Positions 1-64,000 of a DNA stretch of 64,000 nt are shown piece by piece. Every line of letters begins with the position of its first letter. Position 1 is the first letter of the stretch. The notes under the pieces are model-generated. The model did no database searches and was not told the DNA's origin. It worked only from the letters and a program-made list of their open reading frames with translations. Position numbers and translations under genes: made by a program. The stretch comes from Chiloscyllium plagiosum (lineage: Eukaryota), in the NCBI RefSeq assembly GCF_004010195.1, contig NC_057749.1:17284466-17348465 (forward strand), in the 5' to 3' direction.

Positions 1-960
1 GCCCTAATTGAACCTTCACGTCTCATCTTGAGATAGGCCGCCCTCTTCCATTTTACAAGGGATTCCAATTCCTTATTAAACCACGGCTCCCTCGCATGAC
101 CCTTTCCTCCCTGCCTGACAGGTACATAATTATCAAGGACACTCAATAGTTGCCCCTTGAACAAGTTCCACATATCATTTACACTCTTGCCTTGGAGTCT
201 ACTTTTCCAAGCCACACATCCTCAGTCATGCCTCACCGCATCATAATTTCCCTGCCCCCAGCTATAACTCTTGCCCTGTAGTACACCCTTATCCCTCTCC
301 ATCACGAGAGTAAAAATCACCGAATTATGGTCACTATCCCCAAAGTGCTCACTTACCTCTAATTCTAACACCTGGCCTGGTTCGTTACCCAGAACCAAAT
401 CCAGTATGGCCTCATCTCTTGTTGGCCTATCTACATATTGTGTCAGTAAACCCTCCTGCACACATTGGACAAACACTGACCCATCTAACAAACTTGAGCC
501 AAATCTTTCCCAATCAATATCAGGAAAGTTAAAGTCCCCCATAACACCCACCCTATTACTTTCACTCTTCTCTTGAATCATCCTCGCAATCGTTTCTTCT
601 ACGTTTCTAGGACTATTAGGAGGCCTGTAAAAGACTCCTTACAGGGTGACCTCACCTTTCCTATTCCTAACCTCAGCCCAAACTACCTCGGATGGCAAGT
701 CCTCATCCATCGTCCTTTCCACCGCTGTAATACTATCTTTGACAAGCAATGCCACACCTCCCCCTCTTTTACCCCCACCTCCGCCCCTACTCAAACATTT
801 AAATTCTGGAACCTGCAACAGCCAATCCTGTTCCTGTTCTAGCCATGTCTCCGTAATAGCCACAACATCGAAGTCCCAGGTACCACCCCACGCTGCAAGT
901 TCACCTACCTTATTTCGTATACTTCTTGCATTGAAGTATTAAACACTTCAGCCACTTTCC
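1..960 (-). mobile_element. CR1-clade LINE ORF2 fragment (AP endonuclease), degraded, runs off the window
   Basis: ORFs 639..863 (AITETW, GGGVALLV) and 222..581 (GDFNFPDIDW, LDLVL, SDH). Confidence 0.88.
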
Positions 961-1026
961 TGTTTACGGGCACCCTCCTTTGAAATTGATGCCATGTTCC
1001 TAACCTCCCTACACTCCAGGTCCTGC

Positions 1027-1090
1027 ACTTTTCCCTTTTCCCCTTAAACTTTTCCCTTTTCCCCTTAAACTTTTCCCTTTTTCCCTTAAA
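1027..1090. repeat. Three copies of a 21-bp unit (acttttcccttttccccttaa) inside a CR1 3' fragment
   Basis: Directly visible; translates as FKGKREK repeats in ORF 905..1114. Confidence 0.85.
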
Positions 1091-3501
1091 CCTATGCCGT
1101 CTAGTTTTTGACACCCCTATCCTGGGAAAAAGTCTTGGCTCATCACCCCATCATTTATAGAATGTAACTCTAGATTTGATCCTTGCTGATGAGCATCCAT
1201 TCTTCCCTTACCTTTTTAAAAACTCCATGTACAGATACAATCGAGTGCAATAGAAATGAAATTAAAATAGTGCATGTATTTCAAAATAATAGTTGTAGGA
1301 TTTCCATTTCCAAGTTTGAAAATTTGATCCAGGATTTTATTGTCACATTGGCTGACACTTCAGTACTGTGCAGTCCTTTGGATGAAAAGTTAAACAGTTG
1401 TTTTCTGTCTGATATCTGATAACTCAGTAAATTTGAAAAGTCCTATTGCATTGTTTGAAGTTTCTTTGCTCTATCCAATAATCCTTCTTGCACTAACATT
1501 GCCAGGTGTATGAAACAGAGTCACTGGTCAAATCACCTTATCACATGAACTTCAGGGGTCAGGAAGCTTGATCACCACCTTCTAAAGGCCAAATAGGAAC
1601 AGGCAAGTTGCTGGCCCAGGTAGTGAGACCATTCCCACGAACAATTAAAAATTAAAAATGTTGGAACTGTCAGACATTTTTCCTTGAGCATTGAAGGCTG
1701 AGGGGTGATCTTATTGACATTGATAAAAGCATGAGTAGGAAGGCTTTGGCAGGATTTGGGCCAAATGCTGGAAAATGGAACAAGGTCAGGTTGGGATGTT
1801 TGTTCGACATGGTTGAGTTAGACCGAAGGGTCTGTTTCAGTTTTGTGTGACTGACATTTACCTATGTTACAGGACTAAAGGCATTCATAATAATTTATTG
1901 GTTCTTGAGTGATCAGATGCTATATAACTAAGCTTTTGTTCTTAGTGTAGAAAAAGATTTAGCTGACATCATTTTGGAGAATGTATAAATAAAAATATCA
2001 TTGTAAAAGTGATCCATTTTTTCTGTCTATTCTAATGCCTTGAATTGAATTAGCTTAATTGTCTCATATACTTAATGAATATGGTGAAAAGTTGATACGT
2101 TGCCACTTACACAGCCATCTTAGGAACAAAGATATCTCGGTACAGCTTCTTTAGCTACAAGATCTTAGACAATAGAATAATAAAATGTCCAATGTTGCAG
2201 AACTAAAAGTTCAGACCAATAGACCATGCTGACACCTAGCTTCCAGTCTGTACCAGGCTCTGGCTCCACACTGCACTGGGCTTCATCTTGAAGATCATGA
2301 GGCTTGGAGATCACTGCAGACCTCCACATGGGCCATGAAGTTGCCTCGCCACGTCATGAATCTGCTGCGCCAGGCCACCACACAAAATCAGGAGGCCACC
2401 ACACCATGCCCAGAAAATGCTGTGCCACGTGGCTATGTCAGAAATCATCGCTGGAAGCCAGGAGACAAGGAAAAAAACACTAAGAAAAATAAAAGCGAAA
2501 GAAAGAACACAAGCGAGTGGAGTGGATGAGCTCTAGCTGGAGTGTCCTACTCTGCTACCATCTTGGATAACATTTTGAACAACAATCAAAACTCTAAGGA
2601 TGCATAAGAGACCCAGTTGGCATGTTTTGATGATATGCACCTGAAACACGTTTTTATAGTTGCTCACTTGCATATGTGAGCATTTTAGAATTAGCATTAG
2701 GTTTTATTGTCCTATGTACTGAAGCACAGGAGGACAGTGAAAAGTGTACAAAGTCGCCACTCACCAGGGCCATCTTAGCTACAAAAGCCCAAATATAATT
2801 TTTAAAAAAGAATATAGATAGAAAAACCATATTTAAAACAAAACAGAAATACAAAAAAAAAAGGCCAAGAAGGAAGGGTGAAGCATCCAGACCTAAAGTC
2901 TTAGCTACGTGAGATAGCCTTGTCTCCATAAGGTAAATGGATGTCCCTTCCCAAAGCCTCTGGTCTCAGTGCTGCAGGCCCTCTGAAGTCGCTGCAGCTG
3001 CCGCAGGTCCTTTGAAGTCGCTGTCATTGCTGCTGTTGGCGCTCAGAGGCCACCATTGCTGCTGCTGCCCCTCAGAAGTCGTTGCTGCCACAGGACCTTG
3101 GGACACTTTATCGCTGCCACCGCAGGCACTTGGTCACTGCTGCAGGGGTTTGGTGAGGGAAGAGTCTAAACGGATGAATACCATTATTCATGAAAATCAA
3201 GGTTAGCCTATGGACAATGTTCATAACTGAACTTGAATATTTTTCATTGCAGTTGTAGTTAATTAGTTTGAAAATATAAAATCTGTTGACAGATAATTAG
3301 ATGTGCTGTGATCATACCAGGATTATTGTAAGTTTATTCAGTGCAACTTATAAAAATATCTGCCTTCCTTTGATGAGGAGAATGAGTTCTCGTCACTGGT
3401 ATCCCTTGAACTTTATTTGCTGGATTAGGATCTTGCCTTATCCTTGTAAAGGTTATTTAAGGTGTGTGAACTTCCTAACAGCATCTACCTTGCTTTCTCA
3501 G

Positions 3502-3558
3502 ATGACAAAGAAACCACTCAGACAGACTTGGGATGATTATTACTATGATTCAGAACTG
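3502..3558 (+). CDS. MYO9A: Myosin IXA internal exon (57 nt, phase 0/0), MTKKPLRQTWDDYYYDSEL
   Basis: ttgctttctcag acceptor and gttagt donor; peptide resembles the MYO9A motor segment I recall as ITKKPLRQSWDDYCYDSEP and joins in frame to the next exon. Confidence 0.88.
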
Positions 3559-4444
3559 GTTAGTATTTGAGTTTTGTATTACTAGTGATGTGTTGCTGAT
3601 ATTACACTGTACTTCCACAAGGAAAGCATGGGCAAAACTGTCAAAAGGTGTTAGTTTTTCAAGAAACAGTTAAGTCTTTAATCCAACCAAAAGCAGTTTA
3701 AATTGATCATTCTAGATCATATAATTGGGGAAAAGGTTCAAGTATATTTATATGCATACTTTTTCTTTTGTAAAGCATGCATAAATTCTGTAAATCTCGT
3801 TTGCTCCTCTAATCCACTAACAGGTAAAGTAATGACTATTGCAACCATGTGAGGCTTGTTAACATGTACTGCATTACACAGCTTTGACTATTTAATGAAT
3901 GCACTATCGAGCACTTTGCTTTCCTTGTGGTTGAAAACATGTTAACACCAAGTTTGATTCTTTATCGTGATTGCTTGTAATGGTTTCTACTTGTCCACTA
4001 TATCACAACTGGTAGTACCAATGCTGCACCATTTCTTTCTTTCTATGCACAATAGCATTTCATTTGCAATAATCAACTTGGATGGGAAATATGGGTTCAA
4101 TGAATGAGTGCAAGTGTTCAGATTGTTATGTGTTTTTCATTTTTTGAGTTGAACCACAAAAGGGCAATGCTTCTCCAGTCTTCAGTTTGAAGAAGTATCT
4201 CATTGGCTTTTGTGCTTCAGTTAAACTGATGCAGATCTAAATATAAATGGGAAATCTAATTTGTTAAATATTAATATTCAGTACAGAAGGCCATCAGTAA
4301 AAATAGATAATTGCAAATCAGTTCATACTGGAGGAATGCAGTATTGTAAACATAATAATCTATTAAATAAATAGTGCTTTAGGATGTTGGGTGTCTTTGT
4401 GGAGAGGCAATAGAGAAAGAAGACTCCAAAATGGGACAAATTAG

Positions 4445-4810
4445 AGTCATAGAGATGTACAGCACGGAAACAGACCCTTCGGTCCAACCCATCCATGCCG
4501 ACCAGATATCCCAACCCAATCTAGTCCCACCTGCCAGCACATGGCCCATATCCCTCCAAACCCTTTCTATTCATATACCCATCCAAATGCCTTTTAACTG
4601 TTGCAATTGTACCAGCCTCCGCCACTTCCTCTGGCAGCTCATTCCATACACGTACCACCTTCTGCGTGAAAAAGTTGCCCCTTGGGTCTCTTTTATATCT
4701 TTCCCCTCTCACCCTAAACCTATGCCCTCTAGTTCTGGACTCCCCGACCCTAGGGAAGAGACTTTGTCTATTTATCCTATTCATGCCCCTCTATAAGGTC
4801 ACCCCTCAAC
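4445..4810 (-). mobile_element. CR1 LINE 3' end, 5'-truncated
   Basis: ORF 4521..4784 (RTRGH, FFTQKVVRVWNELP) plus 3' UTR with gaccgaagggtc hairpin and short-repeat tail. Confidence 0.88.
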
Positions 4811-5808
4811 CTCGATCTTGTGTAATTTTACTTAATTAACAATTAAGCAAAAAAGAGATTGAGCTTGCTTTTTGCCGAACGCCTGTTTCTTCAAGTGACG
4901 ATGTGAATTGTTGACTCTGTCAACCTTGCTTTCTGTATATCTGATGTTTGGCATGTGGACCATTTCCAGGTTACATGTTTTGGTACTTCAGCTACCAATC
5001 TGTCTTACTCAAAGTGTGCACATTAACAAGACTTCCAGCCTCTTTCCAGTTTAGCTGGGAGCTTAAGACTGTTAATATCTTGATATTTTAACACATGGGA
5101 AAGAATATGTAAAGATGCTTATGATTTGACTTATTTGACTTGTTTGATTAGAGCAGATCAGTTCATTGAATGGATTTCAGAGGTATCCAAAAGCTGCTTT
5201 TGAAATTTTAATAAAAACAAAAGACTAATGGCTTCTCTGGTTTAAGTAGGCAAAGCAGTGTTCAATTGAATTACATAAAATAATAGCCCACGATTCATTC
5301 ACAAATCTTGTGTTCGCCATTTTAGTTGGGGTAGTTCAAGAGTCCCATACCCGGCCTTGTTGCCACAGATTAGGAAGAAAAAAAATCAACCATGGTTTCA
5401 ATTCTTGATCCCTAATTGCTGGGTATTGTTATTTGATACAAATATTAGCTGAAAGCCATCCAGGACTTAATATCTGGGTCTGTGTAGGTAAAGTAGGCAT
5501 TTAGGTGATTCGCCATAGGATTTCTGGCAAATAAGATCTCAGCAAAGAGATTGGTACAATTAGGAGGAAAAGAAATTAGTTTGGAAAAGGGAGAAAGAAC
5601 AAACTAATTTCAAGCAATTATTAGCATAGTGTTGTACAGTACATGTGTACAAATACTTAAATATTAAAGTGAATGGGTCTAAGCAATAGTAAATGTCTTA
5701 GTATTATGATAATAGCAGTATCTGGTATCCTCATTTCGTGCATTTAATTTAATAATTAGGTTCCACTGGAACAAATATTTTTTAAACTAATGACAAGCAA
5801 AAACTGTA

Positions 5809-6048
5809 CAGGTACACAATCCTTTATCCGAAACGCTTGGGACCAGCTGGTTTTTGGAATTCGGAAATTTTTCCAATTTCAGAATAAGTGACAGTTCAGC
5901 GGGGAACCCCCACATTGAGTGGGTGTGGGATTGGGTTAACTGTTTGCATGCTAAGCAACCTTGTTAATGAGATAAAATCTTCACGAAAAACCTTTGGATT
6001 TTGGAGCTTCTTGGATTTCAGGATTTCAGATAAAGGGTTGTCTATTTG
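5809..6048. mobile_element. Non-autonomous Tc1/mariner (Tigger/pogo-like) MITE, 240 bp
   Basis: Imperfect 25-bp terminal inverted repeats caggtacacaatcctttatccgaaa / tttcagataaagggttgtctatttg, with TA on both sides. Confidence 0.8.
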
Positions 6049-7734
6049 TATTATTTCCCACAGATTATTTATTCAACCAGGGGACTTAAAGACAGCTAAG
6101 TCAGAAGTCTGACAAATGCCATATTAAAATCCATAAGTTGCTGAAGTATGTTAAACAGGCTGAATCTGCCTCCAGTATTTAAATAATGTACAAAAAATTA
6201 TTTCCATAGTAAATATATTACTTTCAGATACTTTACTGCTTAGAAGTTCCCAAATGTGGGCATGAAAGCAGAGCATTGTAGAGACCAAGAAAGATATTAA
6301 AAGTATCCAAATGCTATTCAAGTAGGCAGCTTGAGTCCCTTAAGACTATGTTCGTTGAATCAAGGTTTCATCAAGTCCCAGGCTTTAAGTGCAAAACTTT
6401 GGCTGATCCTCTGGTATTGTACAATCATAAGGGTAGCACTGTTGCCTGATGTGTTGAAACAGGTGGTTCTCTATAGATTAGAAGAAAAACTCTGGAATGC
6501 TGGAAGTTAAATATGGAAATACCAGTATCTCTGGCAGCATTGTAGAGAAAGAAACAAAGTTAACTTTTGAATGTTGTAGATCAGATGGCATTATTTGTAG
6601 AAGTGTAGGAATTTCCATCTTCTGGCAAACCTTACTACAATCTTTTTAACTGGTCATTTGCCTCATAACTGCTCGTTGGATCCTGATATGCATTTTGGCT
6701 TTTGAATGTATCTACATCATAAAACTATGTCAAAAAATGCATTACACCAGGAATAATCTGTCCTTTGGTATTGCTGGAAAAAAAATGTTTGTCAAAACTT
6801 TTTGCCTTGTACTCACCAGGAAAATTCATAAGAGTACTAATTCAAAGAGAAAACAATTTTTATACTGAATTAGAAGAGATTGCCAATTGGTGGTCAATAG
6901 ACTCTGTTAAAGGTGTGGCCATGGAGAATGCAATGGTTAATGATGATTAATAATTATTTGCCATGCTTTTTTAAAATTTTAAACCAGGCAGTTTGACTCT
7001 GACTGTTGAGAGCTTTGCCCTGAGAAATGAATCAGCAAATGGCTGTCACCTGTTTTGTTGAGTTAAAGTAGGTGGAGTGTGTGAACATTCTATCTGCAAA
7101 TGATAAGGCCCTGTGTATTAATGTATGTAGTATCTTGTACATGCAAGTGTGCCACACTGCACGCACAATTGACAGTCCTGAGTTGGTTGTTAGTGTAGTT
7201 ATATGCACACTTAGGATTAAATAGGAAATGTCCACTTGTGGAATCACTTTTACTGTAGGATATTGTTTGCAAATTTTCCTAGTGTAGATTGGTTGGGTAC
7301 GGTTCAGTACATTGCTTGTTGTGACCAACTAAAGTAATATGCTGCTTGATTCAATCTGTCAGTCTTTGTACGATTTTTATACCTTGCATCACACCTGTAC
7401 TGAAATTTGTGTACCACATTATTAATTTGTATAATAGGTAGAAAATCTTTTTAGCTTGACAGTAACATCCTGTTGCTAGTGAAAACCATTCATTTTGCTA
7501 TTGTAACAGTTGTTTCACACTGCCACTACAACAGGCAAAAAGAAATGTGCATGCACCTGTTTCACCCCTGCAAATTGAGTGATAGCCATTTGCTGGTTCA
7601 TTTCTCAGGGCAGTTTCCTGACCAATCAGTGTCAACCTGCCTGGTTTAAAATTTAAGCAAAACTTGGTAGGTAGTTAGCAATGATGATTAATAAATTGCT
7701 GCATTTGTCTTAGTGACAGCTGTATCAATCACTT

Positions 7735-8435
7735 GGAGATGGTGAGTGTTGCTGAACAAAGGGACCTTGGAGTGCAGGTTCATAGTTCCTTGAAAGTAGA
7801 GTTGCCGGTACGTAGGATAGTGAAGAAGGCGTCTGGTATGCTTTCCTTTATTGGTCAGAGCATTGAGTTGGGAGGTCATGTTGTGGCTGTACAAGACATT
7901 GGTTAGGCCACTGTTGGAACATTGCGTGCAATTCTGGTCTCCTTCCTGTCGGAAGTGAAACTTGAAAGGGTTCAGAAAAGATTTACAAGGATGTTGCCAG
8001 GGTTGGAGGATTTGAGCTATAGGGAGAGGCTGAATAGGCTAGGGCTGTTTTCCCTGGAGTGTCGGAGGCTGAGTGGTAACCTTTATAGAAGTTTATAAAA
8101 TCATGAGGGGCATGGTTAGGTTAAACAGACAATGTCTTTTCCCTGGGGTTGGGGAATCCAGAGGTAGAGGGCATAGGTTTCAGGTGAGAAGGGAAATTTA
8201 TAAAAGGGGCAGCTTTTTCATGCAGCAGGTGGTATGTGTATGGAATGAGCTGCCAGAGGAAAGTGGTGGAGGTTGGTACAATTACAGCATTTAAAGGGCA
8301 TCTGGGTGGGTATATGAATAGGAAGGGTTTCGAGGGATATGCTGGCAAATAGGACTAAATGAGGTTAGGATATCTGGTTGGCAAGGACGAGTTGGACCAA
8401 AGGGTCTGTTTCCATGCTGTACATCTCTGTGACTG
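7735..8435 (+). mobile_element. CR1 LINE 3' fragment
   Basis: Same family as 27741-29575; EVYKIMRG and WNELPE coding remnants and matching 3' UTR. Confidence 0.87.
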
Positions 8436-8454
8436 TAGACGCTGAAACGTTAGA

Positions 8455-8600
8455 GTCGATAGTGTGGAGCTGGAAAAAGCACAGCAGGTCAAGCAGCATC
8501 TGAGGAGCAGGGGAGTCCATGTTTCAGGTCGGAACGTTTCATCAGGACTGATGAAAGATTCTGACCTGAAACGTCAACTCGCCTGCTCCTCAGATGCTCC
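8455..8600. mobile_element. Fold-back Penelope pLTR-derived short element, degraded
   Basis: Inverted arms around ctgatgaa...gaaacgtc; homologous to 10685-10908. Confidence 0.7.
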
Positions 8601-8929
8601 TCACTTTATCAACTGCAAATTTGCCAGCACTTTCCTCTCAAGTTTGAATATTGGTTTTCCCTGTTATTGATAATCTTTCAAATTGTCTTGATGTGTGCAA
8701 GATGAAAATGCTCCCAGTTTTGCACTTACATAGTATACATGACCAGCGGTAGTTGCCCATCCTTAATTACCATGAATTTAGTGGCTTGTTTGGCAAATTG
8801 AGAGGACAGATAAGAGTCAACGACATTGTGGTGGATCTGGAGTCACGCACAGGCCAGACTGTTTTAAGGCTGGCAGATCAAAGGAAAGGAAAGACCAGTG
8901 GAGGTTTCCAATTTTTTTTCAATATTACT

Positions 8930-9700
8930 GAGACCAAGATATCAGAGCAGAATTAGGCCATTCAACCCATTGAGTCTGCCCCACCATTTGGTCATGTCTG
9001 ATGTGTTTCTCAATCCCATTCTCGCTGTAACCCTTGTACTTAATATCAATCAAGAACCTATCTACCTCTTAAATACATACAATGACTTGGCCTCCAATGC
9101 CCTCTGCAGAAATGAATTCCACAAATTATCTTCCCACTGTCTGAAGAAAATCCTCATCTCAGTTTTAAGGGGTTACCCCTTCACTCTGAGGCTGTCCCCT
9201 TCGGGTCCTAGTTTCTCCTCCCAATGGATACATCTCCATGTCTATTTTATCCAGGCCTTTCAGTATTCTGTAAATTTCCACCAGATCCCCACTCATTTTT
9301 CTAAACTCCATCAAGTACACACCCAGAATCCTCAGCTGCTCCTTATATGACAAACCCTTCATCACTTCAATCATGCTTGTAAAACCTCCTCTGAACCCCC
9401 TCCAGAGCAGCATATTTTCCTTTAGGTATGGGACCCAAAATTACTCTCAATATTCTAAATGTGGTCTGACCAGAATCTCCGCAGTACATCTTCTGCTCTA
9501 GCCCTCTTGATGTGAAAATTGTATTTGTCTTCCTAATTGCCAGCTGAACCTGTATGTTAATCTTAAGAGAATCCTGAGCCAAGACTCCTAATTCCCTTTG
9601 TGCTTCCGAAGTCTTTCCCCAGTTAGAAAATAGACTGTGCTTTTATTCTTCTTACCAAAGTGCATAATCTCTCACTTCGCTGCGTTGTATTCTGTCTGAA
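8930..9700 (-). mobile_element. Older CR1 LINE 3' fragment
   Basis: ORFs 9165..9413 (GLSYKEQL, GDLVEIYRILKGLDK) and 9367..9582 (LEGVQRRF). Confidence 0.8.
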
Positions 9701-10073
9701 CATTCTTCACCCACCATCAGCTGCCATGGTGGGATTTGAGCCCATGTCCCCAAACCTGGGCTTCTGGATTGCTAGTCGATTGACGATACCACTACAACAG
9801 CAATTTCCCCCCTTTATGAACTTTCTGAGATATATGTTTAAAGTGCTGCAGAAGTTCTAGTATTTTCTTCAACCCACTTTGTACAGTGAATGTGACTCCA
9901 GGAATTATGATATTATTTTGAGTTATTATGGATTCTGTTTTGTGACCCACTATAATACAGCTACTGCCAAAGTTTTCAGAATGAAAGCTGTGAAAATATT
10001 GTTGTAAACCATTCTTGTGTGCATAGTTAAAAATCTGATTATCATCACTTACAATATAACAGCTGCTACACAC

Positions 10074-10422
10074 AGTAGAATCCCTACAGTGTGGAATCAG
10101 GCCATTCAGCCCATCAAGTCCACATCAACCCTCCAAACAGCATCTCCCCCCACCCCAACCAGAACCCTGTAACCATGCATTTTCCATAGCTAATCCACCT
10201 AGCCTGTACATCACTGGACACTGTGGACAATTTAGCATGGCCAGTCCACCTAACCTGCATATCTTTGGATTGGAGGAGGAAGTTGGAGCACCCAGCAGAA
10301 ACCTACGCAGACACAGGGGTAATGTGCAAACTCCACATAGACACTTGGTAGAGGATGGAATTGAACTCGGGTCCCTGGTGCTGTGAGGCAGCAGTGCCAA
10401 CCACTGATCCACTGTGCCGCCC
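10074..10422 (-). mobile_element. HE1-like V-SINE (tRNA-derived head, V-domain, CR1-type tail)
   Basis: Minus strand reads ggcggcacagtgg...cactgctgcctcacagcaccagggacccgagttcaattcc then gtggagtttgcaca...tccaaagatatgcaggttaggtgga. Confidence 0.85.
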
Positions 10423-10684
10423 TGTAAACATTGTAACAATTTCCTATGTTTATGCATGTAAGGTGATCTCCATTTCTCAGATCCATTTTATTTTCATAAA
10501 ATCCTCAAAATGACTCAACTGTTATCTAAGTAAAACATCAGATAAGTTTTTGAAATGCAAACAGATTGTGTTAGAAATCCAACTGTGGCCAGAGCAAGTG
10601 TTAACATTTCTGATTGATGACTTTGCTCAGAACAAGTATGTGCAGTATTGGAGTCAGGCATTTATAGACCTAACTATCACAACT

Positions 10685-10908
10685 GAGAGTGTGGTGCTGG
10701 TAAAGCACAGCAGGCCAAGCAGCATCCGAGGAATAGGAGAGTTGATGTTTCGGGCATGAGCCCTTCATCAGGATGAAGGGCATTCCTGATGAAGGACCAA
10801 TGCCCAAAACGTCGATTCTCCTGCTCCTCGGATGCTGCCTGACCTGCTGTGCTTTACCAGCACTACACTCGTGACTCTGATCTTGAGTATCTGCAGTCCT
10901 CACTTTCT
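10685..10908. mobile_element. Fold-back Penelope pLTR-derived element with HHR-like cores on both strands
   Basis: Inverted arms, one-sided tail ending cactttct; flanking direct repeat cctaactatcacaact at 10669-10684 and 10909-10924. Confidence 0.85.
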
Positions 10909-11800
10909 CCTAACTATCACAACTCCTCTTTGAGATTTAGTCAAATCTGTGTCCATCGATGCTCATCTAAATAAGATGCCATAAGGTGGCATAAAATTCA
11001 TAAGGAATGTTTACATTCATTCTTTCACCGTGTTACCCTATCATTCTGTTTCATCTTTCATTAAACATCTTTGAAATAGAACATCCAAGACTGTGCAACA
11101 TAAGCTCAGTATTGCAATCATTCCCCATTATGCGTACAAGTCATGGCCTGGAAGTTGAGCATCTGAGCTGACTGACATTGAGCAAAGTTAAAAATCACAT
11201 AGGTTATAGTCCGACAGGTTTATTTGGAAGCACTAGCTTTCGGAGTGCTGTTCCTTTGTCAAGAAGCTGTGGAGCAGGATCATAAGACTTAAAATTTATA
11301 GCAAAGCATTGCAGTGTCATGCATGCATGCAACTGGTACAATACATTGAACAAATCTAGATTGCTGTTAAGTCTTTCATCTTTTAAAATGGGTTGCAGGT
11401 TTTTGGTTTATTAATATGTAACTACCAGAACTTCTTTAAGTCACATTCCTGAGATAACGTAAGGTTTTATTAAAAAAAGTGACATCTCTGCTCAGACAAT
11501 GCATTAAGCATGAGAGGTTTAAGTCTGCCTGTATCCCAATCTTGAGTCAGATTGGTTTCTGTTTCCAAAGCAGGAATTTATAAAATGTTACATGGATTGA
11601 CTACCTGCAGATTGTGTGCTTTTTGAACAAAATAGAATGTATCTGCAATTACAAGATCTTTGGGTGACCATCCTCCAAGGTGGACTTCAGGCTACGTAAC
11701 AACGCAGAGTGGCTGAGCAGACGCTGATACTCAAGTTTGGATGGCCTCAACTGGGATCTTGGGTTCATGTCACACGACAGGTGACGCCTCTGCACTCTAC

Positions 11801-12350
11801 TGTTGACTCAAAAAGAAACTCTCGGACCACACAATATTAAAACTAACTTTATTTTGATTAAGCTGGTGAGAGATTAATAGATTGTAGTCCAGAGTATCAA
11901 TCTAGATATCCCTAGATGAACTAATGAGAGATCTCTAATTTTTAGCAAAAGGCAGCGTATTTTATAGCCCTTATGTGTGTAACAATTTCATATTTTTTCA
12001 TTTCCCACAATATGATGTTTCCACCTCTAACTAATGTTCTCATGATTAAATTTAGGTGATTAGTACATTTTAGTCTTGTTCTCATAGATCAAAAATGGAG
12101 CTATTGATTTAAAATGTTTCTTCTTCATCTTGCGTCAAAGCAGATAAAGCTAGACATTTGTCAGTATTCTATTCATTTGCTGTTCCTGGGAAAGCAGAAC
12201 TACAAAGTTATGCCAAGAGTCTCATATTCCTTAATTCTTTCTCATGGTCACTGTGACTTCCATTTTAAACTTATAAGACAAATTATTATTGCAAGATGGA
12301 GATTTAAAATGGAGGATTTCAATCGTGGATTCTCCAATACTTTATCAATA
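11801..12350. mobile_element. Possible solo LTR (550 bp) inside the Penelope element
   Basis: Starts tgttga, ends tcaata (one change from tcaaca) and interrupts the Penelope sequence; TSD imperfect (ctac/ctct). Confidence 0.4.
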
Positions 12351-12388
12351 CTCTCTCCCTCTCTCTCCCTCTCTCTCTCTCACTCACT

Positions 12389-12424
<36 letters not shown>

Positions 12425-12498
12425 CTTACATACTCACACTCACGCAGACTCTCTCTCTGTCTCATGCACATGCACACGCGTGCGCACACGCGCACTTA
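12351..12498. repeat. Compound (CT)n/(CA)n microsatellite
   Basis: Directly visible. Confidence 0.95.
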
Positions 12499-13842
12499 CA
12501 CCGGCTTAACTCAAAAAGCATACAATCTGCAGGCAGCCATGTAACATTTTAGAAATTCCTAGTTTGGAAATAGAGCTAGTCTGACTCAAGGTTGAGATGT
12601 AGACAGACTCTGACTTCACACATTTTTTTAATAGCTATTTTATTGATAAAGAACATTTTTAAGATTTTTTTATGAAATTACAAAAATAATACAAACTAGT
12701 GTATTCCATTTTACAATATAATAACAACATCAATGTAAAATTAAATAAATAAAAAATAACAAACTAACTACTAATCTATTCTACAAACAACCGAAACATA
12801 AAATAGGATATCATACATTACTAACAGTAAACAACAAAATAATTAAATAACTAGACACATATTCAAAATAGATTTATATCAAGTCATAATAAAACCCGTA
12901 TTTATACGGGATTCCCCCTCCCGGGGGCCCCCGAAACATTCAGAACCATTGCCACAGCTGAACAAAAGCCCTGAACAGTGTGGCGGAAATGGAGAGCCCA
13001 AAAGTAGGGACGTTGGATCCAATCCAATCTCCATACCCAAAATCTCTGTCAAGGCATTCACTACTCTATCCCAATACTTATGGATCTTATGGTATGCCCA
13101 TAGACAATGCGTGAGAGTGTCAACTTCGATTTTACATTTAGGACACGTTAGGGATGCTCCTGCCTTGAACTTTGAGAGTCGTTCAGGTGCCATGTGAGCC
13201 CTGTGAAGTATTTTTAATTGAGTAGCCTGCGTTCTGTTATAGATTGAGATCTTTCTGGCATTTTCCCAGATGTCCTCCCACATTTCTAAAGAGATTTCCA
13301 ACCCTCATTCTTGATTCCAGGTTTTATACAATCGTTCCATGTCCTTCGACACCTTATTGTATAATGAATGATAAAGAATACTCACCGAGGGTGGCCCTAT
13401 CGGCCAAAGCACTCTCCTTTCCCTTTCTGATTTTTAAGGATTGACTATCAGTGTCGTCTTCTTTTGTATAAATTCTTGTATTTGAAAATACCGAAAGAGG
13501 CCCTTGATGGGCAGTCCAAACTTCTGGCGCAGCTGCTCAAAGGACATCATAACCTCTCCATCGAACAGGTCTCCCAAACAGGAGATACCTCTGGACTCCC
13601 TGGCAGAAATCCTGATGTTCCCACTATGGGGGTATAAGGGAGGTTTGTTTTGCAGGTTACCTTCATCTTGTCGCATTATCTTCCAGGCTTTGCTTTTATT
13701 TAGTAGAATAGGGTTTTTACGATAGTCTGTAATAACTCTTATCTTGTCCATAAATAATAAATTGATGAGGGGACATATTGCTTGGCAAGTCTCGATATCT
13801 AACCAGATTGATTTTGGGTCACAAGATAAGATACATAAGATA

Positions 13843-14900
13843 TGTGAGAAGATTTGTAGCTCGGGTGCTCGTTGTTGTGGTTCTGTTCACCGAGCTAGGA
13901 ATTTGTGTTGCAGACGTTTCGTCCCCTTTCTAGGTGACATTCTCAGTGCTTGGGAGCTTCCTGTGAAGCGCTTCTGTGTTGTTGCCTCTGGCATTTATAG
14001 TGGTTTGTCTCTGCCACTTCCGGTTGTCAGTTCCAGCTATCCGCTGCAGTGGCCGGTATATTGTGTCCAGGTCAATGTGTTTGTTGATAGGATCTGTGGA
14101 TGAGTACCATGCCTCTAGGAATTCCTTGGCTGTTCTCTGTTTGGCTTATCCTATAATAGTAGTGTTGTCCTAGTCGAACTCATGTTGCTTGTCATCCGAG
14201 TGTGTGGCTACTAAGGATAGCTGGACATGTCATTTCGTGGCTAGTTGGTGTTCATGGACGCGGATCGTTAGCTGTCTTCCTGTTTGTCCTATGTAGTGTT
14301 TTGTGCAGTCCTTGCACGGGATTTTGTACACTACATTGGTTTTGCTCATGCTGGGTATCAGGTCCTTTGTCCTAGTGAGTTGTTGTCTGAGAGTGGCTGT
14401 TGGTTTGTGTGCTGTTATGAGTCCTAGTGGTCGTAGTAGTCTGGCTGTCAGTTCAGAAATGTTCTTGATGTATGGTAACATGGCTAGTTAGGAATGGGAG
14501 TTGGTTGTCCTTTTCTTCCTCTCTAGTGAATCGGATTCCTGTGAGTGTGGCGTTGATGATCCGGTGTGTGTTCTCTATTTCTGTATTTTTAATGATTACA
14601 AAGGTGTCGTCCACATATCTGACCCAGAGTTTGGGTTGAATTTGCGGTAAGACTGTTTGTTCTAACACGCATCATCGACGCCACACTCACAGGAAACACA
14701 TCGACCTGGACCCAATATACCGGCCACTGCAGCGGGCAGCTGGAACTGACAACCGGAAGTGGCAGAGACAAACCACTATAAATGCCGGAGGAAACAACAC
14801 AAGTGCTTCATAGGAGGCTCCCAAGCACTGAGGATGTCCCCTAGACAGGGGACGAAACGTCTGCAACACAAATTCCTAGCTTGGTGAACAGAATCACAAC
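13843..14900 (-). mobile_element. Poseidon-type Penelope-like element with inverted pLTR, inserted in L1 ORF2
   Basis: RT WVRYVDDTF (14453..14668); GIY-YIG NVVYKIPCKDCTKHYIGQTGR (14230..14481); inverted arms about 13874-14085 and 14695-14900; 12-bp TSD atacataagata at 13831-13842 and 14901-14912. Confidence 0.92.
14825..14864 (+). ncRNA. Minimal type I hammerhead ribozyme motif (predicted)
   Basis: GCA-CTGAGGA-T-GTCCCCT-AGAC-AGGGGAC-GAAA-CG-TC/TGC: intact CUGANGA and GAAA boxes, 7-bp stem II, GUC triplet, 3-bp stem I; activity not shown. Confidence 0.68.
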
Positions 14901-15239
14901 ATACATAAGATAATAAGGAGCTCAATTGGTACCTCCTGAAATCTGGAAAGTCAGTCCTCCCCTTACTTTTGGGAGCTGCAGCTTTTCTAATTTGATAAGG
15001 GGCCATCTAGGATTCCAAATAATGGAGCTGAGCCAGCCGTAAAGCTTACGCAATGTCTGCCTCAGCGGCATCAGGGGGAGCATTCTCATAGGATATAGAA
15101 GACGAGGTAGAATATTCATCTTAACTAGAGCTACTCTGCCTAGCCAGGATGTTGGAGATCTCCCCAACTTTGAAGGTCCTGCCTTATTTTTTCTAATAAG
15201 TGTACGTAATTGGCTTTATACAGCTGACCAAATACCAGA

Positions 15240-15298
15240 TTAGATTAGATTAGATTACAGTGTGGAAACAGGCCCTTCGGCCCAACAAGTCCACACCG
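15240..15298 (-). mobile_element. 59-bp 3' tip of HE1 SINE or CR1 LINE with (TCTAA)n tail
   Basis: Minus strand cggtgtggacttgttgggccgaagggcctgtttccacactg followed by taatctaatctaatctaa; flanked by identical 80-bp repeats 15160-15239 and 15299-15378. Confidence 0.9.
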
Positions 15299-18200
15299 CT
15301 CCCCAACTTTGAAGGTCCTGCCTTATTTTTTCTAATAAGTGTACGTAATTGGCTTTATACAGCTGACCAAATACCAGAGTAATAAAAATACCTAAGTACA
15401 GAAAACCTTCTAGTGACCACCAAAAGGGAAAACCAGATCCATCCGGTAAATTGGATATACTGTCAAGGCCTCCCAACGGCATGGCTTCCGATTTCATAAA
15501 GTTGATTTTGTAACCTGAGAACATACCGAACAGATTGACCACTTGAATTAAGCGGGGCATGGATGTCAAAGGATTACTTGAGAAGAGGAGGGCATCATCC
15601 GCATGGAGAGTAATTTTGTGCTTGCCTGATCCAACCCTCGGAGCCGTTATTTTAGGGTCAGTTTGTATAGCTTCCGCTAGGGGTTCAATCACACGTGTAA
15701 ATAATAATGGCGAGAGAGGACATCCCTGGCGACAGCCTCTGCCGATGCTAAAGCCATCCGAACTTAAGCCGTTGGTGATCATGGCTGCTTTGGGATCATT
15801 ATATAATACTGAAACCCATTTAGTAAAGACCTCTCCAACGCTGAACCGTTCCAGCGTATAAAAAAGATATGACCATTCTACCCAATCAAATGCTTTCTCT
15901 GCATCTAGGGAGACAACTAACCCCGGTATTGTTCCCTGTTGGCAGGCTTGTATCCTACTTAAGACCCTTCTAATGTTATTAGTTGGCCTGTGGATCCTTT
16001 ATAAACCCCATCTGGTCCTCTTTTATAATGAATGATAAAACTCTCTCCAGTCTTAATGCTAACATTTTTGAAAGAATTTTAAAATCCACATTTAACAAGG
16101 ATATGGGTCTATATGAAGAGCAATCTTCTGGGGCCTTTCCCTTCTTAAGAATGAGAGAAATATTTGTTTCTCTTAACGAAGGCGGGAGGCAGCCCTGACT
16201 GTGTGAATAATTGTACATATTTATGAGTGGCCCGGGCAGTTCCCCTTTAAATTCTTTATAGAACTCAACCTGGACTCTGTCTGGCCCAGGTGCTTTGCCA
16301 CTCTGAAGCTGCCTAACCGCATCCTGTACTTCCTGGGTTGTCAAGGGGGCATTAAAGATTGACACCTGCTCTGAGGTTAGACCCGGAAGGGCCAGATTTT
16401 TAAAGAAACACTCCATCTTCCTAGTTCTATCCCCTCAGTCCTGCGATTTATATAATTCAAAATAAAACTTTTTAAAGGCTGTATTGATCTTTTTACGATC
16501 ACAAGTTAAGGTACCAGCACTTTCTCTAATAGCTTGGGGTGCCTTTTTCTTTCTGGCAAGATATGCTAGATACCTGCCAGGCTTGTCACCATATTCAAAT
16601 AATCTCTGCTTTGCGAATAATATTTCCCTTTTTGCTGTTTGAGTAAGTGTGGTATTCAAGGCTGCCCTAAGGGCTGTGATCCTCTGTAGCTTAGTAATGG
16701 AGAGCCTATCAACATACGCTGTCTCAGCTGCCTGCAGCCGAGCCTCGAGCAGGTGCTGTCGCTCTCCCTTTTGTCGTTTCTGGGTCGCAGAATATGAGAT
16801 GACCAAGCCTTGCGCGTATGCCTTAGTGGTCTCCCACATCATCGAAGGGTTACTAATCATACTTGAGTTGATATCCCAGAAGGTTTTAAATTCCTGCAAA
16901 AGATACTTTATAAATTTGCTATCCTTCAATAAGAAAGGATCCATACGCCAATGTTGGGGGCCTATCCCATCATCCCTAGTCTTAACTTTCATATATATAC
17001 TGCGGCAAGACCAGAAATAGTTATATTATCTATTTTACAAGACAGTAACAAATTCAAAAGGGTCAAAGGGACAAAAAACATATCAATTCTGGAATGGCAT
17101 TTGTGTAGGTTAGAAAAGAAAGTAAAGTCTCTACTGTGGGGATGAAGACACCTCCACACATCTTCTAGTCCTAGCTCCTTGTTCAGATCCGCCAGTTGCC
17201 TCGATCTCCGAGATATGCCCATAGTGCTCCTAGGTATCCTATCCGTCTCTGGGTCAATAATACAATTAAAATCTCCCCCTATAATTGTATGACTGACCCA
17301 AAAGCCATTAACTTAGAGAACGCTTCTGTTACAAAATTAAAAGGGTGTGCCGGAGGGCAATAAAGATTCAAAATCCCGTATTCCTCTCCGTATATTAGGG
17401 CTTTGATCAATATATACCATCCAGACTCATCTTTTATCTGGCTTAACATTTGGAAAGGAAGATTCTTCCGAATGAGAATGGACAATCCCTTACTTTTTGA
17501 GCCAAACCCACCCTGTTCCAGCTTCAAGTGTTCCTTATCAAGTAGATGTGTCTCCTGTAGAACAGCTACATCAACCCTTTCTTTTTTAAGATTTGATAAT
17601 ATCTTTTTCTTTTGATTGGCGAGTGGCCCCCCTTGACATTCCAGGTGCACCATCTAATCGATTGGCTAGCCAGGATCGTCCAGTCAGGCCGGAGACCCCC
17701 CAGGAGGAAGAACCCCACCCAAAAGACATTGAATAAAGACCATAAAAAATTCACATAAAAAAGAATTCTTTAAAACAGCTAAACCAACACAATTAAGAAC
17801 TACTCCTAAGTAAAAATAACACAGAACATATTTGAAAGGAGACTCTCCCCCTTGCTCCCAGGGGGCATTACTACCTTCCAGTAACCCCACCATAACCTCT
17901 CCCAGCTAAGGCCCTGTCCTCGGCCCAGGCATTACAAAATGGAGTAAATAAATTCAAGTGTCTTATAGAACAGGAGTTAACAGTGAGTGACCCACCCTCC
18001 CCCCATGCCATCACCTAGATATGTTTAATAAAACAATACATGATAGAAATATATAAAGTTATAAAATTACAATCCCAGCAAGTATTAGGCAACTAAATAA
18101 GAAAAAAAGAGAGAAAACCCCACTCAAAAAATAAAACTCCCCCAAAAATCAAATAAGCCGCACAAGCTATAGAAGGGAGACCCCCACCACGGAGAAGAAT

Positions 18201-19191
18201 GGGTGATGGAGAAAGAAAGAAGAGTAAGCAAAGGGCGTTTTGTGCAAAATGAAGTCATTATCCATACAGTTCAAGTCCTGCAGTCTATTTGAGAGGGTCC
18301 AGGAATTCTTTTACTTTCTCTGGTGATTCAAAGTTATATACTGATCCTCCATGACTGAAGCGCAGCATTGCCGGATATCACATAGAGTATTGAATATTTA
18401 AGTCTCTCAAACGCTCCTTCGCCTCATTGAATGCCCTCCTCTTGCGGACCACGAATGCAAAAAAAGTCCTGAAACAGCATTATCTTGGAGCCTTTGTACA
18501 TCATGGCATGGGGATCAGTGGGCCCACTCCATCTGTACCTGGCCCGGTCCTGACTCCAACTTCAATAATTGTGGGAGCCATTGCTCCAAGAAATCCACAA
18601 GCTGGCCTTCCTCCTCCCGTTCGGGAAGGCCCAGCAACCGAATATTTTTCCAACGACCCTGATTCTCGAGGTCATCAATGTGCTCCTCCAGGGCCCAGAC
18701 TCGCCTCTCCAGAGCCCGGACCTGACCCACGGATGACTCAGCAGCAATCTCCGAGGCCGCGGCCCATTGCTCTGCCCCTCCGACACGCTGCCCAAGTTTT
18801 TCGATCTCTCGATCATGCTTCTGCAGCATGACCAAGATCGACTCCCACCTGGACCGGGCTTCCTTGATGGATGTGTCGATCTTCTCCAGGAGTTTGATGA
18901 TCTCTGAGATCAGGCTCGTCTCTGCAGGTAAGTCCCCCAAGGTGGCCATGGACGTCCCTGCTGCTGTGGGAGGGGGTGGGGGTGGGGGCGGGGGCGGGTC
19001 CCTGCCTGTTGCGAACTGCAGGAGATTTTGCCTTTAGTCATTTTTTAAAAAAGCACCAAACTGTTAAAGTTTAATGCAAAATGACTAAGCAAAGCTATCT
19101 TGAGTGGTTTAAAAGGTGAGGTGAAGGTGGATACCCCACCATGCCCGAATCTTAGGCAGAGCATTTGCAGACTCAGACCTCCTGGATTGCA

Positions 19192-19200
19192 GCCATCTTG
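19192..19200 (-). promoter_or_regulatory. YY1-type motif CAAGATGGC near the L1 5' end
   Basis: Minus strand begins TGGGAGATT-CAAGATGGC-TG; motif starts at +10 from the TSD-defined start. Confidence 0.65.
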
Positions 19201-20665
19201 AATCTCCCAACTTCACACATTTAAAGCATTGCCTGAGCTGAGATGTCACCTTTTTTTTTCAGTAAAAACCTTAAGTTATCTTGAGAATGTGACTTAAAAG
19301 AAGTTCTGGGCTTTACATATTAATGAATCTCAAACCCATTCTAAAAGATGAAAGACTTAACAACATCTATGCTTGTTCAGTATATAGTTTTAGTTGCATG
19401 ATACTGTGAACTTTTGCTATAAATTCTGTGTCTTGTGATCCTGCTCCACAGCTACCTGATGGAGGAGCAGCACTCCAAAAGCTAGTGCTTCTAAATAAAC
19501 CTGTTGGACTATAACCTGGTGTTGTGATTTTTAACTTTGTTTACCCCAGTCCAACACTGGCACCTCCACGTCATAACATTGAGCAGGCATTTTCACTATT
19601 CAACTAATGGCTGATTTTTGACTGCCTCTTTTCCCAAGATCGTGAACTCTTGCAACATAAACATTGCATACTGCAAATGGATCCAAGTGTGATTGCTTTT
19701 TTGATATTCAGTAGATTTGCATTGTTGTGGGTTTGATCTTTGGGGTTTCCTCAGAATTACCCTTTTGGATTCCTCCCTGGCACCACATTAGAGGGTACCT
19801 GTTCAACCACAGTACACATGATAAATGCATTCTGAGGGCAACTCAGACAGTTACTAAGTATTGGCAACCACTTAAAAAAGCAGTAACAAGCGAATATCTT
19901 GAATTGGAAACTGATTTTATTTTTTCTCTGGTATTTCTTACAGCATTGTTTTCTCAACCTTAAAAGCAACTGAAAAGAAGTAGAAAGTTTTAGCACCGGT
20001 ATCCCCCTCCTTCCCGATCTTTTTTGCCTTCATCTTGAAGTAATCTTGGCTCTGTCAAGACACCTGTCTTGATCTTATATTTGGCTTAAATCGCTGGCTC
20101 TTATCACTGAACTGCAGGATCATTGCTTTTTCTGCACAATCCTAGAAGATACTTGGATTTGCAAAGCCTATAGCTCTTCTTAACTTGCCCTCACTCTGGA
20201 TTTTAAGTATCCCACCCAATCTTTTGGACAATATTGGGCAAAAGCTGTTTTGGTGCTTTTAAAGTTGTCTTATTTTGAATGAGCCACTAAAATTAGATTC
20301 TGTCTTCCCTGTCTGTCTTTGACAAAAGATCCCATTACATTATCCATAGAGACACAAAAGAGTCTTGCTGCCCAAAATATATCTGCCATCTCACTTGACT
20401 AGAATGGATTAATTGACCACTTACCTTATTATTGCATGTGGGACTTTTCTGTGTCTTAATTGTCTGCCCTGAAAAAAATTGCTTAAAAAAAATTAATGCT
20501 TAATTGACTCATAAGAGATTTGCTTTATCCCAAGAACATGAAAGATGCTATGCAAACGTGTGTTTTTGTTAACAAGAGGATGACACCACAAAACTTTGTC
20601 CGTTAGAGGTTAACAGTATTGCGGTTGAAAGAGTGAACAGCTTGGATATTGGTCAAGGTAGGAGG

Positions 20666-20846
20666 AAGAAAGTGAGGACTGAGATGCTGAAGGTCAGAGT
20701 CAGGAATGTGATGCTAAAAGAGCACAGCAGATCAGGCAGCATCTGAGGAGCAGGAGAGTCGACGTTTCAGGCATAAGCCCTTCGCTAGGAATGGGAAGGC
20801 TTATGTCCGAAACGTCGATTCACCTGTTCCTCGGATGCTGCCTGAA
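20666..20846. mobile_element. Fold-back Penelope pLTR-derived element
   Basis: aagtgaggact tail and inverted arms; 8-bp direct repeat gtaggagg at 20658-20665 and 20847-20854. Confidence 0.78.
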
Positions 20847-22309
20847 GTAGGAGGGAGACTGTTCTATGAGGTTCAAATGGAAACATCTGAATCTGTCATA
20901 ACCTACAGGATCAGATTTTCTCCAGCTGTGATCTTTTCAGATAACTACCTATTTTGATAATTTTGGCATTCTTTGAAAGCTGTTTCAACTTCTGAAGGCA
21001 TGTGTTTTAAAAATATGAAGCATCATTGAGGCAAGAACTTTTCCCATTAAGGTTGATCTTGTGATTCCTCATTCTAAGTTTCGTTGTGGAACTGTTGCAA
21101 AGGAGGCAAGATCATTTGCTTGAATTGAATTTATACCTTTAGAGTTGCATTTGCTCATAATGTAATTTCCAACAGCTCTTTGATCAGCCTAATAGTTAGA
21201 CACTGAGACAGTAAATCACTACTACGAAGCAACCTTATTTGCTGGATGTTTCAACAGAATGACTTCACTAGCCTGCAGATCTATCTGTGAAGTTGGTTTT
21301 ATGTTGATACAATCACTGGGTGACCATTGCTCAGCTGCATTTTATGACTTTGAATTTTATTCATCAGTCCCTCTTATATTCTTTACAGAATTTATTATAT
21401 TTCAAATTATATTATTTTTCATATTATATATTCATATTATATATTAAAACTATATTTTGAGCTGTCTCTGACAGCAATTTGTGTGCTTGTAAATTTGTAG
21501 GGGTTGGAATTAGCTCCTTTTAATATTAGAGTCTGATAGTATTAGTCCAAGTGCAAGATTAATTCCAAAAAAAACACCCTTCCACTTCAAATTATGTACC
21601 AAACTTTGTTGGTTCCAAATTTAAAGACTTAGTCTTCTATGTCCTGTGATACAGTTTATCTTCTGATGGGCATGCACTTGCTTTGCTTCTATGATTTATG
21701 ACTAGAGTAATTTACATTTTCAGTCAGTTTTTAATCAACAGTTAAACCAACCTCAAAGCTGGAATCACGACCTTATTCTTGAATCCAGTATATTATATTC
21801 CTTATTGTTGGGAGAAGGTGAAAATTTGATTCATCCTTTTAATCACTGTGCTGTAAAGGTAGATGCATATGTCTTTCAAAAAATGAACAATTGAGCACTG
21901 TGAACCAGGCATAACCTGGGTCTGGATGAGCTGGAAGGACAGTTCTATTGTTACATAGGATTCAATGATTTATGAGCTGTTTGGGCATGAAGGGACAGAG
22001 GAAGAGAATAATGAATAGGTTTTCCATTTCTAAGTAGCACGTAATGATCTTTCTCTGAAGTCTGTAATTATATATATTGAGTAAGGACAGGAATGGGCTT
22101 GGTTTTAATGGTCACTGCTGTGAAACAGCCTGTAATGTGCAGTGTTGAGACCCTCCACTAAAGAACAGGCAGAAGTGTAAGAGGATGACTAATACGTTTG
22201 AAGGTTATTGTAGAGAAGAGTAAATATGTTCAGGGAGAGAGGCTGAAAGTCAATGATAAAATTATACAAATTCTTCCTGACAACATTATTTTCCTTCAAA
22301 CTTTAACAG

Positions 22310-22407
22310 GACAGTTTTTCTGTTGAGGGCGAGGATCTGAAACATGACTTTGAGCGCTTACAACTAGCCATGGAAATGGTTGGATTCTTGCCCAAGACAC
22401 GCAAACG
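22310..22407 (+). CDS. MYO9A: Myosin IXA exon, [32 protein letters not shown](R)
   Basis: ctttaacag acceptor and gtaaga donor; 98 nt, phase 0/2; myosin IX motor sequence. Confidence 0.95.
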
Positions 22408-22991
22408 GTAAGATGCGATACCTGGAATGCCAGAAACATGCTGAATGGATTTGTAACACAGAGATGTTTTACACGGGAGCAAATTGTTAGATGTAGTGTT
22501 ATGGTTTTGATTAAAAAGCTTGGTTTAAAAAGCTGTAGCTTTTTCATGATGGATATCTTTCTAACCAATCTGTTCCAGGAAAAGAATGCCTACCTCTGGA
22601 GTAGGTGGAATCCAGCAGTCCTTGTTCAGCGATAGAGATGCTATCACTGCCCCACAAGAGCCTTCATTTTCATATGATTACTCCCAAGTCCCAGAATTTA
22701 TCCTTAATCCTGCTGAATTAAACACTTAGCCTGGATGCAGAAGTTTGCCTCAATTAGAATGTGATTAGAGTTGCAAGGCTAAGGAGTATAAAAGGAATTC
22801 CATCTTGATTCATGAGGCTGACCATCATCAAGGATTAACACTAAGCCATAAGATGATGTCTGAGAACATGATGTCTGCAGTAAATTGCTGCCATTCTCAT
22901 AACGTTGTAGAGCAGTTTAGGTGACGTACAGGAGGACTTGCAACAAGAAAATCATTGGGATTAATTTTGAACTTGGCTGTCTGGGTAGTAA

Positions 22992-23194
22992 GCTGAAAAT
23001 GTGTTGCTGGAAAAGCGCAGCAGATCAGGCAGCATCCAAGGAACAGGAGAATCGACATTTCAGGCATAAGCTCTTCTTCAGGCTTATGCCCGAAACGTCG
23101 ATTTCCTGTTCCTTGGATGCTGCCTGACCTGCTGCGCTTTTCCAGCAACACATTTTCAGCTCTGATCTCCAGCATCTGCAGTCCTCACTTTCTC
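22992..23194. mobile_element. Fold-back Penelope pLTR-derived element
   Basis: Near-perfect arms of about 80 bp plus one-sided tail; 15-bp TSD ctgtctgggtagtaa at 22977-22991 and 23195-23209. Confidence 0.88.
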
Positions 23195-24149
23195 CTGTCT
23201 GGGTAGTAAAATGAGAGAGCAGATTGCTGTCAGTGTATGACCTGGTCAGTTGTTTTTTGATTCTTTGAAATCAGTGGAACAAAATCAAGCACATTCTATA
23301 ATGATGAAGTGGAATTTTTGAATTTAGCCAGCTTTCTTTTGATGAACAGGGCTGGGGACAAAAACATAATTTGTATACATGTTGAATGGAGAAGGAGATG
23401 GAGTGAAGTAGCCACAAAGCATAACTGTGAATTTTGGAAAAGATTGCTTGAAGTGCACCCTGCTGGAGCACACCAAATACTAGATGTAGGGATACTGTTT
23501 GAAAAATCTGGTGTGCCTGACTTAAACCAGATAAGTTGTCAAACAAGCTGGCCCTCAAGAATCATGAGCAAAAGAGCTATTTGTTGTTATACTCTCAATG
23601 ATTGTGGTACTTAAATATAGGTAAAAGGGAAATTGTGTTTTAGATGTGATGCAGGTATACAACTTCACTTGTTAGAAGTTTAAAATAATTGATTCTATTT
23701 AGAAAAAATGTTGCTGATACCAGCCAGGCATTGATAGGTCACAGAAAATAAACTAGGTTTTATTTATGTTGTATGAGTCCAGATTGTTTTGGTCTTTTTT
23801 AAAAATCATTTAATGCAGATTTATTGTGATTATAGTGAAATCTCATAGAATTAAAGCGTGTGAAGATGTCTTAAGAAACAGACTGAAATATCTGGTGGCA
23901 GGGATTTTGAAGAATTCTGTTATTTAACCTTTTCATTTTTGGAACTGAATCCTTAGTCTCTACCATCATACCTTGCACATGACTTTAATAGACTTTCTGA
24001 ATTGCACCTTGTTTAGATTGGATTGGGATTTCATGCAACATGTAACTACTGAAATCTCATAGGCATGAGTTTTGGGGTCAGTTATTTGCAATACATGTTA
24101 ATGACTTGAAAGATAGTGCATGCCTGTCATCCACACACTCTCAAAAATA

Positions 24150-24980
24150 GGTGGGAAGACAAGTAATAAAGGTGATGCATAGAGTCTGCAAAGGGATATC
24201 GACAGGTTCAGTGAGTGGACAAACATTTGACAGATGGAATGTAAAGTGAGAAAATGAGAGATTATGCACTTTGGCAGAAAGAACAGAGGAACTGAGCATT
24301 GTTTAAATGGAGCACAGAGAGATTTGGGAGTGCTTGTGAACAAATCACACAAAGCTAGCATGCAAGTTCAGTAAATAGAATGTTGGCCTTTATTTCATAT
24401 TGAAAGGAGGATAAAAGGCAGGTCTTGCTAATAATAATCAAGGCACTAGTCAGACCACAATTGAAATACTGTGAACAGTTTTGGTTTTCCCTTAGCTGAG
24501 CAAAAATGAACTGGCATTGGTGGCAATCTGGAGAAAGTTCACAAGGTTGATCCTGGATATGGAGGGACAGTGATATGAGGAGAATTTGTGCATCTTCGAC
24601 CTGTACTTGATGGAGTTTAAAAGAATGAGAGGTGACCTTGTTGAAATGTGCATGATTTTTAGGGGGCTTGTTGGGGAAGACGTAGAGAGGTTGTCTCCCT
24701 TTGTGGGAGAGTTTAGGACCAGAAATCGTAATCCCATTTAAGACAGAGATGAGGAATTTCTTCTTGCAGAGGGTAGTGAATTTGTGGAATTCTCTATGCA
24801 TAGATCTGATGAGTCTAAGTACATTCAAGTTTGAGCATTCAAACTTTTAAACAAGAAAAGGATCAAGGGTTATTGGCAAAAGGCAGGAAAGAGAAATTGT
24901 AATGTTAGATCAGCCTTGATCTAATTGAATGGTGGAGCAGTTTTGAATGGTTTATTTCAGTTCCTTTCTCTTATGGACTT
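24150..24980 (+). mobile_element. Old CR1 LINE 3' fragment
   Basis: Remnants translating LQRDIDR, WQME, LVRPQLKYC, RGDLVE, FFLQRVVNLWNSL. Confidence 0.75.
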
Positions 24981-25485
24981 AAGTTTTGGCTGAAATAATG
25001 CCAGTTTTAATTGTTCAAATTGATACTATTCCATTTGAAGACAAACAGAACTTTTCATAGCATGTCCATACAAGAAAGTCTGAAATGCTATTTATCCCAT
25101 TAAAACTAATGTTAAATCTATGTTTCAGAAGCTGATCATACATTGTTAAGCAGCTAATGGATTGCCGGTGCATAGTAACTCACTGTGTTGCCTTGTATTT
25201 TTCTGAAACTGTAATATTAATGTTTACCATCTGCTTCACTAACATTTTGGCTCTTTTGATTGCAGTATTATGGCTAAAATGCATCTTTGGAGACAAATTG
25301 TGCAATCACCATGGAAAAAAATAAAATTTTATAAACTTAAGATGTTTATAAAAATTTGTCCAGGTATTAGAGATGTTTTCCTCTCTTGTTTATTGCAAGT
25401 TTGATGTTCTATAATAGTTAGACGGTTCTATGTAATTAGATTTTTAGATGCAATTTAAATAATTTTAATGTCATTATAATTTCAG

Positions 25486-25612
25486 GATATTTTGCCTCCT
25501 GTCTGCAATTTTACAACTTGGGAATATAAAATACAAAAAGAAGACTTATCGAGATGATTCAGTCGACATTTGCAACCCAGAAGTGTTGCCCATTGTCTCG
25601 GAGCTTCTGGAG
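25486..25612 (+). CDS. MYO9A: Myosin IXA exon, IFCLLSAILQLGNIKYKKKTYRDDSVDICNPEVLPIVSELLE
   Basis: atttcag acceptor and gtagtg donor; 127 nt, phase 2/0; myosin LSAILxLGN motif. Confidence 0.95.
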
Positions 25613-26477
25613 GTAGTGCACCTATTCATCTTATCAATTCAATGCTGTATCATAATAACTTCCATTCTCTGTTAAATTGTTAAATTCTTTCCCTGAAAGA
25701 AATATACAGGTAATTCATTTTTGTTTATACCATAGTTCCTAGTTGAGAAAAGCCCAAAATTATACATTTTTTGCCTCAACCACAGCATATAGCACTATGT
25801 ACATGTACATTTCATGTTGTTATTGAAAAGAACGAGCCACATTTTGCATATTTAGCAGTAACAACTACTTGTACGTCACATTTGACAAAAAGTTCTTGAA
25901 GTTCTTTGAGCGTAATTGGACATAATTTTACACCAAGCCACACATGAAGGTATTGAGGCAGATCACCAAACACTTAAATCCTATTATTGATGATAATAGG
26001 ATTTAAGAAATGCCTTAAAAGAGGAAAGAGCGTTTTCAGAATTGGAGAGGTTTCAGGAGGAAATGCCGGAACTTCAGGGCCTCAGAAGCTGAAGGCATGG
26101 CTGCTAGTTGCAGAATTGTGGAAGGACATGAGGTCAGAATTGCTACGTCTGTTTATTTCTTGCTTGGACAAGAAGATCATACTGTAAAGTGAATACTGTT
26201 GAAAAGGTTTGCATAAGCGCAATGATTTTCACTATTTTCTGATTGCAGAAAAGATTTTTTGGTTAATTTGATAAAGAGAAAATTTAACTCTTTAAGTCAG
26301 GAAAGAAAATTAAATTTGCCAAATACTTCCTGAACCATCATGAAACTTAAGAATTCTTTGAATTAAAAACCTACCATGAAGATTTAAAGCCACATTAATA
26401 CCCAACTATTATTAACACTATGGAGCATAAAGTCTCTGTAATATCACTCATTTTGAAATTCACTGCTCTTTAATTAG

Positions 26478-26567
26478 GTTAAAGAAGATGCACTGTTTGA
26501 AGCACTGACCACCAGGAAGACTGTGACAGTTGGAGAGAGACTTATTCTGCCCTATAGACTATCTGAG
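26478..26567 (+). CDS. MYO9A: Myosin IXA exon, VKEDALFEALTTRKTVTVGERLILPYRLSE
   Basis: ctttaattag acceptor and gtaaat donor; 90 nt, phase 0/0. Confidence 0.95.
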
Positions 26568-27039
26568 GTAAATAGAAAGTAATGCATTTACTGCATGTAA
26601 CATGTTGTCTATCCCACATTAGGAGCTTTAGTCCAAATAGCATGTTGGTGTAGGACAAATCCAAAGTAGTCTTTATTTTGGATATAAACTCATTCAGAGT
26701 GCACTGTTATGGGTATTTATCCCCTGACTGTACTGAACTCTTGTGTGTCTCTTAAGTTTTTTATAAAACACATCTTCACTTGCTTTGTTTCCCCTTTGGG
26801 GAATAGGTGGAAGGACTCTTGGACTGATTTATCAGCCGTCATGAATGTTGGCTGCAGATGGAACAATCATGGTGTCCCAGACGTAGGGATGTTACTTTTG
26901 TGTCAGCATTGAAAATTCAGATCGAAGTGAACTGGATGGGTTTTTAAGACAGTCAGTGATAGTTTCCACTCAGTCTAGTTTTCAATTCCAGGTACTTTAC
27001 TTTGAATTTAAATTCCATCTATTGTTGTGATGAGTTCTG

Positions 27040-27740
27040 AAGGAGAAAGTGAGGACTGCAGATGCTGGAGATCAGAGTTAAAAGTGTGCTGCTGGAAAAG
27101 CACAGCAGGGCAGGCAGCATCCGAGGAGCAGGAGACTCAATGTTCTGGGCATAAGCCCTTCAACAGGAACAAGGCTTGTGGGTTGGCGCTCAGAGATAAA
27201 TGGGAGGGGGTGGCGTTTAGGCAAATGGAGTGGGGTCACAGTTTGGCAGTGGAAGAGGCCCAGGACCTGCACAACCTTGACAGAGTGGGAGGGGGAGGTG
27301 AAATATTCAGCCACCGGGTGGTGGGTTTGGTGGGTGTGGGTGTCCCGAGATGTTCTCTGAAATGATTCACAAGAAGGTGTCCTGTCTTCCTGATGCAGAG
27401 GAGACCACACCGGGTGCAACGGATGCAGTAGATGACATTGGTACAGGTGCAGGTAAATTTCTGACAGATGTGAAAGGATCCCTTGGGGCCTTGGATGGAG
27501 GTGAGGGGAGTGATGTGGGTGCAGGTTTTGCACTTCCTGCGTGGCAGGGTAAGGTGCCAGGAGTGGGGTGTGGCTGGTGTGGGGGTTTGGACCTGACGAG
27601 AGAGTCGCGGAGGGAATGGTTGTAATGGTTTGGCAGTGGAGAAGGCCCAGGACCTGCATGTCCTTGACAGAATGGGATGGGAAGTTGAAGTGTTCAGCCA
27701 CGGGGCGGTGGGGTTGGTAGGTGCGGGTGTCCCAGAGATG
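27040..27740 (-). mobile_element. Penelope-like element fragment (GIY-YIG plus pLTR) with internal duplication; resumes at 29581
   Basis: ORF 27236..27811 CTCTNVIYCIRCTRCGLL; the pLTR is the same sequence as the fold-back elements. Confidence 0.82.
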
Positions 27741-29575
27741 CCATAGACTTGTAGAGGTGTACAGCATGGAAACAGACCCTTCAATCCAACTCGTCCATGC
27801 TGACCAGACATCCCAACCCATTCTAGTCCTACCTGCCAGCACCTGGCCCATATCCCTCTAAACCCTTCCTATTCATCTACCCATCCGGATGCCTTTTAAA
27901 TGTTGCAATTATACCAGCCTCCACCACTTCCTCTGGCAGCTCATTCCATAATGCACCACCCTCTGCGTGAAAACGTTGCCTCTTGGGTCTCTTTTATACC
28001 CTTTTATCTTTCATCTCTCAGCCTAAACCTATGCCCTCTAGTTCTGGACTCCCCCACCCCAGGGAAAAGACCACATGTATTTATCCTATCCATGCCCCTC
28101 ATGATTTTATAAACCTTAATAAGGTCACCACCTCAGCCTCCAACCCTCCAGGGAAAACAGACCTAGCCTATTCAACCTCTCCCTGTAGCTCAAATCCTCT
28201 AACCCTGGCAACATCCTTGTAAATCTTTTCTGAACCCTTTCAAGTTTCACAACATCTTTCCAATAAGAAGGAGACCAGAATTGCATACAGTATTCCAACA
28301 GTGGCCTAACCAATGTCCTGTATAGCCGTAACATGACCTCCCAACTCCTGTACTCAATACTCTGACCAATAAAGGAAAGCATACCAAACGCTGCCTTCAT
28401 GATCATATCTACCTGCGACTCCACTTTCAAGGAGCTATGAACCTGCACTCCAAGGTCTCTTTGTTCAGCAACACTCCCTAGGACCTTACCATTAAGTGTA
28501 TAAGCCCTGCTAAGATTTGCTTTCCCAAAGTGCAGCACCTCGCCTTTATCCAAATTAAACTCCATCTGCCACTCCTTAGCCCATTGGCCCATCTGGTCCA
28601 GATCCTGTTGTAATCTGAGGTAACCTTCTTCACTGTCCACTACACCCCTAAGTTTGGTGTCCTCTGCAAATTTACTAACTATACCTGTTATGCTCACATC
28701 CAAATCATTTATATAAATGATGCAAAGTAGTGGACCCAGCCCCAATCCTTATGGCACTCCACTGGTCACAGGTCTCCAGTCTGAAAAACAACCCTCGACT
28801 ACTACCCTCTCGTTTCTATCTTTTAAGCCAGTTCTGTATCCAAATGGCGAGTTCTCCCTGTATTCCATGAGATCGAACCTTGCTAACCAGTCTGCCATGG
28901 GGAACCTTGTCGAACGCCTTATAGATCACATCTACTCTGCCCTGATCAATCCTCTTTGTTACTACTTCAAAAAACTCAATCAAGTTTGTGAGGCATGATT
29001 TCCCATGCACACAGCGATGTTGACTATCCCTAATCAGTCCTTGCCTTTCCAAATACATATACATCCTGTCCCTCAGGATTCCCTCCAACAACTTGCCCAC
29101 GACCGAGGTCAGGCTCACCGGTTGATAGTTCCCTGACTTGTCCTTACCACCTTTCTTAAATAGTCAGACCACATTAGCCAACCTCCAGTCTTCAGGCACC
29201 TCACCTGTGACTTTCAATGATACAAATATCTCAGCAAGAGGGCCAACAATCACTTCCGTAGCTTCCCACAGAGTTCTAGGGTACACCTGATCAGGTCCTG
29301 GGGGTTTATCCACTTTTATACATTTCAAGACATTTAGCACTTCCTCCTCTGTAATATGGGCATTTTTCAAGATGTCACCATGTATTTCCCTACATTCTAT
29401 ATCTTCCAAGTCCTTTTCCAAAGTGTAAACAGACGCAAAATACTCGTTTAGTATCTCTCCCATCTCCTGCGGCTCCACACAAAGGCTGCCTTGCTGATCT
29501 TTGAGGGGCCCTATTCTCTTCCTAGTTACCCTTTTGCCCTTTATGTATTTGTAAAATCCCTTGGATTCTCCTTAA
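27741..29575 (-). mobile_element. CR1 LINE, 5'-truncated (about 1.8 kb, RT domain plus 3' end), inserted in the Penelope fragment
   Basis: ORFs 29164..29478 (PGPD, EVPEDWRLANV), 28816..29118 (KSCLTNL, KAFDKVPH) and 28125..28745 (SKFAEDTK); agatg repeated at 27736-27740 and 29576-29580. Confidence 0.92.
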
Positions 29576-29604
29576 AGATGTTCTCTGAAACGATTTGCAA
29601 TAAG

Positions 29605-30595
29605 ACCACACCGGTAGTTCCTCTGTGCTGCAGTGTGTGGTGGCCAGTTGAAATAGTGTTCTAACGCAGCTTCGTTTGTGGGTGTTGCGATGATCGCTTC
29701 TGAAGTTCAATATTTGATCCATATTTGTTTTCCTGTCAATGCTAGTTTGAAGTTCCCCATTGACTGTTCGCTCTACTGCGACATTTAGGAATGGCAGTTT
29801 GTTGTTGTTTTCCTCTTTAGTGAATTAGGAACTACGAAGAGTAGAGGAAAATCACTTCTACAGTGGATTCAAAAAGAATGGGTACCCAATGAACACTGTC
29901 CATCAATTTCTAAGCAACAAACCCCAACAAACAGACAAAACACATCCAAAAAACCTAGCCACTCTTCCTACATCAAAGCCATCTTGGAAATGACCGCAAC
30001 CCCTTGGCATCATGGTAACCCACCAACACACTAAAACAGCAGCTAATGAACTTGACAGACAACAAGTAAAACTAATGTCATTTACAAATACCTTGCAAGA
30101 ACTGTAACAAACACTACATTGAACAAACAGGCAGAAAACTAGCCACCAGGATACATGAACATCAACTAGCCACAAAAAGACATGACCCGCACTCACTGGT
30201 ATCCTTACAGTTGAGAAAGGACATCACTTCGAGTGGGACAACACATCCATCCTCAGACAACCAGAGACACGCACGAGAATTCCTAGAAGCATGGCATTCC
30301 AACTGGAACGCTATCAACAAGAACATTGACTTGGATCCCATTTACCACCCCCTGAGAAAAAGAACAGGAAACGACATCACCATAAGAAAATACATCACCA
30401 CAGGAAATGACACCAACCCAAGGAAACCCAAACACATAAATAGAAAGCGGGCTCCACCACCAGTGCTTCACCCGCAGGCTGACTGAAGATGCTACCTAGT
30501 ATGGTGATGAAATGTCTGAAAATAAACCTTCCAACTCAGCGAGCACACTTACATCCAGAACCTCAACCTGAGCTACAAACCTCCTCAAAACTCAA
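29605..30595 (+). mobile_element. Poseidon-type Penelope remnant with inverted RT piece and pLTR
   Basis: HAREFLEAWHSNWNAINKNIDLDPIY (30211..30486); homologous to 13843-14900; degenerate ctgaagatg...gaaatgtc core near 30483-30520. Confidence 0.8.
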
Positions 30596-30655
30596 TAGGT
30601 TTTCAATTTACATTCTATGTTGCCCATCGGTAATTGCTAATTTGTTCTATTTTAG

Positions 30656-30772
30656 GCAATAACTGTACGTGACTCCATGGCTAAGTCACTTTACGGTGCT
30701 CTATTTGACTGGATAGTATTCCGAATCAACCATGCACTCCTTAACAATCGTGACCTAGAAGAACACCAGAAG
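30656..30772 (+). CDS. MYO9A: Myosin IXA exon, [39 protein letters not shown]
   Basis: ttctattttag acceptor and gtgagt donor; 117 nt; myosin RDxxAKxLYxxLFDWIVxRIN motif. Confidence 0.96.
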
Positions 30773-31709
30773 GTGAGTCAGATCAAATAAATCTGATAGA
30801 CCGGTTTTCAACTAAAAGTTTGACCAGATCATCTCTGAAATTCATTTATGTAATGATAAAGCCATCATAAATTTTAACTGTTTTTCCATACTGCTTTCCT
30901 CCCTATACACAAGAATATTACCTTTAGTAAGTGTATGAATGGTTCAGGACAGTTTGCAACTTTTCCTTGCTTTGTCTTAGAACAAAGTTTTGTCTCTTTA
31001 TTTGGATATGATATGCTAAACAAAGAACACTGTCACAAAACCTTTCTCATACTGTATGGCTATATTAATAGGAAGCAGTAATAGAATACTGTGCCATATG
31101 AATTGAATCCTTCAACGCTGACTCAGAAAATTTGGATGATCTAATTTGGGTATCTCTCAACACACCCCAGTTTTCCTGGGTTGAGTTTAAATTAGTGTTT
31201 AGATGGATATTTGCCTTTTTTTTTTAAACTTCATTTCAAATTCCTCCTAAAGCCAACAGTTTGTGCTTAGGTACAATTAGATAAGATTATGAAAAGGTTT
31301 GATTGGGTCAACATAGAGAAAGCATTTCTTTTCATGTGGGAGACTGAAACCAGAGACCGTAAATCCAAGTGATTCATTACTAAATTCGATTGAAAATTTA
31401 TATGGAACATCTTTCCCCAGAGCATGATTAGAGTATGGGCCTTGTTACCATAGTGAATAATTAAGGTGACTTGCATTCATATATTTGATGCAGAGATACA
31501 TCGGAAAGCTATACAGACACAAGGATAAAAGATTAGTAGGGTATTCTGGAGGGCTAGAAAGAAGATTGTGAGGTGCATAAACACTGATATGGGCTTGTAT
31601 TTGACCTGTATATTCTATGCATTGATTCTCAGAAGCATGTTGGTAAGTTATGAGTAATTCTTCTTAATATATTAACTCAACGATTGAAATAAACTATTCA
31701 ACTATGCAG

Positions 31710-32345
31710 CTCACAGCAATGGTGAGAAATGGTTAAAAAAGCATCTGGAATCCTGGGCTTTATAGAGGCATCGAATACAAGAAAGCTATGCTAAACCCCA
31801 ATAAATTACTGCATTGGTCTGAAACAGAATCCTGCGCAGTTTTGGTTACTCACTTTTGGAGGGATGTGAAGGCATTGTAGAGTGGACAGAAAAGATTCAT
31901 GAGGAACCTTTTCATGGGTGAGAGACTTCAATTGTGTGCTTACATTTAGAGAAGTTGGATTTGTTCTTGCAAAAGAGAGGGTTGCAAGAACACTTGATTG
32001 TGCTCAAAATTGTGTGGGAGCTGACCACAGTGAACAGGAAATAACTGTTCCCAGAAGGTTCACAGACCAGAGGGCACAGATTGAAGTTTACAAAGCAACC
32101 AAAGGCACATTGGAAAAATGATTTTTACATAGTGAGTGGTTGAAACTGGGCATAGCCTGCCTGAAAGGGTAGTGAAGGCAGAATTAATCATGCTTTTCAA
32201 ATGGAAATTGGATAAGCACCTGAAGGTGAAACTATGCAGCACAATAGAGAAAGGATATGAAAATGGTAGAAGCTAAATTGCTGTTGTGGAGAACCAACAT
32301 AATTTTAACAGACTGAATGCCCTCCTCTGGTGCTGCAGTTATTCT
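31710..32345 (+). mobile_element. Highly degraded CR1 3' fragment
   Basis: Nucleotide similarity to other CR1 ends (agaccagagggcac, tttttacatagtgagtggt, cctgcctgaaagggtagtg). Confidence 0.6.
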
Positions 32346-32611
32346 GATTTTATTATGACGGAACCAAATCTTGGTTTCACAAATGCTAGCTTATAAGGTG
32401 GAATTCTCTAAATTTAAATATGCCAATTACAGTGTCTCATGATTTGATTGTGGTGAAGCTGGTAACTCAACCAGATATGACATGAGAATCATCTTAAATG
32501 TTTATTTTCACTTTATTTCATGTCATCCTTTTAGACACAGACCATCAAAAAGACACATAGGCTTTTGAGTGATCCGCATATTGATAGTAATAAATGCACT
32601 TGCTTTTGTAG

Positions 32612-32746
32612 ATTCTTTCCATTGGTGTACTTGATATTTTTGGCTTTGAGGACTATGAGAACAACAGCTTTGAACAGTTCTGTATCAACTTCGCTAATGA
32701 GCGGCTTCAGTACTACTTCAATCAGCACATTTTCAAAATGGAGCAG
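32612..32746 (+). CDS. MYO9A: Myosin IXA exon with switch II and relay helix, [45 protein letters not shown]
   Basis: cttttgtag acceptor and gtaaaa donor; 135 nt; conserved DIFGFE and [13 protein letters not shown] motifs. Confidence 0.97.
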
Positions 32747-33579
32747 GTAAAAACAAAATTTCTTGGACACATTGCAATTCAAAATATAACTTGGTGTAAT
32801 AGCATAAAAGGAACTTTCTTATCTCTCCTGTGCTGGATTTGAAATGGGATGTGGTTGATTCTGACACTGTTTCTGAATTGCCCAGATTTGACATACTTCA
32901 CATGGATGAAAAGAAATTTCTTTTTTTGTTTTACCTTTACAAAGGTCATGTTTTCCATTTTAGAGAGGGAGGGAACTTACCTTCAAGTTACTGGTTAAGT
33001 TAAATTTTGGCCAAGAAGAAACTTGTTTCTGAAATTTAAAACTCCATGCGCAGAGTTCAACTTTTAGTATTTTGTTTGGAGAAAGTTCCTGTCAGCTGTT
33101 TTTTCCTTTTTTAAAGATTTATATTTCCTGTTTGAAGAAAGTATGTTCTGGCAACAGCTTTGTACTCTTAATCCTTCTTACAACTGGAAATTTGCTTGTA
33201 ATTTAATTTATATTTTACAAACTGTGATCTTGGTCAAATTCTAATGCTGTTTGCATTGTTGAAGTTCAATTACAAATTGTTTTTAGCATTTGACGTACAC
33301 CGGTTTCTTTTAAAACATGGAGATTGCATTTGGGTTTTGGATTTTCTGGTGCATCATGAGCATCCATTTTGGTTGGAGCAATGGAGACTGGCTGTCAGTT
33401 GACCACTCAGTAGTTTTGTTGAACAAATAATAGAAACTTGTTTTGACAACACATAGTTTTAAAATATATTCATGAATGAACTGAGTTCTCAATTTTTTCA
33501 GGACCCTGTATGTGTGTTCCACTGCATTGTGTACATATATAAACCTCTTTTACACAGTGATAACTCATTTTTTATTGGA

Positions 33580-33893
33580 GAAAATCATAGGGTTAGATAG
33601 GGTGAACAGTGAGAACCGTTTTTCTCGGATGGTGATGGCTAGCAGGAGGGGACATAGTTTGAAGTTGATTAGTGATAGATATAGGACAGATGTCAGAGAG
33701 TAGTAAGGGCATAGAATGCCCTGCCTGCAACAGTAGTAGACTCGCCAACTTTAAGGGCATTTAAATGGTCATTGGATAAACATATGGATGAAAATGGAAT
33801 AGAGTAGGTTAAATAGGCTTCAGATTGCTTTCACAGCTCGGTGCAACATTGAGGGCCGAAGCGCGTGTACTCCACTGTAATGTTCTATGTTCT
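33580..33893 (+). mobile_element. CR1 3' end with (TTCTATG)-type tail
   Basis: GLDRV..RGHSLKL remnant; same subfamily as 38285-38610. Confidence 0.8.
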
Positions 33894-33901
33894 GTTGCAT
33901 G

Positions 33902-34613
33902 TGTTATGACATGGAGTAAACTCCCTTTGTTAATTTTAAATCATTAACACAAAGATTTATCCCGTTGCAGTAATCTGTGAAAATTCAAGGGGACAGGAAC
34001 TATTTAAAGTAAAAATTGACAACTTTATTTCTTAAAGTATAACAGAGAATAATTAACTAACAATTATTTACAACTCCTTCCTCTAACCTATCATTTACTC
34101 TCCCTCTATAATACTAGTCCGATACAACATCCCGATTAAGATTTACCAAAAATTCAAATTTCAAAACTAGACAGCAGTCGAATCTTTTTCTATTTTCCTC
34201 TGTAGATTTGCTCTCCAGGTTGGTGTTGATATTTTTCTCTGTGCAAACTCCTTCTCTAGACAGGTATCTCTGAGTTTTGACTAGCAGTCTACATCTGTTT
34301 GTCTTTTGCCAGTTCTCTCTCAACTGTTCAATTTTTCTCTGACTTACACCCCCAAAGCATTGGATTGTGTCATTGGCATTTAATATTGTCAATGTACTAA
34401 ATTCAAACTGGATTGGAGTTTTTTTTTGTTTTTGGGAATATAATTTAAACTGATTGGCCTAATTGAAATTTGTTTTTGTCTCCAGGCAACCAGCTACACT
34501 AGCTGCTGGACTACATGTTACATTGTATCTTATTCAGAACACTTGGTGCTGTCAGGTAGTTCTGCTAGCTTTTAACTCTCTTAAAGGTACAGTACACCCA
34601 CAGCTTCATAACA
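33902..34613. mobile_element. Solo LTR (712 bp), Gypsy- or ERV1-like
   Basis: Perfect terminal inverted repeat TGTTATGA...TCATAACA; 4-bp TSD CATG at 33898-33901 and 34614-34617; homologous copy at 43492-44232. Confidence 0.88.
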
Positions 34614-34954
34614 CATGCATGCGAGATTAAAATGAGTGTCAGATTTAGCAGTTTTATAAATAATTCACCTAACTTCCATTTTTGTTCTTGTCAAAAGCCA
34701 GTCAGTGTGCATTGGGTCCTCCGATGATTCACAATGATTGACATGCAAGTATTTAATTTTGCATAGTGAATATATTTCCCTGAGCTAAGCAATAGCTTCC
34801 TCAATTACTGAAGTTAAGTAATTTCCTGCTTAGCCTGTAGATTGGTAGCGTTGTCTCTGCACAGATCAAAAGAGGTTTACACTGACTGGTAGAGTTTGGA
34901 TACAAAGGGGCCCTGTCGTGAACCTGTTTGAGAAGAGCCACTCTCACTATGATA

Positions 34955-35146
34955 CAGTCAGTTCCGCTATAACGCATGTTTCTTCAACGCGAATTGGCTT
35001 TAACACAATTGAAAAATTTAGACCATTACTTGTAGAATGCGAACTGTATTCGCTATAATGCGATTCCCACCCCATTAGTTGCAAGATTTTCTTTTAATGC
35101 AAGATTGCACAAAAACAGAGCTATCGCGTTACATCAGAACTAATTG
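34955..35146. mobile_element. Tigger/pogo-like MITE, degraded
   Basis: ta-cagtcagttccgctataacgc ... gcgttacatcagaactaattg imperfect terminal inverted repeats. Confidence 0.65.
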
Positions 35147-35299
35147 AAATATTCAACAATTGGGGTTTGCCACAAGAAACCCAGAAGTGACTTCCTTTAT
35201 TTCTCATTCCTTAATGTCTGCTGGTAAGTCTTCCTGAAGAAAGTGAGATGCCATGATGCAAGTAAGCCAAACTGGTCATGGAGTGGTAATCAAAAATGT

Positions 35300-35750
35300 G
35301 GTTCTAAGTATGAAAACTTCAATTATGAGGATAGGTTGGAGAGGTCAGGACTATTTTGTATGGTAGGAAGAAGGCTGAGCGGACTCTGAGAAAAGCTTTC
35401 AAAATCATGACATAATTCGATAGAGTAGACAGGGATAAATTGTTCTTGGTCAAAAGGATCAAGAATGAGAGGGTGCAAATTTAAATTGACTGACAAAAGA
35501 AGCAAATGCAAGATGAGGAAAAACATTTTTACGCAAATGGTTCAGACATGGAATGCACTGCCAGGAAGTGTGGTGAAGGCAAGTTCAATTGAGGCATTCA
35601 AGCAAGTATTGGATTCTTGTTTTATTTGAATAAGTTGCAATAGTATGAGGAAAAGGAACGAGGATGGCACTAAGTGATACTCGTTTGGATTGCCACTGCA
35701 GACACAGTGGCCTAATGGCCTGCATCTGTGTCATAACACTTATGTGATTC
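35300..35750 (+). mobile_element. Degraded CR1 3' fragment
   Basis: YEDRLERSGLF, FKIM and WNALP remnants. Confidence 0.65.
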
Positions 35751-36889
35751 TGTGAAATGAGGTGCAGCATTGTTATTTTCAACCAGCTTGCTTGTTCTCA
35801 TAAGCCAGCATTGTGTGGACAAGTGATGTTTGCAACGACAGGAAAGCGAGTGTTGATTATTGACTGGAATGTTCCAGTGTATTGTTGCATTCAGTTGATG
35901 CCAACATGATGTATACATGATAACTATTGCCACATAGCTGTGCGGTACTGTGCTGTAGAACATGATTGGGCAAACACCAAGGTCTGGAATAATGTGACAA
36001 TAGCATTCCACATATATCCACCAAATCTGATCAGTAGACCGTTTATGGCTTTGGATTTTTGCTGCTGTTCTCTTCTGATTTTCCTGAAGGATGAAATTCT
36101 ATCTTGAAACACTCTCTAAATATGTTAAGTTGGGTCATGATTTAGTCCCTGGCCATCCATGGAGATACACAGTTCATTTTTGGAGATGTTATATACTGGA
36201 TATAGTATTAGTGGGATTCATTGTGAAAATGTTGACTGCAGGTAGCCATTTCAAGCTAAAATATGACAACTGGTACAGGGTTATTTTAGTCGCTTATTAG
36301 TGCTTGGATGTAAGCACACAAAATCTGATGAGTCACTGCCAAAACTTTCAACTAGAATTGGTTTCCTTCAATAACTCTTTTCTCTGTGTTCGCATATTAA
36401 AGAAGTGATTTCATTGTTGGACACTCTAATATGGTGCTACAAACTGTTACATGCAGAGAAGAATCTGACATTCTTGAGTTTCTTTTCCTAGTAGTTCTTT
36501 TTTTAAATCAAAATTTACAAAAACCCTTCTGTCTGTCTAAGTTACCCGATTCTGACCTGTAGCCTAGCCTTGCCCGCCAATCTGAATAAATTCATTCATT
36601 AGGAGATGCTGCCTGAGTTCCAGTCAGCGCTCACATAATTAGATTATCGAGCAGACATGCCCACAGCTTGCAAATTTGAAACTCTTGAACTAAAGCTAAT
36701 GTTTGACTGCTCCTGTAAGAGTCATTTGGCATTTCTTGTGCTGAATTAAAAATGTCTGTGATTTATTTTCCCTATCATTGTATTACACTGCCACATTAAG
36801 CAAAAAAATGGATAGCTTACTTAAGGGTTCAGTTTATAAAGCCAGATCAGATTTTGTGATCCTATACATGAAAAAGTTCTTGTAACAAT

Positions 36890-38225
36890 CTCCTTGTCCA
36901 CTGTTCCTGCCTGTTTCAGGAGGGCCAACATCATCCCTGTGCCTAAGAAGGCTCATGCAGCATGTCTCAATGAATACAGCCCGGTGGCCCTAACTTTGGT
37001 GGTCATGAAGTGCTTTGAAAGGCTGGACATGGCATTAATCAATTCCAGCCTCTCCACTACTCTTCACCCACTCCAATTTGCCTATCGGACCAACAGATCC
37101 AAGTCAGATGCCATATCACTTACCCTCCACTCCTCCCTTGAACATCTTGATACCAAGAACAGATATATAAGAATCCTACTTATTGACTACAGTTCAGCTT
37201 TCAACACTATTATCCCCTCAAGACTGATTACTAAATTTAGTGATCTTGGACTAAACTCCACTCTCTGCAACTGGATCCTCAGGTTCCTGACTCTCAGGCC
37301 ACAATCAGTGAAGACTGGGAACAATATTTCATCCTCACCAACACTCAACACTGGAGCCCCCAGGGGTATGTACTCAGCCCACACTGTATACTTATGAATG
37401 CGTCACCAAATACCAGACTAATGCCATTTACAAGTTCACTGATGACACCACCATAGTCGGTCAAATCTCACATGGCGATGAAACAGACTATAGATGGGAG
37501 GTGGAAGACTTGGAAAAATGGTGCACTGAGAACAACCTAGCTCACAATGCCAGCAAAACAAGGAACTCATTATTGAATTTTGGCGGTATGTTACTCATGC
37601 CCCCCTACACATCAACAACACAGAGGTGGAACAAGTGGAGTGTGTCAAGCTCCTGGGAGTGGTCATCCACAACAAGCTTTCTTGGACTCTTCATGTGGCT
37701 GCATTGGTTACAAAGGCTCAACAATATCTCCTCTTCCTCAGGCAGCTGAGGAAATTTGCTAACTCTTATAGGTGTGCCATTGAGAGCATTCTGTCTGGAT
37801 ATATCACTACCTGGTATGGCAACTGTACCATTCAAGATAGGAGATGGTTATAGAGAGTGGTGAACTCGGCCCAGACAATCACAAAGGCTGACCTTCCATC
37901 TATAGAATCCATCTACCAGGCCCACTGTCAAGAAAAGGTCACCAGCATTCTCAAAGATCCATCCCACCCTGGCAACGCCTTTCTGCAACCTCTACCATCG
38001 GGGAGAAGGTACAGAAGCCTGAACATGCACCAGCCGGTTTTGAAACAGTTTCTACCCGACTGTTGTTAGAATACTAAATGGACTCTCAAGCTCTTAGCAT
38101 TCGCCTGTACCTGTGTTTTTGTTTTTGCCGCTGTTTACCTATTATTTACTTAACTCTGTGGTCTGCCAATATTGCTTGCAAAACAAAGCTTTTCACTGTG
38201 TCTCGGTGCACGTGATAATATATAT
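36890..38225 (+). mobile_element. Rex1/Babar-clade LINE, 5'-truncated RT fragment
   Basis: ORF 36894..37397 IIPVPKK..LNEYSPVALT..MKCFERL, LQFAYR, DYSSAFNTI; KFTDDTT near 37431; AIESIL..ITTWYG; 3' cttttcactgt tail. Confidence 0.88.
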
Positions 38226-38284
38226 TCAATTCCATTCTCTGAGTTTATTAGCTATGAGTTTATTAGCTAACCCCTAATCATCTT

Positions 38285-38610
38285 GTACAAGATGATTCGG
38301 GGTTTAGATAGGGTTGACCATGAGAACCTTTTTCCACGTATGGAGTCAGCTATCACGAGGGGGCATAGCTTTAAATTAAGGGGTGGTAGGTATAGGACAG
38401 ATGTTAGGGGTAGGTTCTTTACTCAGCGAGTTGTGAGTTCATGGAATGCCCTGCCAGTAGCAGTGGTGGACTCTCCCTCTTTATGAGCATTTAAGCGGGC
38501 ATTGGATAGGCATATGGAGGGTAGTGGGCTAGTGTAGGTTAGGTGGGCTTGGATCGGCGCAACATCGAGGGCCAAAGGGCCTGTACTGCGCTGTATTCTT
38601 CTATGTTCTA
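38285..38610 (+). mobile_element. CR1 3' end
   Basis: ORF 38283..38486 YKMIRGLDRV..TRGHSFKL..FFTQRVVSSWNALP. Confidence 0.88.
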
Positions 38611-39137
38611 ACGTCAGCACACATCACCAGTATTCACCCCAGTAGTCATGCTAGCATTTAAATTATTGTCCATGGACTACAGAGGAGAAAAAAGGATTAA
38701 GGTTCACCATGTGAAAATTTGTGGGTATTCTCTGGGTAAAAGAGGGATCGCTTTGGTACCTTGACATGTGAATTGGTTGCTAAATGTCAACTTAATATCT
38801 ATGCATAAAGTATCAATTCTTGGTGACATACTAGAGGTTATCCATTTAATATTCACCCACAGGAGCAGAAGGTCAAGGCTTTTTTTTTATATTTCAGAAT
38901 TATACTTTATTCGTTAAAATTATCTTTATATATACACAGTCACGTGCAGTTCTGTTCAATAGTGTATCAAGGAAACAAATAAGCCTTGGAGTTTGACTGT
39001 ATCCAAGCAACCCTAAGACATCTCTTCCACATGTAAGACTATATTTACCTGCATTGAGACACTAGGAGATTCCGATAACTGAATGTACTCCCACTTCACT
39101 TCAGGAAGACCTCAGACAGTGGCCTTTCCCCACTGAG

Positions 39138-39352
39138 AGAAAGTGAGGACTGCAGATGCTGGAGATCAGAGCTGAAAATGTGTTGCTGGAAAAGCGCAGC
39201 AGGTCAGGCAGCATCCAAGAAGCAGGAGAATTGACGTTTCGGGCATGAGCATTTGGGCATCCCTGAAGAAGGGCTCATGCCCGAAACGTCGATTCTCCTG
39301 CTCTTTGGATGCTGCCTGACCTGCTGCGCTTTTCCAGCAATACATTTTCAGC
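39138..39352. mobile_element. Fold-back Penelope pLTR-derived element with intact HHR core at 39263-39290
   Basis: 15-bp TSD cctttccccactgag at 39123-39137 and 39353-39367; CTGAAGA-A-GGGC-TCAT-GCCC-GAAA-CG-TC. Confidence 0.88.
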
Positions 39353-41520
39353 CCTTTCCCCACTGAGCCTTGGTGGCAGCTGTCCCAAGCTTTAGTGTGT
39401 GCCTCATGTAGTCCTGGACCATGGAATGTGCCAGTCTGGAACACTTGATCAACTCCTCGCTCTGGGAGATCAACAAGGTTCAGGCAGACCATGAGCGTCA
39501 TTCACAGAGTTGATGGTCCTCCAGTCATAGTCGACGTTTGTCTCGGTGTGTGTCTTGGGGAAACAGACAGCACAGAGCCCTGTGTCACGGAGCTGCTCGG
39601 GATGAGCCTCGACAGAAATAGCTGCATCTTCCTCCAGATTTCCTTTGCAAAGGCACATTCTAGAAAGAGACATGTGACAGTCTCACTCCTTTCGTAGCTG
39701 CTTCAAGAGCAGCTTGTGGTGACGCAGCCCGACCAAGGGTACATGAAGGATCTGATGGCTAGTGCTCTTCTCATCACCAGCCAAGCCATGTCTTGGAAAG
39801 ATCTGGTGATGAAGCGTTCTGCCCAATGACTTTGACAGTCTGCTCAGGGAGCCACACGACAGGATCCATCCTGTCCTTTTCTCACAGGGTCTCAGGGACA
39901 CTGTGTTCTGACCACTTCCTGATGGAGTTGTGGTCAAAGGTGCTTCTCTTTGCAAATTTCTCCGCAAAGCACAGGTGATACAGAAAGGTCCAACTACTTG
40001 GAGGATTCCGCAGTGGTGAGACCAGTCCCATCTTTTGCAATACCAAGGACAGGTAGAACCTCAGTACTTAGTGAGACTTGGTGTTTGTGTATCAAGGGTC
40101 TATGTACAGCTTGATGCTGCTGCACACAAAGGATGAGGATGATGTTGGGAACATTCCTCTGGCCATCCAGGGTTTTGTACTTGGGGTCCCTGCAGACGCA
40201 GTCCATCTTAGATCAGCAGAAGAAGTAGAAGATGGCTCGGGTGACTGCAAGAGCATGATTTCAGGGAATGGGTCAGACCTGTGCCATGTAGAATACACTT
40301 GCTGACCAGGGTTTCACCCACAATGGAGAGAAAGTGGTGCTACCAAAACGACCAGCTTCTGTTTCACTTTGACAGCGCACTCTTCCCAAGACTTTGTGCA
40401 CCCCCCAGCCCCTCCAAACCATATTCCCAGCACCTTCAGGTAATCTGTCCTGACGGTGAAGGGGATAAAGGATCAGTCAGCTCAGTTCCCAAAGAACATG
40501 GCTTTGTTCTTGCCTCAAATTACCTCGGTGCCAGTGGCCAGTTTGAATTGGTCGCAGATGTTCATGGGTCTGCCCACTGACTGCAGATCAAAGCAGAAAA
40601 TGGTGACATAGTCCATGTACAAGGAGGCTTTGATCCACAGGTCGCCCTTCCCAGACTTGCATCCTTCCTGATGGACTCCGCAAACACAGACACAAGACAA
40701 GAGAGAGTAACCTGCCCTGCCCTACTACAGATCTGGTTGGCAAGCTTTCTGATTCCCACCCATTAATTAAGAATGCACTAACGATGTTGGTGTAGAGCAG
40801 TTGGATCCTATTGCAAATCCCCCCCTCCCCCCAAAGTCCAATTTAGAGAGCATGTCCCACATGTATATGTGCGATATACTGTCAAAGGCACTCTCCTGGC
40901 CCAGACTGATGAGGCAGGTGTCCATCCCACTGTCCTCTGAGGCTCTCAGAGATTGTCCTGCCCGGTACAGCACAGGTTTAGTCAGAGTGCATTGCCGATC
41001 CCAGAGCAGACCTGACCTGGTTGACAGTGACCTTAGACCCGTTCTTGTAGTCTGCATTCAGCAGTGAAATTGATTGCTAATTTCTAATTACCACCCTCTT
41101 TCCCCCTTCCACTTGTAAACGAAGGTGATAATACGTTTCCTCATGGATTTGCGCATGCTACTTGACAGAAGCATACTGGCGTACACCTCCAGCAGGTCCT
41201 GGCCAATCAAGTCCCACAGCGCCATATACAACTTGGCTGGTAAGCTGTCGCTTCAGGGAGTTTTATCCTTTTCTAAGGGGACGAGATTGAGTTGGGATAT
41301 CTGGTCGGCATGAACGGGTTTGACCGAAGGGTCTGTTTCTATGCTGTGACTCTATGGCTCAAGGCCTTGATCAGCTCATCCAGAGATAACGGTTAGTCCA
41401 GCTTCTCCTGTGTGCTGATATTGAAGACCTGCATGAAAGAGGACAGGCGCGACTGGTTGGCTGCACTGTCTGTGGACTTCGTGTCATACAGACTGGCACA
41501 AAAGAATTTGCTCATCCTCA

Positions 41521-41642
41521 TGAAGGGCGTAAGCCCGAAACGTTAACTCTCCTGCTCCTCGGATGCTGCCTGACCTGCGGTGCTTTCCCTGCGCCACACT
41601 TTTCAACTCTGATCTCCAGCATCTGCAGTCTTCATTTTCTCC
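41521..41642 (+). mobile_element. Single-arm copy of the same Penelope pLTR family
   Basis: tgaagggcgtaagcccgaaacgtt...gcatctgcagtcttcattttct; atcctca repeated on both sides. Confidence 0.75.
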
Positions 41643-42427
41643 TGATCCTGATCCTCACTATGTCGGGCTGAGATGATATTATCATGCCATCTGCTTTCTT
41701 CAGGCTGCTGAGCACAAAGCACTTGTACAACTTCTGGAAGAAGAAATGTGAGCATGTTTCATGCTGCTTCACGCTGTGGACCAGAACATTATCTTGGAGG
41801 CTACGAAGGCAAAATGAGAGGCTTGCTGGCTTTTCACCTCCTGGATATCATCTGTGACATTGCCCAGGAGAAGCTTCTGCATCGTTTTCTGCAGTTTGGG
41901 CAGCTTTCTCTACCTCTTTCTCTCCTTCTGAACACCTTTTGAGGGTAAAGTACCTCTTCATGTTCCCCTTGGCTGTTTCCCATCAGTCCGATTGAAACTC
42001 AGAGGGGCTTCACTGTTCTTCTGAGCTCCTCACTATTTTCTGGTGTCAACAGTTTCATGTTCAGCTCCCATGCATCCTTGCTGGCCCACTAGTCATCCTG
42101 TAGGTGACAGCAGGAGGCAGTGGTCAGAGAAGAATACCTGCTTGATGTTGGCAAATCTGACCAAGAACATGCAGGACTTAAACAAGAAATCTGACCTTGT
42201 GTAGATAGATCCATCTGGGTGTACCTATGCTGCACTCTATCTGCAGGAGTGCTGAAGACCTTGTGCAACTTGGTGACTTCAACTACTTCCATCAGGAATC
42301 TGGATATGGAGTCCAGTTTGCTGACAGCCCCTCCAGATCATCCGACCTCATTGATGCAGTTGAAGTTTCCAGCCAGAGTGACCGAACTGGACTCGCCAGT
42401 AGAAGTGGGAGCTACTACAGGACATCC

Positions 42428-42525
42428 AGCTTTGACAAAGGGTCAGTTAGACTCGAAACGTCAGCTCTTTGCTCTCCTTACAGATGCTGCCAGACCTGCT
42501 GAGATTTTCCAGCATTTTCTCTTTT
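42428..42525 (+). mobile_element. Short Penelope-pLTR-like repeat of another family (second copy about 55672-55810)
   Basis: cagctttgacaaagggtcagttagactcg...cagatgctgccaga shared by both sites; interrupts the Tx1 endonuclease region. Confidence 0.6.
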
Positions 42526-43491
42526 GGTTGCATTCAGCCACGCACTGTTTACCACCGGGGCGTACGCATTAATTATAATTTTTGTATGTAACTTCTACTA
42601 CGAGAAGTCACGCACCCATCACCACCTTAACCTCCGACAAGGTGACGTTGCCTCCATGCAGCAGAATATCCAGGCAAGACAAATGGCCATTGTTTCTCCC
42701 AACAAAATCAAAGACCTGTGGGCCCATTAGGTTGACCATTTCCTGGAGCTGCTAAGGTGCAGTATCCCACATTCTAGAAGAAATAGGAGGTCTGCTTTAA
42801 TGTTGGCCAGGTAAGCCAACGTGGAGACACATTGCATAGTATATTTACAGCTACGCATGTTAATACTGGCAATTTTAACACCCATTTTAAGATTTCATAG
42901 AATTACCCAATGTCCACTCACTTGCAGGTCTTGTCACTGAGAACTTCCTGGATTCCGGGCGAAGGGTGGGGGGAGGGCGTTCAATTTGCATTAACGCTGC
43001 TAACTCATCTCGGCTGCATCCTAGATTTACAATTTCATGAGGTAAGTATATTAAAATCTTGTAAGCTGGACTCCAAATCAATATATTTTAAAGACACAGT
43101 CAAAAAGACATAGTCAATCTAAATAATTTGGATACACCCAGTACTATGTTCCTTATCAAGAAACCAGATCTTTCCAACAAGACATGGCTTGGCTAGTGAT
43201 GAGAAGGGCACTAGCCATCAGATCCTTCATGTACTCTTGGTCGGTCTGCGCCACCACAAGCTGCTCTTGAAGCAGCTGCGAAAGGAGTGAGATTGTCACA
43301 CGTCTCCTTCTAGAATGTGCCTTTGCAAAGGAAATCGGGAGGAAGATGCAGTGATTTTTGTTGCAGTTCATCCCGCGCCGTTCCGCGACACAGGGCTCTG
43401 TGCTGTCTGTTTCCTCTGTACACATCGAAACAAACATCAACTGTGCCTGGAGGACCATCCACTCCGTGAATGTCGTTCTTGGGCAGGCCTT

Positions 43492-44232
43492 TGTTACGAC
43501 ACAGGGTAAACCCCGCCCCCCCCCGGCTAGTTTAAACCAGCAACACAGAAATTATTTGTCCTGTGTGGTAATAGTGAAAATTCAAGAGGCAAGGATCTAT
43601 TCCCAAAAGTCACTTTTTAAGTAAAAATTAACAACTTCATTTTTTTTAAAGTCTATCAGAGAATAATTAATTAACAACTATTTACAACTCCTTACTCTAA
43701 CCTATCTTTTACCTTCCTCTCTCCAATATTAGTTTGATAAAACCCCTGGTTAAAATTTGCTGAAAAAATTCAAATTTCAAACCAGCCAGCTGTCTAATCT
43801 TCTCTTTATATGTTCCTCTGTAGGTTTGCTCTCCAGGTCAGTGTCGATGTTTTTCTCTGTGCAAACTCCTTCCCTCGACATGTCCCTCTCAGAGAGTTCT
43901 CACTCGCAGCCTATATCCCTTGGTCTTTTGGCAGTTCATCCCCAACTGTTCAATTTTTTTCTGATTTTATACCCCAAAGCATCTGATGATTTCGTTGGTG
44001 TAAATGTTGTCAAAATACTGAATTCAAACTTGATTGGAGTTTGCTATTTTGGGGCATAATTTAAACTGGCTGAATTTGAATTTGTTTTGTAATCTCCAAG
44101 CAACTCAGCTAATCTAGCTGCTCAACCAAATGTTACATTGTTACCTCATTCAGAACACTTGGTGCTGTATCAGATAGTTCTGCTAGCTTTTAACTCTCTG
44201 AAAGATAAAGTACCCCTTACACCTTTGTAACA
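43492..44232. mobile_element. Solo LTR (741 bp), same family as 33902-34613, inserted in Tx1 ORF1
   Basis: TGTTAC...GTAACA termini; 4-bp TSD CCTT at 43488-43491 and 44233-44236; removal restores the CNLCGETGHLYKAC knuckle. Confidence 0.9.
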
Positions 44233-46699
44233 CCTTGTATAGGTGGCCCGTTTCCCCACACAGGTTGCACCTGTTCGACTCTTTGCAGACCATAGTCAGG
44301 TGGCCCTCTTGTTTGCAGTCCGAGAGGGTCACTTGCAGTCTGCCACCATGTGTCCTGACTTCCCACAGGTTTGGCACACTCTAGACTACCCCACCTAAGT
44401 CAGGTAGCCTGAGCTCCTTCTGATTGCGAAGCTCAAGGCCAGGTGGAGAATGCTGTCAGTGGTGTCCACCTTCAGGGTCACCTTGACCATTCATTTGCTG
44501 GTCCAGGTTCTGAAGGAGTCTACTACATTTGGTGCTGCCTCCTTCAGGCTGTATGTATCTTCCCAGGAAGGTCAGGACATTTGCAGGGACGCGAGGGTTG
44601 TACATGTGGATTGTAATATCCAGCTCCTCTGCAGGGAGAACAAACAATGGTGCCACAGACAGACAGAATGGAGAGGAGACCCTTGCCTCCTTTCCCCTTA
44701 AATACCTTCAGGGCAGGAGACATTCACATTGCTTCATGTTCCTGAAAGTTGTGTTGAAGTAGCCCCCACTGGGGAAATCCTGCAGGCAGAAAATAGCTGC
44801 TGCTTGGAACCTGCAGCAGTCCAGGACGACTGTCTTCATGAAGAAGGCCTGGATGAACCAGCGATCCTTCCTCCACCTTCATCATAGTCATTCTAACTGT
44901 ATTGTGAATTCCTGGCCTTGGCCTTGGTGTGCAGGCACTAGCAGAGGCCATGGCTCTGGTTGACTGGTGGTCACTGAATTGGTGTTAGGTCGCAGCCGTC
45001 GCGTAAGGATTCACCAATTTCAGCTCAGCTCAGCTCAACCAATGATCTTCCAAGTTCTGCTCACATTCCAGCAATGATCTGGTAATTTTCCAGTGATGAA
45101 GGTTCTCACCTCAGACCCTAGATCAAGGTGTCTCCTCCAGGTGAGTATCGAAGCAATGATCTATCCTGAGATGGATGAGTTGAGATCCAGTCTAGCACTT
45201 TTCTGGTTTTTCTAGGTAAGGAACATAGTATTGGGTGTATCCAAATTATTTAGATTGACTATGCCTTTTTTGACTGTGTCTTTAAAATATATTGATTTGG
45301 AGTCCAGCTTACAAGATTTTAATATACTTACCTCATGAAATTGTAAATCTAGGCTGCAGCCGAGATACATTTGTAGCGTTAATGCAAATCGATACATCGG
45401 TTACATTGCTTTCAAGAAAAAATGGTGTCACTCAAGTTGTCCTGTTGTGATTGACGTTGGGATATCACCGAAACCCAAGTTTCAAAAATAGTTTTTTGCA
45501 TGATCAACCAATATCCCTGTTGGTGCTTTTCCCATTTCTGAGAGAGGGAGCAGGTAATTCTCTGTTCTCAAGCTTTGGTTGTATTATGATTCTGATGATG
45601 CGTCATTCATGTATGTGTTACTGCTGAACCTAAAGGATGTGTCATTTCAAGTCAAAATATTTTTTCTCATGTCTGATTTACTCATTTCAGGACATTATTG
45701 TATATGGATTCTTTCTCCCTGAGCAGTAGTGATGGCAGAAAAAATGTTGCCCATCACAGTGGAACCTTGTCCCTTCTCCATCCATATTTTGCATATTTTT
45801 CTCCTCATTATCCTGGAGCACTGAAGCTAATTTTATATCTTCAAAAGCTGGCCAAGCTGCAAGTAGCTACCTAGTACCATTTCAGTCTGGAACCTTGCTA
45901 GTTACTGTGTGGATTTGGTCACTGAGATATCAAGGAACTTGTGTGGATGCATTTTAAAAAAATAAGTCATCTGTTAGTATAATTTTGGAAAGCATCATTG
46001 TAACCCATATGCTACACTTGGTTTTATATTCACAAATTTCCCACAATTTGAAATATTTTGATCTTTATAATGTGCTGGTCTTAAGGGTATGAGATCCATG
46101 CAGACATCCAAGCATTGTCAAGACGTGTTGTAACTAAGATAGTTACCAGCGTGACTAGATACTGCTCAGCATGAGCTTAGATTGTCAATGTGCCAGTAAA
46201 GCTTCATCTTTTGTGGACATTTTCAGCAATGTGATAATTGGTGTATGCTACAAGGGTTATTCACAGACGATGGTGGGTATTCATGTGACAATTCAACTCT
46301 TCAGTTTTCGGTGGATACCGATGCTAACTGTAACGCAGACCACATTGAGAGTTCTTGTGACAAATCCTTCTGAGGGCAAAAGCCACTCCAGGGCACAGCA
46401 ATGTGTTGGCTTTCAGTATTGCATTGAATATCTTTTCAGACATGAATTCCTTTTCACACGGTCGTAAGTTTTTATTTTCCTACCTTGCTATCATGGCTTG
46501 AAGTAAGTTAACTGTTCTGCTTATGACTAATAGAATGCAGGAGTAAGTAGTTGATGTCATCTACAAGGTACTCCTGTGCACTATTCACCGTATAAATTTT
46601 CCTCACCAAACTGACACCTTAAGTTATATTTAATAGTTTGTATGTTATTAATTGAAAACCCAGAAATGTATTCCTATGGGCAAAAATGTGTCCACTGTC

Positions 46700-47210
46700 T
46701 ACAATGCACATGTCGTGAGTGTGATAGATTATGGTCCACTTATTGAGTGCGGCTCCAGCAACATTCAGAAAACTTGACACAGGCCAGGACAAAGTAGCCT
46801 GCTTGATTGACTTCCTATTTGCCATCCTAAGTATTCACTCCTTTCACCTGTGCGCATTACAGCAGTGTGAACCATCTACCAAATGCATTGCATCAACCCA
46901 CTAAGGCTTCTTTGGTAGCGCATTTTCAAACCCAGAATCTCTATTGTTGAGAAAGACAAAGGCAGCAGATACATGCAAACACCGCCATCTGCAAGTTCCT
47001 GTCCAAGCCAGATTTGGAACAATATCGCCATCCCTTCAGTGTTCCTGGCACCAAATCCTGTCACTCACTGCTAATAGAACTGTGAGTAAACCTGCAATCC
47101 AAAGACAGCAGCAGTTCCAAGGTGGCAGCTCATCACCACCTTTTCCAAGGCATTAGAAATGAACAATAAATGCTGGCTTAGTCAGCCATTCTCACATACC
47201 ATAAATAAAT
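46700..47210 (+). mobile_element. Old LINE 3' fragment (CR1/L2 group)
   Basis: KLDTGQDKVACLI remnant; ggcagctcatcaccaccttttc...aataaatgctgg end also seen at about 1555-1640. Confidence 0.55.
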
Positions 47211-48985
47211 TTTTTAAAAAGCTATTTCAATTCTTTGATGTTTATTGCTTTGTTAAAATACTTACTTTGCTTAATATATTGTCGGTGAGCACACGGGTAT
47301 TAATTGCTAGCATTGTTTGGATACATAATTTAATTAGGCATGCACCTCGGCAAAGATGGTCATATTCTTTTCCAATATTTCTCTTCATTCTTATCCAAAA
47401 GTTCTTTTAAAACAAAATCAAGAACCCTGCACTGATTCACTAAGATGAAAACTTCCTTTTTCAGAATCATAAAATTTAATTTCTTAATTGATTGTTAATT
47501 AATAGAATTTCTGATTTTTACTTTTGGGTGAGAGTGTGTTGTGTGCCCTTCAATGGGTGTCCAAATTATCATTGAGGATGTGGGGAGAGGAACAGTGCCA
47601 GGTTATGTTTAGAGCTGAACTAATTAACTGACCCATATTTTAATACACTAATTATATTCATCTGTTAGTGACAGAGACACGTACAGAGGTTGTAAAGGTT
47701 TTTCTCTTTTAATGCTCCAAAGCAATGCCTCGAATTTACAATTCCTTTACCTTTGTCTTCATGTGGCCTTCACCCTTCCTACTTTCTCCAGTCCAGTGAC
47801 TCTCTGTTCCTCCACTTCTGAAGCCACCTTGTTCACCTCCAGTATTCTTCAATACAAGTATAAAAGGAGAATGCTGGACAAACTCAGCGGGTTGGACACC
47901 ATCTGTGGAAAGAAAAATGTGGTTAATATTTTGTGTCTGCTATAACTCTTAAGAACTCTTGAAGTTCAGTGGTCTTTTTGATTATCACACTACTTCTGAT
48001 TATTCAAGCATTTTGAGGGATCTTCATAAAATAAGACTTTGCTTTCTTTTGAGTAGCCCCCCCCCCCCAAAAGCCAGACTGCATTAGCATGAGGAGTTGG
48101 AACAGAGGAGGAAAGGGCTGAAGCAGCACGTGGGATTGGTTGTCAGTTTTAAGACCACAAAGCTCTTAGACAAAGTTGAGGGACTCTGTGCATGTGCTAA
48201 CCTCTGTATGCATGGAATGTGGTGATGGCAGCAGCTTGTGTGCAGAGAAACCACGAAGCTTTTACGACCAGTTGACATGGCTAACATCATTTCCACTTGT
48301 GCCGGTGGAGTTTTACCAGCCATTTTGACTTTTGCGAAATTACACCAAATTTTAAAGCAAGATGTTTTGTCCGCTCACATAAGGGGCCCTTGTTGATATA
48401 ACCAAAGGCTTGGTCAAAGAGCTATATTTTAGTGAGCAAAAGGCAGTGAAGTGGTTTAGATAGGGAATTCTCAAGCTTAGTACCTGATCAGCTGAACGTA
48501 GGCACCAAAGGTGAAGGCATTAAAATCAGGGAAACTGGCGATGTCAGGATTAGATGACCATAGATATCTTGGAGTGTTGTGGGATGGGAGGAGGCTGCAG
48601 AGATATGGAAGTGGGAGATCATGGAGTGATTTGAATGGAAGGATGGTCAGGTTAAAACCAAGATATTACCTAATTCTGAGCCACTGTAGACCAGCAACTA
48701 CTTTGTGATAGATGAACAGGACTTGATTTGAGTTGGGGCATGAACAGCAGAATCTTGGATGTCCTCCAGTTTATGAAAAGAATGTGTAAAGTCAACCTGG
48801 AACATGTTGGATTCGTCAAATCTGGAGACAGTGAAGACATGGATAAAAGTTTAGGCAGCAAATGAGCAGAGACAGGAATGGAGTATGGTGTTGTCATGTT
48901 GATGGAGACAGGTGGTCTGAGTGGTGCTAACATAGGCTTGGAAGTTAACCTTGAAGTCATATGTCACACCAGGGTTGTAATTGAT

Positions 48986-49083
48986 CTGAAAATGTGTTGC
49001 TGGAAAAGCGCAGCAGGTCAGGCAGCATCCAAAGAGCAGGAGAATCGACGTTTCGGGCATAAGCCATTCCTGAAGAAGGGCTC
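48986..49083 (-). mobile_element. Truncated fold-back Penelope pLTR-derived element
   Basis: ctgaaaatgtgttgctggaaaagcgcagcaggtcaggcagcatcc...cgtttcgggcataagc, nearly identical to the 22992 and 39138 copies. Confidence 0.82.
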
Positions 49084-49389
49084 TGATGTCGAGCTGGCTG
49101 TCATCATGTGAAAACGAACTTTTCAGTTGGTGTTGCTGAGACGCAACATATAGATGGAAAAACAGAAGGTACCTATGGATAGATCATTACCAGAGATTAC
49201 GATGCAGGAACAAGAAGAGAAACTATTGTAGGTATTTGTAACTAAAGTTAAATAATAATGGAATCTGCTGAATGGAGCTATGCTAAATTGAATGGCCATG
49301 GAGAGGCATTGGAGAAGAATGGTGTGGTCAAGACTTCGGACAGATTGAGAAGGGCAAGGCAGATCAGGTCACCTTCACTCATGAGAGAA

Positions 49390-49800
49390 AATCTTGCATT
49401 TATGTAACATTTTTCATGAACATCAGATATGTCAAGGTGCTTTACAACCATTGAAGTACTTTGATATGTAGTCACTTGTCATGTCGGTAATCTGGATGCT
49501 AACTCCAATAAACAACAGTGTGATAATGATAATCTGCTTTATTTTCTGATGTTAATTTAGAGATAAACATTGGCTAGGGCACCAGGATTACTCATCTGTG
49601 TTTCTTTGAAATATGCTGGAGGACATGCTACAATCTCTGTCCACCCAATCCGCTAGATAGGGCCTTGGTTTGATGGCATTTCCAACAATGCTGTAATTTT
49701 GGCCTTCCTTCTGGTGCTTAAGTCTGGAATGGAACTTGAACTTAAATCTTGTTGACTCAGAGATGAATATGCTGCCAGCAGAGCTATGACTAGCACACTG
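49390..49800 (-). mobile_element. Old SINE, probably DeuSINE-type
   Basis: Minus-strand tail tgtaaagcaccttga...atgaaaaatgttacataaatgcaag and a tRNA-like head remnant. Confidence 0.5.
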
Positions 49801-51975
49801 CACCCTATCTAATATGCTATTTGAGTACTAACAGTTCTAGAAAAAATGGGCTTGGATTTGTTAGGAGCATAGCACAAGTGCTTTGGAGTTAGAACTGTGG
49901 TAGTAGTTTGTGAAGACTTTGATGGCTAATGGTTGTTTTCTTGGTTTGTTGACTAAGAATAGATGGTCACATGGTCTAATGACTTCGATGTGGATTGTAA
50001 TGTTAGCAAAAGATTGTGTGTTTGAGTTCTACTGTGTTTGGGGTCCTGTGGCACAGTAGTAGTGTTTCCAGATCTGGACAAGATGGCCATATTCAAGTCC
50101 CCTCTGCCATGAAGATGTCCCATAACAAAATGCAATTTTTTATTTTAACAAGAATGATTTTGTCCTTAGCACTCCAAAACATTTTGAGATGGTCACTGTT
50201 CTATAAGAAATTGTAAGCATAATGAATGTGGGATGTTGAATATCTTTGGGGCAAGTGCTGAGTCCTATCTTTAAAGAAGGTATCTTGCCTTTCAAGTGTC
50301 ACGTCATTGGAGCTGTGAGAAACATATTAAATAAAGCATGTAACCAGATCTTGTATGTAGTTTGCGGAGGTCAAGCAGGACTGAGCTTTATCTTTCAGCG
50401 TTGATGCTGTTGAAGCAAAGTAGTGGAGTATGTAAACTTGGCTGCATGAATATTCTCAAAGGGGTGGACATGAAAGATGGTTACTGCCAAAGCAGTCTTG
50501 CTGCACTGTGTGTGCACTTGCCCGGGATGTTTGTTTGTGGAATTTCAAATAGTTTAAAAGCTTTTATGCCATCTGTGACCCATACACTAATGGTGCTAAG
50601 CCAGTTACCAAGCTTGCCAGATTTTTAACCACAATCTTGGGGGAATGTAGCAGTATTAATTTATGTGAGTTTCCTTAAATGGTAAAGAACTATCACTGGA
50701 ATTGTGTATTTCCTTACAAGCTTAATCTTTTCAACTGCTTAATTTATTGTTTTAAACATATTTCAACAAAGCTGCAATATAATAATTGTATTGTGCTATT
50801 AGGGAAAAGGCTATTTTAAATATGTATTTTTTTGAAATAAAGGATAAATATTTTTTGTCTGTGACTGACTAAATAAATTTGCTTATTAAATTTTTTTGTT
50901 TCCAAAAATTCCAGGAAATGCTGACAGAGTGTGGAAATGTTATAAATGCCTTTCATATTAATAACGCTGTGACCTGAGACTAGGAAAGAGTGCTTGCTGG
51001 AACACAAAAACACATTACGTAGCTGTTTTTCTTTGGCTGGAAATGGGCCAGTGTCACTTTGGCAAGCGGTTTGCAGTCCTTGAGGAATAAAACTGAATTT
51101 TAGATGAGGTCATATATGGGCAGCCTCCTTGTGATGCCCCTTTCTCTCTAGCTTCTCACTTGTTAAATGCTGTTTGCGTAGTTGAAAGGGGGCTATCATT
51201 GCTGTTGCCTCTGCCTGTAATATTTATACTTTCTTGCATGGCAGGGCAAGACTGAAGATAAGTTGAGTCAGGGGGGTGGGGACAGAAGTAGTGGTTAATG
51301 ATGGTGTAAACTCCTGTTCCTGTATTATATTTTCATTGAATGCAAAATGATGGCATTTATAGAGCTTTTCATCATTGCAGATGACTCAATATTTTTATCT
51401 GAACAATGATAGCTCTTGTTTTGTTGGTAAATATTAAGAAGTGTGACAGTGCTGCTTTAACAAGGTTATGCTGTCCTTGGCTTTTTTTTTCAGAGAGGTT
51501 GTAAAAGTAGCGTTTCCGAAAGGTCTGCCTTGGATGGATTTTAGGGCCAATTTGGTTATAGCTCATAGATATTGCCTCAGGAAAGGGCTTTCAAGTTGGA
51601 AAAACAAACTTGTACACCTGCTTAAAACAGCCAGCAAAGTTAGACTCTGGGCTACCTTCTTGAAATGTTCTGAGGGGGTCTGGCATGGTCCTTAACAGAA
51701 GCAACACACAGCAATGAGATTACTGATTCAACTATCTGAGGTATTAATTGGGCAAATGTCAAAAATTTTTGAGAACCCATTGTGCATAGTGTTTTGTTTC
51801 CCTGACCTATACAAAAAACAGCTGGGACACGTTTAGCTTAATTAGTGACTTGAAACTGAAAGTTACTGACTGTGGTTTGAGAGTGCTGCAATATTAGTTG
51901 AGCCAGGGCTGTAAATAATACGCTAATTGATTTATCCTTTGAAACAAAAAGACAATACTTCAAAAGTAATGATAG

Positions 51976-52275
51976 AATCATAGAATTCTTACAATATGAA
52001 GCAGGTCATTCAGCCTTTGAGTCCACACCGACCTTCCTAAGAGCATACCACCCAGACCCATCTCCCTACCCTATTCCTGTAATCCTGCATTTCCCGTGGC
52101 TAATCCATCCACCCTGCACATTCCTGGACACTATAGGCATTTAATGTGGCTGGTCCACCTAACCTGCACATCGTTGGACTGTGGGAGGAAACTGGAGCAC
52201 CCATAGGAAACCCATGCAGATACTGGGAGAAATATGTAACCTGAGGGTGGATTCGAACCTAGGTCCCTTATGCTG
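51976..52275 (-). mobile_element. HE1-like V-SINE
   Basis: Homologous to 10074-10422. Confidence 0.82.
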
Positions 52276-52654
52276 AAATGCTGACCTGAAAATGAAGCAG
52301 CATATGCTGAGGAGTGGATTGGCAGTTCTTCAAACAGTATATCGTAATCAGTCTTTGGGAAAGGAGGAGAGAGACTTCTCTGACCACACTAACACTGAGT
52401 TTAGTATTGAATCATTTTGCTAAGTTGCATACAGGTGAGCCAGGAAATGGGCGTTTCTAGTAATCCTGATACTATGATCCATCAATATTTGACTTTTCTC
52501 TGAGTCGTTCCATAAGTGAAACCATATTCTCTGCATTTGGACTGGCTGGAAATTAACATTTGTGTTAACATCAAATGTCTGGATTCCATGACACAGTCTG
52601 GGTATCAATTCATGTCAACCTCCACCAGAAATATTACGAAGAGAGATTTGATAG

Positions 52655-53045
52655 GCTGGAGTTGTTTACATGGAGCAGAGGAGACTGAGGGGGAACATGA
52701 TTGAGATGTATAAAATTATAATGGATATAGACAAGGCAGACAGGAAGAAACTTTTGACTTTGGTGGATGGATCAATGACCCAGGGGTTCGGATTTAAGGT
52801 AAGGGGCAGAAGGTTTAGAAGGGATGTGAGGCAAGTTTTTTTTAAAACCAGATGGTGGTGGGAATCTGAAATCTTTAAGAGCAACACTTACCATGTATTT
52901 GGATGTGCACTCCTGATGCGAAGGCATACAAGGCTATGGGCCAAGTGCCGGAAAATGGGTTTAGAATAGTTAGGTGATTGTTTTTGACCAGCACAGATTT
53001 GATGAGCTGAGCGGCCTTTTTCTGTCTGGGAGATTTTTACGATTC
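52655..53045 (+). mobile_element. CR1 3' fragment
   Basis: ORF 52670..52969 EQRRLRGNMIEMYKII. Confidence 0.75.
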
Positions 53046-53197
53046 TAAATACATAATAGAAAGGTCGAAGGAAAAGAGGGCAAGAAATATGTAGATATAT
53101 TCCTTATCTGCATTTTGCTAGATCAGTAAGCTCCTTGTAGTTTCCTTTATATTGCTGATTTTGTGTTTTCTTTAACCTTAAATTTTTTGCCCTACAG

Positions 53198-53319
53198 GAG
53201 GAGTACAGGTCAGAAGGTATCAGTTGGCACAATATAGATCATACAGACAACAGTGGCTGTATTAATCTCATCAGCAAGAAACCCACAGGCTTACTGCACC
53301 TATTGGATGAGGAGTGCAA
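53198..53319 (+). CDS. MYO9A: Myosin IXA exon, [40 protein letters not shown](N)
   Basis: ttgccctacag acceptor and gtgagt donor; 122 nt, phase 0/2; EEYxxEGI and LLDEE motifs. Confidence 0.96.
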
Positions 53320-53769
53320 GTGAGTATTCAGAATAACCTGATGTAATGCACTATAGTTAATAGTGAGTGAGTTTGAAATATGGGTAGAACAGTATCAAAT
53401 TCCTGTGTTCATCGTATAAAGGGGGATGGTCACTTGTTTAAATTAACTGGTTAATGTGTCTGTTAAAACAGTAAAGCAAATAATTTAGGAGAGTTTTGTT
53501 TGTGCATTATACCTGACTGTGATTTCAAGCATGACCTTTTAATGGTTGACGTCTAATATGTTGAAACCGTTTCAAGCCCATAATCTTAAGAACTCAGCGA
53601 TTAAACCTTTATTGTTCTAACTTTTGATGCTACTCAGACCCTTAGTTGGAATACTTTACAATTACTTCCTGATAATAGCATCAAGGAAGACTAGAAATGG
53701 GCCAACAGCCAAATAATCTGGAGGCTGGCAGTGGGTTTTTGAACAGAAAGTGGACTGTTCCATGATTGG

Positions 53770-54020
53770 AATAGAAACATAGAAGGTAGGAGCAGGAGTG
53801 GGCCATTCAACTCCTCAAGCCTGCTCCACCATTCAATATGATCATGGCTGATCATTGAGCTCAATAGCATAATCCCATGCTCTACCCCATATCCCTTAGC
53901 ACCTTTAGCCAGAAGAGCTATATTTACCTTGTCCTTTGGTAGTGAATTCCATGGGTTCACTGTCCTGTGGGTGAAGAAATTTCTCCTGATTTCATTCCTA
54001 AAAGGTTATTCCTCAGCTTT
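53770..54020 (-). mobile_element. CR1 3' end
   Basis: NPWNSLP remnant and (TTCTATG)-type tail. Confidence 0.7.
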
Positions 54021-54329
54021 TAAACAATGACTGTGGCTGCCTCAAATGCAAAGTGTTTTTCTTAAGTGTGTAGGTTAATTTCAGTGCTGTTCCTGACTTT
54101 GTGAATCTTTTAATATACTTATTTTCCTTCACAATTGGCACATAGCTAAGTTATACATGTTTGTTATTAAGTGACTTTAATATAATTCTCTGTGAGGTGA
54201 GTTAATTAACATATAATTATTTTAGTTTAAGCCTACCAGAATTATTGTTTCTTTTACTTCTTGTTCCAAACTGATCACAAACATCATGATCTGGTGAATG
54301 TTTTTTAAACCAACCTTCTATTTGACATT

Positions 54330-54984
54330 TTAAAATGTGGAAAAGCACAGCAGGTCAGGCAGCATCCGAGGAGCAGTAAAATCAACGTTTCGGGCATAAA
54401 CCCTTCATCTGGAAGGAGGGGTGGGGTGGTGGAGAAGGGAGCTGAGAGATAAATAAGAGGATGAGGGTGGAACTGGGCGGGGGGGGGGCAGGTAGCTGGG
54501 CAAGTGGGATCAAGAGGGTGATGCTGGGTTGGATCTGGGATGAGGTGGGGGAGGTCAGAATTGGAAACTAGTGAAGTCAACATTGATGCCATGTGGTCGA
54601 AGGGTCCCGAGGCAGAAGATGAGGTGTTCTTCTTCCAGTTGTTGAGTGGCTTGATTTTGGCCGTGGGAGAGGCCCAGGACTTGCATGTCCTTGGTGGAAT
54701 GGGAGGGGGAGTTGAAGTGTTCAGTCACAGGGCAGTGGGGCTGTTGGTGTGTGTCCCAGAGATGTTCCCAGAAATGCTCCGCGATTTGGCGTCCTGTCTC
54801 CCCGATGTAGAGGAGATCACATCGAGAGCAACGGACACAGTAAATGAGGTGGGGAGATGTGCAGGAAAAGCTGTCAGATGTGAAAAGATCCTTTAGGCCC
54901 TTGGACAGAGGTGTGGGGGAGATGTCAGCACAGGTTTTCTCGATTCTTCTCGACTCTGACTGCCCAACATCTGCAGTCCTCACT
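54330..54984 (-). mobile_element. Penelope-like element 3' fragment (GIY-YIG plus pLTR, short inverted piece)
   Basis: ORF 54555..54983 LIYCVRCSRCDLLYIGETGR..HFN..EEHLIFCLGTLRPHGINVDF; 14-bp TSD ttctatttgacatt at 54316-54329 and 54985-54998. Confidence 0.9.
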
Positions 54985-56749
54985 TTCTATTTGACATTGT
55001 CCATTTTTAACATGTAATTCTTCTTGTACAGTGTTGACCCTGGAATTTCAGCGGTCTTAACTGGTGGGTTGGAATATTTGAAATTTCACTAGTTTGTCCA
55101 TATGAATCATAAAAGTTACTCTGCACAGATCACAGATTATTCCCTCCAAGCTTAGGTTGCATTCAAAAGGAGCATTGTGCAGTGCTAAGGTATACTGGTG
55201 CATAAGAATACCATTAGCCATAGATCAATTCCTGATGAATTAGGAGCATCCATTACATGGTATGGAAGGAGAGTCATTTGAGGCCACTTTCAGGATAAGG
55301 GAATTGGACATAGTGGGTATGAGTGCAATGAACTGTTGTTCTAGCATTTAAATTAAAACTGATTTGATGTAACAGCAGCCAGAAGACTGTAATGCAGGAT
55401 GAGAATTAGCTTACATTTCATTTTGTTTTTTCTTTGCTATATTGGTATCAATAACTAGCTAATCCTGGGTAATATGGTTGGAAATAAATAAGACTTAGAT
55501 ATATGGGGGCAAAGGGGTGCTGCCAATAGTTTGGATAAATCATTTTGGTTGTTTTTGAATCTGTCCAATAAACAATCATTTTTCTGATATCCATGATGGA
55601 GATTTGCAAAGATTAAGGCTCTCACTGCTCCCTGTTATTCCGTAGAACAGATAGTTTGTAAAGGAGTAACAACAGCTTTGACAAAGGGTCAGTTAGACTC
55701 GGATTGTCAGCTCTTTTCTCTCCTTACAGATGCTGCCAGACTTGCTGAGATTTTCCAGCATTTTCTCTTTTTTGGTTTCAGATTCCAGCATCCGCAGTAA
55801 TTTGCTTTTAACCTGATAATTACAGCTTCTTATTCACATAGAGTATCAAATAGGATAGCCTGGTCAGTGCAGTGCAATTTAATCTGAGGTTTTATTTTAT
55901 TTTGTGTAAATCAAGCACAAATTGGAACCAGAAAGTGACTGACATGTAATCCCTGATGAAAACAAAATTGAATTTTCATAACAGTAACATGATGTATAAT
56001 AGCTGTAAATAATGGATATCTGTATGGCTGGTTGGTAGCATTTTCCTGCTCCAAGATGGACCTCTGACTCATTGGCCCACAGGATCAAATAGATGTTCAA
56101 GTGGAGAGGGTTATGATTATTATCACCATTGTTCCTGTCCAGGAGATGGTGAGCGATTGGTTTGAGATTGCTATAAGATCCTGGATCATGTTACTTAAGT
56201 ATGAAACCTCATGACTGAGACCAACATGATTTGGCTGTGACCTATATTGTCAGTGAACAATAAACCCAACCCTTGGGACAACCAACACTGCTAGAATATC
56301 TTCCAGACTTGGTTATCTTATGAAAAATATCATTACTTCAGAAAATTATAAAAATGTAGAATTGCTGAAATTCTGAGAGAGAGCACTTGGAAACATAAAT
56401 ATAGGTTAAAGGTATAGTTGAGAGTCTTCCATTCAAGCTCAATATTCTCACGAACATTTTCTGTTCTTGTAACGAATCTGGTGCTTTTAAAGAAAGTGTC
56501 ATCCGTATACCTTACCATATCTCAGAAGTGTTTGAAAGGTCTTCACAATTAATCAATTATTTATTTGAAAACAATAATACTTTAATATGACAAATGTGGC
56601 ATCTGATTCATGCACAGCCATTTCCCACAAAAAATTGATTTAATCATAAATTACAGAAGAAGCCATTTGGCCCATTGAGTTTGTCCTGCCAATGGTACTT
56701 AATGTCATGGAAAGAATTACCAAATCTGAGTAAGACCATAAACAAATGG

Positions 56750-58750
56750 ATGTAGCAACAGAAGTAGGCCATTTGGCCCTTCAAGTGCTCTGCCATTCAA
56801 TGAGATCATAACTGATCTGATAATTCTCAACTTCATGTTCCTGCCTTTTTCCCCTTACTGATTAAAAATCTGTCCATTTTGGCCTTAAGTATGCTTAATA
56901 ACCTAGCCATGATAGCTCTGTACAATGAAGAATTCCACAAATTGACTAAAATACACCTCATTTCTATATTAAATTGACATGCTCTTACTCTGAAATTATG
57001 CTCACAGTCCTAGATTCTGCCAGAAAGGGAAACAACCTTGGAACCTATTCTGTCATAAGAATCATATATTTCAATAAAGTCAGCTCCCATTCTTTTAAGC
57101 CTAATCTACTCAACCTGTCCACATAAAAGAATTCCTCCATACCTGGGATCAATGTAATGAATCATCTCTGGATTGTGATCTAATTATTGCCTTGTATAGT
57201 TTTAGCAAGACTACCATATTTTTATACTCCATTCCCTTTGAAATAAAGGCCAATGTTTCAATTGCCTTCCCTCTTACCTACTGAACTTTTATTCTAACTT
57301 TGTTTTATACATGTAGACCTCAAATCTCTCTGTGCACTTGTTCCCATTTAATTAATATTCAGCTCTTCTATTCTTCCTGTATATAACCTCATGTTTTCCC
57401 ACCTTGTGTTCTTTCTGCCAAATTGTTGTCCACTCATGCAACCTGTTTATATCCCACTAGATTCTTTGTATTGTCCCTATCATTTGCCTTCTTATCCATT
57501 TTCATGTCATCATTGACAAGCTTAGCGATAGCGTACTAAACCCTCACCCAAGGCATTAATATATATTATAAATAATTGTGCATCCGGCAGTGATCCCTGT
57601 TGGACTCCACAAGTTACATTTTGCTATGCTGAAAATGCATCCTTTTATCTCAACTCTCTATCCTCTATTAGTTAACAAATGCTTTATCCATGCTAATATA
57701 CAACTTCAAACACCACTGGCTCTTATGAAATAGATTTATATGTAGTACCTTGTGGAAGACCTTTTGGAAATCTAAACATGTTATGTCCATTGGTTCTCCT
57801 TCATCTATCTTGCTTTTTGCTTCCTCAAAGAATGCTAGTAAACTCTGCATGAAGCCATGCAGAGTCGTCTTGATTTTATTATATATTTCTAAATGGTCTG
57901 CTACTGCATCCTTTAGGGTACTTATCCTATTCATTTCCCATTTCTCCATTGGTATTTCCTCAGCCTTGTTCTCCTAGGTGGCCTTTGTACACTTTGGCCC
58001 CTCATTTCCTTTTCATGTATTTAAAGAAGCTCCTACTGTCCATTTTTATCTTGTTTGCTAGTATTTTCTCCCTCATTATTTTGGGGTCATCCTTTGCTTT
58101 TAAACCTTTCCTAATCTTCTGGTTTACCAATAATGTTTGTCACATTGTATGTTTTTTTTCTTTAAGTTTGAAACCGTCTTTAATGTCCTTAGTTAATCAA
58201 AGTTGGTTTATTCCCTTCCGAGAAAGTCTTTTCCTAGAATCCTGTCTTCCTCACTGGGCTATATTTACACTGAGTCATGAAATAATTTCTGAAATATCTG
58301 CCTTTGTTCCTCAATCATCTTTTCTACTATACTCCTTTCCCAATCCACTCAAGGCAACTCAGACCTCATCCCTGCGAAATTACCCTTTGTTTAGCACAGA
58401 TATTTTCAACCAAGTTTCTCGCTCTCAAACTAAATGCTAAATTTCGCTGTGCTTTGGTCACTTTTCTCTAGGGAGTTTCTTACTTATTAAACCTGCCACA
58501 TTATACATTGCCAGAGCCAAAATCGCATGATCCCTGATTGGATCCATGACATATTGACCCAGAAAACTGTCCCGAATAAATTCTACTTGTTATTTTTGCA
58601 AAGTTGATTTTCCAAATCTGCATGAAGATGACAGTCATTCAGGATTAGTCAACTGACTTTTTCTTTAAGCCCTCAGTATTTCATGGTTTATTCTGTTCTA
58701 CAGAACTGATACTGTTTTGGGGATGGGTAGTTCTTTAGACTACTCCCACT
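56750..58750 (-). mobile_element. Old, heavily deleted CR1 LINE
   Basis: ORF 57668..57949 DITCLDFQKVFHKVLH; CR1-type 3' end near 56760. Confidence 0.7.
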
Positions 58751-59182
58751 AGTGTAGTCGTATACCACTCATATTGGTTCTACATCATCATTATCCAAGA
58801 TCATTTCTTGCTATCATAGTCATTCTAGCAATGTCAGTTAGGTGATCCAGTCTTGGAGTGGGGCTTTTGATGTGTGACCTAATTCTATTTGAGTGCTGCC
58901 AACTGAGCTAGACCATTAAATTAGTTCTTTCTTTTTGAAACCCATTCCTTTTCCCTTTATAATCTAGGGGTACTATTCCTGAATACAGTCCCACTCCAGA
59001 TGAGATCAGTTAACTCAGTACAAGCCAAAGGTGAAGCCTGTCCAACAAAGTTCCATCTTCAGTAAAAGGAGATGGTTTGTGAAAGCTGTGGAACCACTTG
59101 GTTAACTAGATCCCTGATGTTTCTGTGCAGATAAGAATCACTCAGCTGACGTTTAAATGTAATTATTTTCCTTTCAATTCAG

Positions 59183-59324
59183 TTTTCCACAGGCAACAAA
59201 TCAGACGCTGTTGGAAAAATTCAAGCGGCAGTATGAAGGGAACAATTATATCGAGTTCCCAGCGGTGATGGAGCAAGCTTTTATAGTAAAACACTATGCA
59301 GGGAAAGTCAAGTACCAAATGAAG
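59183..59324 (+). CDS. MYO9A: Myosin IXA exon, FPQATNQTLLEKFKRQYEGNNYIEFPAVMEQAFIVKHYAGKVKYQMK
   Basis: ctttcaattcag acceptor and gtctgt donor; 142 nt, phase 2/0; HYAGxVxY motif. Confidence 0.96.
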
Positions 59325-60432
59325 GTCTGTACTGTGTAAATAATTGTCATCCATTGCTCTAGAAGAGTACTGAATAGAAATTGGAGGGGGTATCGACCTT
59401 CTGAACAGTGGAGTGCTTGAGCCAAAGAGTGTACTTTATGCAGTGCATCTAACATCCAGAGCAGGGAAAAGTCATGATTGATAGATGTGAAGCTAGAAGA
59501 ACAGAGCAGGTCAGACAGCATCTTAAGGGGTTTTGAGCTCTTCCAGCTTCACATCTATCAACTCCGACTTCTAGCATCTTAGTCAGGGAGAAGTCATGAT
59601 TCAGTCCCCAGTCTGTACTGACTTGACAAATATCAGCTGGAAAGCTATGATGCCCCATGATTAAGGAGAGACAAATAAGCACATTGCAGCTCCTGATCAT
59701 AATCCAGTTGCCCTTATTGAGACTTAAGTCTTGATATTATTTCTTGATATAGTATCAGTCAAACTTCATGTCATGCTTTCCATGATGTAGTGCTTTATCA
59801 TACTGTCTATGATAAATTAATACTTTCTGGCTAGAGATCTTCTGAAGTTAACCCTCCAAAAGTATATGATGGCTTTGATCAGTGGAAGCATACATTCACC
59901 AGAACGATATAGGGGCTAAAGGGATTAAATTATGAGGACAGATTGTACTGATGATCTATGCTTGCATCCCTTTACTATAGATGATTAAAGGCATATCAAA
60001 TTGATGTGTTCAAGATGATTAATGGTTTTAATGGGTACTGTGGAATTGTTGCTGCTAATGGGAATAAATTTATTTCTTCTTGTACATCATGGGTTATAAC
60101 ATTTTAAAGTTAAAAGTTAGACCATTCAGAGTGATTTCATGGGGCATCACTTGTAACGTAGTGGAAATTTCTCCTTTCCCAAAAAGATTTTGAGTCTGGG
60201 CATCAATTGAAACTTTAAGAACTATAATTGAATGATGGTAGTGTCCTCTTTCTACAATCCTAAAAAAATAGGAAATTGGAGGATGTCCCTGTGGTGTTGT
60301 ATATCCAAATGAGTTGGTTTCCCTCAGTCAATGGGGAGAAGGGTGATGGAAGTAGTGGAAATTACCTTCAATGAGAAAAGAATAGTTCAAGTTTTGTGTA
60401 AAGATTTCTAGCTTGGGTGCCGATTGCAGTTT

Positions 60433-60747
60433 CATAGAATCCCTATAGTGTGGAAATAGGCCATTTGGTCCATCGAGTCCACACTGACCCACAGAACAGC
60501 ATCTCACCCACACCACCTCTGTGTTCCCCATGGCTAACCCACCTAGCCTACACACTGTGGTCAATTTAGCATGGCCTAGCCTGCACATCTTTGGACTGTG
60601 ACAGAAAACCGGCGCAACTGGCGGGAACCCACGCAACCACGGGGAGAATATGCAAACTCCACACAGACAGTGACCTGAAGCTGGAATCGAACCCAAGTCT
60701 CTGGAGCTGTGAGGCAGCAGTGCTAGTCACTGAGCCAACATGCCACC
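60433..60747 (-). mobile_element. HE1-like V-SINE
   Basis: Homologous to 10074-10422. Confidence 0.85.
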
Positions 60748-60750
60748 CAG

Positions 60751-61956
60751 TTGTTGTGGGTATGTTCACTGAGCTGGGAATTTGGTTTGCGGAGGTTTCG
60801 TCCCCTTTCCAGGTGACACCCTCAGTGCTGTGGAGCCTCCTGTAAAACACTGATGTAATGTGTTGGTTGGAATTTATTTTGTTCCCACTGTTTCCGGTTG
60901 CCGGTTCTGGTTGTTCGTTGCAGTGGTCAGTATATTGGGTCTTGGTCAATGTGTTTGTTGATGAAGCCAGTGGATGAGTGTCAAGCTTCTAGGAATTCTC
61001 TGGCTGTCCTCTGTTTGGTTTGTCCTATTATTGTTGTGTTGTCCAGTCAGATTTGTGATCCTTGTCATCTCTGTGCGTAGATACTAAGGATAGCTGGTCC
61101 TAGCATTTGGTGGCTAGTTGATGCTCATGAATGCGGATGGCCAGTTGACTGCTTGTTTGTCCAATATAGTGTTCCGTGTAGTCTTTGCATGGAATCTTGT
61201 ATACTATGTTTGTCCTGCACATGATGGGTATTGGGTCTTTTGTTCTGGTGAGTTATCTGAACGTGGCTGTCAGTTTATGGGCTGTCATAAATCAGAGTAG
61301 TCAGAGGAGTCTGGCTGTCAGTTCCAAGACGTTTTTTTAATATAAGGTAGAGTGGTTAGTGTGTTGGGTCGTGGCATGTCCTCGTCGCGTTGTCTGTCTG
61401 CCAGGCATCTGTGGATGAAGTTGCAGGGATATCCTTTCTTGGCAAAGACTTTTTAAGGTGCTTTTCTTTTCACAGGTCAGGAGTGCTGCAGTGTTTTGTA
61501 GCTGTTTTAAACAGAGTCCGAATGCAGTTTCTCTGTGTTTGAGTGGTGGTTATAATTCAAAATCTGGTCTATGTGTAGTTTTTCTGTCAACTTTTGTGCA
61601 TTCCTTGTTCTGTGTTCATTCTACCATCACATCCAGAAATGGGAATTGATTGTTAATTTCCTCCTCTCTCATAAATTTGATCCCTGTGAGCATGATGTTG
61701 ATAATTCGGTGTGTGTTCTTGATTCTGTTCTTTTAATTATTACAAAAATACCCCAACAATAAACACATTGACCTAGACCCAATATACCGACCACTGCAAT
61801 GAGCAACCAGAAGGAGTGGGCATGAAACCAAATAAAGTCTAACTGACAATAAAGCAGTGCTCCTCAGGAGGCTCCACAGCACTGACGATGTCACCTAGAA
61901 AGGGAACGAAACATCTGCAAACCAAATTCCCAACTCTCTGAACAGTCCCACAACAA
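60751..61956 (-). mobile_element. Poseidon-type Penelope element with inverted pLTR, ending 70 bp before a MYO9A exon
   Basis: Termini ttgttgtggg / cccacaacaa; body homologous to 13843-14900; HHR-like motif at 61879-61918. Confidence 0.85.
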
Positions 61957-62026
61957 GTGCAGATAAACAATAAGTTATGCAAATAAAAAATGAGATCAAT
62001 CATTATTTCTTTTATGTGTGTTGTAG

Positions 62027-62222
62027 GATTTTCGAGAAAAGAATACTGACCACATGCGTCCCGACATTGTCGCACTTCTGAAAAGCAGTAAGAACGCCTT
62101 CATCAGCACTCTGATTGGCATTGACCCAGTAGCTGTCTTCCGCTGGTCAATACTGAGGTCCTACTTCCGAGCAGCGGTGGCTTTCCGAGAGGCTGGAAAA
62201 TGCTATGTTGTGAAGAAACCTG
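62027..62222 (+). CDS. MYO9A: Myosin IXA exon entering the class IX loop-2 insert, [65 protein letters not shown](G)
   Basis: gtgttgtag acceptor and gtaagg donor; 196 nt, phase 0/1; overlaps track ORF 62054..62242; gene continues beyond both window edges. Confidence 0.95.
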
Positions 62223-62288
62223 GTAAGGGGAAGCGTGGGTAATTTCATGCATTCACTCGTTGGGTATAGTTTAAGAAAATGGTCTAGT

Positions 62289-62650
62289 CATAGAATCCCT
62301 ACATGGAATCCGAGAGTTCCTATGTGTGGAAGCAGGCAATTTGGCCCATCGAGTCCACAGTGATGCTGTAAAGAGCATCCCACACAGAACCACCCCTCTA
62401 CCCTTTCCCTGTAATCCTTCATTTCCCATGACTAATCCACCTAGCCTTCTTATCACTGGACACTATGGGCAGTTTAGCATGGCCAATTCACCTAACCTGC
62501 ACATCTTTGGACTTTGGGAGGAAACTGGAACACCAGGAGGAAATCCATGAGACAGGGAGAATGTGCGAAGTCCACATGTACAGTCACCTAAGACTGGAAT
62601 CGAACCCGAGTCCATGGTGCTGTGAGGCAGCAGTGCTAGCCACTGTTCTG
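62289..62650 (-). mobile_element. HE1-like V-SINE
   Basis: Homologous to 10074-10422. Confidence 0.83.
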
Positions 62651-62854
62651 CATTGTGGTAATATCGCTGGACCATTAATCCAGAAATTCAACTAACATTC
62701 AGAATTCAACTAACCAGCAGATGGTGGAATTTGTATTTCTTATATATAAAAAAAGTCTGGAATTAAGAATTACTGATGATTGTGAAATCATTGGTTGCCG
62801 GAACAACCTATGTGATTCACTAATGTACTTCAGGGAAGGAAATCTGCCATCCTT

Positions 62855-63362
62855 GCCTGGGACACACGCACCAAACAATCCCACCGCCCTGTGGCCAACC
62901 TCTTAAACTCCCTCTCCCACCTCTGCCAAGGACATACAAGTCTTGAGCCACTGCCACTGCCAAATCCTAGCCACCCAACAACTTGAGGAAGAATGCCTCA
63001 CCTTCTGCCTTGGGACCCTTCAACCATATGGCATCAACATCAACTTGACTAGTTTGCAAATCTCCCCTTCTCCATCTCATCTCAGATCCAACCTGGCACT
63101 GTCCTCTTGAACTGTCCTACCTGAAAACCCTCCTTCTCACCCATCCACTCCATCCTCCCCACTGACTTATCATCATTACCCCACACCTGCATTCACATAT
63201 CACCTTCCCAACTATCTTCTCCCTCGCCCCAATTCCATCCTCCTATTTATCTCTCGGCCCCCTTCTCCCTCACCTTCCTGATGAAAGTCTTATGCCCAAA
63301 ACATCGATTCTGCTGCTTCTCGGATACTGCCTGTCCTGTTCTTTTCCAGTGCCACATTTTTT
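62855..63362 (+). mobile_element. Penelope-like 3' fragment plus pLTR
   Basis: Reverse-orientation homologue of 54330-54984; cctgatgaaagtcttatgcccaaaacatcg core. Confidence 0.8.
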
Positions 63363-64000
63363 GACTGATCCTTACCTGGTCTGTCTGCAGAACCACAGCA
63401 ATATGTTTGACTCTCAACAGCCTCTGAGATGGCCTGATGAGCCACTCATTTGTATCAATTGCCACACAGTCACAACTAAGAAATGAAACCAGATAGACTA
63501 TCTGACATTGACTTAGGCACCAGAAGCAACAATTGCAAAAACATCCCTTGTCTACCCTGCACGGACCTCTCTACTATCCACTAAAATTGGGAGAGCTATC
63601 TCACATGCGAGTCAATCTAGAGCTTGACATAATCACAGAATCACACTTTACAGATAATGCCTCAGACGACACCGTTCCTAAACATGTCCTACTCCACCGG
63701 CAGGACAGACACAGCAGAAGTGACGGGACAGTTTTTCGTAAAACATTCACTCACTGGCTGTGGGTGTCTCTGGTGAGGCCAGAATTAATTGCCTATCCCT
63801 AATTACCCAAAGGGCAGTCTAGAATCCGTCAGATTGCTGTCGGCTAGTCCAGACAACGATATCCTCCCTAAAGAATATTAATGAACCAAATGGGTTTTTC
63901 CGACAATTGACAATGGTTTCATGGTCATCAATAGACCCCTAATTCCAGATTCTGACTGAATCCAAATTCCATCACGTGGCATGGTAGGATTTGAACCCAG

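Follow-up and report, generated by a model that had tools for sequence, protein, structure and literature searches.

Fold-back stubs in a shark genome as probable truncated insertions of a Neptune-type Penelope-like element

EN+ Penelope-like elements (PLEs) leave insertion units that, in the portions of the literature drawn on here, consist of a terminal repeat (pLTR), an adjacent inverted and 5ʹ-truncated pLTR, a tail of 30–40 bp and a target-site duplication (TSD); the tail is optional in the published inverted-pLTR units (PMC3846280, PMC8557442). The endonuclease of EN+ PLEs has as a defining feature, in the second of these accounts, a CCHH motif whose two cysteines lie between GIY and YIG (PMC8557442). 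Minimal hammerhead ribozymes have been described in part of another account as pairs on opposite strands, 100–700 bp apart (PMC4209133). For the Poseidon PLE of the anole, the available text reports that the protein cuts and extends both target strands in vitro, that reverse transcription begins at two adjacent internal sites bounding the tail, and that ribozyme cleavage is dispensable (PMC11167929).

We analyzed short fold-back copies in a 64-kb stretch of a shark genome, which we call the window. The small hairpin inserts exist, and they represent the known PLE pattern of an inverted copy plus a tail rather than a ribozyme-driven or MITE-like novelty. We consider it likely that these short copies, or stubs, are dead-on-arrival insertions of a Neptune-type PLE that has been cut down to its terminal repeat, with the fold-back formed at each insertion. 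The truncated-Penelope option raised by an earlier, sequence-only reading is the one supported: the arm is shared with GIY-YIG fragments, the tail is one-sided, TSD length is variable, and the centres differ.

Fold-back copies and their coding relatives

A profile built from 10 arms in the window gave 21 arm matches at 14 loci, 20 of them with E<1e-3 and together covering, with the remaining match, 1,813 bp (2.8% of the window). The same profile gave no matches to the reversed window, so that the family of short fold-back copies first noted by eye is far above chance. A search of metagenome, genome and viral contigs with a 25-base arm pattern gave no match, in line with a repeat that belongs to vertebrates. 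Arm boundaries (Table 1) were fixed partly by eye, from alignments. The scope is the 64-kb window, which contains no intact element and therefore shows neither a 5ʹ pLTR nor a transcription start nor a master copy.

Table 1. Positions of fold-back copies, coding fragments and associated features in the window
Feature	Position	Strand	Description
c1	8430..8616		two-armed; fold-back of a distinct subfamily, stem II different
c1 left arm		-	most of tail; adjoins LINE 3ʹ end
c1 right arm			breaks at ~+52, then ambiguous remnant; no TSD
c2	10685..10908		tail-less arm on minus (to +87); short templated insert at centre; tailed arm on plus (to +123)
c2 TSD	10669..10684 (left), 10909..10924 (right)	+	16 bp
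c3	20666..20846		arm plus tail (minus), then short inverted arm to +58
c3 TSD	20658-20665 / 20847-20854		8 bp
c4 (young subfamily)	22992..23194		tail-less arm on minus (0 to +90); tailed arm on plus (+11 to +124)
c4 TSD	22977-22991 / 23195-23209		15 bp
c5 (young subfamily)	39138..39352		tailed arm on minus (+11 to +123); templated insert; tail-less arm on plus (-2 to +90)
c5 TSD	39123-39137 / 39353-39367		15 bp
Complete minimal hammerhead	39263..39290	+	CUGAAGA, bulged A, 4-bp stem II, GAAA, CG, UC
Predicted hammerhead cut	after 39290
c6	41511..41644	+	lone arm plus tail, without inverted arm; TSD uncertain, 7 bp exact
c7 (young subfamily)	48986..49082		tail-less arm on minus (+10 to +89); second arm breaks off (~-4 to +13); no TSD
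c10	59480..59583		tail-less arm on minus (+38 to +90); short, partly tailed arm on plus (+68 to +112)
c10 TSD	59462-59479 / 59584-59601		18 bp, one mismatch
f27	27041..27745	-	endonuclease fragments, 3ʹ UTR, decayed hammerhead (27139-27166), arm, tail; no TSD
f27 endonuclease			linker CxxC, GIY-YIG with CCHH; second fragment 27628-27745
f27 5ʹ side			adjoins CR1-type LINE
f54	54330..54988		~620-bp tail-less arm (minus): GIY-YIG frame 54555-54956, UTR, hammerhead
f54 tail-only arm	54948-54988	+
f54 TSD	54316-54329 / 54985-54998		14 bp
f63	62857..63367	+	endonuclease C-terminal fragment, UTR, decayed hammerhead, arm to tail-less site
f63 possible TSD	62849-62860 / 63368-63379		12 bp, one mismatch

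At least seven short copies had been noted, mostly as two-armed fold-backs. The copy at 41521 is not a fold-back but a lone arm plus tail; that at 48986 has one full arm and a second of only ~17 bp, and the copy placed at 8455 really begins at ~8430, where its left arm, with most of the tail, adjoins a LINE 3ʹ end. The TSD-bounded fold-back at 59480–59583 had been overlooked.

Exact TSDs at the 10 loci named in that reading are 16 bp (10685), 15 bp (22992), 15 bp (39138) and 14 bp (54330), followed by shorter ones of 8 bp (20666), 7 bp (41521), 6 bp (62855) and 5 bp (48986); 8455 and 27040 have no exact TSD. Among 2000 random boundary pairs, none reached 10 bp, 6 reached 8 bp and 29 reached 7 bp. 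Hence, the four clean TSDs of 8–16 bp reported earlier are confirmed, the 8-bp one being the weakest, and the 14-bp TSD at 54330 is an addition. No TSD at c1, c7, f27, 29520–30596 or 60750–61960 exceeds chance. TSD length varies (8, 14, 15, 15, 16 and 18 bp) in the TSD-bounded two-armed copies, a small sample of six (c2, c3, c4, c5, c10 and f54).

All six of these units are head-to-head, with the 3ʹ ends of the element facing outward, and all six carry a tail of ~34 nt on one side only. The tailed side ends at ~+123 and the other side ~34 nt earlier, at ~+89: the tail-less end lies at +87 to +90 in five of the six, and also in c7 (+89) and f63 (~+86–92). In 13 of 16 arms the inner end falls within -7 to +11, at the front edge of the hammerhead, which suggests that the arms are run-off copies from the 5ʹ end of the RNA. 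Three copies fit less well: the short arm of c3 ends at +58, the tail of c10 is short, and c1 may have tail sequence on both sides. These would require later deletion or extra start sites.

The arms of c4, c5 and c7 are 91–98% identical, yet the three copies have different centres and opposite polarity. Differing centres, as first claimed, therefore hold even among copies that are 95–98% identical, which indicates that the inversions are built insertion by insertion. Within a copy, subfamily letters are common to both arms (c1, c4 and c5).

The arm is the 3ʹ repeat (pLTR) of the endonuclease-coding copies at 27040, 54330 and 62855 in the window. At 54330 the tail is found at the other end of the copy and on the other strand (54948–54988), and 62855 has none. 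With its long ORF-bearing arm and tail-only arm inside one TSD, f54 ties the stubs to ORF-bearing insertions.

The GIY-YIG frames at these three loci are 62–66% identical to P0001, a shark protein with reverse transcriptase (RT) and GIY-YIG whose source label is Chiloscyllium punctatum and which has the RT motif YIDD, a thumb, a CxxC linker and a GIY-YIG with CCHH. Relatives of 813–816 aa have RVT_1 followed by a C-terminal GIY-YIG, so that RT and endonuclease in one ORF are seen through homologues; the window holds the endonuclease end only. A Pfam search of 11 window frames gave no GIY-YIG match in the PLE frames, but the homologues uphold the endonuclease call. For the CCHH motif, CxxC is present in both window frames, the first H is invariant and the second H is present in f54. 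The linker is C-x4-CxxC in the 813–816 aa relatives, and f27 shares part of it as RRKCKTC before the endonuclease. Neptune is marked by an additional, zinc-finger-like linker, CX2-5CxxC, placed between RT and endonuclease; it is complete in the relatives, and in f27 its first C lies across a frameshift. RT phylogeny is the means of placing the clade, and also of telling Neptune from Nematis. We use the name Neptune-type, with the reserve due to an assignment from this linker and from vertebrate occurrence, for a family whose RT lies outside the window. No ORF-bearing copy of the young subfamily (c4, c5 and c7) is present in the window. A second, Poseidon-like family at 13843–14900 has the same layout, with a long arm with tail, a 210-bp inverted tail-less arm and a 12-bp TSD.

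Insertion of the fold-back copies

How might such units arise? The RT/GIY-YIG protein of the element would make a staggered cut, 8–18 bp apart. Element RNA would then be copied into cDNA from both 3ʹ-OH ends, with one priming event at the tail end and the other at the inner site, and both cDNAs would halt near the 5ʹ edge of the RNA or at the stem II hairpin. Joining of the cDNAs head to head, through microhomology and short templated hops, followed by repair, would leave a unit with inverted arms and a single tail, flanked by a TSD of variable length. The one-sided tail and the shorter-site ends of the shark copies match the two RT start sites of the anole PLE, as given in the available text (PMC11167929).

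We tentatively propose, as one possibility that may well prove wrong, that a stub records the action of a single dimeric PLE complex, which primes both nicks on one RNA with fixed roles (tail-end RT and inner-site RT) and runs off just before the hammerhead, giving a “strong-stop”-like 5ʹ pLTR product. If true, this model would account together for the tail being asymmetric, for the arms meeting head to head, for f54 having an arm that is tail only and for stubs greatly outnumbering ORF copies, and the shark genome would be a very large in vivo record of how PLEs insert. We found no published statement of the model in a search of largely non-subscription literature.

The strongest alternative keeps the Penelope origin but derives the mirror arm from self-priming: a cDNA or antisense transcript folds at the palindromic stem II and is copied, and endonuclease or repair trims the tail. 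The centre coincides with, or is next to, the self-complementary stem II in six of the seven two-armed short copies other than f54 (c1–c5 and c7, not c10), the two arms have subfamily letters in common, and self-priming on an antisense template was proposed for the same head-to-head junctions in the part of Arkhipova et al. 2013 drawn on here (PMC3846280). However, f54, c10 and the unit at 13843–14900 carry sequence in each arm that is absent from the other. Since the arms of f54 do not overlap and lie under one TSD, simple fold-back copying of one cDNA cannot yield it, although f54 could have begun as a long palindrome and lost the greater part of one arm afterwards. The tail-less end also coincides with an RT start site reported in vitro (PMC11167929, in part). 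We therefore regard self-priming as rather unlikely. The main use of the copies is as a large natural data set on PLE integration: ratios of tailed to tail-less ends, together with inner breakpoints, can separate two-ended priming from self-priming.

Still less probable, in our judgement, is a separate non-autonomous family in which a ~130-nt RNA (arm plus tail) from its own source copies is mobilized in trans by the Neptune protein, with the fold-back still formed at insertion. Coverage of arm plus tail exceeds that of the ORF ~20–200 times in raw RNA reads, and by a wide margin in DNA contigs, and both the clustering of inner ends and the lack of an ORF-bearing young copy in the window are in keeping with such a family. 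Nonetheless, run-off from the 5ʹ pLTR of a full-length RNA predicts the same excess and clustering, and the ORF depth of f27 is biased by its divergence plus the 80% cut-off. One architecture is common to ORF-bearing and stub copies, as in f54. No RNA start or end peaks were seen in one poly(A) single-cell run, of which ~2% was read and whose type cannot show small circles.

Thousands of records in public runs stop at the tail tip (27041–27042), with unrelated flanks. Opposite-strand read joints at 27071–27083 / 27133–27169, among the joints listed, were considered as tail-only arms like that of f54, and loose read ends at 27133–27135, among the loose ends listed, lie near the cut site. Both fall at places where f27 departs from the majority of copies, and the consensus of the loose ends runs on into sequence of the element, so we treated them as alignment clipping. 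Subfamily-specific UTRs are a further possible source of the loose end at 27169.

The hammerhead core

The arms had been described as hammerhead-bearing. A core motif does stand at the arm head, but it is decayed in most arms: a relaxed core pattern matches 4 of 16, and the full motif given in the sequence-only reading is found in only one (39263–39290, c5, plus strand). A search with hammerhead models had been suggested as a check, and an Rfam search of the window gave no hammerhead at E≤10. Its 12 weak matches were led by hairpin-shaped microRNA models, far below the gathering score. The stubs resemble MITEs or microRNA hairpins and can be mis-annotated as such. Palindromic “Chompy” repeats of crocodilians may also be linked to Penelope, a link that plays no part in our argument.

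In folding predictions, stem II pairs with a probability of >0.96 when one arm is folded alone, but of 0.0 when the complete fold-back transcript is folded. The hammerhead would thus be a passenger in the stubs, locked in the long hairpin of a read-through transcript. The stubs appear to be located in introns of a myosin gene, and read-through RNA would then contain double-stranded stems of 50–90 bp.

The sequence-only reading had also offered a retrozyme-like, ribozyme-processed family, replicating through a self-cleaved or circular monomer RNA. We consider this very improbable, and for these copies it is largely refuted. In its favour are the minimal type I hammerhead motif, complete in that single arm, and the argument, in the part of a recent preprint available to us, that PLE pLTRs gave rise to retrozymes, which are present in a cartilaginous fish (bioRxiv 10.64898/2026.07.22.740005). 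Against this, there were no head-to-tail tandem units with a hammerhead among the 10 tandem repeats recorded, and the cut site (+28/+29, counting from the first C of CUGANGA) is not the boundary of any of the 16 short arms. The core is predicted to be buried in a hairpin of -85 to -165 kcal/mol. Moreover, with hammerheads on opposite strands a single transcript holds one core, and monomers of minimal hammerheads fail to cleave in vitro. A MITE moved by a DNA transposase that recognizes the inverted arms is scarcely credible: the copies are short, palindromic and numerous, but TSDs of 8 to 18 bp refute it, the 34-nt tail makes the ends asymmetric, centres vary by copy, and the arm belongs, as its terminal repeat, to an RT/GIY-YIG element, a partner that in the window codes for GIY-YIG and no transposase.

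Comparison with known systems

The comparisons below refer to the portions of each source drawn on here. Non-LTR retrozymes are, like the shark copies, short, non-coding and PLE-related, with a type I hammerhead. They are arranged as tandem units, head to tail, have ribozymes that are canonical or competent as dimers, and produce circular RNAs (PMC7229834; bioRxiv 10.64898/2026.07.22.740005), whereas the shark copies are head-to-head and span the cut site.

Minimal PLE hammerheads share several features with the shark arms: CUGANGA, a bulged base before stem II, a G-C closing pair, no helix III loop, a palindromic 15.2–16.2 pair, and solo and opposite-strand paired copies from truncated PLEs. 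Stem II is 4 bp in the shark arms, versus the 7–8 bp published for Schistosoma, and helix I seemingly has only ~2 firm pairs, unlike that of published minimal hammerheads. That account, in the part consulted, names no cartilaginous fish.

Poseidon_Ac of Anolis (Frangieh et al. 2024, PMC11167929) resembles the shark family in the two RT start sites bounding the tail and in what the proposed insertion route requires, namely cutting and extension of both strands with ribozyme cleavage dispensable; its RNA has no ends at the cut site. It belongs to the Poseidon clade, whereas the shark family has a Neptune-type linker, and the head-to-head unit is not modelled in what we saw of that paper.

A close match is with EN+ PLE insertion units (Arkhipova et al. 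2013, PMC3846280; Craig et al. 2021, PMC8557442), which share the head-to-head inverted repeat, the one-sided tail and the palindromic junction. TSDs are variable in both, at 8–10 bp in the published units and 8–18 bp in the shark copies. The published units mostly bear ORFs, whereas the shark copies are mostly the repeat alone and are very dense in the window. The architecture is, in the text available, already published for PLEs (PMC3846280, PMC8557442, PMC4209133); here it is found in a shark genome.

Fold-back copies: ends and joints

Self-BLAST of the window and a profile made from ten window arms recovered all ten loci named in the sequence-only reading and four extra ones (42436, 47872 (weak), 55727 and 59482). 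In the reversed window, 0 matches were obtained. Of the extra loci, 42436, 47872 and 55727 belong to a more distant family. The fold-back family is real.

Coordinates of features in the window
Feature	Position	Details
Stubs c1 to c7, c10	8430-8616; 10685-10908; 20666-20846; 22992-23194; 39138-39352; 41511-41644; 48986-49082; 59480-59583	
Endonuclease-bearing copies f27, f54, f63	27041-27745 (-); 54330-54988; 62857-63367 (+)	
Second PLE family	13843-14900	Poseidon-like endonuclease; own hammerhead at 14828; tailed long arm and 210-bp inverted tail-less arm; 12-bp exact TSD
Second-family copy	29522-30596	inverted pieces; RT-thumb and endonuclease pieces non-overlapping; tail
Second-family copy	60750-61960	inverted pieces; adjoins SINE-like repeat
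Third, more distant family	42427-42537; 55672-55800; 47862-47916	partial arm and GAAACGTC core end in common; stem II and tail differ
P0001 tblastn match	54956-54588	62%
P0001 tblastn match	27556-27240	66%
P0001 tblastn match	27779-27618	63%
P0001 tblastn match	62858-63032	
Exon-like stretches, myosin motor sequence	30680-30772; about 62030-62140	plus strand; by translation

Arms were numbered with the leading C of CUGANGA as +1, which places the predicted ribozyme cut after +28. Outer ends form two classes about 34 nt apart: tail-less, at +87 to +92 (c2, c4, c5, c7, c10, f54, f63), and tailed, at +123 to +126 (c2, c3, c4, c5, c6, f27). The f54 tail ends at about +119-123, and c10 (+112) and c1 (+113-117) have short tails. 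Exact target site duplications (TSDs) at the ten named loci measure 16, 15, 15, 14, 8, 7, 6, 5, 0 and 0 bp; among 2000 random pairs, lengths of at least 10 bp occurred in 0 and of at least 8 bp in 6. The c10 TSD is 18 bp with one mismatch. The tail is confined to one side in 6/6 TSD-bounded two-armed copies, as the sequence-only reading had claimed; of the at least seven short copies that it described as mostly two-armed, c6 has a single arm and c7 and c1 are damaged. At the tail ends of c2, c4, c5 and f54, the first 1-4 TSD bases also match the last bases of the tail, hinting that priming uses microhomology.

Inner ends, for which arm boundaries were set partly by eye, lie between -7 and +11 in 13 of the 16 short arms; the others are both c10 arms, at +38 and +68, and f54's tail-only arm, at +84. 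That centres differ between copies is borne out by the young subfamily c4, c5 and c7, whose arms are 91-98% identical yet joined differently: 0 directly to +11 in c4, and -2 to +11 via a short templated insert in c5, while in c7 the arm stopping at +10 is the tail-less one. At least three subfamilies form fold-backs. Subfamily letters are common to both arms in c1, c4 and c5; minority letters are never shared between arms in c3, and c2 has four shared and one private.

Within a single 14-bp TSD, f54 combines a 620-bp endonuclease-bearing tail-less arm with a 40-bp tail-only arm. The second-family unit at 13843-14900 has the architecture of the Neptune-type stubs, its inverted arm being 92% identical; no TSD was found at the other two second-family copies. 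Stubs and copies that carry an ORF thus form a single continuum.

Parent element, hammerhead and setting

The protein best matching the endonuclease frame 54555-54917, P0001, carries the source label Chiloscyllium punctatum, and has the RT motif YIDD, a thumb, a linker CxxC and GIY-YIG (Pfam E 0.0046). A linker zinc-finger motif is described as a mark of Neptune or Nematis, as against Poseidon (PMC8557442). We call the putative parent Penelope-like element (PLE) Neptune-type from the aligned linker motif. In f27, two same-orientation endonuclease fragments (27241-27352 and 27628-27740, 85% alike) are a partial tandem or nested insertion.

The sequence-only reading described the copies as hammerhead-bearing. 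The arm motif does fit the minimal type I hammerhead of PLE terminal repeats (pLTRs), described as having a bulged base before stem II, a helix III without loop and a palindromic 15.2-16.2 (PMC4209133), but it is decayed in most arms: the relaxed core is present in 4/16 and the full motif in just 1/16, and an Rfam search of the window gave no hammerhead match. In predicted folding of five copies, on both strands, whole fold-back transcripts form one hairpin (-85 to -165 kcal/mol); for c2 and c5, stem II pairing probability is 0.96-1.0 in a lone arm versus 0.0 in the whole copy. The two cores lie on opposite strands, and therefore the dimer required by minimal hammerheads should be unable to form within one fold-back transcript.

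The window is repeat-rich vertebrate DNA with LINE RT and endonuclease frames. For 30680-30772, 40/40 weak PDB matches are myosins (E 0.1-0.95); given two exon-like myosin motor stretches, the family copies are probably intronic, within a myosin gene. Two copies, at 8430 (c1) and 27745 (f27), directly adjoin the 3' end of a LINE that we take to be CR1-type from its RT/endonuclease frames.

Public reads

From organism A, records of two DNA-type runs and of two RNA-type runs were aligned to 26900-27610 at 80% likeness, giving 45,513 and 88,480 mapped contigs (two runs) and 3,402 raw RNA reads; related sequence is listed in runs from four organisms. Records stopping at the tail tip (27041-27042) with unrelated flanks number 1,204, 3,321 and 848. 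RNA depth, on both strands, is about 1,700-2,100 across arm and tail versus 10-74 across the ORF. The reads show that stubs are in very large excess, with depth biased by f27 divergence and not a measure of copy number. The RNA depth pattern is compatible with passive read-through, and no RNA start or end peak was seen over 26900-27610. Within the tail, some joints return by about 33 nt (27073 to 27041, with similar ones nearby), suggesting that certain copies have a tail duplicated in tandem; opposite-strand joints (27042 to 27080/27090) suggest tail-to-tail neighbours. RNA run X21 has somewhat more A>G difference sites (51) than the DNA-type runs (32 and 36). The DNA being unmatched, this surplus is not evidence of A-to-I editing in hairpin copies, though such editing might contribute to it.

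Proposed insertion mechanism and known systems

For an anole PLE, Frangieh et al. (PMC11167929) showed cutting and extension of both target strands, two adjacent internal RT start sites separated by the 30-40 bp tail, a predicted protein dimer, and dispensable ribozyme cleavage. Carried over to the shark copies, element RNA would be primed by both nicks of a staggered cut, from the tail end for one nick and from the inner site for the other; both cDNAs would halt at the RNA front edge or stem II and then be joined head to head. Priming within the 5' pLTR of full-length RNA would necessarily yield a 90-130 nt product, which would account for the inner-end clustering and the stub excess. The rival, fold-back by self-priming (PMC3846280), accommodates f54 and c10 only if deletion came later. 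The retrozyme-like, MITE-mimicking option of the sequence-only reading is not supported: the stubs fail the tests for retrozymes and for MITEs, with no head-to-tail array of the unit among the tandem repeats of the window and with TSDs of varying length. None of the 16 short arms starts or ends at the ribozyme cut site.

Descriptions of typical PLE insertions (PMC3846280, PMC8557442) include an inverted pLTR, a tail on one side and a TSD, and the TSD-bounded two-armed copies have all three. A 2014 paper (PMC4209133) already reported opposite-strand pairs of minimal hammerheads at spacings of 100-700 bp. The anole tail is given as 30-40 bp (PMC11167929), and the outer-end difference here is about 34 nt. 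The stub architecture is already known, and the stubs add a further PLE family to this pattern.
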